64,000 nucleotides of DNA from Eledone cirrhosa (lineage: Eukaryota). The DNA lies in NCBI GenBank assembly GCA_964016885.1, contig OZ024740.1, forward strand, positions 285,262,001-285,326,000, given 5' to 3'. Shown in pieces: positions 1-64,000 of the stretch. Position 1 is the first letter of the stretch, and every line of letters starts with the position of its first letter. The translations under genes and the position numbers were made by a program. Under the pieces are notes generated by a model, which was not told where the DNA came from, searched no databases, and worked only from the letters and a program-made list of their open reading frames with translations.

Positions 1-539
1 CTTTCATGAATTTTCTCGTGTCTTGATGACATGCCCAACTGCCACCATATCCCACCTGCACACCCCCTTTCCACCACCTTCCTATCTGTCTAACTACTTT
101 TCTCTCCCTCTTTCTTAAATTCATATGCCTGCATGGGGTAATCACAGGTTCTGTGAGCTGTGGAAAAGGCATCCCATCTCAGAGAGTTTCAAATAAAAAA
201 GACAGTATGTGGAAGACATGGGCTCCGCAAGCTTAGTAAAGGCAACCCATTTAAGAGAGCAGTCACTCAAAATTAAAACTGACACAGGATAGAGATGACT
301 CTTTAGTACTGGTGGCATGATGAAATACACCAAGTCTACACTGTAAAGTGATTGGTTATAAGGACATCCAATCAGTAAAACCCTGCTAAAATCTATGATA
401 AACACAATATATAAGATTTACACTAATTGTGTATACAGGACTAACACTAGTCATGTTAGTGCTGTGCACAGTAGTGGGGTTGCTAACCTAGCCTTGTGTG
501 AGAACTTCTCAATCATCATCAACTGATCGCACAACTACC

Positions 540-1815
540 TTTCCTTTCAGGTATAGAAAACTACTAAACAGAATGACCAAACTACCGCTGAGAGGTAACA
601 CATTTCAGGGCTGCCACCCTTAACATGAGCACACTGAAAAATAGATCCAGGAAAATTGGGGTAATATTCAAGAGGAGATGTGTAAAAGAGGTGAGATGGA
701 GAGGTGCCTCAGCAAGACTACTCACAGACAAACAGGATAAATATAAGCTTTTCTTGATTGTATATGATGATAAGGATAGGAGAAGTAGACCTCCTACTAA
801 CTGAGAAGTATATATATATATATAATGTACTTAAGGTAGTTAGAGGGACAGAATTATCAAGCAATAGAATGGCTAGAATTATCTCTTGCTATGCACCACA
901 AGCAGGGTTAATTAAAAAACAAAAAGATTGTTTCTACGAGAAACTCCAACAGGCACCCTGAGTTACAGAAGACAGAGACCTCATCATCCTAGCTGACAAA
1001 TTCAATTGACATGTTGAGCAGCACCAGGATGGCTACAGTTACAGTGCAAGAAATGAAAAGATAGTGAGACTCCTAGAATTCTGCAATGCAAATGAACTAT
1101 TTGCAACACTAACACTAAGTAGTTTAGTAAGTTGGAATAGAGACAGGATCTTGTTCTCATCAGGAAAGTGACCCTGTTTGATATGTAGAAAAGGAGTAGG
1201 TAGAAATTTTATATGATATACAAGAGGTGCAGTGTGATAGCAGACAGACTAACAGATGCACAGCGATAATTGATAGTAAGAGCATAAGTGAAATAAACTT
1301 TTTCCAGTCCTAGGAAGGACCCATAGAAGTGGTTGATAGCTTCAGCTACCTAGATTATTTAATTAGTAGTAGAGAAGGTTGCAGTGAGAGCATGATAGCT
1401 AGGATAATAGGATGGAAAAGTTTAGGGAGCTACTACCTTTGTTGACAACAAAAACTTTCTTTCTACAAATGAATGGTTGGCTGCATGATGTCTGTGTGTA
1501 AAGTGCAATATTACATTGTAGTGAGACTTGGGAAATTAAAGCAAAAGTTATGCAAAGGCTAGAGAGAAATGAAGCAAGCATGCTCCATTGGATGTGCAAT
1601 GCTAATGCATGAATGTGCTGATAGAAACGGTAGATAAAAGAGAAATCAGATGTAGTGTGCAGGAGAGAAGACTGTATTGGTATGGGCCTGTGATGCAAAT
1701 GAATGACAATTGTTGGGTGGAGAGACACTGTACTTAAATAAACCCGTCCAACCATTGCAAGATTGGAAAAACAGATATAAAATGATGAAGATGATGATGG
1801 TGGTGATGATGATGA
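540..1815 (+). mobile_element. Highly degraded, internally deleted RTE LINE
   Basis: ISCYAPQAG, LLEFCNAN, VVDSFSYL, GWKSLGSYY/CSETW and RLERNEASMLHWMCN remnants; (GAT)n tail. Confidence 0.75.
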
Positions 1816-2029
1816 GCCTCAACTAATGAATAATTGATGGAAATTTTAATAGATATATTTTAATACTCTTACTCTATGTATTACACAATAGCAAGAGCAA
1901 CAGTAGTAGTAGTACACAATAGTTATATAATTCACATTTACTTGAGAGCAATATTTAGATTTATAAATAATTTGTAATGTTATTCATACAATGGGTCTAA
2001 AAACATCTGACTGATAAAATGACAAGTCA

Positions 2030-2280
2030 GTCAATCATATCGGTGGCCTCCCCACAGCCCCGGCAGACAGAATAGAGAAGGCGTTTTCCCGGGGGACGGC
2101 AAGTGAGACGCGCGCTGGAAAAGCCACTCCAATTCGCGGGTCTCACACCTGTGGCTGGCCAGCTCAGCGCCTACGGTGGTGAGTAGGGAGGTAGCCCTAG
2201 GGCCGAGGACACCAGAAGTCTCCACTGCCAAGGCTACAACCACAAACCTCTTGGAGAACGACCAGTATTTGAAGAGTTAT
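2030..2280 (-). mobile_element. CRE-like LINE 3' fragment
   Basis: VVALAVETSGVLGPRA..LEWLFQR; homologous to 33030-33310. Confidence 0.7.
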
Positions 2281-2724
2281 GTATTGAATTCAGACCTCAC
2301 CAGCATTTATTTCACCATTTATCACTTACTACTTTCATATTAATAAAACAAAACAGTAATATACTGCAAACAAATTACAAAGTCTGGGGAAATTAATGTT
2401 TTGTTGTTTTTTTGTTTTTGTTCATTACCCAGAAAATAGAGTGATCTCATTAGCTTTTGAACACCTCCCTTCCCTTTTACAGTAGAAGAGTGAAAATACA
2501 GGAGTGAAGTTTAATGTAGTTAATGCTAAGTGTTGAAGTTTCAAGAGTTTGTAATTTAATAGATTGAAATATATAGACAGGAAGGAAATACCAGTGATGA
2601 GTGCCAAGGAAGAAGGTAAAGAAATACAAAAGCAGGGTATAAGGATATCAAAGTATTTTTTATTCTATTAAAACTTTAACTGTAAAATTGAATGTAAATG
2701 CAATATATATATATATATATATAT

Positions 2725-3068
2725 GGAGGCACATGGCTTAGTGGTTAGAGCATTGGCCTTGCAATCGAAAGGTTGTGAGTTCAATTCTCAGACTGGGTGA
2801 TGTGTTGTTTCCTTGAGCAAGACACTTTATTTCACATTGCTCCAGTTTACTCGGCTGTAGAAATGAGATGATAGGGACAGGGGTCCCTATCATTCCACTG
2901 AAAAGTGGACGTGGAGGTGCCAGGGCAAAAAAGAACCCAGCACTCACTGTAAATGAGGTTGGTGTTAGGAAGGGCATCCAGCTGTAGAAATCAAGCCAGA
3001 ATCAGTTCCCGTCCCACCCTTGCAAGCAGGGAAAAGCAGACATAAAAATGAAATGAAATGAAATGAAA
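2725..3068 (+). mobile_element. tRNA-derived SINE family A with RTE-like 3' tail
   Basis: A box tggcttagtgg, B box gttcaattc; tail ggttggtgttaggaagggcatccagctgtagaaa shared with the RTE 3' UTR; (AAATG)n end. Confidence 0.85.
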
Positions 3069-3264
3069 ATATATATATATATATTAAGTATTTCTGTGGA
3101 AAAGGTAAAGGAAAGAAGAGTGCTCTATATATAGTACAGAGCTACTTAATTATGTAATAAACAACACAATATAATTATTCCATTACCTAAGGTTTCACGA
3201 AGTTAGATGATTCTAACAGAAATGTCTGATATCGCTCATCATGTGTTGTTTATTACATAATTAA

Positions 3265-3297
<33 letters not shown>

Positions 3298-3681
3298 CTA
3301 AAATTCAAATTCTCCGTTTTCCTCTCTGATTTTAAATTATTATTTTACATGTTTTTAATATGTCTCAATCTGTTGGACCCTTCCTAAAAACTAAACTTCT
3401 CTCAATCTGTTGGACCCTTCCTAAAAACTAAACTTCTCCTAAAGTCACCCATTTCCTGCCCACCCACCCCCACACACCACCATTGGTATATGGTCCAATT
3501 ATAACTCAGCGACTTTAGTAAGTTCTCTAACAAATCAGTATAGCAACGCTACCAACCCGGTTACTACTCCTTAAGTTGAGACCTGTTTGATGGATTGACT
3601 GCGGAAATTTGAAAAGTCTAAGCACTCAATGACAATGTCACAGATAAAGATAAATTCACCTCCTGCTGCACATATAAGCTC

Positions 3682-3770
3682 ACATGTCTGACAAGATGTC
3701 GAAAAAGAGTCGGGTCCTGTCACCTTCATTGTACCCTGAGCTGATCGATATCGAAACAATTGTAATATGT
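3682..3770 (+). ncRNA. Type-I hammerhead motif with extended stem II (G8A variant)
   Basis: ACAUGU-CUGACAA-GAUGUCGA..UCGAUAUC-GAAA-CAAUUG-UA-AUAUGU, then AAUAAA. Confidence 0.7.
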
Positions 3771-3914
3771 AAATAAAGTTTGTACATATGCTGCAACACT
3801 GGATTCAACTCTTTTAAATCTCTCTCTCTTTGTCTCTCTCTATACATACATATACATACACACACATATATATATACACACATACTATATATATATATAT
3901 ATATGTATATATAT

Positions 3915-4207
3915 CTAAAAGTCTAAAGTCTCTCTTAAGCCAGAAGGCTCATTTGGCCGGTACTTATCCCTGTTTCATGGTGTGAAGCGACTGAGAATAC
4001 ACAACTCCCCCCACCCCCCTTGGACATGATGCCAGTCCATCGCAGAGTTAAACCCCCAGCTATTGCTGGTACTCATTTTCAGCTGAGTATACTGGAGCAA
4101 CGTGAAATGCGGTGTTTTGATCAAGAACACAACATGCAACCCAGGAATCGAACCCATGACATTATGATCGTAAGTCCAACACCCTTACCACTAGTCCACG
4201 TGCCTCC
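3915..4207 (-). mobile_element. tRNA-derived SINE family B
   Basis: Head ggaggcacgtggactagtggtaagggtgttggac..gggttcgattcc; tail ..gactttagacttt. Other copies at 11811-12085, 33360-33545 and 53545-53820. Confidence 0.8.
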
Positions 4208-4220
4208 ACATGTGTGTGTG

Positions 4221-4283
<63 letters not shown>

Positions 4284-4646
4284 TCATCATCATCATCAAA
4301 TGAAATTTTTTCCATTTATATGTGCATATATATAAGAAAATTATATATATATATATATATATACACATATAAATGGAAAAAATTTCATTTCCCACTCTTA
4401 GTACGGCTGTTACTTAAATATAAGTATGTATACGTACATACATATGTATACAGACGTACAGTAGTATGTATAAGTAACAGCTGTACTAAGAGTGGGAAAT
4501 AAAATTTAGTTTCATTTTTTCCGTTTATCGTTTTCGGTGCACCTGGCCAATTAACCCACTCGATATGCAAATTGGGCTACTCAGCCGTTAATATGCATAA
4601 GGAAAGTATATACTTTCAGACGTTCAATCATCTGGCAGGAAGGTAT

Positions 4647-4689
4647 ACGTTGCTGACGATAGCTAATAAGCTTGAAACTAGTACAGCGT
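4647..4689 (+). ncRNA. Minimal type-I hammerhead ribozyme motif
   Basis: ACGUUG-CUGACGA-uAGCU aaua AGCUu-GAAA-CUAG-UA-CAGCGU; stem I covaries with the 20890 copy. Confidence 0.8.
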
Positions 4690-4963
4690 TCCTTTGTCAG
4701 TGTTGAACAAACGAGCAACGATGGTTGCTAGACACTACGGCTTAATACGGGATGTTTGTTTACAAACACATCGAGCATTATAATAAATGTTCGGTGAATC
4801 CATACGTACATATATATATATATGTGTGCATGTATGTATATATATATATACATACTACTGTACGTCTGTATTCATATATGTATGTACGTATACATACTTA
4901 TATATACACACATATATATATATATACATATATACATATATGTACATATATACATATATACAT

Positions 4964-7900
4964 CTCTCTCCCTCCACAAATCTTAATTCTAGCGTATTTT
5001 CAAAACAATCCATATTTCGTATCAAGTCCAAATAGCCAATCTATCGCTAAAACAAACTACATTTTCTGTTTCTATTAATTGCTAAATACGTAAGTTTTTG
5101 GACGTATTTAACAGAACAAATTTTGTATTTTTGTTAATCGCTTGTTAAATGCAAGGACCCCATTCAATCATTACCTTCTTGCTAGCTATTTTCAAACCTT
5201 AATTCCTAACGTATTTTCAAACCTCAATCCCTAATTCTAGCGTATCTTCAAAACAAAAAAACAAAATCCTTTCCTTCTTCCTTCTTCGAAGGCACGGGGC
5301 GGTCAAACGCCTAACACTCACAGCCATCATGTGGCCCCCTCCCCTCGCTCTCTCTCACTCTCTCTCTATAAATATATGATAGGAATTCACTTCGCCAAAT
5401 TTCATTTCATTGCTTGCTGTCCACGATATTCATGTAAACGTAATGTACAGACTTCATCTCTCTCCCTCCACAAATCTTAATTCTAGCGTATTTTCAAAAC
5501 AATCCATATTTCGTATCAAGTCCAAATAGCCAATCTATCGCTAAAACAAACTACATTTTCTGTTTCTATTAATTGCTAAATACGTAAGTTTTTGGACGTA
5601 TTTAACAGAACAAATTTTGTATTTTTGTTAATCGCTTGTTAAATGCAAGGACCCCATTCAATCATTACCTTCTTGCTAGCTACCCAACATCCCTCCCACC
5701 CCCACGCACCACCATTGCTATTACGTGGACCAATCATAAAACAGAGCCCCCACGCATCACCAGTATTATTACGCGGACCAATCAGAAACCAGAGGCCTAT
5801 ACTATCGCTTGCCTGGTTGCCTTTCGATATACGATATATGATGGATGGATGGACTGCGGAATCCTGGAGAGTGGAGGTGAGAGAGAAAAATCTGGACGCT
5901 CAGCGACAATGCCAATGCCAAAGATAAAGACAAATTCACCTCTTGGACGAGAATGCGAGCACTCCTCATTGTTTCGACCGCGGACGGCTAACATAACCCC
6001 ATCGCCCCCCACCCCTCACCGCCCCCAACCCCCAAACGCAATCCAAAACTTCAGAGTTGGTACCATAAATGTAGGCACCCTAAAGGGTCGCGCTAACGAG
6101 GTTGTAGAAATGCTTGAACGTAAGGAGGTCGATGTTTGTTGTATTCAAGAGACCAGGTGGAGGGGTGGGTCTGCTAGGTTCATTGAGGGTAAAAAACGAT
6201 GTTATAAGCTTTTCTGGGTGGGAAACGACGATGGGCTGGGTGGAGTAGGAATCATGGTAGCAGAAAAGTGGGCAGATAAGATAATAGACGTAAATAGAGT
6301 GAACGACAGAATAATTAAAATACGACTTGTCCTCAATAGAACTACGGTGACAGTAATATCTGCGTACGCACCCCAATCCGGACTGCCCGGCACTATAAAA
6401 GACAGATTCTATGAGACATTGATGCTAACTACCTCCCAAATATCCGACAGTGACTATATAATTATCGCAGGCGACCTAAATGGTCACGTTGGACAACATT
6501 GTGACGGCTACGACGAAATCCATGGAGGCTATGGGTTTGGTACTAGAAATGAGGAAGGCTCCAGAATCCTGGAATTCTGTGATGCAAATAACCTAACTAT
6601 CTGTAACACTAACTTCAAAAAACGTGACAATCACCTGATCACCTATAGATCCGGGGAACACACAAGCCAGGTAGATTATATCCTTACCAGAAGACGTGAC
6701 AGAGTGTCTGTTGTTAACACTAAATCCCTCCCCCATGAAGAATGCACCTCCCAACACAGACTGATAATTAGCGACCTCATAGTCAGGACGAGACGTACTC
6801 GACAACAGAAGAGGACTATCCTCAGGAGGAAAATATGGAAGCTAAAGGACCCCACAGCCAGGAATAAATTTCAAAGCATATTACTTGATGCTTTCGACAG
6901 TAAGGAAGAACATTTAGAGTCGGACAATATAGAGGGAGAGTGGGAATTTCTGAAAGCAAACCTGCTGTTGGCGACAGACGAGGTCTGTGGCTGGAGCAGG
7001 CCTGTAGGCAGGAGGAGAGTAACATGGTGGTGGAACAGTAAGGTGGAGGGGTCAATTAAGGCCAAAAAGCAGGCTTGGAAAGTATGGCGGGATGGGGGAA
7101 GTAGAGAGGACTATCAAGTGGCCAGGAGGGAAGCTAGGAGACAAGTGTACTTAGCAAGAAGGGAAGCTGAGGAAAGAAAGTTCAAGCATGTTCTACAACG
7201 CGATGACCAAAAACGTGAGGTGTTCAGGATTGCTAGGCAATGCGTCAAGGAAAACCGTGATATTGTCGGGGAGAAGTGTGTACTAAACGACGATGGCACA
7301 CTTGCCATCACCGACGCTGATAAGAAGGTAGCTTGGAAGTGTCACTATGAAAGGCTACTAAATGAGGAGAATAATTGGGAGAAAGGCAGTCTCCCCCATA
7401 TCGACCCAATAGAGGGACCAGCAGTGTTAGTCGAGGGGAGTATAATAAGTAAGGCAATCAAGGATATGAAGACTGGTAAGGCGGCTGGGCCTTCGGAAAT
7501 AGTTGCTGAGATGCTGAAGGCATCTGGCACGGTGGGACACACCATGGTCACCCGCATAGTTAACCAAGTCGTACAGAATGGGGTTGTTCCGAAGGACTGG
7601 CATAGCAGCATCATCGTTAACTGTTATAAGGGTAAAGGAGACGCCCTAGATAGGAGTAACTATAGAGGCATTAAATTAATCGACCAGGTCATGAAGGTCA
7701 CGGAAAAAGTAATAGCGCAACTAATCAGAGAGAGAATTGACCTAGATGAAATGCAGTTCGGGTTTGTGTCAGGCAAAAGTACCACAGACACTCTTTTCAT
7801 AGTACGACAACTACAGGAGAAGTACCTAGCTAAAGGTAAACCCCTCTACTTAGCTTTTGTCGACTTGGAGAAAGCCTTCGACAGAGTCCCCCGCTCCATT

Positions 7901-9480
7901 ATCTGGTGGGCTCTTAGAAAACTAGGCGTTGACGAATGGCTTGTGAGGGCTATACAAGCCATGTATAAAGAAACAGTCAGCAAGGTTAGAATTAACAACG
8001 AATATAGTGAAGAGTTTAGCGTAAAAGTTGGCGTCCATCAGGGCTCTGTTCTCAGTCCACTACTATTTATTATTGCCCTTCAGGCTATAACAGAGGAGTT
8101 CAAGACAGGCTGCCCATGGGAACTCCTATACGCAGACGACCTGACACTCATAGCGGAATCAATGGCCGAGCTAGAGAAGAAATTCCAAACATGGAAGCAC
8201 GGCCTAGAGTCAAAAGGACTTAAAATTAACCTGGCTAAGACCAAAGTACTAGTTTGTAGGAAAGAAAACAAGGCGGCGGTCCCTTCTGGGAAATGGTCGT
8301 GCTCGGTGTGTAGGAAAGGCGTAGGTAGAAACTCCATTTTATGTCCTAAATGCAAAGTATGGGTGCATAAAAGATGTAGTGGGATCACAGGTAAGCTAAC
8401 TAAGAACATAGATTTTACATGTGGCCGGTGCTCTGGTGCAATAAGAAGCAGCAAGTGCCCACAAACTACTAGCTCTTTCAATTGCGCAGAGGGTTCTATA
8501 GAAATAGTGGACAGCTTCCGTTACCTGGGCGATAAAATCAGCAGTGGGGGAGGGTGCTCTGAAAGTACTGTAGCTAGAGTCAGAACTGGTTGGAAAAAGT
8601 TCAGAGAGCTTATACCACTATTAGCTGCTAAAGGGTTCTCACTAAAAATGAAAGGCAGGTTGTACGATGCCTGCATACGAACAGCAATGCTGCATGGCAG
8701 TGAGACCTGGGCATTGTGTGCAGAGGATATACGCAGACTAGAGAGGAACGAAGCTTGCATGCTCCGCTGGATGTGTAACAGTAATATACGTGAACGGCAA
8801 AGCATAAACGAACTAAGGAAAAAATTAGAGATAAGAGGGATCAGATGTTGTTTACTCGAGAGAAGGCTACGTTGGTATGGACACGTGATGCGCATGAAAG
8901 TCGATAGCTGTATAACAAAGTGCAGGGCAATAAAGATAGACGGTAGTCACGGAATAGGCAGACCTAGAAAAACCTGGGACGAGCTGATAAACTCCGACAT
9001 CACACACTTACACCTCTCCAAGACAATGTCACTGGACCGAGACCTTTGGCGGTACTCAGTAACAGAGAAGACCCGCCTTACCTAAATATATAGTAAAACC
9101 TACTCCAGCCAGTAGGCATCTCTAACAAAATACACCCCGTCCCACCACCACCACCCCCACCCGATCCACACCACCCCGTTCTATGTAAAGTTATGTTGGT
9201 GCCGCGCCATCGAGGCCGAAACAAATGAGATCGTGTAGGTGTCACGACAAAAAAACACACAGTCCACGCTGTAATGTGGCCGTGTAGGCAACACGGTAAA
9301 AACCTCCCAGACCCACACTGTAAATGTGGTTGGTGTTAGGAAGGGCATCCAACTGTAGAAAACCTGCCAGACAGTCCTATGCGAGCAAGACAATCACTCT
9401 TGCCTCAAGTGGGACTACCCCCGTCCAAACCCATGCAAGCGTGGAACACGGACGTTAAACGTTGATGATGATGATGATGA
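4964..9480 (+). mobile_element. Full-length RTE-clade LINE, apparently intact
   Basis: Single long APE-RT ORF, 3' UTR ending in (GAT)n at about 9463-9481, and candidate low-complexity TSD tacatatatacat at 4951-4963 and 9481-9493. Confidence 0.92.
5849..9085 (+). CDS. RTE ORF: APE endonuclease + reverse transcriptase + PHD finger (1078 aa from first ATG)
   Basis: Endonuclease motifs TINVGTL, CIQETRW, SAYAPQ, GDLNGH, VDYIL, SQH; RT motifs NYRGI, FVDLEKAFD, GVHQGSVLSP, YADD; RTE-like C-terminus LRWYGHV..GRPRKTW. No stops. First in-frame ATG is 5849 (alternatives 5909, 5915). Confidence 0.93.
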   Translation: MDCGILESGGEREKSGRSATMPMPKIKTNSPLGRECEHSSLFRPRTANITPSPPTPHRPQPPNAIQNFRVGTINVGTLKGRANEVVEMLERKEVDVCCIQETRWRGGSARFIEGKKRCYKLFWVGNDDGLGGVGIMVAEKWADKIIDVNRVNDRIIKIRLVLNRTTVTVISAYAPQSGLPGTIKDRFYETLMLTTSQISDSDYIIIAGDLNGHVGQHCDGYDEIHGGYGFGTRNEEGSRILEFCDANNLTICNTNFKKRDNHLITYRSGEHTSQVDYILTRRRDRVSVVNTKSLPHEECTSQHRLIISDLIVRTRRTRQQKRTILRRKIWKLKDPTARNKFQSILLDAFDSKEEHLESDNIEGEWEFLKANLLLATDEVCGWSRPVGRRRVTWWWNSKVEGSIKAKKQAWKVWRDGGSREDYQVARREARRQVYLARREAEERKFKHVLQRDDQKREVFRIARQCVKENRDIVGEKCVLNDDGTLAITDADKKVAWKCHYERLLNEENNWEKGSLPHIDPIEGPAVLVEGSIISKAIKDMKTGKAAGPSEIVAEMLKASGTVGHTMVTRIVNQVVQNGVVPKDWHSSIIVNCYKGKGDALDRSNYRGIKLIDQVMKVTEKVIAQLIRERIDLDEMQFGFVSGKSTTDTLFIVRQLQEKYLAKGKPLYLAFVDLEKAFDRVPRSIIWWALRKLGVDEWLVRAIQAMYKETVSKVRINNEYSEEFSVKVGVHQGSVLSPLLFIIALQAITEEFKTGCPWELLYADDLTLIAESMAELEKKFQTWKHGLESKGLKINLAKTKVLVCRKENKAAVPSGKWSCSVCRKGVGRNSILCPKCKVWVHKRCSGITGKLTKNIDFTCGRCSGAIRSSKCPQTTSSFNCAEGSIEIVDSFRYLGDKISSGGGCSESTVARVRTGWKKFRELIPLLAAKGFSLKMKGRLYDACIRTAMLHGSETWALCAEDIRRLERNEACMLRWMCNSNIRERQSINELRKKLEIRGIRCCLLERRLRWYGHVMRMKVDSCITKCRAIKIDGSHGIGRPRKTWDELINSDITHLHLSKTMSLDRDLWRYSVTEKTRLT

Positions 9481-10359
9481 TACATATATACATATATATA
9501 TGTACATATATGTATAAAGTCAATGATTAAAGATAATAACTTTCAGTAAGCAGAAGTTAAAGTCATGGTTGGAGAAACAAGTTAAGATATACTGGTGGGA
9601 AAATAATTCCTTTAGTTTTGTTTTTAACCTAATAACACCCATTATAGTCTCAAGAAGTTGAGGATATGGTTGAAATTATAGCTCTTGTGTGTTGTAAAAT
9701 AAGAAATAGAACTTCCAGCTGATAAATATTTCACTCTGGTATGTCTTGGGTCAGGAAGCACGATGGTTGAGTGGATTAACTGTTGGCATACGATATTGTA
9801 TCTTGATTGCCTGACACACCAGTCAAGACTAGGGCACCATTGCATTGTGTTCTATTTGCTACATTTTACTTAACTGGATAACTAGTACATGTTTCATTTG
9901 GGAATATATTTGTAATAGACTAGTTGTCACTCATAAATTTTATACCATAACACCCCCACCCCCACCACCCACAAATTCTGGTCTTTCAAGCTTTATTACT
10001 TTATGAAAAATATTTTGAAGGATAATTTTCCTTTGAAATATATATTTTATAACTATTATATAAACATCAACTCAAAAAATGTTCCAATATTTGGTAATTT
10101 TTTATTTACCATATATACTCGAATATAACCACCCCTCGCCACCATTTTACCATTGATTTTTGGGGTGACATATTCCTCGGTTTATATTCAAGTATATAAA
10201 GTAGTTCCCACTAAAGATTAGAACATACATTGAATATTACAGTTAAAATTATGTGGAGGCTGCTAGATAATTACAGACCTTTAAAATGATCAAATTAACC
10301 ATGACATCTAAATTATCTTCCAATAAGATGGATTATAGATTTTATTAAAATTTCCTTAT

Positions 10360-11170
10360 TAGGGTCTTTAGAGTAATGTTTCTCGATAAAGTGCGTAACT
10401 CGGAGATCAGAGAGTCACTCCAGGTAGAGCTGCTACTTCTCTGAATTCAGAGATCACAGCTCCGATACAATAGGCATGTGGTTAGAATGTCTCAGGAAAG
10501 AATCGCTGGACAGATTTTACAGGCAAAACTAACCGGCAAGGAACCCAGGGGTAGACCCCGAGCAAGATGGTTGGATAACATCCATGAGCTTGGCTGGTCA
10601 CACTTGAGGATTCAGCCAGATTAGTTGGAGACGGTTGCTTCTTACAGGACCTGCTGCAAGGAGTGTTTGAGGACCCTCTCAGGAATAAGTGGGCAAAGAA
10701 GAAGAGAAGGTTGCTTTACTGGAGCTGGTATAAGAATGTGCCAACTTCAGAAGGGAAGTAGCTATAAAAAAACACACTCCCTACCCTTACCTATGCTCAT
10801 GAATCTGAGGTAATGACCAAAAGAGTACAATAACAAATTCAAGTGGCTGACATGGGGGTTCTCTGAAGAGTCTCTGGAAAAACATTACTCAATATGGTGC
10901 ATAGCTTGAAGTTTAGGGAGTCCCTCCAGGTAGAACTGCTACTTCTTTGCATTGAGAGATCCCCACTCTGATACTACTGAATGGTTAGAATGTCTAAGGA
11001 AAGAATTGCAGGACAGATTTTCTATGAGCAAGATGGTTGAATCATATCCATAACTTTGGTTGATCTTACTTAAGGATCCAGCCAGATGATTTAGATGGTT
11101 ACTTTTGATAGGACCCTCAAGAAGGCATATATAAGGACTCTGCTCCCACAAGTCTCTCAAGAATAAGTGG
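10360..11170 (+). mobile_element. Two degraded 3' fragments of another RTE-like LINE
   Basis: RHVVRMSQERIAGQILQAKLTGKEPRGRPRARWLDNI remnant, repeated in decayed form at about 10840-11170. A reverse copy lies at about 48060-48530. Confidence 0.65.
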
Positions 11171-11810
11171 GTGAAAAAAAAAAGAGGAGGAAATTGCTTT
11201 ACTTACTTTCTACAGATTTTATTGATATAGTTAAGAACAGTAACCTGAGTAACAGTAATCAAAAACAGTAACCTGGGTATATTAGCTGCAAACACAAGAG
11301 AAAGGCTTTGAAAGTAGAGATATTCCAAATATTCTATTTGACAAGGTGTAGGCATTTTTCTGGTTGATTTGTTAACTAAGAAAATAACTAAGATTATTAA
11401 GGTTTATTGAAATTCTTTATTTTGTTAGGCACTAGTTACTGAAAACAAAAAGGTATTGTCAGCCATTTAGACAAGAAAGCCTATTCCATAGATATCCATT
11501 TATTTGGAAACTTTATGGTTAGATATAAAAACATATTTATAAGTGGAGCCTTTCAAATTCTGAAAATGTTATTTTTAGTTTGATGTTGGCTTTTGCACAG
11601 TAAGTTTATGCACAATCTATTAAGTATTGGTGGTTTCTCTATTTTACTAAAGATAGGGATCACATACTGAAAAAGATGAGTTTGGAATAATTGAAATAAA
11701 ATATGCTGATAGCTGATGGGATAATCAAATCAATGTCTAATATTTAGTGTTTATTGGCGTATCTAAGAAAACAGATTCAGTAATAACATTATGATATAGA
11801 CTAATTTGTT

Positions 11811-12085
11811 GAGGCGTGTGGCCAAGTGGTAAGGGTGTTGGACCTATGATCATAATGTCACGGGTGCAATTCCTGGACTGGGTTAGGTGCTCTGTTCTTG
11901 AGCAAAACACTTAATTTCACATTGCTCCAGTATACTCAGAAATGAGTACCAGCAATAACTGGAGGTTTAACCCTGCAATGTGCTGGCATCCTATTAAGGA
12001 GGAAGTCTTGTACTCTCAGTCGCTTCACACCATGAAACTCGGGATAAGCACCAGCCTACTGAGCCTCCTAGCTTCAAACAAACTT
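11811..12085 (+). mobile_element. SINE family B copy
   Basis: Homologous to 3915-4207. Confidence 0.75.
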
Positions 12086-12090
12086 TAAAC

Positions 12091-12752
12091 CAGGGGCGTG
12101 CAACAGGCAGCTCGCAGGCCACAATCCGGCCCACCAGACCAGTCAGAGTGGCCTGCGATGACTGTTTTTAATTTTTACCTTGTAGGCTCATTTAGAATTT
12201 TTTTCATAAGCATATGGAGGCACATGGCTTAGTGGTTAGAGCATTGGGCTTGCAATCGAAAGGTAGTGAGTTCAATTCTCAGACTGGGTGATGTGTTGTT
12301 TCCTTGAGAAAGACACTTTATTTCACATTGCTCCAGTTTACTCAGCTGTAGAAATGAGATGATAGGACTGGGGTCCATATCATTCCACTGCAAAGTGGTC
12401 GTGGAGGTGCCATGGCAAAAAAGCACCCAGCACTCACTGTAAATGAGGTTGGTGTTAGGAAGGGCATCCAGCCTTAGAAATCAAGCCAGAATCGAATCAG
12501 TTCCCGTCCCACCCTTGCAAGCAGGGAAAAGCGGACGTAAAATGAAATGAATGAATAATACATTTTTCTGTTTGTTGACCTATACTAAAGGGCTTCACTG
12601 ATAGGGTTATGTGTGTTATAATTTCCCAATTCCATGTTATGGAAAGAATTTGTGGTGAATCTTTGGAATAGTGCTTAATAAATATTAATGGCCCTAATAG
12701 TTGTTCCAATGTTCAAAAGTGGCCTGCCAATAGAAAATGTTGCACACCCCTG
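12091..12752. mobile_element. hAT-type MITE with nested SINE
   Basis: TIRs caggggcgtgcaac / gttgcacacccctg; 8-bp TSD ctttaaac/ttttaaac. Confidence 0.8.
12216..12554 (+). mobile_element. SINE family A copy
   Basis: Near-identical to 2725-3068. Confidence 0.85.
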
Positions 12753-15134
12753 TTTTAAACTAATAGGCTGAATTTAGAAATATTATATTTTAAAAGTATG
12801 TATGGGCTCCATATCTGTTGGTGGAGTCTTAAGGATGCTGTAGTGACATAGCAATGTCTTAAGTATTTTAAACCTGGTGGAGCCTAGCCCTCTCCAGTTC
12901 TGAACGCAACAAATTTTTTCCAGAGTAAAAAAAAGAGAGCGACAGAGAGGAAGTAAGAAAGCTTTATAGCGGAAGAGTTGATCCAGTACTGGATTTACTA
13001 TTTTTTTTTACTTCTAAATGATGAAAGGTAAAGTTGACCTTGGTGTCATTTGAACTTAGAATACAGAAAGCCAGAATGACTACTGCAGAGCATTTCATCT
13101 AACGTACTAACAACTCTACCAATTAGCCATCTACATTTTAAAATATAATTAGTTATAACTGGATAGCTGAAGCCAGTAGAGATAATGTAGGATGGTGCAA
13201 CTATTTCTTGAGTTGTGATAAATATATCTGTTTTTTATATAAGTAATTACTCATCAGAACAGCGATAAATGTAAAAGATGACTGTGGCCACCACCTTGAA
13301 AGGATTTTAAACAATCATACAATAGATCAGAACATTTCATCTCAAAGTTATATGACAACATCTACTGTGTTCGGAATTTTGAAAAATATTTTGTGCAACG
13401 TATCTCAAAATAAATTACTGAATGCGGCAGTATACCTTGTCTCGTGTATAACAAATAACTGTTTCTACTTTTGGCACAAGGCCAGCAATTACCCAGTACA
13501 TTACTGGTACTTTATTTTATCGACCCCGTAAGGATGAAAGGCAAAGTGAACCTCAGCGGGATTTGAACTCATACCGTAAAGGGACATAACTATGCTGGAA
13601 AGCATGGCGTCCAACTCTCTACCGATACTGCCAAACAAATAACAATAGTGAGTAGTATATTTTTCTATTTATTTATAGCAATAGTGAGTAGTATATATTT
13701 TTTTTTTTTTTTTGCTAAAATTACCATTAAAGCTTTAAAGTTATTTCATTTCTTACTCTATATACATAATTTGCTAAATCTTTTAATGAAATGATGAAAT
13801 AGAATTTTGCTAAAAAAATTCTTGAACGTGGTTAGTTTTGATAATCTTTGTTTATTTCAAGCAAAGCATCCCTGCTAATGAATCAATTAGATACTCTGTT
13901 CTAATATATAGCTATTTGTTGGATTACATTGTCATAAGTGGAATAAGTGTTCAGCCCTTAGTATGCACATCCTGCAAGTGTTCTGCATTGAAAGGCAGTA
14001 TGTCTGTGAATCAGGATATTTCGGGGAAAAGTGTGCTAGAAATGACACTGATGCACTTAGCACCACTGATGTTTAAAAGAAAGAGATCTGGAAATGTTAT
14101 GAGAGGCTGATGAATGGGAGGAAGACTGACTACCCCCAACCTGCCCAACAGAAGGGTTAGCTATTGAAATCAACAGTTATAGGGTCAAAGCAATCAAGAA
14201 GATGAAGAATGGTAAAACCAGAGATAGTCGCCAAGATGCTAAAAGCATGGAGGTTTGGTTAGCATGTTCAAAATATAAAAGAATCATTTTACTGAAATAT
14301 AAACATAGCCTGTAATGCACTGATTAATGTGGATAAAATAAGTATATTATTTTATGTATGTAAAAAAATTAGACAGCAGATATTTGAATTTCACATTGTG
14401 AGAAGGAATTGAGTGGTGGTAAGAAACTCTCAGGAGAGCTGGACAGCAGATCTTCACAGAAGAAACTCCCCACAAGCATGTGTTTTGGCCCTTAACTTCT
14501 AAGGAAGAGTTAATTAGATTAACGCAGAAACGATGTTTATGTATAATATAAAGGGGAAATGTTTTCTTACAGACAATTTTTTTATTTTTGTTTTGAATTA
14601 TCTATGTCTCTCTTGAAATTGTTTCTTAATTGTAATGGATAAAACCAAAGAATTTGGAAGAAATTTAATAATATAACAAATTTTCTCATTATTAAGCTGT
14701 TACCATTAAAAATATTAGAAACACAAATGATTAATCAGAATAGATGTCAAGCTAAAACCAAATGGTAGGTTCAGAATTAAAAACTTCTTCAAGTGTCTCC
14801 ATCCAAGGAAGAAGTAGTAGATGTGTGAATTAAAGCCCTCAAGATGACTGACTCATTTTGTTACATAAGTGATTTAATTCTACAGACTGATGCTTCTGGT
14901 TATGTCATCACAGTGAGTGTGCTATCTATAGAGATGAAACTCAGAGAACTACTTCCTGTGCTGATCAACCATAGCATACCCTTACATTTTAAGAAGCATG
15001 TTTACAATGTTTGCATTTGAAGTGTGGCTTCGTGGAAATGGGAGATATGATTACAAAAACTTGATCACAATAGAATCCAAACCTGAAGGAACAACATATG
15101 TAAAACTGTATAGTAGTTATCGCTCATTGAAATA

Positions 15135-15765
15135 TCTATATATATAAAACTGAATATGTCTGTCTGTGTGTGTGTGAGTTTGAATCGCTAAAACTAGAGA
15201 AGTACCCAACCGACTTTTTTCAAACTTTACATGTGTATTACTTATGTTTCAGAGAGTGTTATGCACATAAAAAATTGATCTCCTAGGGCCTGCATTAGGT
15301 GAAAAACTGCGTTTTTTCAGCTTTTTAGGGGCTCTTTGAGGCGTTACGTGAGACCGATTTCCTTGAAATTGTAACTATGTATCAGTCAGTCTCTTCTTCA
15401 TACCGTAAGCAAAGAAAATCCAACTTTTTTATGGCCTAGGGCCCGCATTAGGTTAAAAAATTCATTTTTTCAGCTTTTTAGGGCTTTTTTGAGGCATTAC
15501 GTCTAACCGATTTTCCCGAAATTTCAAGGCATATTATGCACATAAAAAAAATTTATTTTCTTGATCCCCTAGGGCCCGCATTAGGTGAAAACCTGCATTT
15601 TTCCTGCTTCATCAAGGAAAATCTTAAAGATTATCCAGCCATCAGAGTATTTGGTTTATTTTCTTTACATATTGTCCAGGCATGCAGTTTTTCCCACGAT
15701 TAGGTCTGTTGGCGGCCCGCATTCCAAATTACCTTATCCCGTGCAACGCCGGGTTCCACTGCTAG
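15135..15765 (+). mobile_element. Non-autonomous Helitron
   Basis: A|TC 5' end, subterminal hairpin cccgtgcaacgccggg, CTAG|T 3' end, no TSD, internal subrepeats. Confidence 0.85.
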
Positions 15766-16170
15766 TCTATTATAAATCTTGGCAACTGAAACCAACTCGT
15801 GAGATCCCACAATTCCTAGATTTGGAGACATTCCTAGAAGTTTCAACTAGTACCAATGCTATACTACTTGGAGTAAAGAAACAGTTTGTGTAGTTCTATT
15901 TTTACCATTATTTCCTTCAAATCTTGTGAATAAATTCTGAAATTCATTTTATTTTGTGCAACCTATTAATAATTGTTTCTACTTTTAACACAAAGCCAGC
16001 AATTACCCAGTGCATTACTGGTACTTTATTTTATCGACCCCCGTAAGGATGAAAGGCAAAGTTAACCTCGGCGGGATTTTAACCTATTAATAATATTGCT
16101 TAACTTTAGTACTACAGATGGTTGAATAGGGTGCAAGAAAGGCCAAAGCAAAGAACTAGACAATCTAGAC

Positions 16171-16563
16171 CAGCATTTCTAAATCTTTTTACCCTTGTGG
16201 AATCCTTGAAATAGTATTCATGTCTTCGGAAACCCCTGTAGAAAAATTATTATATACCATTATTAATATCTATCTATTTTGATAGGGCGGTGGATTGGCA
16301 GTATCGGTAGAGGGTCGGACGCCATGCTTTCCAGCATAGTTACGTCCCTTTACGATCTGAGTTCAAATTCCGCCGAGGTTGACTTTGCCTTTCATCCTTA
16401 CGGGGTCGATAAAATAAAGTACCAGTAATGCACTGGGTAATTGCTGGCCTTGTGCCTAAAGTAGAAACAATTAATATCTATCTATTTTTTCTGTTTGTCG
16501 TGGAACCCCAGAGACTTCTTGCAAAACTCTAAGATTCTGGAGAACACTGGCTGAGAAATGCTG
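16171..16563. mobile_element. hAT-type MITE with nested SINE
   Basis: TIRs cagcatttct / agaaatgctg; TSD-like atctagac/atctaaat. Confidence 0.65.
16285..16473 (+). mobile_element. tRNA-derived SINE family C
   Basis: gggcggtggattggcagtatcggtagag..gagttcaaattccgccgagg..ggtcgataaaataaagtaccag. Further copies at about 13455-13635, 15968-16085, 28397-28588, 28601-28792 and 34000-34250 (minus) and 51096-51285 (plus). Confidence 0.85.
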
Positions 16564-17027
16564 ATCTAAATTATTGCCTAGAGTATTAAAATCTAGAAGA
16601 ACCACACATTCTGAACAAAATTTCTTAATCCAACTAAAACCTTATAAACTTATTAATAAAGAAAACAAAGAACAACAGAGGATACTGGAAATAAGAGGGT
16701 TGTGTGATGTTATGACCTGTCACATGACTTGGCATGGGTTGTGGATTGAAAAATGCAAGCTTAGTAATTTTTTTAGTGTGGTGTGGGCAAGAAATGTCAA
16801 GAACTTAGTTGTTCAGCCTGCCAAACTGTAAATTAAATTGTTTTATTTCTGTAACATTAATCATATTATCATATGTACATTCGATAATGCCTGACTGAGT
16901 TTTTTTCATTTTTTACATATTTGAGGAACTAAAAGTGGGGTAAGTATGGGATAGAAATGTGTTTATAAAGAGTTTTTTTTTTTTTTCAATCTTGATGTTC
17001 CTCATCAGAGTTTAATATGAAGCACAA

Positions 17028-17495
17028 CACATTATAGGGTTAGCCTAGGTGAGTCATGGAGTGAAGGGGTGCATATTATAGGGTTAGCCTAAGTCAGGCA
17101 AGGAGTTAAGGGGTGCGCAATATAGGGTTAGACTAGCTGAGTCAAGGAGTGAAAGGGTGCACATTATAGGGTTAGCCTAGGTGAGTCATGGAGTGAAGGG
17201 GTGCATATTATAGGGTTAGCCTAAGTCAGTCAAGGAGTTAAGGGGTGCGCAATATAGGGTTAGACTAGCTGAGTCAAGGAGTGAAAGGGTGCACATTATA
17301 GGGTTAGCCTAGGTGAGTCAAGGAGTGAAGGGGTGCATATTATAGGGTTATCCTAGGTCAGTCAATGAGTGAAGGGGTGCACATTATAGGGTTAGCCTAG
17401 GTCAGTCAAGGAGTTAAGGGGTGCGCATTCTAGGGTTAGACTAGCTGAGTCAAGGAGTGAAAGGGTGCACATTATAGGGTTAGCCTAGGTCAGTC
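17028..17495. repeat. 44-bp satellite with a 3-unit higher-order pattern, running into an assembly gap
   Basis: Unit attatagggttagcctaggtgagtcaaggagtgaaggggtgcac, about 10.5 copies visible. Confidence 0.95.
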
Positions 17496-17695
17496 NNNNN
17501 NNNNNNNNNNNNNNNNNNNNNNNNNNNNNNNNNNNNNNNNNNNNNNNNNNNNNNNNNNNNNNNNNNNNNNNNNNNNNNNNNNNNNNNNNNNNNNNNNNNN
17601 NNNNNNNNNNNNNNNNNNNNNNNNNNNNNNNNNNNNNNNNNNNNNNNNNNNNNNNNNNNNNNNNNNNNNNNNNNNNNNNNNNNNNNNNNNNNNNN
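17496..17695. other. Assembly gap (200 N)
   Basis: Run of N. Confidence 0.99.
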
Positions 17696-17861
17696 AAACC
17701 TCCCAGTCCACACTGTAAACGTGGTTGGTGTTAGGGAAGGGTAAAACCTGTCAGACCAATCTTGCCTCAAGTGGGACAATTCCCGTCTAAATCCAAGCTA
17801 GTGTGGAAGATAGACGTTAAAACGATGATAATCATGATGATCATGATATATATATATATAC

Positions 17862-17910
<49 letters not shown>

Positions 17911-18138
17911 CATATATATATACATACATATATATATATTTATATATTAGTAAAAAGGAAAAGAAAATGCTGACAAATTTTTCCCAGTTAAAAATAGATT
18001 AATTAGGAATAAGTATAAAATTAGTAATAAGTATTGGTTAGTATTCAGTTTTAGTTTTAAGTTTTTACCGGTTGCGCATTTCTAATGCTTTTCAAAAAGA
18101 ATTTGAGATAGAGCGCTCGTGATGTTTGCTCTAATCTG

Positions 18139-18142
18139 TATA

Positions 18143-18200
<58 letters not shown>

Positions 18201-18279
18201 TATATACATACATACATATACATATATATATATATATATATACATATACATACATACATACATATATATATACATATAT

Positions 18280-18324
<45 letters not shown>

Positions 18325-18405
18325 CATATATATATATACATATACATACATACATACATATATATATACATATATATACATACATACATATATATATACA
18401 TATAT

Positions 18406-18454
<49 letters not shown>

Positions 18455-18471
18455 CATATATATATATACAT

Positions 18472-18514
<43 letters not shown>

Positions 18515-18700
18515 CATACATACATACATACATATATATATACACATATACATATACATACATATATATATATATATACATACACATATACATACATACA
18601 TATACATATATATATATATACATATACATACATATATATATATACATACATTTATATATATACATATACATATATATACATACATATATATACTATATAT
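18139..18700. repeat. Compound (TA)n/(TACA)n microsatellite
   Basis: Seen directly; similar tracts occur at 4210-4280, 4800-4960, 17845-17945, 19950-20160 and 22335-22430. Confidence 0.97.
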
Positions 18701-18920
18701 AGGAACGATCGACTTTCGTCAAATCGGACCAAGGGAACAATGTTTCCGTTGGTCTTTCCAATTGCTAATACTATCTATCGGTCGCAACTCCAGGTAGAAG
18801 GAGCAACGTGAAATAAAGTGTCTTGCTCAAGGACATAACGCATCGCCTGGTCCAGGAATCGAACTCACAACCTTACGATTGTGAATCCAATTCTCTAACC
18901 ACTCAGCCACACGCCTTCAC
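18700..18920 (-). mobile_element. tRNA-derived SINE head with a different tail
   Basis: gtgaaggcgtgtggctgagtggttagag..gagttcgattcc plus the core ccttgagcaagacactttatttcac. Confidence 0.7.
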
Positions 18921-18940
18921 TATATATATATATATATATA

Positions 18941-19920
18941 GTTCAGAGAGCTTATACCACTATTAGCCGCTAGAGGGTTCTCCCTAAAAATGAAAGGCAG
19001 GTTATACGATGCCTGCATACGAACAGCAATGCTGCATGGCAGTGAGACCTGGGCATTGTGTGCAGAGGATATACGCAGACTAGAGAGGAACGAAGCTTGC
19101 ATGCTCCGCTGGATGTGCAATAGTAATATACGTGAACGGCAAAGCATAAACGAACTAAGGAAAAAATTAGAAATAAGAGGGATCAGATGTTGTTTACTCG
19201 AGAGAAGGCTACGTTGGTACGGTCACGTGATGCGCATGAAAGACAGCTGTATAACAAAGTGCAGGGCAATAAAGATAGACGGTAGCCACGGAGTAGGCAG
19301 ACCCAGAAAAACATGGGACGAGCTGATAAATTCCGACCTCACACGCTTACACCTCTCCAAGACAATGTCACTGGACCGAGACCTTTGGCGGTACTCAGTA
19401 ATAGAGAAGACCCGCCTTACCTAAATACAAAGTAAAAACCTACTACAGTCAGTAGGCATCTCTATCAAAACACCCCCCCCCCCCCCCCCGTCCCACCACC
19501 TCCACCCCATCCACACCGCCCCTTTCAATGTAAAGTTATGTTGGTCCCACAACATCCAGGCCGAAACAAATGAGATCGTGTAGGTGTCACGACAAAAAAA
19601 CACACAGTCCACACTGTAAATGTGGCCGTGTAGGCAACACGGTAAAAACCTCCCAGCCCCACACTGTAAATGTGGTTGGTGTTAGGAAGGGCATCCAGCT
19701 GTAGAAAACCCGCCAGACAGTCCACGCTGTAATGTGGCCGTGTAGGCAACACGGTAAAAACCTCCCAGCCCCACACTGTAAATGTGGTTTGGTGTTAGGA
19801 AGGGCATCCAACTGTAGAAAACCCGCCAGACAGTCCTATGCGAGCAAGACAACCACTCTTGCCTCAAGTGGGAAAACCCCCGTCCAAACCCATGCAAGCG
19901 TGGAACACGGACGCTAAACC

Positions 19921-19950
<30 letters not shown>
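18941..19950 (+). mobile_element. 5'-truncated RTE copy of the same family as 4964-9480
   Basis: Near-identical to 8599-9480; starts right after (TA)n, has a tandem duplication in the 3' UTR and a (GAT)n tail. Confidence 0.92.
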
Positions 19951-19951
<1 letters not shown>

Positions 19952-19991
19952 ATATATACATATAGATACATACATACATATATATATATAA

Positions 19992-20032
<41 letters not shown>

Positions 20033-20085
20033 CATACATATACATACATATATATATATACATATACATACATATATATATATAC

Positions 20086-20164
<79 letters not shown>

Positions 20165-20319
20165 ATATACACGGGTGTGTATGATTGTGTATAGAAGATT
20201 ATATTAATAAAAGGAATTCCAACTTTGCCTGATTTACTCGTTTTATTTACAATCCTTTAAAATTTATAATCGTATTAGAATGAAATAGTATGGTAGAATA
20301 TTAAATGTTAAGTGTTAAT

Positions 20320-20358
20320 TGAACAAGTACTTTCATGCTTTCGCAATCTTCAGGTTCA
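20320..20358 (-). ncRNA. Mirror copy of the 20437-20475 hammerhead motif
   Basis: Exact reverse complement within the long palindrome. Confidence 0.78.
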
Positions 20359-20436
20359 TAATGTGTGGTGACAGTCAAGTTTGCAATTTTCAAACTGACA
20401 GTTGAAAATTGCAAACTTGACTGTCACCACACATTA

Positions 20437-20475
20437 TGAACCTGAAGATTGCGAAAGCATGAAAGTACTTGTTCA
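20437..20475 (+). ncRNA. Minimal type-I hammerhead ribozyme motif
   Basis: UGAAC-CUGAAGA-uUGC GAAA GCAu-GAAA-GUAC-UU-GUUCA; GNRA-capped stem II, palindromic AAGUACUU. Confidence 0.78.
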
Positions 20476-20632
20476 ATTAACTCTTAACATTTAATATTCT
20501 ACCATACTATTTCATTCTAATACCATTATAAATTTTAAAGGATTGTAAATAAAACGAGTAAATCAGACAAAGTTGGAATTCCTTTTATTAATATATATAT
20601 ATATATACATATACATACATATACATACATAC

Positions 20633-20665
<33 letters not shown>

Positions 20666-20889
20666 AACAATTAAGTTAAAAATGTACATCCACATATGTA
20701 TACTGAAATACCAGTATGCATATGAATACACACACGTATACATATGTAGATGTACCGAGTTTTTCACTGGTCACTTTACTGTGAGTGTCCAGCTATTCTG
20801 TATGTAAACACACAGACAAACCGGTTTTTAGAGTCATACTGGTTTTTGAGGAAACACCTTTCCTCTATTCTCCAGAAAGCCAGACAAGG

Positions 20890-20934
20890 AATATTGAACT
20901 AGTTTCGATGTTGTTACATCTCATCAGCAATATT
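20890..20934 (-). ncRNA. Minimal type-I hammerhead ribozyme motif (intact core)
   Basis: AAUAUUG-CUGAUGA-GAUGU aaca ACAUC-GAAA-CUAG-UU-CAAUAUU: 7-bp stem I, 5-bp stem II, palindromic ACUAGU stem III. Confidence 0.85.
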
Positions 20935-21230
20935 TACCTATCTTCCGGCCTCTCTAGAGAATCGTAAAAGCACATATCGTTATATGCTTTTTCTATGAAA
21001 ATTAGTAGTGGGCAGACTAATTTGCATAGAGCGTGAGTACGTACCGGTTCAACGGAGACGATAAAAACAAATAACGAAACAAAATTAAATTTCGTTTCGT
21101 TTGTAACTCAGCGTCAGTCATACAAAAGTGAGTTACAAACGAAACGAAATTTAATTTCGTTTCGTTATTTGTTTTTATATATATATATATATATACATAT
21201 ACATACATATATATATATATATATATATTT

Positions 21231-22035
21231 CTAGGGCAGGTAAAATTTCCGAGATCCATGGACGAGTTCTCTCCAGCGCTCTCTGTCCCTCATTATCGCT
21301 GCCATGTCCTGCGTCTCCAACAGACCAGTGTCTGTCCTTAGGGCATCAGCATATGTTAACCTTGGTCTTCCTCTTCCAGTGTGTCCATGCAGGGGCTCCC
21401 ACAGGAGCACTGAGTGCAATGTCAACTCTGGATGTCGGTGAGCATGTCCAGCTAACCTCAGTCTCCTCTGTGTCACTTTTGAGCTGACTTTTGGGATGCT
21501 CCCATACAGCTCTGTGTTTTTCATCCTCAGTGTATACTGATTAATCTTCAGAGCCATCCTCAGCATTCTCGTGTAGCACCCATCCACCATTTGAGTGAGT
21601 TTCTTGGTCAGTGTCCAAGTCTCAGACCCGCACAGCAGCACAGACTCCACTACAGCAATGAAGAGGCGGATTTTCAGGTCTTTACGAAGGTCCGACTTCT
21701 ACACCGATCCCAAGCTGTGGCACGCCGCCCAGGCTTTGCTCTTCCTCTCAACCACATCATCTTCCGTATTCCCAATCTTTACTGTAGCACCAGCTCAGAG
21801 CAGGAGAGTTAAGGCGAAAAAGATATCAGATGCTGAATTTGCCGACGACATAGTTTTGGTGATAAATACAGTGAAAGAGGCAGAGGATTTGATGCAGGAG
21901 GTTGAGACTGTCGATGAGTGTGGGGCTGAGAATGAATGAGACTAAAACAAAATATCTGGTAGAGAATGTTGAGAAGCCAGAGGGGATCACTAATATAGGC
22001 GGGAAGCTGCTGGAATTGGTTGAGGACCTCCTGTA
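21231..22035 (-). mobile_element. RTE-like LINE fragment with 5' inversion
   Basis: Minus part: VESVLLCGSETW..RRLRLAGHAHRH..GRGRP. Plus part 21777-22035: FADDIVL..GLRMNETKTKY..VEDLLY. Flanked by (TA)n. Confidence 0.85.
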
Positions 22036-22049
22036 TATATATATATATT

Positions 22050-22331
22050 ATTTTCATCATTTCATTTCATTTTACGTCCGCTTTTTCCCTGCTTGCAAGG
22101 GTGGGACGGGAACTGATGCTGGCTTGATTTCTACAGCTGGATGCCCTTCCTAACACCAACCTTATTTACAGTGAGTGCTGGGTGCTTTTTTGCCGTGGCA
22201 CCTGCACGACCACTTTACAGTGGAATGATAAGGACCTCAGTCCCTATCATCTCATTTCTACAGCTGAGTAAACTGGAGCAATGTGAAATAAAGTGTCTTA
22301 CTCAAGGAAACAACACATCACCCGGTCTGAG

Positions 22332-22332
<1 letters not shown>
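22050..22332 (-). mobile_element. SINE family A copy, 5'-truncated
   Basis: Reverse complement of about 2787-3060. Confidence 0.8.
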
Positions 22333-22390
<58 letters not shown>

Positions 22391-22511
22391 CATACATATA
22401 TATATATATACATATACATATATATATATATTTTACGAAGAATGAACTCTGACGTGAACTTATCTCTAAAAACCCATTCCGGCTCATGTAAGGAACGGTT
22501 TTTAGTTATTA

Positions 22512-22552
22512 TGCCCTTGAGAAGCCCATTCGGGCGAAACGTAGGTAGGTGC
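22512..22552 (+). ncRNA. Hammerhead-like motif, U3-A8 variant
   Basis: UUGAGAA-GCCC auuc GGGC-GAAACGUA; stem I short and ambiguous. Confidence 0.55.
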
Positions 22553-22914
22553 TATTTTAAATAAACATGTTTTAACGGTCTATTCTCCTGTATTTTACTT
22601 CTCCACGTGCTTACCCTCTGCTAATTCTCTCGCCCACTAGATATTAACACTTCTAATATTTAACACTGCCGGCACTAGTATTGAGCACCCTCTGCATGCA
22701 TCACGCTCCCTAACTTTGTAATCACTTTGCTCTTTCTCTCATCCCCCCCCCCCCCCCCCGGCGTGCCTGATCGCAGGTATAAAATACATCTTGCTTGTTT
22801 CCAAGGACAGAATTTATCTATCTAAATTATCTTACGGACGACTTGTTGATTTGAGAATGTAAGCATTGTCTTCCATATTCCGTAGTCTTCCCAATGAGCA
22901 GTGTTTTTAAACTC

Positions 22915-25900
22915 TACAATTCAAATTCCCCGTTTGTTTCTCTCGGATTTTCAATTAATATTTACATGTTTTTAAATGATTTGTCTCATTCTGTTGGACC
23001 CTTCCTAAATCAAATCCTTCTCCTAAAGTTACCCATTTCCCGCCCTCCCACCCCCACACACCACCATTGCTAATGCTCTAATCATAACTCAGTGGCTTTA
23101 GTAAGTTCCCTAATAAATCAGTATAGCAAAGCTACCGCCCCGGTTACTACTCCTTAAGTTTAGACCTGTTTGATGGGTTGACTGCAGAGATTTGGAAAGT
23201 CTAAGCATTAAATGACGATGTCACAGATAAAGATAAATTCACCTCCTGCTGCAGGATGAAAATACAAAGACCCCTCTCTATTTCAGACACAAATGACCAA
23301 CATAATTCCGTCTCCCACACCCCTCCCTGCCCCTCTAACCCATCCATCCCACCCTCCCAACTTCAGAGTTGGTACCATGAACGTAGGCACATTAAAAGGT
23401 CGCTCAAATGAGGTTGTAGAGATGCTTGAACGTAAAGAAGTTGATGTTTGTTGTATTCAAGAGGGTGGATAGGGGGGAGGGGGTCTGCCAGATTCATCGT
23501 GGGTAAAAAACGATGCTATAAACTTTTCTGGGTGGGAAATGACAACGGACTGGGTGGAGTAGGAATTATATTAGCTGAAAAATGGGTAGATAAGGTAATC
23601 AACGTAAATAGAGTAAATGACAGAATAATTAAAATAAGGCTAGTATTAAATAAAACTACTGTGACAATAATATCCGCTTATGCACCCCAATCTGGTCTAC
23701 TTGACGTTATAAAGGACAGGTTCTATGAGACGCTAATGCACACTACCTCCCAAATAACCGACAGCGAATACCTAATTATTGCTGGCGATCTAAACGGCCA
23801 CGTTGGACAACATAGTGATGGCTATGATGGAATCCATGGAGGCTATGGGGTTGGAAATAGAAATGAGGAAGGCTTCAGAATCCTGGAATTCTGTGACGCC
23901 AATAACCTAACTATCTGTAACACAAACTTCAAAAAACGTGAAAACCACTTGATCACCTATAGATCAGGGGAACACGCTAGCCAGATAGATTATATCCTTA
24001 CTAGAAGATGGGACAAAGTGTCTGTTGTAAACACTAAATCCCTCCCCCGTGAAGAATGCACCTCCCAACATAGCCTAGTAGTTAGTGACCTCACAGTCAG
24101 AAATAGACGTACTCGACGACAGAGGAAGCCTACCTTGAGGAGAAGAATATGGAAGTTGAAGGACCCCATAGACAGTGACAAATTTAAAAGCTTATTACTT
24201 GATGCCTTTGACAATAAGGAAGAGCAATTAGAGACGTGCGATATAGAGGAACAGTGGCAATTCTTGAAAGTGAACCTGCTGAAAGCTACGGATGAAATCT
24301 GTGGCTGGAGCAGACCTATTGGCAGGAGGAGAGTAACTTGGTGGTGGAACAGTAAGGTAGAAGAGACAATCAAGGCCAAAAAGCAGGCTTGGAAAGTATG
24401 GCAGGATGGGGAAGTAGAGAGCACTATCAAGTGGCCAGGAGAAAAGCTAGGAGACAAGTGTACCTTGCAAAAAGGGAAGCAGAGGATAGAAAGTTCAAGC
24501 ATGTTCTACAACATGAGGACCAAAAAAGGATTGCTAGACAATGTGTCAAGGAAAACCGTGATATTGTTGGGGAGAAGTGTGTCCGTAATGAAAATGGTGT
24601 ACTTGCCCTCACTGATGCTGATAAGAAGATAGCCTGGAAGTGTCACTACGAGAGACTATTAAATGAGAAGAATAAGTGGGAAGAAGATAGTCTGCCCCAA
24701 ATCGATCCAATAGAAGGATCAGTGGTGCAAGTTAAAGGTAGTATAATAAGTAAGGCAATCAAAGATATGAAGATAGGCAAGGCAGCTGGGCCTTCGGAGA
24801 TAGTTGCTGAGATGTTGAAGGCATCTGGAATGGTGGGACATACTATGGTCACCCGTATAGTTAACCAAGTAATACAGAATGGGGTCATACCAAAAGACTG
24901 GCGTAGCAGCATCATCATTAACTGCTACAAGGGTAAAGGAGATGCTCTAGATAGAGGAAACTATAGAGGCATTAAGTTAGTTGACCAGGTAATGAAGGTC
25001 ACAGAAAGAGTTATAGCGCAACTAATCAGAGAGCGAATTGATCTAGATGAAATGCAGTTTGGGTTTGTGTCAGGTAAAAGTACCACAGACGCTCTTTTCC
25101 TTGTACGACAACTACAAGAGAAGTACCTAGCTAAAAGTAAACCCCTCTACTTAGCTTTTGTAGACCTGGAAAAAGCCTTTGACAGAGTCCCCCGCTCCAT
25201 TATCTGGTGGGCTCTTAGAAAACTAGGTGTAGATGAATGGCTTGTGAGAGCTATACAAGCTATGTATAATGAAGCAGTCAGTAAGGTTAGAATTAACAAT
25301 GAATATTATGAAGAATTTAGTGTAAAAGTTGGTGTTCACCAAGGCTCTGTCCTTAGCCCCCTCCTATTTATTATTGCCCTTCAGGCTATAACAGAGGAGT
25401 TCAAGACCGGCTGCCCATGGGAACACCTATACGCAGATGATCTAACGCTCATAGCTGAATCAATGGCTGAACTAGAAAAGAAATTCCAAACATGGAAGCA
25501 TGGCCTAGAATCAAAAGGCCTTAAAGTTAACTTGTCTAAGACTAAAGTCCTAGTTTGTAGAAAGGAAAATAAGGCACAGGTACCCTCAGGGAAATGGCCT
25601 TGCTCAGTGTGTAGGTAAGGAGTAGGCAGAAATTCAATTTTATGTCCCAAATGCAAAGTACGGGTACATAAAAGATGTAGTGGGATCACAGGTAAACTAT
25701 CTAAGAACGTAGACTTTATATGTGGCCGATGCTCAGGTGCAATAGGTAGCAAGTGTCTACAGGATACTAGCCCTTTCTATTGCCCAGATGGTTCTATAGA
25801 AATAGTAGAAACTTTCCGTTAATTGGGTGACAAAATCAACAGTGGTGGAAGGTGTTCTGAAAGTACAGTAGCCAAAGTCAGAACGGGATGGAAAAAGTTC

Positions 25901-27095
25901 AGAGAGCTTATACTGCTGTTGGCCACAAAAGGTTTCTCTCTAAAAATGAAAGGCAGGCTGTATGATGCTTGTATACGAACAGCAATGCTACATGGCAGTG
26001 AGACATGGGCATTGCGTGCAGAGGACCTGCGCAGACTGGAAAGGAACGAAGCATGTATGCTCCGTTGGATGTGTAATAGTAATATACATAAAAGGCAAAG
26101 CATAAATGAACTAAGTGAGAAATTAGGAATAAGAGGGATCAGATGCTGTTTACTCGAGAGAAGACTACGTTGGTATGGCCATGTGATGCGCATGAAAGAC
26201 GACAGCTGTATAAAAAAGTGTAGGGCGATCAAAATTGATGGTAGTTACGGAGTAGGTAGACTCAGAAAATCCTGGGACGATCTGATAAATTCTGACCTTA
26301 CACACTTGCACCTCTCTAAGACAATGTCACTGGACCGAGATCTTTGGGGCGGTATGCAGTAATACAAAAGACCCGCCTTGCTTATGTACAAAGCAAAACC
26401 TACAGTCAAGTAGGCACCTCTTAACCAAATATACACCCCAATCCACTACCCCTACCCTATCCTCCCACCAACACCACCCTCTCTCTATAAAGTTGGTACC
26501 ACAACATCCAGTTCAAATAAATGAGATGATCGAGATCGTGTAGGTGTCACATTTATGGAATTTATGCCAGTTCCTTTCCTACATATCGAACATGACCATT
26601 TCCCTGATGGAATCAGAGTATTGTCCTGTCTTCTACTTATCAACACTTTTGTTTTAGCTATGTTCACTCTCAGGCCTCTTGATCCCAACTGCTGTTTCCA
26701 TAGCCAGAATTTGTTCTCCACTGATTCCAAATATACACCCCAATCCACTACCCCTATCCTATCCTCCCACTAACACCACCCTCTCTCTATAAAGTTGGTA
26801 CCACAACATCCAGTCCAAATAAATGAGATCGAGATCGAGATCGTGTAGGTGTCACAAGAAAAAAACACACAGTCCACGCTGTAATGTGGCCGTGTAGGTA
26901 ACACGGTAAAAAGTTCCCAGTTCCACACTGTAAATGTGGTTGGTGTTAGGAAGGGCATCCAGCCGTAGAAAACCTGCCAGATAGTCCTATATGAGCGAGA
27001 CATGGTCACCCGACCAACCTTGCCTCAAGTGGGACAACTCCCGTCTAACCTATGCTAGCGTGGAAAATGGACGTTAAACGAAGATGATGATGATA
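22915..27095 (+). pseudogene. Near full-length decayed RTE LINE (related subfamily)
   Basis: ORF pieces 23448-24632, 24389-25618 and 25823-26362 are collinear with the intact ORF but broken by frameshifts and stops. PHD Cys pattern retained; (GAT)n tail. Confidence 0.92.
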
Positions 27096-27240
27096 TATAT
27101 ATATATATATAATAGCAATATTAATGAGAGTAAATTTTACTCATTTACTAGGTGTTTTAGTTCTATGCAATGATAGGATCATGCAGAGCTGTTATATAGT
27201 TATAGTTTGTTTACAAACCAAAGAATTTAAGGCACTTAAT

Positions 27241-27340
27241 AACTGACAATTGTTTCTACCATGGTTATGCTACATATAGCAAATCATTCTATTTAACAAT
27301 TTGCCATTAGTGAGTATAGATCGTGGGTGTCATCAGAGTT
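27241..27340 (-). ncRNA. Type-I hammerhead motif with long stem II insertion
   Basis: AACU-CUGAUGA-(73 nt)-GAAA-CAAUUG-UC-AGUU; GUC cleavage triplet, palindromic ACAAUUGU. Confidence 0.62.
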
Positions 27341-28014
27341 TAATTAAAATACCAATACAAGTTACTCAGAAAAAAAATAGAACAGATAATATATATATAT
27401 CACTCATCAAAGTATCAAGATAAAGGTTTACAGTTAGAAATATAGTTAAATAAACATTGTAGTCAGAAAAATATAGTGTCAGTTGTGTTTCTTAGAGTGA
27501 ATTAAATATCATAGTTAAAAAAATGTCATTTGTATTAAAAGTTTTCCTAAAATGAATTTGAATATATGAAATTTTAACAAAGCAATATTCATATTTAGAG
27601 AAACACTCCCATATGAGCCAGACACAGTTACCCAACCCAACTTGCCTCTAAATGGGACAAACCCGTCTAACCCATGCTAGTGTGAAAGATAGATGTTAAT
27701 CGATGATGATGATGATCTGAAGCAATCCAATGGTTATATGAGTGACACAATATGTTTCTGACTACAACGTTTTCTGAATTATATTTATATATTTATCAGT
27801 ATTGAGTACCTTATTTAACAGTGGATTATACCCAATCTCATTTGAAATACCTCCCTTAATCTTATATATATATAAGGAAAAGAAATTGGAAATGTAACTG
27901 GAGTCTTTTAAGAATATTTATTCATTTACTTTACAGGTTCTTATGATTTTTAAAAGTAAAATTGAGATGGAGGGTTTGTGTTTCTGTTGTGGTTTGTCTC
28001 ACATATATATATAT

Positions 28015-28372
28015 GGAGGCACATGGCTTAGTGGTTAGACCAATCAAAAGGTTGTGAGTTCAATTCTCAGACCGGGTGATGTGTTGTTTCCTTGAGCAAG
28101 GCACTTTATTTCACACTGCTCCAGTTTACTCAGCTGTAGAAATGAGATGATAGGACTGGGGTCCATATCATTCCACTGCAAAATGGTCGTGGAGGTGCCA
28201 CGGCAAAAAAAGCACCCAGCACTAACTGTAAAGTGGACGTGTAGGCGCCACGGCAAAAAAGCACCTAGCACCTGAGGTTGGTGTTAGGAAGGGCATCCAG
28301 CTGTAGAAATCAAGCCAGAATCAGTTCCCGTCCCACCCTTGCAAGCAGAGAAAAGCGGACGTAAAATGATGA
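28015..28372 (+). mobile_element. SINE family A copy
   Basis: Same head and tail, with an internal duplication. Confidence 0.85.
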
Positions 28373-28396
28373 TATATATATATATATATATATATA

Positions 28397-28792
28397 AATA
28401 ATTGTTTCTACTTTAGGCACAAGGCCAGCAATTACCCAGTACATTACTGGTACTTTATTTTATCGACCCCGTAAGGATGAAAGGCAAAGTTAACCTCGGC
28501 GGGATTTGAACTCAGACTGTAAAAGGACGCAACTGTGCTAGAACGCATGGCCTCCAACCCTCTACCGATACTGCCAATTCACCGCCCTTTATATATATAT
28601 AAATAATTGTTTCTACTTTTAGGCACAAGGCCAGCAATTACCCAGTGCATTACTGGTACTTTATTTTATCGACCCCGTAAGGATGAAAGGCAAAGTCAAC
28701 CTCGGCGGGATTTGAACTCAGATCGTAAAGGGACGTAACTATGCTGCAAAGCATGGCGTCCGACCCTCTACCGATACTGCCAAGCCACCGCC
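28397..28792 (-). mobile_element. Two tandem SINE family C copies separated by (TA)n
   Basis: Each is the reverse complement of 16285-16473. Confidence 0.85.
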
Positions 28793-29493
28793 TATATATA
28801 TATAAATAATACATACAAATATGTTACAAGTTATTTATCTTTTAGAAGGAACTTGTCGATATCATATGTTAATTAATCACTATGCGTTGGTGACTTCAGT
28901 TTAGAGTGGTGAATTATATACTATTCTGTAACACCTACATGCAGCTAGGATGTAATTTCGCTAACAACACATAGTAAATAGAATCAACAATCTGAGAGTG
29001 CCTGTAAAGGTAATGAGTAAATGCTACTGCCTACTGTGATAAATCCATGATTTGTATATATTATTCAGAAGAGGAGCTGTGTACATAGCATCTCCAGGAT
29101 CACCCATACTGGAGATGTTGATGAGGAGAAAACCAGGATTTTAGCCCAATAAAATCACCCCAGGACCAGATAGTGGTGTTAAATCAGGCTGCATGTTAGG
29201 AAGATGACAACACACATGTTAGGAAGATGACAACACACATGTTAGGCTTTGTCACTCTAAAAAAGAAAAGAAGCTACATACCATTTATGCACTTGGTCAT
29301 TGGATAATTTAATAGCCTGATCTTGCTCATCTCGCAACCTCTTCACATGTTCCGTGTTCATGTCTTAGCAGTAAATCCAAGTTAACTACAAATCAAACAA
29401 CATACATCATATAAAGATAATAAACAAAGAAGATAATTGTGTGCACTTTCAATGGCAGAAATAATCTGAGCTAAATACAGTAATACATATACA

Positions 29494-30027
29494 CATCAAG
29501 AAGGCCGAGGGTGTCTTGGCATCACTCAGCAAGACCTTTGTTAGCCGCTCTCCAGCCATCTATTTAAAACTGTATACAGCTATGGTACGACCACACTTGG
29601 AATTCGCATCATCAGTCTGGAACCCCTATCTTGCTCAGAACATTGACCTCCTGGAAACTGTTCAGAGACGTGCAACCAAGCGCATACCCTCCATCAGACA
29701 CTTACCATACTCTGAACGCCTTGCTTCCCTGGGCATGGATTCATTGAAGCTCCAACGTCTGGCAATGGACTTGGTAAATACCCACAAAGTTATTAACCAT
29801 CTCGACAACAACAACCCTGAGCACCTTTTTGATCTCCATGTGTCTAACACACGTGGACATGCCTACAAAATCAGAAAACAGCACAGCACACGTGTGTAGC
29901 ATGACTCATGCACTGTTCATTTTCCTGACGTTTGTACATTACCCTATGTACTATACATACACTTTTTGATGAGTTGTAGTGCACCTGAGCACTGTACACA
30001 ATATTTCATTATTATTATTATTATTAT
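29494..30027 (+). mobile_element. CR1-group LINE 3' end
   Basis: LYTAMVRPHLEFASSVWNPY..LETVQRRATKRIP..NTRGH; ends in (TTA)n before a (TA)n tract. Confidence 0.85.
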
Positions 30028-30039
30028 ATATATGTATAT

Positions 30040-30089
<50 letters not shown>

Positions 30090-30955
30090 AAGACCGTTAT
30101 TACTCCAACCAGTCTATTCACCTTCGATAATTACCCTAAATATACATACACTTATACTACACATATAAACACTATATAGATATATAGAACAAACGTAAGC
30201 AATCATCGAATGCCCTATGTGTAAACAATGCACTTTGAAAACAAAGCCAACAAAAAACAAAGCATCTAGTGGACAAGACCGTCAGATTCCATACTCATAA
30301 AAACCGAGCCAATCATGAACTAAATCTCCATATTAGTGCTAAGACATCCCCCCACAAAATATACTACAGTGTTATTCATCATATCACCGTAAAAAAAAAA
30401 AAAAAAAAATACATAAGAGTATTTATAAATAATGAATAAATTCATTACCTGTATTTTGCTAAAATGATTCATTATATTACTCACACTTTATTGACCCCGT
30501 AAGGATGAAAGCCAAAGCTAAACCTTCAAATCCAGCCAAGGTTAACTTTGCTTTTCATCCTTATGGAGTCAATAAAATAAAGCACCAGTAATGCACTGGG
30601 GGTCAATTTAAATGATTTTCCCTTCCCCCAAATTGCTGGTCTTGCACCTAAAGTAGAAATAATTATATTGCTCACACTCAAACATTACAAATCTATAACA
30701 TTAAAGAAAGCAGCAATTTGAGCAAAGCAAAAAAAAAAAAATGAAAAGAAACATAAAAGATAAGGAATTGGGGAAAAGGAATATATATTTTCAGATATGC
30801 GTATTTCCTTCAGGAAAATATCAATGAGTGGAAGGAAAACAACTTTGAAGAAATGCTATTGTCTCATAAGACAATAACTACTTGTTGGTGTATGACTCCA
30901 GTTAAGAATCCGTTGCCTTTCTAACACTTTGCTTGCAACTCTGCTAAGTATGTAT

Positions 30956-31501
30956 TAGGGTTGCACCAATTAATTGGCATATAATCGGTATCAGCAATAT
31001 CAGCCATTTGCTGATTAATCTGCACCTGCTTTTTTTTTTCTAATGATTAATTGATGTTGTTGTTGTTTTTATTATTAATAAGCATGTATGCTGGAGCAAG
31101 AAGACCATGGGTAAGAGAAATTCAGAACACACATTGGATTCAACATGCAGAAAGACACAAGAAACATATTATTTCCAAGGGCACATAATCTAAGCCCACT
31201 AGTGTAATATAACACTATTCCTAATGCTTTAATGCACTGATCTACACAACTCGAAATTACTTGGGACAGTGCAGGTTAAAGGATGTTAAAATTAAAGGGA
31301 GACCCTCCTACCCACCTCAGAGGGTATGTGTTTAAATGCTCTGAAATAGTAGCTCCATAACTGTGATTAATTATGAAATATATAATATATTATCTACACT
31401 AAATTAATATGCATTTTCATAACACAATATATAATTACACTATAGATAATCAGTAGCTGATTAATCAGTATTTGGCTAATTTGCTAATCAGAACATCCCT
31501 A
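30956..31501. mobile_element. hAT-type MITE
   Basis: TAGGGTTG...CATCCCTA termini; 8-bp TSD gtatgtat/ttatgtat. Confidence 0.65.
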
Positions 31502-31610
31502 TTATGTATACTCCTCCTTTAACACTTATATTGATTCTCTCTGTATCTCTCCTTTACTCTTCTATATGATGTCAAATGTGACATCTGACATTAGATCAAT
31601 CAACCAACAC

Positions 31611-31751
<141 letters not shown>

Positions 31752-31849
31752 TATTCAAAATATTGATAAATGGATAATAAATTTATACATATATATATAT
31801 AAATCATTATGTTCAGAAGATTTGTTTTATTCATCTGAATAACCAAGCT

Positions 31850-32420
31850 CTTGCAAACTCCTTGAATAATCTTCATCAGTATGCAAAATACATGTAATCA
31901 TTACAACAATATTAGCATAACAATCACATCACATGTTCTGGAAATGAACTGGTTTTATTCATTTTTCATTTGAGAACTGTGGGTAACATCATTTGCATAA
32001 ATTTACAGCTGATCTTATCAAACCATGTACATAAGTGATAATTACAAAAGTCACAAGTATTATCAGGCACTAATGTTTCTGGCAAACACAGTTCTTAACA
32101 TTTGCCTAACTGCTTCTGTTTTTTTATTTTATTTTATTACTTTTATAACTTCTGGCCAGTCAGACAAGTATTAAGAACAATCTTAAATTTGCAACAAAAT
32201 TGACATCCATATGCATATACAACCATGTTTTAATTTCTTTAGGCAATGTGTGATAGTATGTGGTAATTCTTTGTTATATTCTAGCACATGTCAGCTATTT
32301 TACATATTGTTCTACAGGAATCTTTATTCTATCTGCCTCACTGTGAGAAATAGGTAATGTGTCAAATTGTCAAAGATTCTGAACTAAATCAACTTGTTTC
32401 TCACGCTAAACAAAATATAA
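31850..32420 (-). mobile_element. Very old Gypsy integrase remnant
   Basis: Minus-strand fragments HTLPKEIKTWLYMHMD, WPEVIK, EAVRQMLRTVFARN and VPDN..DFC match an rve integrase core. Confidence 0.6.
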
Positions 32421-32859
32421 TTCTTTATACTCTTGTCAAGTCAAGAGATGAAATTTCTACATGGACACACAACTTTCTAAAAATAGCAGCCATCTTTTCC
32501 TCAAATCACATCCTACTCTCTTAAAAAGGGAAGAACATAAAATATTGATCTGTCTAAAACTAAGTTGAGATAATCACAACTAGAACACTTTTGATCACAG
32601 GCTTAATGAGTCAGGGCTAACCTGAAGTTAAATAATAACATCAAATGCCATTGTCTTTGAAATGCTATGTTAAGCTGTTAAATGCAGCTGCTAACCAAAT
32701 CTAAGGTTTCCTATATTCTAACAACTCTGCCAATTCACTAACATCTCAATAAGAAATATGAATAAGAAATTAACCCTTTTGATACTAAATCGCCTGAAAT
32801 GACACTTGGTTCTATTATACTAGGCTAGTTATTTTAGTGTTTATATTTATCTAAAAGCC

Positions 32860-33312
32860 TCACATCATAATTTTATGCAAGAACATTCTTAAGTAGATGG
32901 TATGGTCGATAGTGCAAAAATACATACACATGTACACCAGGTCCGAACACTGAGGAGCCAAACTCCCACTGTCATCGGCTCCGTCTCTCTTGCCCTCTCC
33001 ATCTCTCGCTATTATGAGTAAATGGGGTCCCATGCGCCAGCTGCCCCACGGCCCCAGCAGACAGAATAGAGAAGGGGTTTCCCCGGATGATAGTGAGGGA
33101 GATGCGCTGGAAGAACTATTCCATCTCGCGAGGATCACACCTATGGCTAGCCAGCTCAGTGCCTATGGTGGTGAGTAGGGAGGTGGCCTTAGGGCCAGGG
33201 TCACCAGAAGTCTCCACTGCTAGGGGCTTGACTGCAAACTTGTCGGAGAGCGACCAATATTTGGAGAGTTTACCCTCATCAGCCTAAAGAGCAGCAGAGC
33301 CTGGGTTAAGTA
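32860..33312 (-). mobile_element. CRE-like LINE 3' fragment with 3' UTR
   Basis: Closely similar to 2030-2280 (gccagctcag..ggtggtgagtagggagg..ccagaagtctccactgc). Confidence 0.7.
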
Positions 33313-34799
33313 ACATCAAAGACTATCCATCTCGTTTCTGGTCAAGTACTCATAAGTAAGTGGAAGCGCGTGACCTAGTGGTAAGGATTTTGGACTTATG
33401 ACCTTGACCATAACGTCGTGGGTTCAATTCTTGGACTGGGTTGTGTGTTGTTCTTGATCAAAACACTTCATTTCTTGTTGCTTCAGTATACTCAACTGAA
33501 AATGAGTACCAGCAATAGCTGGAAGTTTAACCCTGTGATAGACTCATAAGTAAAGTACTTGAATTAAGTTTGAATTCTGTCGAAGTAGTATTAATCTTAT
33601 ATTCTTATATTAAGTAAGATAATCTTATATTAAGTAAGATATTCCAAAATTTTAAAAAATACAACTATTTTTAAGTGCAGTTGAACAGTGGCCTGAAAGA
33701 AATTAACAATTATTATTAGTAATGTGTCCAGGGTGATAGATTGGTAGTATCGGTAGAGTGTTGGTTAGCAGTATTTAGTTATAACTTTCTGTTCTGAGTT
33801 CAAATCCCACCAAGGGCTTTCATCCTCCCAGTGTGGATAAAATAAAATATTAGTTAAGAACTGTGGTCGATATAATCAACTTCTCCTTTCCACTAAATTG
33901 CTGATCTTGTGCCTATGTTAGAAAGAATTATTAGTAATGAGTCCATACGCTAATTGGAATATCCACTAACTTTTTGCCAAAGTGAAATGTGCTGCTGTTT
34001 ATAATAATTGTTTCTACTTTAGGCACAAGGCCATTACTGGTACTTTATTTTATCGACCCCGTAAGGATGAAAGGCAAAGTTAACCTCGGCGGGATTTGAA
34101 CTCAGACCGCAGAGGGACGTAACTATGCTGGAAAGCATGGCGTCCGACCCTCTACCGATACTGCCAGCTGTTTATAATAATTGTTTCTACTTTTGGCACC
34201 AGGCCAGCAATTATACCAGTGCATTACTGGTACTTTATTTTATCGACCCCAATAAAAATATTTCTGACACAGCCACAGATTTGGGGGAAAGGGTTATCTG
34301 ATTAAATCAGTATCAGTATTTAACTCGACTTTATTTTATAAACACAGGAAGGAGAAAAGATAAAAATTTACTATGACGGGATCTGAATTCAGGGAATAAC
34401 AAATACTGCAAGGATTTAGTCAAATGCTCTACTGATTCTGCCAACCCACTATTCTTAATAATTTCTTACAGAGAGACAGTTTCATAAATTTGCAAGGGAG
34501 ATAATAGATAATTAAATCGACCCCAGTACTTGATTGATATTTTATCTACCTCGGATGGATGAAAGGCAAAAACAATCCCAGCTGGATTTGAACTCAATGT
34601 AAAAGGATATACTAAATATCACGATATTTTGTCTCCTGCTCTACTGAATGTCAAAAAAAAAATTAAATCACTTGACCATTACAGGTAAAAATATTTTTAA
34701 TATATCCTGTTTTAATTTTCTGGTGGAGATACTTCGTTTTAGGTACATAAACTAGCATAAAAAAGTGAAAACGATAAATGATAGTAATTAAAGATGAAA

Positions 34800-34975
34800 G
34801 GGGTATTCAACTACAAATTGCAAGAATGTTTCAGAAGAGGAATAGTGAAATGGTACAACTATTTCCATGATGTTTGTGCAAATGTGATGTAATGACAATC
34901 TCATGCAGATTGGAGGCCGTGGAATGGTTGTCGTGATGGACGTAAAATAATTGAAAAGGCGTACAACAACGAGTA
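34800..34975 (+). mobile_element. Merlin (IS1595-like) transposase remnant
   Basis: IVKWYNYFHDVCA followed, after a frameshift, by QIGGRGMVVVMD; resembles the Merlin W..F.R.VC / .IGG.G..V..DE motifs. Confidence 0.55.
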
Positions 34976-36179
34976 CACACACACTCTCTCTCTCTCTCAC
35001 TATATATATATATATATATAATGTGTTTTTAATAATTAAGTATACTCAAATAAGCATGTAAATAAAGCGAAATATCTTCTTTTCTAAATTCATCAAATTA
35101 AAGCCAAATTAATTTTTCAACTAGGGAGCTATCAAAAATATTTCATTATCGGCAAATTCCTGTATGCCTTCTATATCTATGTGAAAGTAAAATTACGGTC
35201 GTATCCAACGTGGTAACGACACAAATATTTATTACTTCCGTTTTACATTTGTAGTTAATTGTTTATTTTTCATTTTTGTTTGCTCGTTTCTTTAATTACA
35301 GAATTATAGAATTGTGCCTAATTATTTTTTATTGATACAATAAACACAAAATACCATCACTATTTATATATTAATATATAAACATAATTCATATTAAAAA
35401 ATTATATATTTAGAAAAAGAGGAAAAATAATCTTTAAAAAAGGAGTAAGATCTGTACACACAATCTCACGCCACAAGGGACGCTGGAATTTTCCCTATAT
35501 AATGGACAATCCGAAGTTCGAGAGTGTAAGATTATCAATATTTATGACAATAACAAATCTGACACTACTAAACGAACGTCTTTCTTCCTCAATCAAAATT
35601 AGTTAGATAAGAAAATGAAACGTATTCACTAAAATATATATAATTTCAATATTACCGAAAAAATAAATCGTAAAAAATATATCAGGAACAAGTATGTCAA
35701 AGAACATGTTTTTGTTTGGTATATAGTTTACAAAGAAATATTGTATCCAGGCATACCGATACTGAAAATGCTTACAAAATATATTTTAAAACATTAAAAA
35801 CTAGCAACCTACCAACAAAATAGTTATTAGATCAAACCAGTTAAAAACCGAAGTCAACTTCTTAAAGAAAACATTTCTTTTAATCCATAAAAACACTGGA
35901 AGCACATGTCTATTTTTATGCCATGAGAGTTACCCGCCTTGTTTACCCTCTTGAAAAAAAGCCCGGTTTGTATTAAAATTCACTCAGAAAATTTAACATA
36001 TAACGCGAAAAAAATCTTTTAATAATTGTGGTTTTTAACTGAACAAAGTTGTAAAATTAGATTTTAAGTAATATTTTATTATCGTTTTACCGTAATGACA
36101 AGTAGATATATTTGACTGGGTGCCTATTTCTGGTTAAAATTTTTATAGTTGATGTTATCACATGATCTCTAAATCGAAA

Positions 36180-36262
36180 ATGGCATCGTCGCTAAAGCTA
36201 GCTGCATGTGTTCGAACAATTCTTTTCAATTCTACTGGAAACTCAGTTACACAAATAACAAG
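36180..36262 (+). CDS. MRPL3: MRPL3 exon 1 (mitochondrial presequence; probable GC donor)
   Basis: AAAATGG start; MASSLKLAACVRTILFNSTGNSVTQIT is acid-free and S/T/R/K-rich like a mitochondrial targeting peptide. Ends AG|GCAAGC in phase 2, matching the phase-2 start of exon 2. Assigned by inference, not by homology. Confidence 0.6.
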
Positions 36263-36509
36263 GCAAGCCGATTTTTTTAAAATTACATCGTTGAACAATT
36301 ATCTTTTTCTACACGACCTTTATTATTATTTTGTGCTTTCATAAAATATAAATACAACGAAAACTTGTCTTGTTGACCTCTAACGTATATTCGAAGACAT
36401 TGGTATCAACAATTGGAAATTCTACACACATAACTTTATGTATGGGCAAACGTGTAAAATTTTCTATAGGGGGGTTTGTTATTCTTTAAATGAACAAAAA
36501 ATTCCAATC

Positions 36510-36760
36510 GTTAAATTATTGGGAATTGACGGGAAACCTTTCGCATAGTTCGAAAACTATTTGGAAAATAGAAAATAATGAATGAGATTGTATTGAAGAT
36601 TCTTTCTCTAATTTATTTTCTAGTTCCACAAAGTAGCTTTCTTCGTCCAATACTTTTTATATTTTATGTAAATGACTTACAAAATGTAATTCATTTCTCT
36701 AATTTAAAATCGTATGCAGACGATACTAAATTATACTTCTCTGTTGATAGAAATTCACCC
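36510..36760 (+). mobile_element. CR1-like RT fragment
   Basis: VPQSSFLRPILFIFYVNDL..SYADDTKLY. Confidence 0.65.
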
Positions 36761-36761
36761 T

Positions 36762-37812
36762 GGTGAGCAACATCCTATCCTCTCCAACAGAGAGTTGGAT
36801 GAACCTCTCCAACGATGGAGTGAGTTTTGCTTGTCTGTTCCTGACAAGGTGGGCTTGGGACAGCATAAATTCGAAGGCCACCTTTGAATCCCTCTTCGAC
36901 CAGTCGGATCAGTTTTCAAGGTGCCGCTTACTGTCTGCCAGCGCCAAATGCTCAGGCGATTGGGTTGATGCCCTACCCGTGACTAACGTTGGTGGCCTAC
37001 TCAGCTTGGACGAACTTCGTGTGTCTTCATTGCCCTTAGAGTGGGAGCTGACGTCTATATGGGTCTGAGGTGTCGATGTGGCAAACTCCTCGACTCCACA
37101 GGCCTTTCTTGCTGCCTGATGCCGGTCTAAACCTCATCTCCAAGAGAGCTTTGGCCCGGGCAAACATTCCCTTAATTTTGGAACCATCTGGGTTGTCCAG
37201 AATTGATGGGAAAAGACCTGACAGCCTTACCTTGTGCCCCTGGTCGAGAGGCAGGTGCCTTGTCTGGGACGTCACAGTTAGTGACTCTTGCTTCTTCCCA
37301 CATCCTGGATGCTGCGTTTAGGACGAGGGCCACAAATCTACAGCCGAACGAAACAAAATCCTAAAATACCGTGAACTGTCGGCCACTACTTTTTCCAGCC
37401 TGTGACGTTCGAGTCGTTTGGGGGAGTCGGGCTACTGACTGCGAGATTCTTATCTTCACTGGCGGCTCGCCTAACAGAGGTAACTGGTGAAGCTCGTGAA
37501 GGCGCTTGGTTGTTCCAGGGCATCAGCCTCGCCATCACCCGAGGTAACGACGCGAGTGTGCTGGCTTGCCTCAAAAATAATTAGAAAGGTTTCCCAATGC
37601 TCCTCGCAATACTGTTATCTTTTGCTCTAGTAGCGGCTCAGTGCTCACTCCTTTCGCCTACCTTTTGTTGTATGTAGTCCCAGATGTGTGTGCTAACCGC
37701 TTCTGTGTTGTTGTCCCCCCCCCCCCCCCCCCTTTCCTTTATATTATATTTGTTTTTGCTTTTGTTCTGTATGCATTGTATTATATTTTTTTTATACAAC
37801 TGTGAATAAAAT
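36762..37812 (+). mobile_element. CRE-like LINE 3' fragment (REL domain + 3' UTR)
   Basis: SGDWVDALP, KRALARANIPLILEPSGLSRIDGKRPDSLTLCPWSRGRCLVWDVT, FESFGGVG..WLFQGISLAITRGN; AATAAA near 37805. Confidence 0.8.
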
Positions 37813-37830
37813 TTATATTACTGTATTAGC

Positions 37831-38303
37831 GAATAGACTATGTAGCCGGTAAACCTTAAAGCCTTAAAGGGACGCAACACATATCGCTATAGTGTTTCAC
37901 CAGCCCCTTCCTTCCTCAATCATTCATAGATATGTATGTAATAATTATTTTGTTTAATGTCTCTATTTATGAATATGTATGAGTATATGTGTGTGTGTAG
38001 GTTTGCGCTTCTGTTGTCTATATCTGTTTATGTATTTTCGTGTAGATGTATGTGTGGGTTTGCACTTCTGTTGTCTGTATGTTTATATATTTACTTGTAG
38101 ATGTGTGTATGTAACGAAAGCGTAACGTACGTTACTAATGGACGACTAAATAATTTTAACTTATTTTTAACAATTGATGGTGGAAAAAATTTCAAATTAT
38201 CTTAACTCAGACCGTAAAAGGCCGCAACTCATGGTGTCTGACACTCTTACCGGCTACATAGCCTTGGAGTCTATTTTGCCGGGACCGGCTACATAGCCTC
38301 TTC
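37831..38303. mobile_element. Unclassified MITE-like element
   Basis: Inverted termini gaatagactatgtagccggt / accggctacatagcctcttc. Confidence 0.5.
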
Positions 38304-38732
38304 CATATATTAGTGTTCTTAAAGACTAAAGAGTTACACTTGTCTTAGCTATATAAACATTTTCGGTTTTGCATCTTGGTTTAGAACATTTTAATGCTAA
38401 ACAATTCTTGAATCAATCTGAAATTACCAAATGTTTCTAACATCTCATTGGTTAGTCAGGGAGGAAAGAACAATACCTATTACTCTATTTCTGGCCTTCA
38501 GAAACGGGTTAGAGAATGTTAGCATCTAATCCAAGACTTGGCCCTGAAGCTTGCAATAGAATCATTTCTGTTGAAGGTACTTAATGACCAAGTGTTGGTG
38601 TTAAACCGAGTAACGGATTAAATTTACCACCCAAGAACTAAAGACGCAAAGAGCCCGAACAAATACCGCAAGGCATCTCAACCAAGGCTCTTACAATTGC
38701 ACCAATCCGTCCCCGCCCCTTTTGATTGGTAT

Positions 38733-39160
38733 TTAAGAGAAATTGTCAACAATTTTAGAAGGCTGCTGTGTTTTACGATTTAGAGGAGAGTTCGTTTCCC
38801 TAGCTTGGCTGGTAGAACATCTCTTCTATTTGTTAGGTGTAGGTAAACAATTAAGCAAAAAGAACATACCTCGAGATTATATGTACATGAGCATTTTAAT
38901 CAGAGCAATAAACAAAACAGGTTATCATATCAGTTGCTCCATGATTGGTAATTCGTAATTATCATTAAGTGGCGGTGTTCAAATATCCCGTGACCGCATG
39001 ATGCAATATCGCTGTTTCGCCACAGTGAAACGCGTCTGGTCCTCAAGAGACAAAGTTGAAGAGTGTGTATTCAGCTACTGATGTCAGAACGTGGCGTCAG
39101 AACTAAGGGCAGTTAATCAACTGTCTCCAAAGTCAAAGCTAGGTGGCTTGATCTTCTACA
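38733..39160 (-). repeat. Gypsy 3' LTR
   Basis: Near-identical to 43311-43728; starts TGTAGAAG on the minus strand, immediately after tctggtgggagacca (PPT-like). Confidence 0.9.
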
Positions 39161-42100
39161 TGGTCTCCCACCAGATTTTTAGAAAAGGAAATGAAAATCG
39201 GTTCATCGGACCATGTATGTAGAAAAACGATGAGCAACTAGCAAAAACCCCAAACCAAGGAGCAATCAGCCCAACCGAGCATGAAGAGCACAACAAATTT
39301 CAAAAGAACATATGAAACAAGCATGCAAGAACGAGAAAAAAAAATTATAATAAAATGTAAATACAATTTTTAAAAGTTCAAATAGTTCAAATAGAAAATA
39401 CAGGATTAAAGCGCCGCACAATAGCAGCTTAAGAATATACAGTGCTACACAGTTTTTTGCAAAAAGGGTCCAGTGGCCAGTTCATATAATAAAAGTTTGG
39501 AAGAGTTCTTTGGGCCAGTGGACTCTTCGACCGGAACGGGTCGTGGTCTTGTATCTTGGTGATGGGGAGGGGGGCAAAGAAACAGGTGTGTGTGCAAAAG
39601 AGAAAGATGGGGGTGTATTTGAGTCGATCAATAGAAACTCTCTCTCTGGAACCCTTAATGTCTACAGTGTAATGTTTCTCGGAACGAGCTAATACACGGT
39701 AGGGTCCAGAGTACGGTTGTGTGAGAGGTGGTTTCACAGCATCATTTCTCACGAACACATGGGTCCAAGAGGGAATATCCCTCGGGACTGCAGATTTTAC
39801 AGTTTGCTTCCTCGTATCCATCGGCGGCAGGTCCTGAAAATAGGAACACAGACGGGATACGTAGGAAAGCGGATCCTGTGCAGCAAGATCGACAGGGGCA
39901 AGCATTTGCCCAGGTAACGCTAGAGGAGCACCATATATAATTCAGCCGGGGAGAACCGAAGGTCCTCCTTTATTGTTGACCGAATCTCCAACAACACAAT
40001 AGGGAGGTATTCGCTCCAATGCGTAGAGTCAGAAGTCCATAGAGCTGCTTTTAGTTGTCGGTGGAAGCGCTCCACCATTCCATTAAAGGCAGGATGATAT
40101 GCAGTCGTTCGGATGCGTTTAGCGCCAATGATTTTCGTTAATTCATGGAAGAGATTCGATTCAAACTGCCTTCCACGGTCTGTAGTAATTGATGTTGGTA
40201 CTCCATATCAAGCGATCCATCCAGAGACAAGGGCATGCACTGTTGTCTCAGCAGTGATATCTTTCAAGGGGATGGCTTCAGGCCATCGCAAAAACGATCA
40301 ATAACAGTCAATTTGGCCAAGGTCCCACAATGTCCACATGAATGTGGCAAAATCGAGCATCCGGGTTACTAAAAGTACCTAGAGGAGTCTTAACATGCCT
40401 GTGAACTTTTGATTTCTGGCAAGCGACACAGGAACGGCACCACAAACAGTAATATCACGTCTCATATTTGGCCAGAAGAATCTAGCCGTTATGAGTTTTA
40501 CTGTGGCAGAAGATCCTGGATGTGAAATGCCGTGTAAAGCAAGAAACACATTTCAACGATGGTTCAACGGAACAAAAGGGCGTGGCGTATCCAAAGAGAC
40601 GTCGCAGAGGATCCGTCCGTCTGCGGTCGATAATGGTAGGTATTTCATCCTGCAATTCACAAATTCAGACGATGTAACATCCAACGATTCAAGGGTAGGC
40701 TGATCGGCTGCCAAGCGATTCAAATCTATGTCATCGGACGACGAGATAGAAGCAATCGGCAAACGAGACAGGGTGTCGGCTGCTGTATTCATAGAACCCG
40801 GAATATGTTGAATATCATTAGTAAATTGAGAGATGAGGTCGAAATGTCTAGTTTCTCTGGGCGAGTATTTGTCGGCCTTTGCTTGCAAGGCAGATGTCAA
40901 CGGCTTGTGGTCCGTGAAGATGGTGAACGTTCTTCCTTCAAGCCTGTGCGAAAAATGCTTCACCGATAAGTATATAGCTAACAACTCCCATCCAAAGGTG
41001 CTGTAGCGGGTTTCGGCAGGTTTCGGCTTCCTGGAGAAAAACTCCAACGGTTGCTGTTGATCATTCCTACTTTGTTGCAAAACTGCCCCCACGGCAGTAT
41101 CCAACGCATCAATACAAAGCGAAAGCTTAGCATTGGACACTGGGTGAGCCAGCAAAGATGCATTGGCTAGAGCAATTTTCGCATTCTCAAAATCCTGGAG
41201 CTGAGTTTCATTCAAAGAAATGACTTTATTTTTCTTTCAGCAATTTTTCAAAATTTCCGTCAAAGAGAAGAGTAGCTTAGCACAATTAGGCACAAACCGG
41301 CTATAAAAATTAATCAGCCCCAAGAATTGGTGCAACTGACGGAGTGAGGTTGGTGGAGGCAAATCCTCTATAGCTTTAACTCTCTCAGGAATAGGTCGAA
41401 TACCGTCAGAGTCAATGACATGACCTAAAAAATCCAGTGATTCCGCACCGAAAACACATTTTGTGGGATTTATTTGAACACTGTAATTCTTAAGTCGACA
41501 AAACAAAAGATTCAAATGACGTATGTGTTCTTCTCTGGAGGAACTAGCAATAAGCAGATCATCAATATAAGTATAGACGAAGTCTAAACCACGAGTGACC
41601 TCATCCATGAACTGTTGAAAGGTGTTAGCAGCATTCCTAAGTCCGAAAGGCATGGTAAGAAATTCGAATGATCCAAATGGAGTCGTAATGGCCGTTTTCG
41701 GAATATCTTCTTTCCTGACAGGAATCTGATGATAGGCTCGCACCAAATCGAGCTTCGAGAAAATTTTACATCCCTACAACGACGATGCAAAATCTTGCAG
41801 GTGTGGAATAGTATCTATCCGGGACAGTTATAGCATTTAACTTCCTATAATCCCCAGTGGGTCTCCAGTCGCCAGAAGTCTTGGGTACCATGTGTAACGG
41901 AGAAGCCCAAGGGCTCGTAGAAGGGCGAATTATGCCTAGCTGCAGAATGTGGTCGAACTCAAACTGTGCTGCCTTCAATTTATACGCAGGCAAGCGACGA
42001 GGACGTGAGAACACTAGGGCGCCAGTTGTAGAGATAAAATGCTCCGTTGTGTGAGTCGGTTCGACAACTCAAAAATTTCCCTGAGTAAGCTGTGGGAAAG

Positions 42101-43289
42101 AATTCAACAATGCATGATAGGGATTTCCAGCATTAGCGATGAAAAAGGTCGGGCTAACCGTTGGAAAATTAGCTTTCTGGCCACGAAGAGAAAAACCAGT
42201 AATGTCATCTACTAGGCGTTGGCCACGGACGTCCACCGTCAATGCAAAATGGTGTAGAAAATCCGCTCCCAAGATCGGGTATGGTAGGTCAGCAACCGTA
42301 AAAATCCATTTGAATTCTCAATAATTTCTGAATTGCAGAGGAAGCGAGATTTGTCCAAAAGTCCGTATCGGCAAATGTAGATTCATTGATGACTCAGGAG
42401 GAGTTTCTTTAACACAGTTCACTGGCCAAATGCTGCAGGAGGCTCTCGTATCTACGAGGAAAGATCTTCCAGACAGGAGGTCCTCTATGAAGAAATGGCG
42501 GTTCTGTTGTGTCTCGCAGAGTTCACTTGCCGCCTTAATGACTCTGATCTACATTTCCCGAAGCTGAATATTTACATGGAGGCCGGTAATGTTTTGCCGT
42601 CTTCGCAAAATAATGGATTGCTGGCGGGCGAAGTAGTACGCCGACGTGGAGTCGCGAAAGAACGCGAACAACTCCTAGGCCGCCGGGAATATGGCCTATT
42701 TTCCCTGCATAACCGAGCGACTTGCTGCGTCAAAGCGTCAATAGCTTTTAACATGGTATCCTCGCGTGTCGAGACGGGCTGGTTCGAATGTGAAGAAGAG
42801 GAAGCAGGTAAATTAGGACCACTCATTGTCAATCTATATCAGCTTGGACGTATAAAAGTAAGTGATATTCGCATTAAAAAGAATGCAGAAAATTCTTTAG
42901 ATGTTCAGAACAACGGGAAAACTACACAAATTTCCTTCAACATCCATGAAGAAAGAAGAAATGCAAAATCCGGAATTGACAAGTCACAATAATTCAAGGC
43001 AGAAAAATTAAATGTTTTTTTTTTTTTTTTAATTGGAGAAGGAGATGCCATCACATGATGCGTCTCAGCCAATCAGATGGCTGCATTTCGGAGAAGAAAG
43101 ACAATTGGCGGGAAAATTCGCGGACCAGTCAGCTATTGTGAATTTTTTTTTTTTTTGTGTTAAACGAACAATTTTCAATTTCGTTATTTTCGCATAGTTG
43201 CAAGAAATAAAATATTAGTTTCGTCAATTTTTTTTTTTCTATGTTTCTTTAGAAGTTTTTCGAAGTTTTTTTAGAAGGCTGTGTAATGC

Positions 43290-43308
43290 ATCACGTCGGG
43301 GTCAACCA
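43290..43308 (-). promoter_or_regulatory. Primer-binding site, tRNA-Trp type
   Basis: Minus strand TGGTTGACCCCGACGTGAT resembles the complement of the tRNA-Trp 3' end (TGGTGACCCCGACGTGAT) with a 1-nt insertion. Confidence 0.8.
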
Positions 43309-43310
43309 CT

Positions 43311-43728
43311 TTAGGAGAGATGGTCACCAATTTTAGAAGGCTGCTGTGTTTTACGATTTAGAGGGGAGTTTGTTTCCCTAGCTTCGCTGGTAGAACATCT
43401 CTTCTATTTGTTGTTAGGTGTAGGTAAACAATTAAGCAAAAAGGATATACCTCGAGATTATATGTACATGAGCATTTTAATCAGAGCAATAAACAAAACA
43501 GGTTATCATATCAGTTGCTCCATGATTGGTAATTCGTAATTATCATTAAGTGGCGGTGTTCAAATATCCCGTGACCGCATGGTGCAATATCGCTGTTTCG
43601 CCACAGTGAAACGCGTCTGGTCCTCAAGAGACAAAGTCGAAGAGTATGTATTCAGCTACTGACGTCAGAACTAAGGGCAGTTAATCAACTGCCTCCAAAG
43701 TCAAAGCTAGGTGGCGTGATCTTCTACA
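43311..43728 (-). repeat. Gypsy 5' LTR
   Basis: Direct repeat of 38733-39160, followed on the minus strand by the PBS. Confidence 0.9.
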
Positions 43729-44209
43729 GGTACTTTCATTTATGAACCACGAAAGGATGAAAGATAAAATTGAATACAATGAGATATGAATCTAAGGGAG
43801 GACAGAATAAAAACTGCAAAGCATTTTGTCTGTTAACGGCCTTTTTCAAAACTATAAATTCTAATACAAAGAGGTAATTTAAAAACGTTTTGTTGACAGC
43901 ACCAGATTAGATATACATAAATAATTCATTAGAAATAGAATGTTCCAATAAGGAATAAACTGCGAAAACATCTTTTGATGACTAATAATTAAAGGGTTTT
44001 TTATAATATTGTACATACTTGTAATTTTCTCACATGTAGGACTCTCTAAATCAAATTCTGGCTATGACTCTTTCATTTTGTTGCTTTGTTATGATTATGG
44101 TCATTTTAAATGCAATATAGAATATATTTATTTCAGCGTCTTTCTTTATTAATTATCTTGTTTCTTTATATATGTAAACATATCTATTTTATATTGCTTC
44201 TTAGAATGC

Positions 44210-46390
44210 TTATTTTCCCTTCGCCTGTGAGCTTCTCGACCCTCTTATGCGGCCCACCAGTGCCAACACAAGCGTCTCCAGGACAGAGTCAACCTCAACT
44301 AATTGAGGGTAACGTTTCAGCAGCAGTATGTGTGCTGGCCTCAAGCAACACTGTACTCCAGTCCATACCTGGTGTCATATCAGTACTTCGCCACAAACAT
44401 CTGCCCCCCCCCCCCCTCTCCAGCTGATATCAGGGACGTTCCAGCCACAGCTGTGTCTAGTGAGGATGTAGTACCTGCCTTGAGACCCTTACCAGGCAGC
44501 AGCAGTAGCCGGAGTGGACAGCCTGCGCCCCACCCACCTCAGAGACCTCATCTTGCCTCACGCTGCAGAGGCAGGGGCCCGATTACTCCAGTCGCCAACT
44601 TGTCCTGCCATGCCTACGATCTTTTCTTCTCAGCCAGTCTGACCACCCTGAGGAAGAATAATAGAGGTGTCCGCGCAGTCGTGGTGGGTAATGTCTTTCA
44701 ACAACTTGCAGCCAAGTTAGCTTGCAAGTCAGTCAAAGACGACCTGAGCGTGGTGCTAAGCCCTGTCCAGCTCAGAGTGGGAGTCAAGTGTGGATGTGAG
44801 ACGACAGCTCATGTGGTTAGACACATTATAGAGCACGGGCCTCCTTCGTCACCCCACCTCCTTGTGAAGCTGGACATGACAAACGCCTTCAACAGCATTA
44901 GGTGGGATTACGTCCTAGAGACGTTCTCAGCTCTCCATTTACCTTCTCACTCGCCTTTCATATGGAAGACCCAGCTTACTCATGGCTGCTGACAACAGGG
45001 TTACTTCTGCCATGGGTGTCCAGCAAGGAGACCCACTCAGCCCACTCCTCTATGCACTGGCAATCGACGACATTGCCCGTTCAGTCCGGTTGCCCCTCAA
45101 TGTTTGGTACCTGGTGACAAACGTTAGCTACGGTGATGCTGAATTCCATGATGCCATACTCGGCACCCATCCCGTCTTGTTTGGTGCTTGGCTAATAGCC
45201 AAAGACACCACCTGCATTCTCGGCTCTCCAATTCTCTCGAAAGCCATAAGAGAGTGCCTGGAAACCAAGCATGCAGACTTGTCCTGAATGGCAGAGGCTG
45301 CGTCTCATTGACACTCACCCGGTACACTTCCTCTTGAGAAACTGCTTCACCTTCCCTAAATTTCTATTCATGCTACGTGTTGCTCCTTGTCACCCCCTAT
45401 GCAGATCTTGGTGAACTCAACACCACCATCCGACACTGTGCAGAACTCATCTGCAGTTTGAATTTCAACAGCGCCAGCTGGCAACAGGTGAAGTTCCCAG
45501 CAAGATTCAGTGGCTTGGCCTTCGATCCTCTTCAGATCTGGCTCTACTGGCCTACCTTTCCTCAATCTTCTCCAGCCACACTGATCAGTGTGGTCCTCAG
45601 CAAGACAGCCAAATCTGACATAGCCTCCGAGCAGGCGCTGGCCAACTGGACAAGTGAAAGCCTCTCTGTCCCTCAGTATACAAATGTCCAACATAACTGG
45701 GGCGACATCAATTGCAGATCTTCCTTCATGTGGATCGAGTCTGGCTTGAACCAACACCTCCTCACCTGCCTCCACTCCATAGCCAAAGAGAGGCGTATGG
45801 CTCAATTCGGTACCCTTCTCATCAACTGGTGCCCCTCTTGATGATGAGTTCACTCACATTGGAGTGGCCCAATGCCTCGGCTCCTACCTGTGTAAGTCAC
45901 ATAAATGCTGTTGCGGGGACGGTCGTTAACCAGTTCAGCCTGCACCCACTGTCTTGTCACCAGAGCGCAGGCCGGGTCCCCCCCGACATGCTGCTCTCAA
46001 CGACGCATTGAGAAGGAGCCTGGAGCCAGCAGGACTCAACTGCGGAGACAGCAAGCATCCTGACAGAATACCGTCTTCCCATTTGAAGGAGGTAGATCCT
46101 TCATCTGGGCTCACCACATGTTGTGACACATTCTCTGCCTCCAACTTAGTTGCTTCGGCCACAAACCCTGGTACTATAGCCGGTAATGCAGAGGAAAGGA
46201 AGACAAATACTGAGGATTGTCCGGCTGCTTCCTCTTCGCACCGGTCGCTATCGGTACTTCAGGCATACTCAGACTCCATACTGCCAAGCTCCTCCACAAG
46301 ATCGGAATGTCAGCAGCCCATTTGAGGAAGGTGCCCCGTGAGGTGGGGGTGGCTCTTGCAGCAAGTGTCACTGGCCATAGCCCATGGAAA
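44210..46390 (+). mobile_element. CRE-like (restriction-like endonuclease) non-LTR retrotransposon, decayed
   Basis: GVRAVVVGNVFQQLAAK, LLVKLDMTNAFNSIR, GVQQGDPLSPLLYALAI, LNVWYL; C-terminal RHAALNDALRR..HPD..CDTFSAS..FAPVAIGTSG. Confidence 0.8.
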
Positions 46391-48059
46391 TGCTTTTGCG
46401 GTCTTATCCCTGATAAAATGCAAACAAAAGAAAAAATGTACATATCCGAAAGTTTAAATTATTTAATCTGATTGTTTATCTCATCTTTAGAGATTAACAT
46501 TTGTTTTAATATTCAAATCTACACTATATTTCAATCCATATCTCAGACCTTAATTATCATTTTCCTGAATGTGTACATAGTACCAAACAGGATTTGAACC
46601 AGAAATTTATATTTCTAAATTAAGAGTGGTAATGTTTATCATTGATGACCAACAGTTATAAATATAAATATAGTTTCTCAGAGTTCTTTTGTCACACATA
46701 TCTGTGACATCAGTGATTATCATGTTTCTATGTTTCCTCCTGTTGTGTTCCTATATTTATATTTATAACTGTTGGTCAGTCAATGATAAACATTGTTACC
46801 AGCTAAATTATTTATAGAAATTATAAAGCAAAAACCAAACCAAACAGTGGTAATGTTATTATCCACTAACATATTTATGCATTTATCATATTTCTTGTCT
46901 ATTAACATATTCAATAATAATGATTCAGTCAGTCCATCTTGCTCATTAGGCAGCAGTTCTCCAGTGTTCTCAATTAGAAACTTGTTCTACTATTGAAAGT
47001 CTTTGGATCCTCCTGAACGGTTTGATGTTATGTACTTAATGTCTCTAGTCATTTTCTTGCTAGTATCCATCTCAATGCTGTTTTTGAATACCAAAGATCT
47101 GGCTGTTGCAGGATGTGAATAGCCAGTTACATTCTGTTCTGTCACCATGTCTTGGAATCATTGTGATAATGTTTCTCTTAAGACTCCTTCTGATATGATC
47201 ATAGTAATAAATCTTGAAGCTTTTCCTCAAAATGTTAGAGATTTCCTCAATGTTTTCTTAAAACATCAGATGCCTTTTCTTTTAATGAAAGACATCCAAC
47301 GTTTCATGGTTTTCTTACACATTTTGCTTGTATATAGCAAAGTGAAGGCACGTGGCTGAGTGGTTAGAGAATTGGATTCGCAATCACGAGGTTGTGAGTT
47401 CGGTTCATTCTGGTTGTGAACATACTTTTTTTTTTCAGATGTACCTAATACTACTTTATCCAATTGGTCATCTGTTTGTTGTTGTTTCTTAAATTGGAGG
47501 GTGTGATTCGAGAGAGAGTTAATTGATTTTTCTAACAGGTCAAACAACCAAATGCTTTGCAGTATTTGTTTTTGCTCTTTACATTCTGAGTTCAAATCCA
47601 AGGTCAATTTGCTTTTCATCCTTCTAATATTGATAAAATAAAGTACCAATCAAATACTGAGGTTGATGTAATCAATTTGACCATCTCCCCTAAATTGCTG
47701 GCCTTGTGTCAAAATTAGAAACAGTTATTATTAAGAGGGATGCTTAATAATGATAAAAGTAGCAGATAATAATTATTTGGCTAATATAGTTTTAAAGAAC
47801 TGCTGTGTTTAACACAGCTGTTACCCCTTGATCACGCACATCGTGATCAGTAGCCTATGATACTGAATCGAGTGGACATGGTGTGATTTGATGCAGCTTA
47901 GTATAAAGGTTGCCTCTATCTTGTGGGTAGCTATGGTGGGGGTGTATCTTGGCTGCTAGGAATATGGCTGTCCCCATATATAGGATGGGGAAGAGTGGCT
48001 AGCAGGGTATACAATATAGCAAATGACACTTCTTCTTCAATCACTTATTCCTGGGAGTG

Positions 48060-48530
48060 TCGTGGGGGCAGAGTTCTCAAATACACCTTCTAATGGATCC
48101 TGTCAGAAGTAATTGTCTCCAATTGATCTGACTGGATCCCCGAGAGAGATCAGCTGAGCTCATAGATGTTATCCAACCATCTTGCTCTGAGTCTATCTCT
48201 GGTTCTCCTGCCAGTTGGTTTTGCCCATAAAATCTGTCCAGCAATTTTTTTCCTGAGACATTCTAACCACATGCCCATAGTATCAGAGCTGTGATCTCTC
48301 AATTCGGGGAAGTAGCAGCTCTGCCTGGAGCATACTCTCTGATCTCAGAGCTACACTCTATTAAGTAACATTACTCCAAAGAACCTTCAGAGGAACCCCA
48401 TTTCAGCTGCTTGTCTTTGTGAGTCTTGAACTTCTCCATTTGCTTCAGTGGAACTCCACTCACATGTAGAGTGCACTGTGCTGGCTTCCTTGAGAAGATG
48501 AGTGTCTCAGTCTTCACAGCACTGATTTTC
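48060..48530 (-). mobile_element. RTE-like LINE 3' fragment (same family as 10360-11170)
   Basis: Reverse complement matches 10360-10700 (tcctgagacattctaaccacatgcc, agtagcagctct). Confidence 0.65.
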
Positions 48531-49359
48531 ATTCCAAACACCCTTTTTAAAAGGCTCTATATTCATGCAAAAAATATTCTAAATTTCAGTCTAAAACTTA
48601 TTATTTTCTATGAAATTATATATATGAAATACTTAATCTATTTTACACTGACTGTACAACACCTTCATTGTATTCATCATTCTCGTTTAACATCCATTTT
48701 CTATGCGTGCATGGGTTAGATGGGTTGTCATGTTATGAGACAAGTCAGGGCCAGAGACCATTTCTTGCTCTTATGGATCTGTATTTTGACTTGGTTTCTA
48801 TGGCTAGATGCCCTTTCTAACACCAACCATGTTACAGTGTGGACTGGATGCTTTTTATCGTGGCACCAAAACAACCACCTTACAGAAGGAACTGGGTGCT
48901 TTTGTTCTTGTGTCTGGTCAGCATACTTGGTGGACTTTGTGCTTTTTGTTGGGCATAGCATTTAGGAGGTCAGATGTGTAGCATGTCCAGGGCAGGCCAG
49001 GGGAGGGGAGCAGGTAAGTGAGTTAGACATCAATTAGGTGCATGGGATATTTTGCAGGTGTGAGCTGCTGGCTAGTATGTTGCTGCAGGCTAGTATGTCA
49101 TCTGCATGTTTGTTTCATTTCATTTTGTACATTTGTTTGAGTTAACAAGATTATATAAACCAGCTTGAATGTATATTGGGTGAGGTTTGGTGAGTGTGTG
49201 TGTTGTAGAAAGAATACTGAAAGTTTAACATTGTTAGTTGCTGACCTAAATATCAATGAAAACTTGAGAAAGCATTCTCAAATATCACTACACTGATTAT
49301 ACTGGCCTGAAAAGTATGGGAGAATTCTCTCTGGCATGCAGAACTCCAGGTGCTAGCTG

Positions 49360-50265
49360 ACTCATGGTCCCAGCAAACAGAATAGAGAAAGCTTTGCCCT
49401 AGAGGATGGCAAGAGAAATGTGTTGGGCAACCAACTCTGCCCCAATAGCAGTGATTAACGGGGTGATCCAGGAACTAAGAACACCAGAAGTCTCCACCAC
49501 TACAGGTTCAACAACAAACCTATCGAAGAACAGCCAATACATCAACAGATTGCAATCTTTGACTTGTTGAACGACGAAGCTTGGGTCTGATGCAGAATAC
49601 ACCAGGTTGCTACTGGAGAATGTGTCACTGCATGTTGCTTCCCAGATGAGGGACTTACCACCACTGAACGAGAAAATTGTGGTGCCATCTAGCCTTCTGC
49701 TGTTCCCTCGGTTCAACCTCCACCAACTTGAGCTGCAAAGGGAAGCCTGTGGCATCCAAATTATACTGAGAGCAGCATGGAAGGTAACTGACAGTGATGG
49801 TATGACAGTGGGTGAAGGTCAAAAGCGTCCACTGTGGATTCACAACAGCGTTTCTGTGGTTTGCAGATCTGGAGGTCAAGCTTCAAGGAAACACAGATAG
49901 ATGTGCAGGCAGTCACTGTCCATCTGAATATGGGTTGGTAGTAAGGGTACAACATTATGCCAGACATCCCTGTGGAGTTAAGAGGCAGAGTGGAAACATG
50001 TCAGACAGTGCTGGTCAAACAGGTGCACTGGATTGTGTCTCATTTGCTTTGCGGGAACTGGACGTCCACAGAGGAGGGGAGATTGGATATCTGCAGAACA
50101 AAGTCCAAGCTGGTTCCAGGTCATGTAGGCTGCCTAGCATTCCCAGGTCATAGTAGGTTCTGGTATGTTGTGGAGAACTTTGTTGATGAAGACATGACAG
50201 GCAATGCTAATGACACTGAGACTGAAGACCGAGGTCACTGTATCTGTTTGGTAAGGTAGCCTGTT
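49360..50265 (-). mobile_element. CRE-like LINE 3' fragment
   Basis: RRLDGTTIFSFSGGKSLIWEATCSDTFS..FVVEPVVVETSGVL. Confidence 0.7.
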
Positions 50266-51465
50266 GCCATCAAGTGTCATTGAACTGCATGTTGCAGGCA
50301 TCACAGGTATCAAGATCTGTGAAGAGATGTATGACAAATGTTCTCACTTTTTATTGCTATGTAATTTACTTTTCCTTTTTTTAATCCCCCCCCTCCCCCC
50401 CATGATTTGGAACATTTTCTTTATTCCACAGTTTGTCATTTAAACAATTTATACATTAAAAACCCCCCAGACAATATGTATGTGTAGGGGAATACTCATG
50501 TAATAATATCGAATGTACACACAGGCATATATATTAAATGCTATGCATGTCATATCATTTTTAATTCTCTTTCAATTAGCAATTTTAGTGTAATTTCTTT
50601 TCTTTTTTTTTTTTTTTTTTTTTTGCTATTTCTGATGGAAGGTCCTGTATTTATGACCATTGCATGCCCTCCAAGACCAGTGAGATTGAAGCTGTTGATG
50701 TGTAGTTTAAATTGTTGCAAGTTGACTCCTTTATGAAAGACGTACAGGAAGAGAATTCTATTGGGTTGACATTTAAATAATCCACAAACATAGCTCTGTT
50801 AATGTTTGGTGAAGAAACTGAATATTATATATTCTGTTCATAAAATAATGTTTCATCTGCCTATCACCCACCTTGCACCTTTACTTTTCTCTTCACCAAC
50901 CACTGGCCACTGATTTCTGTCCTTTAAGGTATTTTTACCTGACATACAAGCTGTCATTGATGGCATTTGGCTGTTTTAACAGCTATTTTTGTGTTTGAGT
51001 TTTGAAATTATTTCTATGAATTTCAAAAGTGTTAAGTTTTTGTTGGCATACATTTCTCAGTTCTGTTTAGCATCTCATGTTATTATCTTAACATAGATGG
51101 TGGATTGGCAGTATCGGTAGAGCGTCAGACACCATGCTTTGCAATATAGACTTATGGCCCTTTGCGTTCTGAGTTTAGATCCTGCTGAGTTTAACTTTGC
51201 CTTTCAACCTTACAGGGTCGATAAAATAAAGCACCAGTAATGCACTGGGGTAATTGCTGGCCTTGTGCCAAAAGTAGAAACAATTAACTTAACATTGGAC
51301 TCCACATTTGTATTAACTGGAAATTAAATATTTCAGAATCTCATATTTATATGAGATTCTGAAACACCAAATATTATGTTAATAAGAAGCTCTGAATTAT
51401 TTCTATTCCCTTCCAAAACAAATATTCTGCCCAATTGAGAATTACCATAGTCAGAAATTATTTAA

Positions 51466-51687
51466 CCCTTTAGCATTCACATTACTCTATATATACTATT
51501 ATATTTTCGTAGTAAAGGCTTTATCTTACATAATTAACTCACATAATATTGAATCTTTGATATTTTGATATTATTCGTTTTGAAAATAATGCCTTAACAT
51601 CAGTATGAGGGGGCCGGTTATGGCCAGTTTAAACAGAAAGAGGTGAAGGAATTCTGGTCAGATACAGCCGGTTTAAATGTTAAAGGG
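51466..51687. mobile_element. piggyBac-type MITE
   Basis: TTAA|CCCTTTAGCATT...AATGTTAAAGGG|TTAA. Confidence 0.85.
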
Positions 51688-51867
51688 TTAATCTAACTGA
51701 AAAATGATTAACTAACTAACTTTAGTACTCTGCTACAAAATCGTTTTAGTTTATTTGTCATCTTTACATATTTTGAATACATGTATTTTCATGTATTTTC
51801 ATGTTCTTTTTAGTGAAATTTAAAAAAGAAATCTTTGATTATTTTGAATATTTCTATTATATTTTAG

Positions 51868-52092
51868 CTGTTGTTCCAGTCTGTTCTATCAGCAATCTCG
51901 TCAAATTAAAAAGCGTAGTCACAAATTACCAGGTTGGCAAGTGAAACAGTTTGAAAAAGAAGTGGAAGAAGATGTAAGCCCTGAAAGTGAAAAATTTATC
52001 GAATCAGCTATTCACAGCCATTACAAAGATGTAATTGAGAGTCCCTTGAAAGAAGCACCATGGGAAAGAGGTACTTGGACTCAATGGCCAAA
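51868..52092 (+). CDS. MRPL3: MRPL3 exon 2
   Basis: ttttag acceptor and aa|gtatgt donor; open frame CCSSLFYQQSRQIKKRSHKLPGWQVKQFEKEVEEDVSPESEKFIESAIHSHYKDVIESPLKEAPWERGTWTQWPK. SPLKEAPW resembles the PLKDEPW segment of metazoan MRPL3 and splices in frame to exon 3. Confidence 0.85.
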
Positions 52093-52144
52093 GTATGTAT
52101 ATATGTGTATATATATATAGACGCACACATAAACATACACCTCC

Positions 52145-52992
52145 CATGTCCTAACATTCCACCCACATCCTAACACTCCACCCACATCCTAACTCTCCAC
52201 TTACATCCTAACACTCCATTTGCGTCCTAACACTCCATTTGCATGCTAACACTCCACCCACGTCCTAACACTCCACCCACGTCCTAACACCCCACCCACG
52301 TCCTAACACTCCACCCACGTCCTAACACTCCACCCACGTCCTAACACCCCACCCACGTCCTAACACTCCACCCACGTCCTAACACCCCACCGATGCACCA
52401 ACACTCTACCCACGTCCTAACACTCCACCCACGTCCTAACACCCCACCCACGTCCTAACACTCCACCCACGTCCTAACACCCCACCCACGTCCTAACACT
52501 CCACCCACGTCCTAACACCCCACCGATGCACCAACACTCTACCCACGTCCTAACACTCCACCCACATCCTAACTCTCCACTTACATCTTAACACTCCACT
52601 CACGTCCTAACACCCCACCCATGTCCTAACACTCCACCCACGTCCTAACACCCCACCCACGTCCTAACACCCCACCGATGCACCAACACTCCACCCACGT
52701 CCTAACACCCCACCCACGTCCTAACACTCCACCCACGTCCTAACACCCCACCGATGCACCAACACTCTACCCACGTCCTAACACTCCACCCACATCCTAA
52801 CTCTCCACTTACATCTTAACACTCCACTCACGTCCTAACACCCCACCCATGTCCTAACACTCCACCCACGTCCTAACACCCCACCCACGTCCTAACACCC
52901 CACCGATGCACCAACACTCCACCCACGTCCTAACACCCCACCCATGTCCTAACACCCCACCCATGTCCTAACACTCCACCCATGCCCTAACA
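52145..52992. repeat. 19-bp minisatellite in MRPL3 intron 2
   Basis: Unit cgtcctaacactccaccca with recurring variant blocks. Confidence 0.95.
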
Positions 52993-53544
52993 GCCCTTCC
53001 TAGATCTACCTCCTCAATCCCCCACCCCCCAGCCCACACTGTAAAGTGATCATTTTGGTGTCATGATAAAAAGTACCCAGTACACACTGCAAATGTGGTT
53101 GGCATTAGGAAGGGCATCTAGCTGTAAAAACCAAACCAAAACCAGTTCTGTTTGAACAAAACACAGTCATCTGATCTGGTTTGTCTCACAATGGGACAAC
53201 TCGTCTAACCCATGCTAGCAGGAAAAATGGACGTTAAATGGTGATGATGATGATTCACATCTTTAATGTATTTATGTCCACCTGACAAATTGTTTGCTTC
53301 AAAAGCATTACAAAACTTAGACCCTAATGATGACATCCCAGTAAAAACATGCCTTTATTATAAAATTGTTTCACCATTCCACCCATCTATTTTGAATATG
53401 ACCCTGTGTGCTTTATTCTTCAAGATATAATCTTCTCTGACATGTAAAACTGTTTGTCCATTGATTTTGCATCAGACATTTAAGAAATCATAACAACTAT
53501 CAATATATCATAATTATATTCATGTATATACTGATGAGAGTATA

Positions 53545-53820
53545 GTGGAGCCACGTTGCCTAGTGGTAAGGGTGTTGAACTTACGATCATAATGTCATGG
53601 GTTTGATTCCTGGGTTGTGTGTTGTGTTCTTGAGCAAAACACTTCCTTTCACATTGCTCCAGTATACTCAGCTGAGTACCAGCAATAGCTGGGGGTTTAA
53701 CTCTGCAATAGACTGGCGTCCTGTCCAGGGGGGAGTCTTATACTCTCAGTAACTTCACACCATGAAACCAGGATAAGCACCGGCCAAATGAGCCTTCTGG
53801 CTTAAGACAGACTTTAGACT
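53545..53820 (+). mobile_element. SINE family B copy
   Basis: Homologous to 3915-4207; flanked by TSD-like tactgatgaga. Confidence 0.8.
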
Positions 53821-55607
53821 TACTGATGAGAAGGGACTGTACTGTGTTTTGTCTGTTTTACCATTGTCTTCCCCCTCTATGTTTGATTCATTGTATTAAT
53901 ATGTATTTAACTTTACACCGCCTGCATTCTCTGTTCTCTTCTCTCTTTCTTTTTCTCACTTACTTTCTCTGATATTGTGTCTCTATATAGGACCTATGTC
54001 TAAACGACCATTTCACCTTCCGTCTGTGGTCTCTGCTCTCTCTTTCTTTTTCTCACTTACTCTCTCTCTGTTCCTTCCATGTTGTGTCTGTCTATTTACT
54101 ACTTACTGATGAGAAGGGATTGTACAGTATTTCGTTTGTCTTTCCGTTGTCTTCCCCCACCATTTTTTACTCATTGCATGATCTTAGCCATGCAGGATAC
54201 TTTTTAAAATATATATATAGGCGTTAGGAAGGGCATCCAGCCGTAGAAAACCAGCCAGAAAGTCTTCATATGAGCGAGACACGGTCACCCAACCCAACTT
54301 GCCTCTAATTGGGACAAACCCATCTAACCCATGCTAGCGTGAAAGATAGACATTAATCAACAATCATGATGATGATATATTCCTATAAGCAAGATATACT
54401 ATGGAACTTTCATATTACACCTATTGCTCTGTAGGAAAATTTCTTTTCACCAGGCACAAGGCTATTTTTTACAGGGAAGAGATGTAGTTAATTGACTGAA
54501 AATCAGCATACAGTAGATGCTAAATGAATATGGTAGAATATTTGCTCATAGGTTCCCCACTGGCATCCTGTACTAAATTTGACAGTTATCAGTTCCAGAT
54601 ATTCTGAGAATGTTACATAACATAGACTGGCATGCTAGCTAATGGGGGTATTTACTCCTTGTGCACTTAATGACTTAAAACTTAAGTAAGTATCAGATCT
54701 TATAACCTTTTTTGAATTTAAGTTATATTTATATTATTAATGTTTACTGGTACTTTATACCTTTAACACCAGGGAACATTTGATAAAAGCAAAGTAATTT
54801 TATTCAACATCTGAGAAACTTTTGACTGGGTAAGTTATAGGAACCTCCAGATCAAATAAAGTAAATCATTTTTCATTAAAGATTATTTGGGTGGACTTGA
54901 AGAATGGAGCAGTGAGATGACAAAAAGAAAATTATTGATGATAACTATTACAGTGTTAATTTAATTTGTTTTTCATCAAAATTGCATATTGTATTTATTT
55001 GTAGATTATTTTTTCTTATATATTTTTTTAAATTATATTTCTTTAATAGTAAAAAATAAAAATTATTTTCCATTGAAGTCTGGAAAGATAAACCTCAAAT
55101 ATTGATATGTTAGCCAAAGAAATGTTCTCCTCATTCATATTTCATACCATCCATTTATTTATTGTGATGAGATTTTCATTTCAAAATATTTCATTAGTTG
55201 AAAGGATGCACTATTATATCTGTGACTCATGGTTAGTAGATGGGTATCTTGCTGCAGATATAGTATCATGTTCCTTGGTCTAGACAATTCTATTTACTTT
55301 CCCAAATAGATTTCCTCCCCTAGGATATCATAATCAAAATTTAATTAAATTTCTTTGGCACTTGATTTACCCTGAAAACTACAAGCAATTATAACCCAGC
55401 AACAAAGCTTGTAGACTGTAGCCATGTGACCATTCATGGTAACTATACTAACAATAATACTAACACTATTCTAACTTTAACCCTAACTTTAGATCTCATG
55501 CATTCAACTTTCTACATCTTTCTACACCCCTATCTTCATCTAACAAACAATAAGACACAAAACATATACCGTTTTTAAACCAGTTTTATCTCATTTATTA
55601 TATTTTA

Positions 55608-56525
55608 CTAGCAGTGGTACCCGGCGTTGCACGGGATAAGGTATTTTGGAACGCGGGCCGCCAACAGACCTAATCATGGAAAAACTGCATGCCTGGACAA
55701 TATGTAAAGAAAATAAACCGAATACACTGATGGCTGGATAATCTTTAAGATTTTCCTCAATGAAACAGGAAAAATGCAGGTTTTCACCTAATGCGGGCCC
55801 TAGGGGATCAAGAAAATAAATTTTTTTTATGTGCATAATATGCCTTGAAATTTCGGGAAAAGCGACTAGACGTAACGCCTCCAAAAAGCCCTAAAAAGCT
55901 GAAAAAATGAAGTTTTTCACCTAATGCAGGCCCTAAGCCATAAAAAAGTTGGATTTTCTTTGCTCACTGTATGAAGAAGAGACTGACTAATACATTGTTA
56001 CAATTTCAAGGAAATCGGTCTGACGTAACGCCTCAAATAACCCCTAAAAACCTGAAAAAACGCAGTTTTTCACCTAATGCGGGCCCCAGGAGATACAAAA
56101 ATAGAATTTCTTTTATGTGCGTAACACTCCCTGAAACATAAGTAATACGCATGTAAAGTTTGAAAAGAATCGGTTGGGTACTTCTCGAGTTTTAGGGATT
56201 CAAACTCACACACACACACACACAGACATCCTCAGGGAAGTGACGTAATGCAGACATACAGACAGGTATTATAAGGGCGCGACGTTATATGTATGTATCT
56301 ATCTAAAAAGAGAAATACTAAGAATTATAGAGAGAGATCGTTAAATCGCCTAATGCGGTCCCTAGGGCATGGAAAATATGAAATTTGTTTTGCTCAGAAC
56401 ACTCCCTGAAACATAAGTACTACATGTGTAAAGTTTGAAAACAGTCGGTTGGGTGCTTCTCTAGTTTTAGGGATTCAAACTCACACACACACACAGACAG
56501 ACATCCTCAGTTTTATATATATAGA
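55608..56525 (-). mobile_element. Non-autonomous Helitron (same family, duplicated 5' end)
   Basis: Reverse complement of 15135-15765 with TC/CTAG ends at an AT site; 5' segment present twice. Confidence 0.85.
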
Positions 56526-56841
56526 TTACATTCTAGCTTCTCTCTCTACACTCTCTGAACTGCACAAACTACAGAAAAACTACACAATCCACTATACATA
56601 CAAACAATTAATACACAACCACTTAATAATAATTAGCTACTTGCATAAGTTAGACAGGTCTTTTCCAGCACAGCATTCTCCCACCCATTGCAGTCCTTCA
56701 TTGTATCCTCTAAGAGCTTCAGTTTTGCCTTTTTCCCCCCAAACAATTTGTTGGCCTTGTGCCTAAATTAGAAATCAATAATAATAATTGCATGAAAAAT
56801 TATAACTCTTTTAATTCTTCTTTTTGTTTTTATTTCCACAG

Positions 56842-56932
56842 AACTTTGCGTACAGGAGTACTAGCACTTAAATTAGGTATCTTACCTCAATGGACTAAGA
56901 CTGGAAAAAAAATAAACACAACACTTTTACAG
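56842..56932 (+). CDS. MRPL3: MRPL3 exon 3 (start of uL3 domain)
   Basis: tttccacag acceptor and cag|gtactt donor; TLRTGVLALKLGILPQWTKTGKKINTTLLQ matches the uL3 N-terminal motif (R.G..A.KLG..P.W...G....TLLQV). Confidence 0.95.
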
Positions 56933-57001
56933 GTACTTTGTACATTTATTTTCTTTCGATTTGGGAGATGAAATACTTTCATGAGGGAAATATTTATTTA
57001 A

Positions 57002-57193
57002 CCCTTTAGCATTTAAACCGGCCAAATCCAGCCAGAATTCTCTCACCTCCTTCTATTCAAACCGGCCGTAACTGGCTGCTCATAACTTATGTTGAGGTAT
57101 TATACTCAAAATGAATATCAAAATCTCATAGATTCGATATTGTTTACTGTAAAAATACAATAGTGAATATAGAGTAATGTAAATGCTAAAGGG
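57002..57193. mobile_element. piggyBac-type MITE, inverted relative to 51466-51687
   Basis: TTAA TSD and CCCTTTAGCATT TIRs; body is a diverged reverse complement of the 51466 copy. Confidence 0.85.
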
Positions 57194-58859
57194 TTAAGTT
57201 AGTAATGCTACAATTTCCTTAATTAAAAGAAAGATGTTATAATTAATGATGGTGGCGGTGGTGGCTGTACTAGTAAATGTGATAGTGCTGATGATTTTCA
57301 CAAAATACAACGTATTGAATAAGTACTATAAAATTAGGTATTGATAATATTTGTACTTGTGTCAACATTCACCTTGGATGGATTGAGCTGGCTCCAAGTC
57401 TCCAACCAGTGCATCCACAGTATTGCAAACAGAGGCAACACATGCATTGTAATCACAGATATGGTCAGCCAGACACTATTCTATTGGCAGACATTATATA
57501 TTTGGGAACTAGAATAAGCTGAAGATCAAACTTGATTATGTCAGTCTATGTTTTCAACTGTCTGACTTGCTGTTTACAATATCCTGGGAGGGGCATTGTT
57601 GCAACTGCATCATGGATGAGTTCATCTCGTAACCAAACCAATGGAGGTGTCTATTAAGTAGAATTTGTTGGGGGAAATCAATTAGGCAGCTATGATCAAT
57701 TTTGGAAATTCACACAAAATCCATTGCACGAACATTGAGGATTCAGCAAAGGCAAAAGTGGTAAAAAATGTTCAGCTTGTGTAAGCCCATTGTCTTCATT
57801 GGCTGGCCACAGTTCACAGCCATAGAGGAGTTTAATATAATCAAGCATTCGATTTGCTGTTTATGATATTGGGACATTTTTTACATTTTTCTTTTTCTTT
57901 GAGGGCGGTGAATTAGCAGAGTTGTTAGAACGTTCGATAGGATGCTTTGCAGTATTCGTTTCAGCTCTCTACTCGCTCAGTTCAAATCCTGCTGAGGTCA
58001 ATAAAAAAAAAGTAACAATCTAGTATCAGGGTAGATTCTTCCTCTATATTTGTTTCGTACTTCCTCTCTCTCACTACCTATCCTTCTCTGGAAGAAATCT
58101 GCTGTATTCAGACCTGGAGAGGGATGGGCTCCACTAGGTTTTAAAATGCCCTAGAAATGCTCTGTCAAATCCTTCAGGAGTTATGGGACTATGCATGCAT
58201 GCTTTTTCTTTGAAGTATTCTCAATTGCTGTTGTTGTTTAGCTCAGGTCAACCCTGATTGTATAGTCATGGTCAAAAGTGTTCCAACTGTGATCATCATC
58301 ATCATTTAACATTCGTTTTCCCTACTACCAAGAGTTGAACCACATTATGAAATGTGTCCTTCCTGTTTTAAGACGTTAGGGTTGGATTCAAGGGACATCT
58401 GGCTGAAATTTCTAGCATGTCAAGCAACTACATAAAGGCTCCTTTGCATGTTCAAAATGTTCTCATTAAAATGTTTTGCTATATACATTAGCTCTCAAAT
58501 ACTCTCTTATATTTTAGTTGTTATGAACAAATCAGCCATAGTATTTACAAATCAGAATAGTATTTATTCAATTTATTAGAGTCCACTTCTGAATTAACTA
58601 AGACTACTTGAAATATGCCGTATTTGCTGGCCTATTGGGGACACTTTCTTTTAAAAAAAACATATAAAAGTCTTTCCTGCATTCAATACATCCATATCAC
58701 TGATGGGAGGCCAAACGAAGGTGAAAATAATCATGGTTAAAAAAATTTAGTTTGTATTTCTAATACAGTGATATAATTTATAGTTTCTGAAAAAACAATG
58801 AAATCATTTTTAATAAATTTATGAAGAAATGTACTAAAATTCTTTTTTGCTTAAAATGT

Positions 58860-59800
58860 CCTTGTAAAACCTGGAGTGTCCTCTACAAGAAGGTCAGTAA
58901 ATACGGTATCTATTTTCTTTAGTGATGACATAGATGGAGTCTTACTCTTGAGCTCTTGATGGTTTTCAGCTCTTTTTTTATTCATTTATACAAATTTTGG
59001 AGAAATCAATTCAGTTAATGTTCTTCTTGAACATATTTGGGAGCAGTATTCCAATACTCCTGGGTGAGCCTCACTTGTGCTTTAGAGAATTACGTAGTTG
59101 TTCTTGGGGTCTGAAATATTTTCCGGCTTGGAAGAGGCTTGCCAATTTTTGTGATGCAGTTTTAGCTATGTTGAGGATGTGCATTAACCAGGAGAGATCC
59201 TCAGTGGTACGAGACCTCACATTTGTAACTACCTTCAGAGTTCTAGTTGCATACTGTTCATTTAAGGAATGGAAGATAATGTCTTCGTGATATGTGTAGT
59301 GATTGTATGTTTGTGATGTCAAGACACAAGATTGGCATGTCCCCATTAAAGGGTGTTTTCGGAGTCTCTGTTCATCATGGAGTCTATGCAAATTTGAAGC
59401 ATTTAGGTTGAATCTGAAGGTTTGCTTGGGTACAGAAGTTCGGGAGGGGGAGGGGGGGTGAAGGGGGGTGTCATCTATGCAAGACTAAGTAGTATTGGAG
59501 GTGATAGCAAGTAGATTGTTGATGTATAGGAGAAAGAGTGTGAAGCAACAAAAACAACCTTTGTGGTACACCAGAGTTGATAAAATGTAGATCCAAAAGA
59601 GTTCCATCAGTAATCACCCAATGGTACAATCTGATTAAAAGTCCATAAGCAGGCAGGAGATTTGCATGGCAGACACAGTCAAAATCTTTGCTGATATTGA
59701 GGTCAACAACACTGCTTTCACCAAATTTCTCTTGGTGAACATGTTTTTTGCTTGAACTGTTGTATAACTGTAAGTGAACCACTTAGGGAATTTGGTGCTG
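58860..59800 (-). mobile_element. Degraded Jockey/CR1-group LINE fragment
   Basis: LNISKDFDCVCH, INSGVPQ, DLSWLMHILNIAKTASQKLASLFQAGKYF. Confidence 0.6.
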
Positions 59801-61065
59801 TGAGTTTTAGTTGTGTGTGGAAGGGCTGAGAAGGACAGAGAAAACAGAGTGTAGCTTTGACAGCAGATAGGGAGTGTAGATAAGGTTTAGAGATATTTAT
59901 GTCTCGGAGAGGATAGAGTGTATGGTTTGTATCTTAGAAAGAGATGATGGTTGAGGCCTAGGTTAAGTCAATGACTGCAGTTTTAGTTTTAGTTTTTTTA
60001 CATGTATGGAAGTTTAGAGGGTATTGGTGTGTTATGAGGTCTCGATAACCCCTGCCAAATGTTTGCATCAAAGCAAACTCTGTTAAATGCACCTATAGTT
60101 TAGGAAGTGGTGTTAAACCAGATGGTGTGACGTACCTACTACTCTCCCCCAAAAGTAGGGAGGGGCTATATGAGATAGCAAAAATGAAAAATGGTTCAAG
60201 CATAGAAACGCTATCCAATTGTACAGTCACCATGACACTAGATGATGGAGGGTGCATTTGATTACCAAATTAGGAATTATCTATTATAGAAACCCTCCAT
60301 CAGCTTGTTGTTCTTTCAATGTGCCCCCTCCCCCTATTTCTGTATTTATCTTGCATCAATTTTAGTTGCTCTTGGTTGTTTGTTATGTTGTTACTCTGCC
60401 TCTTTTAAAGAACTATTGTTTTTCTGTTGTTTTTATCTTAAATTATATTACCTGTTTAAAGAAAGTACTGAATACTGTTATTGCTAGCAGAAAAAATGGA
60501 TATAAAATGAGGATTATATTGATGTAGCTGTACCTGCTTTGAAAGTATTAGGCAGGAACAGCCAGTGGCATACGCAAACATTCATTTTGGAGGTATTTAC
60601 ATACTAAGCAGATATTTATTTTATAAGAACATTTGTTGATCAGATATGTGTATGGCCATCTCCTGCAACTTTAAATTTATAAATGTTTGGAAGTCAAATT
60701 TATGTAAAGCTGTGTGAACCTGTGTATCGTTGATAAGAAAAAGATAGAGAAAGGAGATCATACTAAAAGAACAAGCTGATAGAGGATTTTTATAATAGAA
60801 ATAATTGTTAAATTAGATTTTTTTAAATCCTAGCTTGCTTTGACCATTCATAACAAGGAGGCACTGTAAAATAAAGTCTCCTTTCAAGAGACTCAGTGAA
60901 GCCCCAACAGTGGATTTGAACTTACAACTCATTTGAACTTATAAGCCATCTAAAAACTTTACCTACTCATCCAATTCATCTCTCTGAAACTATATATATA
61001 ATCAGCATCATGATGCTGATTATATATCCTTTTCTTTGCTAGCAATTGTTGGGCATACACACATA

Positions 61066-61541
61066 TACCATATCTACTTGAATATAAGCCAACCCCCTAT
61101 TTTATATCTGAGAAATAGGCAACGATCCAAACTCTGTTTATAAGCTGAGGCAGATAATCAACACATTATGTTTAGATGGTACTGATTTGAAATTTTTATG
61201 AGTGGAGAATATTTATGAAGTTTTAATATTTTTATATTCAAAATATTTTAAGTGTCATTTAGAGTATAGTTTTTGTTTCACAACTCAATGATTTTTTTAT
61301 CAATTTTCAATCATTTTCATGACCCTATTCATTCAAAACATCAAAATCAATGGGATATATCAATTTCAGATCGAAAGGGAAACCAGTGTAATATTCACCC
61401 TGAAAGTGAAAATATTTTAGCACCTTGTTTACGTAGAAAATTGAAATTGGTGAAAATCAGCAAAATATTGATCTCAAATATAAGCTGACTCTCTATTTTA
61501 CCATCAATATTTTTCGGCTTATATTCAAGTATACACAGTAA
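61066..61541. mobile_element. Tc1/mariner-superfamily (pogo/Tc2-like) MITE
   Basis: taccatatctacttgaatataagcc / ggcttatattcaagtatacacagta; a short relative lies at about 10107-10203. Confidence 0.6.
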
Positions 61542-61619
61542 CTATTTTGAAATGATTTTTATATTATAAAAATAATCTTTATAGTTTACAAATTTGCCTT
61601 ATTTTATTACTGTTTCTAG

Positions 61620-61748
61620 GTTCTGGATAATCATGTAATCAATTACCGAACTCCAGCAGAAGCAAATAATTTAGCTGCTTGGCATCCATCATGGCGTAAT
61701 AAATATGGATGTGTTGTTGTTGGAGCTCTTGGGACAGACCCAAGGCAG
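61620..61748 (+). CDS. MRPL3: MRPL3 exon 4
   Basis: tttctag acceptor and cag|gtaggt donor, phase 0/0; VLDNHVINYRTPAEANNLAAWHPSWRNKYGCVVVGALGTDPRQ continues the uL3m pattern. Confidence 0.92.
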
Positions 61749-61843
61749 GTAGGTTTTCAAATCAACAATTTATTTTTTTTTAATTTGAATTGTCATAAAT
61801 GTCGATCGATCTCGTAGTATAACACAATCAAAACGTTTGATTA

Positions 61844-63115
61844 TATCAGATCATTGCAAAAGTTCATGCCCAATTTTCATTGTCAATATAATATGACTGC
61901 AACTTGACACTGGTGTTTGTTGTGGTACCGATTTCTGGTGTGTTCTAGATTGAAACCTTGTATTGTTCAGTTGCGAGTCAGACTTTGTTGAATGTTGATG
62001 TTTTGTCCACAAATGAATGCCTTAAAGATGGAGGATGAAAGGTTGCACTTTCATCATATTATGCTCTATGAATTTCGGAAAGGAGTAAGCATTAGAACTG
62101 CAATAAAAAACATTCAGAAGGTTTATTTGGATTATGCTTCAGCTCTTCGGATGGTCGAAATGTTGCTTGACTGATTTCATCAGGGTAATTTTAACTTAAA
62201 TGCTCTATGCAGCCTTCCAGCATCAATGAAGATACTCTGTTTGCCATCGTGGAGAATAAACTGAAGATTTTGATGGAAGAAATTGCTAAAAATTTGAAAA
62301 TCGATATCTCGGCTGCCTTTCGCCATTTGAAGAAACTTGGGTCATTTCAAAACTCGACATGTGGGTGTTATATTCTCTGACGGAACAGATTAAGCTCAGT
62401 CATGTTTCTGTGGCGATTTCTTTGCTGTTACACCACAAAAAGGAGACATTCTTGATCAGAATTGTCACAGATGATGAAAAATGGATTGTTTATGATAATG
62501 TCTGAAGCAAACAGAGCTGAAAACAAGCTTGTGAAAGTGCAGAACCAATGGCTAAAGCCGGCTTGCATCCAATAAAGGTGTTGCTGTCTGTTTGGAGGGA
62601 TTGTAGAGGGATAATTCACTTTGAGCTTCTTCCAGCCAGTGAAACAATAACTGCAAAGAAGTATTGCGACCAACTCACCAATCTCAATGCAGCTATTCAA
62701 GAGCAGACGATTTTGGCAAATCAAAAAGATCCCATTTTCCACCACGACAACACAAGACTATATGTTGCAAAACAGACCTTGCAGAACCTTACAGAGTTGA
62801 AATTGGAAATTCTCCAGCACCTACCTTATTCTCCTAACTTGGCTCCTTCATATTTTCATTTATTCTTGTCACTACAGAACAATTTAAATGACAAAGACTT
62901 TGACTCTGTACAGTCAGTCGAAAACTACCTCACAACCGTCTTTTTACAAAAGACACAAAATTTCAATAAAAATGGCATCAACAAGCATGTAGAATGATGG
63001 GAGAAAGTTGTTAAAAAGAATTGACTCTAAGTACTTAACTAATATGTTTTTTTATATATTAAGTTTAATTTTTTTAATTCTCTAATCTAGCACAAACTTT
63101 TGCAATGATTCAATA
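61844..63115 (+). mobile_element. Mariner (D,D34D-type) transposon, decayed, in MRPL3 intron 4
   Basis: About 1.27 kb; inverted ends tatcagatcattgcaaaagtt / aacttttgcaatgattcaata; motifs IVTDDEKWIVYDN, FHHDN, HLPYSPNLAPSYFHLF, with stops and frameshifts. Confidence 0.9.
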
Positions 63116-63230
63116 TCTTGAACTAAAAAAGATGCTATATAATGTTTATATTTAGCTTAACCCTTTCATATTTTTAGTTTTAATTCTTATACTGTTTATA
63201 AACCGATTTAAGTTTTGTTTTCATTTATAG

Positions 63231-63330
63231 TTTACAACAGAATACAATGACTTATTTAGGAAAACTGGTCTTCCCCCTAAGCGTAAGCTTGCAAGGTTTC
63301 TGGTGACACCAAATGCTGCTATACAACCAG
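63231..63330 (+). CDS. MRPL3: MRPL3 exon 5 (gene continues beyond window)
   Basis: tttatag acceptor and cag|gtaaga donor; FTTEYNDLFRKTGLPPKRKLARFLVTPNAAIQPG matches the MRPL3 GLPPK...NAAI.PG motif. Confidence 0.95.
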
Positions 63331-63559
63331 GTAAGAAATTGTTTTTCAAAGAATCTATTTTCTGATAGTTTGAGTCTTATTCATTCACGCTTGAATATTA
63401 TATATATATTTCTTTTCTGTGTGGAATGAAAAACTGATTAGAATTTTAATAAATACTCTTAAGACTTATTTCAACTTCATTCTCCTTTTTTCCAATAATA
63501 TACAACATTTCTTAGCAAATAGTCTTCGAAATGTGCCTAGTGATAATGATAGGAGACTA

Positions 63560-63850
63560 GTGGTAAATCATTTCTGGAAAGGGGATGTCTCACATTCACA
63601 GCATAACAAAATCTGAGTCCCAAAGAGTAGCCTTCTTTTTTTCTTTTTTCCGAACCAGAAAATACTTTACTTCAAATCAGTTACTGACTTTCTACAAGGC
63701 TCAAGTTAGATCCACAATGGAATACTGCTTCTATACATGGGACAGTGTCACTACTACACATACAGACTAAATTCCGATTATGAGATTATGAAAATATCAA
63801 GCACCTCTCCTTGACTTGGGCCACTTTTGTCTAGGTTTGAATTTCTTCAA
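63560..63850 (+). mobile_element. Degraded Jockey/CR1-group LINE fragment
   Basis: HIHSITK..FRTRKYFTSNQLLTFYKAQVRSTMEYC..W. Confidence 0.6.
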
Positions 63851-64000
63851 CACATCTTCAATTGATATTAAACATTATAATGCCAATTTTTGACAGCAGA
63901 AAGAAATAACTCACCTACAGAACTCAAACCATGTATCCATTATTTGGTCTGTTTCAAATTAGTATATATAATGTCTAATAACAATTACATTAAAATCTTA

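Follow-up and report, generated by a model that had tools for sequence, protein, structure and literature searches.

Nine type-I hammerhead ribozyme motifs reported from one 64,000-nt stretch of DNA (the window, meaning the whole stretch analysed) raise the question of whether the motifs are real, whether they form one unit, and what placed them beside (TA)n tracts. We find that the motifs are real. They probably mark eight separate insertions into (TA)n, likely made via the endonuclease and reverse transcriptase (RT) of Penelope-like elements (PLEs), with at least one family (4647/20890, named after its motifs) being an ORF-less unit and likely a non-autonomous passenger.

Hammerhead motifs among TA tracts

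All nine motifs listed in the initial annotation were located in the window. A strict descriptor for type I (CUGANGA or UUGANAA, ≥3 bp in stem II, GAA, stem III palindromic, UH, ≥3 bp in stem I), composed after the motifs had been seen, matched five times (4653+, 20353-, 20442+, 20927- and 27336-), against 0.010 matches expected per window from 967 dinucleotide shuffles in 1-kb blocks, a control that the initial annotation had proposed. Site by site, the expected number of equal-or-better matches in 249 shuffles was 0 at 3682, 4647, 20320, 20437, 20890 and 27241, 0.004 at 18062 and 0.008 at 22512; at 3180 it was 0.38, so this motif has no support from the descriptor alone. Chance matches within AT-rich repetitive DNA, in favour of which stand that last value, the 0.97 matches per shuffled window of a relaxed descriptor, and the folding of single motifs, which is not better than that of shuffles (z −1.5 to +0.8), are refuted at eight of the nine sites (expectation at most 0.008 each) and, given also the five strict matches and the covariation described below, have a negligible probability. 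No descriptor matches were found beyond 27.4 kb of the window, which agrees with the reported absence of motifs from its MRPL3 half. The host is likely an octopod: an MRPL3 exon in the window shares 82% identity with Argonauta.

The cores had been described as CUGANGA, and stem III as palindromic, throughout. An intact CUGANGA/GAAA core is present in five of the nine; one carries the known U3-A8 variant and three are damaged. The full type-I core (C3/U3-U4-G5-A6-N7-G8/A8-A9, G12-A13-A14, A15.1-U16.1, H17; three helices, stem I open) was found at 4647, 20320, 20437, 20890 and 27241, plus 22512 as a U3-A8 form (UUGAGAA) with weak helices, its stem III being non-palindromic and its stem I only 2 bp beside the core. 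The remaining three of the nine sites lack it. At 3682 the core CUGACAA represents G8A and breaks the C3-G8 pair, and this hammerhead is predicted to be inactive; 18062 has UUGAAAA, with GCA instead of GAA; and 3180 lacks both C3 and the 5' stem I strand, which were lost at an inversion junction. The suggested Rfam scan gave a sole hammerhead match, HH9 at 20874-20945(-), with 36.5 bits under a gathering score of 52; no hammerhead family reached its gathering score in the window, and there was no match at 4647 or the other sites. The 20890 hammerhead has a stem II of 5 bp and a stem I of 7 bp plus a distal extension.

All nine motifs lie at most 250 bp from a (TA)6+ tract, bearing out the proximity noted earlier (within a few hundred bp), and 34% of the first 28.5 kb lies at most 300 bp from such a tract. 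The (TA)n tracts number 46 in the first 28.5 kb vs 6 in the rest of the window. Since motif positions follow these tracts, the reported cluster is not a unit; as such it is an ordinary TA-rich transposon nest. LINEs and SINEs also accumulate in this TA-tract-rich part. The nine motifs represent eight insertions and seven unrelated families (Table 1): several families had indeed been recognised, but 20320 and 20437 are arms of one palindrome (97.7% identical), and 4647 and 20890 belong to one family.

Table 1. Hammerhead-bearing modules in the window and their parts.
Feature	Position	Strand	Description
Module 1	3146..3264	-	5'-truncated copy, cut within hammerhead core; U4-A9 retained, C3 and 5' stem I strand missing
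Module 2	3682..3770	+	Type-I hammerhead; long stem II; 8-nt palindromic stem III; core CUGACAA
Module 3 inverted piece	4362..4472	-	Last ∼55 nt of unit joined head-to-tail to first ∼50 nt (tail); ends in (TA)n
Module 3 body	4470..4903	+	One ORF-less monomer, ∼434 nt, 4647/20890 family; circular fold z −7.0
Module 3 hammerhead	4647..4689	+	Intact type-I, CUGACGA, stem III ACUAGU, predicted cut after A4683 (GUA)
Module 4	17948..18138	-	191 bp, TA tracts on either side; hammerhead 18062-18097 of U3-A8 type, damaged (A13C)
Module 5	20170..20594	.	Head-to-head palindrome, two ∼197-bp arms, centre 20397/8
Module 5 left-arm hammerhead	20320..20358	-	Intact minimal type-I, CUGAAGA, stem III AGUACU, CUU
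Module 5 right-arm hammerhead	20437..20475	+	Intact minimal type-I, sequence as in left arm
Module 6 body	20664..21110	-	447 nt of 466-nt ORF-less monomer; circular fold z −9.7 (z −6.5 without AT-rich hairpins)
Module 6 hammerhead	20890..20934	-	Intact canonical-like type-I, CUGAUGA, stem III ACUAGU, predicted cut after 20897 (GUU)
Module 6 inverted tail	21110..21178	+	69 nt; ends in (TA)n
Module 7 5' part	22432..22556	+	U3-A8 variant hammerhead 22512-22552, directly after TA tract
Module 8	27112..27390	-	∼280-bp unit between TA-rich flanks; intact-core hammerhead 27241-27340 with 73-nt stem II region, 8-nt palindromic stem III, GUC

An ORF-less family and its copies in public contigs

The 4647 and 20890 modules are 61% identical and form a single family with a unit of about 434–466 nt. 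Their local alignment stands at z 11.2 and the other 27 of 28 module pairs at z <2, and homology extends outside the hammerhead (score 114 vs a maximum of 74 in 500 shuffles). The longest frame from Met has 50 codons, and GC is 0.35–0.36. The head-to-tail junction is seen inside the inverted piece of module 3 (4418-4472 vs 4903-4847, 94.7%; 4380-4416 vs 4507-4471, 94.6%), and the 20890 unit closes head-to-tail at 466 nt in contigs of all four runs compared, a closure that rests on contig adjacency (n=5, 1, 1 and 1 contigs). The units have a conserved fold and are highly self-paired as predicted circles (Table 1), with z −3.2 and −6.5 when AT-rich hairpins are left out. In their consensus structure, predicted from only two sequences, 18 of 78 pairs are changed on both sides, including 4 of the 10 helix I/II pairs. 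Structure beyond chance was absent from the 20437 arm (z +1.6) and from modules 3682, 18062, 22512 and 27241 (z +0.5 to −1.5). The covariation and ORF-less-unit criteria were applied to the 4647/20890 family only.

Contigs of four public runs (X1, X4, X5 and X9) were compared with 20170-21180, and both modules in this interval proved to be abundant repeats. Summed contig depth in X1, which is not copy number, was ∼0.9e5–7.9e5 in 27 of 30 bins vs 11–27 for nine listed junction contigs, and near 0 in the 3 bins over a skipped TA tract. The stem II partners 20919 and 20908 switch together from A-U to U-A in all four runs. The switch makes up about half of X1 depth, most of X4 depth and the whole depth of X5 and X9; in X4, one contig (record 14) spans both positions with 2 differences. 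Covariation among copies, for which the initial annotation had proposed a check, is thus observed in this family. Among 40 of 62 rows listed, no changes in the 20890 core were found. Loose ends before 21110 in X1, X5 and X4, together with one 416-nt X9 contig (record 25), connect the 3' end of the unit with the tail, and the tail in turn with the start of the body. The tail-body junction contig in X5 has a depth of 168 and the hammerhead contig 166; being equal in depth, they indicate that the ORF-less form is the common one. In the palindrome family, a change at 20466 that makes up 30% of X5 depth disrupts the palindromic stem III of the 20437 motif.

Based on these sequence features, the 4647/20890 family is likely an ORF-less head-to-tail unit spreading as a non-autonomous passenger (a non-LTR retrozyme or mini-PLE). 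The earlier proposal of TA-targeting, non-autonomous ribozyme retro-modules therefore holds for this family, which is ORF-less, closed, abundant and covarying, but is not established for the other six, which may be passengers of a like kind or merely truncated PLE ends. For modules 3180, 3682, 18062, 22512 and 27241, whose units are not closed by anything, truncated PLE ends are most likely. It could be argued that all modules are 5'-truncated ends (solo pLTRs) of autonomous PLEs, without any self-propagating ORF-less unit. Such ends are the usual fate of PLE copies (PMC4209133, PMC8557442), and other copies of the palindrome family extend 5' beyond 20398, with one loose end shared by 25 X1 contigs and 2 X4 contigs. 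We regard this extension to all modules as unlikely, because no ORF intervenes where the 4647/20890 tail returns directly to body and hammerhead, either in the window or in full-depth contigs, and because the two units have diverged to 61% yet kept their length and fold.

Insertion ends and the proposed route

A head-to-head inverted, 5'-truncated copy is present in four of the eight insertions, confirming that several modules have fold-back ends; the other four are without inversion. Two 3' ends recur, 30–69 nt apart, giving a tail of 30 bp in module 5, of 50–69 nt in modules 3 and 6, and probably one in module 1. The tails of the 4647 and 20890 modules end at a homologous position. In module 6 the tail starts at the base following the body's 3' end in the head-to-tail unit, and the window copy amounts to 1.1 units (447-nt body plus inverted 69-nt tail). 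At the 5' end of module 1, 23 bp of its own 3' region are repeated in inverted orientation (3242-3264), and the direct copy extends past the repeat in a tail-like manner. Module 5, with TA repeats on both sides, carries a tail on its left arm alone, AC-rich and 30 bp long (20170-20199). At other loci, body-plus-inverted-piece geometry appears with joints 20707-21120 and 20846-21144, while the palindrome family shows seven joints from the left arm into 20398-20498, its copies ending at either 20200 or 20171/2.

A tail and an inverted copy are PLE hallmarks (PMC8557442, PMC3846280); the tail spans the distance from one internal RT start site to another, extension occurs on both strands, targets are AT-rich, and the main substrate is unprocessed RNA (PMC11167929). 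The present insertions share with those of PLEs (PMC8557442, PMC3846280, PMC11167929) the head-to-head inversion and palindromic junction, the tail confined to one copy, insertion sites that are (TA)n or AT-rich, the lack of a discernible target duplication, and hammerhead-site read-through. They differ in tail length (50–69 nt in 4647/20890 vs 30–40 bp published) and in that the 4647/20890 tail leads back into its own non-coding unit, whereas published PLE tails lead into an ORF. Moreover, 4647/20890 3' ends are U/A-rich and could pair with the target, whereas anole PLE start sites are AC-rich and non-homologous (PMC11167929). As initially reported, the window yielded no PLE RT ORF and, across 221 stop-free frames of 62 aa or longer, no GIY-YIG match; APE-LINE copies, an LTR element and a decayed element at 44.3–45.3 kb account for its RT matches. 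Naiads, the best-known TA targeters, are without canonical hammerheads and only remnants in cephalopods (PMC8557442, PMC3846280, PMC11167929), so a PLE partner would come from another clade.

In the route that we propose, a PLE protein would bind a longer-than-unit RNA, either a tandem transcript or a circle formed after hammerhead cleavage and ligation, and would nick a TA tract on both strands. From each end of the target, reverse transcription would start at a different internal site, the two sites lying close together, and head-to-head joining of the resulting cDNAs would leave a body plus inverted tail. The hammerheads are predicted to cleave efficiently only as dimers via palindromic stem III. 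Because every insertion reads through the cut site, the template would not have been a linear cleaved monomer.

Twin priming also yields body-plus-inverted-piece geometry. The local APE-type LINE might instead carry the modules as retrozyme-like passengers, their inversion being due to twin priming as in L1: this LINE has an intact 1159-codon frame, it and its SINE partners end beside TA tracts, and modules 3682 and 22512 adjoin LINE 5' UTR sequence, module 2 being located after a 5' UTR fragment. We find this improbable, since the modules are without the (GAT)n tail and 3' end common to the local LINE and SINEs, the second 3' end lies at a fixed site across copies and across the 61%-diverged pair, as for PLE tails, and descriptions of type-I hammerheads with palindromic stem III come from PLEs and retrozymes. 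Less probable still are DNA-level foldback, MITE-like repeats or satellite remnants with fossil hammerheads and no RNA step. TA flanks and palindromes would fit these, four of nine cores or stems are damaged or weak, and six RNA runs hold only 5–6% of words, a level that the TA tract alone could give. However, the inverted pieces stand at one end, head-to-head, with a length varying by locus, unlike terminal inverted repeats, and covariation preserves RNA helices.

A bolder form of the PLE route, which we hold only tentatively and think rather doubtful, is that 4647/20890 is an octopod retrozyme of long standing and that its copies in the genome directly record two priming events by a PLE enzyme on circular RNA. 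If true, the 1.1-unit insertion, whose tail begins exactly at the body end and reads through the cut site and head-to-tail junction, would be sequence-level evidence for reverse transcription of circles into genomes by PLE proteins. This step has been proposed but is unproven, and the two mapped start sites would make it testable in the existing in vitro PLE system.

Relation to described ribozyme repeats

The architecture is that of a described class, and hammerheads in PLE ends and in animal retrozymes are already known. As presented in the text available from two papers (PMC7229834; Li, Clavereau & Pollet 2026, 10.64898/2026.07.22.740005), metazoan non-LTR retrozymes resemble 4647/20890 in being ORF-less and head-to-tail with one type-I hammerhead, in low GC (35–36% here), a self-paired predicted fold, dispersed monomers and proposed PLE mobilisation; they include a mollusc example of 350–390 bp from mussel. 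Judged as a retrozyme, the family has a single type-I hammerhead per short ORF-less unit, a GC content under 45%, head-to-tail organisation and a highly self-paired predicted RNA, the last lacking in five other modules tested. Its unit of 435–466 nt is slightly above the 170–400 nt given by Cervera & de la Pena (2020, PMC7229834) and within the 51–972 bp of Li et al. (2026). The latter, in the text available, call 'active' an array of at least two consecutive complete hammerhead units; no such array was seen in the window. The same portions of both papers contain no account of TA targeting or of ends that combine tail and inversion, and a cephalopod is named in neither main text.

The idea of PLE mobilisation of retrozymes is already in print, resting on co-occurrence and sequence kinship. 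Here, an abundant ORF-less hammerhead unit bears the PLE insertion signature (two fixed 3' ends, inverted tail, TA target), and this signature on an ORF-less unit names two priming sites and a template longer than one unit. In one family, a useful trace remains of the way in which such repeats would be inserted. The data also suggest that octopods contain a large load of ribozyme repeats that seem to lack annotation; Octopus vulgaris has recently active Penelope families (30 families), and the main text of its 2026 repeat annotation has no mention of ribozymes (PMC13282606).

Most minimal hammerheads are single dispersed motifs, and opposite-strand pairs 100–700 bp apart and the U3-A8 core have been reported before (Cervera & de la Pena 2014, PMC4209133). 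The present motifs resemble those of PLE pLTRs in that study in palindromic stem III, single dispersed occurrence, opposite-strand pairs, high within-genome heterogeneity, an unpaired base starting stem II (4647, 20437 and 27241) and the U3-A8 variant (18062 and 22512); they differ in having no linked RT or GIY-YIG ORF in this window. The 20890 motif has canonical-like helices I and II (HH9 below threshold), whereas the minimal hammerheads of PMC4209133 have a long helix II and a short helix I.

Hammerhead motifs and their background frequency

All nine hammerhead motifs reported in the initial annotation (named here by start position: 3180, 3682, 4647, 18062, 20320, 20437, 20890, 22512 and 27241) were located at their coordinates (9/9). 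In the shuffled control that it had proposed, a strict descriptor recovered five intact type-I sites (4653+, 20353-, 20442+, 20927- and 27336-) against 0.010 expected per window (967 block-wise dinucleotide shuffles), while a relaxed descriptor gained 3688+ and 18095- at a background of 0.97 per window; the descriptors were composed after the motifs had been seen. When each site was assessed separately (249 shuffles), equal-or-better matches amounted to ≤0.008 per window for eight of the nine and to 0.38 for site 3180. A chance origin was rejected for eight of the nine sites on the strict and per-site counts. An Rfam scan, proposed alongside the shuffled control, gave a single sub-threshold HH9 match at 20874-20945 (motif 20890) and nothing for 4647; the rest of its output consisted of AT-repeat microRNA noise and two tRNA matches within SINEs (2732-2795 and 12223-12286).

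The initial account of the cores (CUGANGA, GAAA and a palindromic stem III, closed by stem I) holds at the intact sites, but four of the nine deviate from it. In the conventional hammerhead numbering, 3682 carries G8A without the matching C3U, 18062 has a U3-A8 core carrying A13C, and in 22512 the U3-A8 core is intact and helices I and III are weak; at 3180 an inversion junction falls inside the core. Stem III was a perfect palindrome in 7/9 sites, and isolated motifs folded alone were uninformative. Elsewhere in the window, a duplicated 79-bp segment (53818-53896 and 54101-54179) starts with CUGAUGA and was without a hammerhead partner motif by both descriptors.

The 4647/20890 family and its copies in public runs

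Motifs 20320 and 20437 are the two arms of one palindrome (20170-20594; 97.7% identical), and the insertions therefore number eight. Among the 28 module pairs aligned, the sole related pair was 4647-20890 (z 11.2; others z <2). The several sequence families of the initial annotation come to seven, and a reading in which all families differ was rejected. The 4647 and 20890 modules share 61% identity across 438 columns, the sequence upstream of the hammerhead is homologous by itself (score 114 versus a top of 74 in 500 shuffles), and the longest Met-initiated frame is ≤50 codons in both.

Circular folds of the two modules departed from shuffles with z of -7.0 (4647) and -9.7 (20890), or -3.2 and -6.5, respectively, with AT-rich hairpins removed; no excess structure relative to shuffles was found in the 20437 arm, 3682, 18062, 22512 or 27241. 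The predicted folds are alike, and in both the hammerhead caps an extended stem I. Of the 78 pairs in the consensus fold of the two sequences, 18 show both-side changes (helices I and II, 4/10), which as covariation between n=2 modelled sequences is suggestive only. The motif common to 4647 and 20890 had 0 matches among the metagenome contigs searched; viral-contig matches to it (32 loci) were rejected as unrelated, with no module-body homology at E <1e-3.

Public runs were compared over 20170-21180, i.e. two of the eight insertions: the palindrome and the 20890 module. A word search with this interval returned 24 runs, of which 14, under 11 organism labels, contain 14–79% of the words. Ten of these labels (runs X4–X14) contain 14–48%, so that near-identical module copies are present in several species; contig alignments cover X4 and X9 among the ten, and four runs (X1, X4, X5 and X9) were aligned overall. 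Six RNA runs contain 5–6% of words, a level for which the TA tract could account, and were not counted as expression evidence; X5, which is small and of unrecorded kind, was not counted as RNA. In X1, 3450 contigs aligned, with summed depth of ∼0.9e5–7.9e5 in 27/30 bins, which is no copy number, and depth of 11–27 in the nine listed junction contigs. Both insertions are clearly abundant repeats. X9 yielded one contig.

Covariation among copies, another check put forward in the initial annotation, was seen at 20890, where the stem II partners 20919/20908 swap jointly from A-U to U-A in contigs of 4/4 runs. Among the best 40 of 62 rows the 20890 core was unchanged, and one X4 loose end carries the cleavage triplet GUC replacing GUU. 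As counter-evidence, ∼30% of X5 depth at 20466 disrupts the 20437 stem III palindrome.

Insertion ends and a proposed double priming

The 20890 module consists of a 447-nt body (21110-20664, minus strand) and an inverted 69-nt piece (21110-21178) whose onset is exactly at the base following the 3' end of the body. One base is shared at the junction, (TA)n lies outside either end, and the total of 515 bp corresponds to 1.1 units. At two other loci, shorter bodies are fused to the same 69-nt piece (joints 20707-21120 and 20846-21144). Loose contig ends before 21110, which mark the module's far 3' end (five contigs in X1, one each in X5 and X4), and one 416-nt X9 contig, which takes in the body start and the 69-nt piece as well as the body from its 3' end to past the hammerhead, join tail and body. 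The unit is thereby closed head-to-tail, with a length of 466 nt. The tail-body junction contig of X5 (30 letters on its short side, 1 below the bridging threshold) and the hammerhead contig are equally deep (168 and 166), indicating that the ORF-less form is the common one there.

The 4647 module follows the same plan: its body of ∼434 nt equals one unit, and its inverted piece, which runs from the last 55 nt across the head-to-tail junction into ∼50 nt of the unit's start, terminates at the position homologous to the 20890 tail end. Just outside this piece, a short second inverted duplication (4298-4324 and 4362-4388) was seen by eye to flank a TA tract.

In the palindrome, one arm is extended by 30 AC-rich bp; copies of this family end without the extension at 20200 (20 X1 contigs, then TA) or with it (20171/2), have recurrent 1–8 nt centre deletions, and join unequal-length arms at seven loci. 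A further 25 X1 contigs extend 5' of 20398 into sequence absent from the window. The 3' region of module 3180 is repeated inverted over 23 bp. Fold-back ends, reported initially for several modules, are thus present at 3180, 4647, 20170-20594 and 20890, and the remaining four insertions are without inversion. A MITE with terminal inverted repeats was rejected as the identity of the modules.

A mechanism is proposed on the basis of the abundant, covarying, ORF-less hammerhead units, their two recurrent 3' ends, their head-to-head inversion and the TA sequence at their flanks. In this model, the protein of a Penelope-like element (PLE) would prime at two places on longer-than-unit RNA of the 4647/20890 family, namely the tail end and a point 69 nt upstream of it, with head-to-head joining of the resulting pair of cDNAs. 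Copies pass through the cut site, reaching 220–234 nt beyond it, and exceed one unit, and a linear cleaved monomer was therefore rejected as template; either a circle formed by re-ligation or a tandem transcript would be compatible. PLE insertions often show an inverted 5'-truncated copy, a 30–40-bp tail at one end and a microsatellite preference (PMC8557442, PMC3846280). Purified PLE protein acts on AT-rich DNA by nicking and extending both strands; its reverse transcription begins at two neighbouring internal sites, which delimit the tail, and its substrate is mainly unprocessed RNA (PMC11167929). A palindromic stem III predicts that cleavage takes place in dimers (PMC4209133). Activity is not to be assumed, since such hammerheads had low activity in that report and cleavage was recorded in 1/9 Xenopus dimers (Li et al. 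2026, 10.64898/2026.07.22.740005).

Single minimal hammerheads, heterogeneous and numbering thousands per genome, are already known, as are opposite-strand pairs 100–700 bp apart and the U3-A8 core (Cervera & de la Pena 2014, PMC4209133). Non-LTR retrozymes, ORF-less hammerhead-bearing retroelements, have been defined, mussel included, with mobilisation by PLEs proposed (Cervera & de la Pena 2020, PMC7229834), and derived from PLE terminal repeats, with dispersed monomers recorded (Li et al. 2026, 10.64898/2026.07.22.740005). The 4647/20890 family matches them in the features examined (an ORF-less, head-to-tail, folded unit); arrays of several complete units and RNA circles, both known from retrozymes, would be putative forms here. 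The non-autonomous modules proposed initially are retained for this family, while the six other families fit truncated PLE ends and passenger units equally well. Taken together, the observation is confirmed with corrections and its interpretation as ribozyme retro-modules is partly supported; its value lies in one family uniting a retrozyme-type unit with a PLE insertion signature, with two testable priming sites named. The O. vulgaris repeat annotation records 30 recently active Penelope families, and the word 'ribozyme' is absent from the main text (PMC13282606). Titles and abstract openings yielded no report on octopus hammerheads; PMC8557442 and PMC4209133 supplements, Repbase or Dfam may already contain octopus PLE ends with such motifs.

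The TA-rich transposon nest and its neighbours

The left 28.5 kb forms a transposon nest holding 46 (TA)6+ tracts; the other 35.5 kb has 6. The reported closeness to TA was borne out, all nine motifs lying 55–248 bp off a (TA)6+ tract; 34% of the positions in this left part are at most 300 bp from one. Because these tracts concentrate there and copies of LINEs and SINEs, tailed by (GAT)n, terminate next to the same ones, the motif cluster is a shared target of hammerhead modules, LINEs and SINEs, and a single coherent 24-kb system was rejected.

The initial failure to see a Penelope RT or GIY-YIG ORF was upheld: no GIY-YIG match was found among 221 stop-free frames of ≥62 aa in the window (a set excluding low-complexity frames and frames containing N, from which short decayed PLE remnants could escape), and RT matches fell in APE-LINE copies, one LTR element and one decayed element at 44.3–45.3 kb.

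Features neighbouring the hammerhead modules (window positions)
Feature	Position	Strand	Description
LINE	5606-9085	+	Uninterrupted 1159-codon frame: APE endonuclease, RT, PHD finger just 3' of RT; presumably RTE-like
Further LINE copies	23359-26431, 18940-19723		
tRNA-headed SINE family	2725-3041, 12216-12536, 22083-22333, 28015-28360		Copies 81–95% identical, mostly TA-flanked
44-bp satellite (132-bp higher-order)	17028-17495		Telomere-like TAGGGTTAG word
LTR retrotransposon, decayed	38732-43728	-	RT, RNase H, integrase; LTRs 93% identical
Non-coding repeat, two copies	15134-15775, 55598-56526		89–92% identical; internal subrepeats; GC-rich hairpin preceding CTAG at one end; taken to be Helitron-like
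MRPL3 exon	51866-52093	+	82% identity to Argonauta hians 39S ribosomal protein L3
MRPL3 further exons, probable	near 36142-36275, 56842-56935, 61621-61747, 63232-63331	+	By eye
19-bp minisatellite	52143-52992		∼45 copies, strongly C-skewed, begins 50 bp past MRPL3 exon

No TA tract interrupts the ∼360 bp over which the U3-A8 module at 22432-22912 passes into the second LINE copy's 5' UTR; the module may extend that LINE at its 5' end or represent an independent insertion. A 7-bp direct repeat (3664-3670 and 3789-3795) flanks the 3682 hammerhead where a LINE 5' UTR fragment adjoins, and is possibly a target duplication or the terminal redundancy of a 125-bp unit. The 44-bp satellite reaches an assembly gap (17496-17695). 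The MRPL3 exon, part of a gene in the right half, was the one match from five candidates and makes an octopod the likely host; the LTR retrotransposon upstream of it is probably intronic. The LINE 3' UTR and (GAT)n tail are common to the local SINEs.
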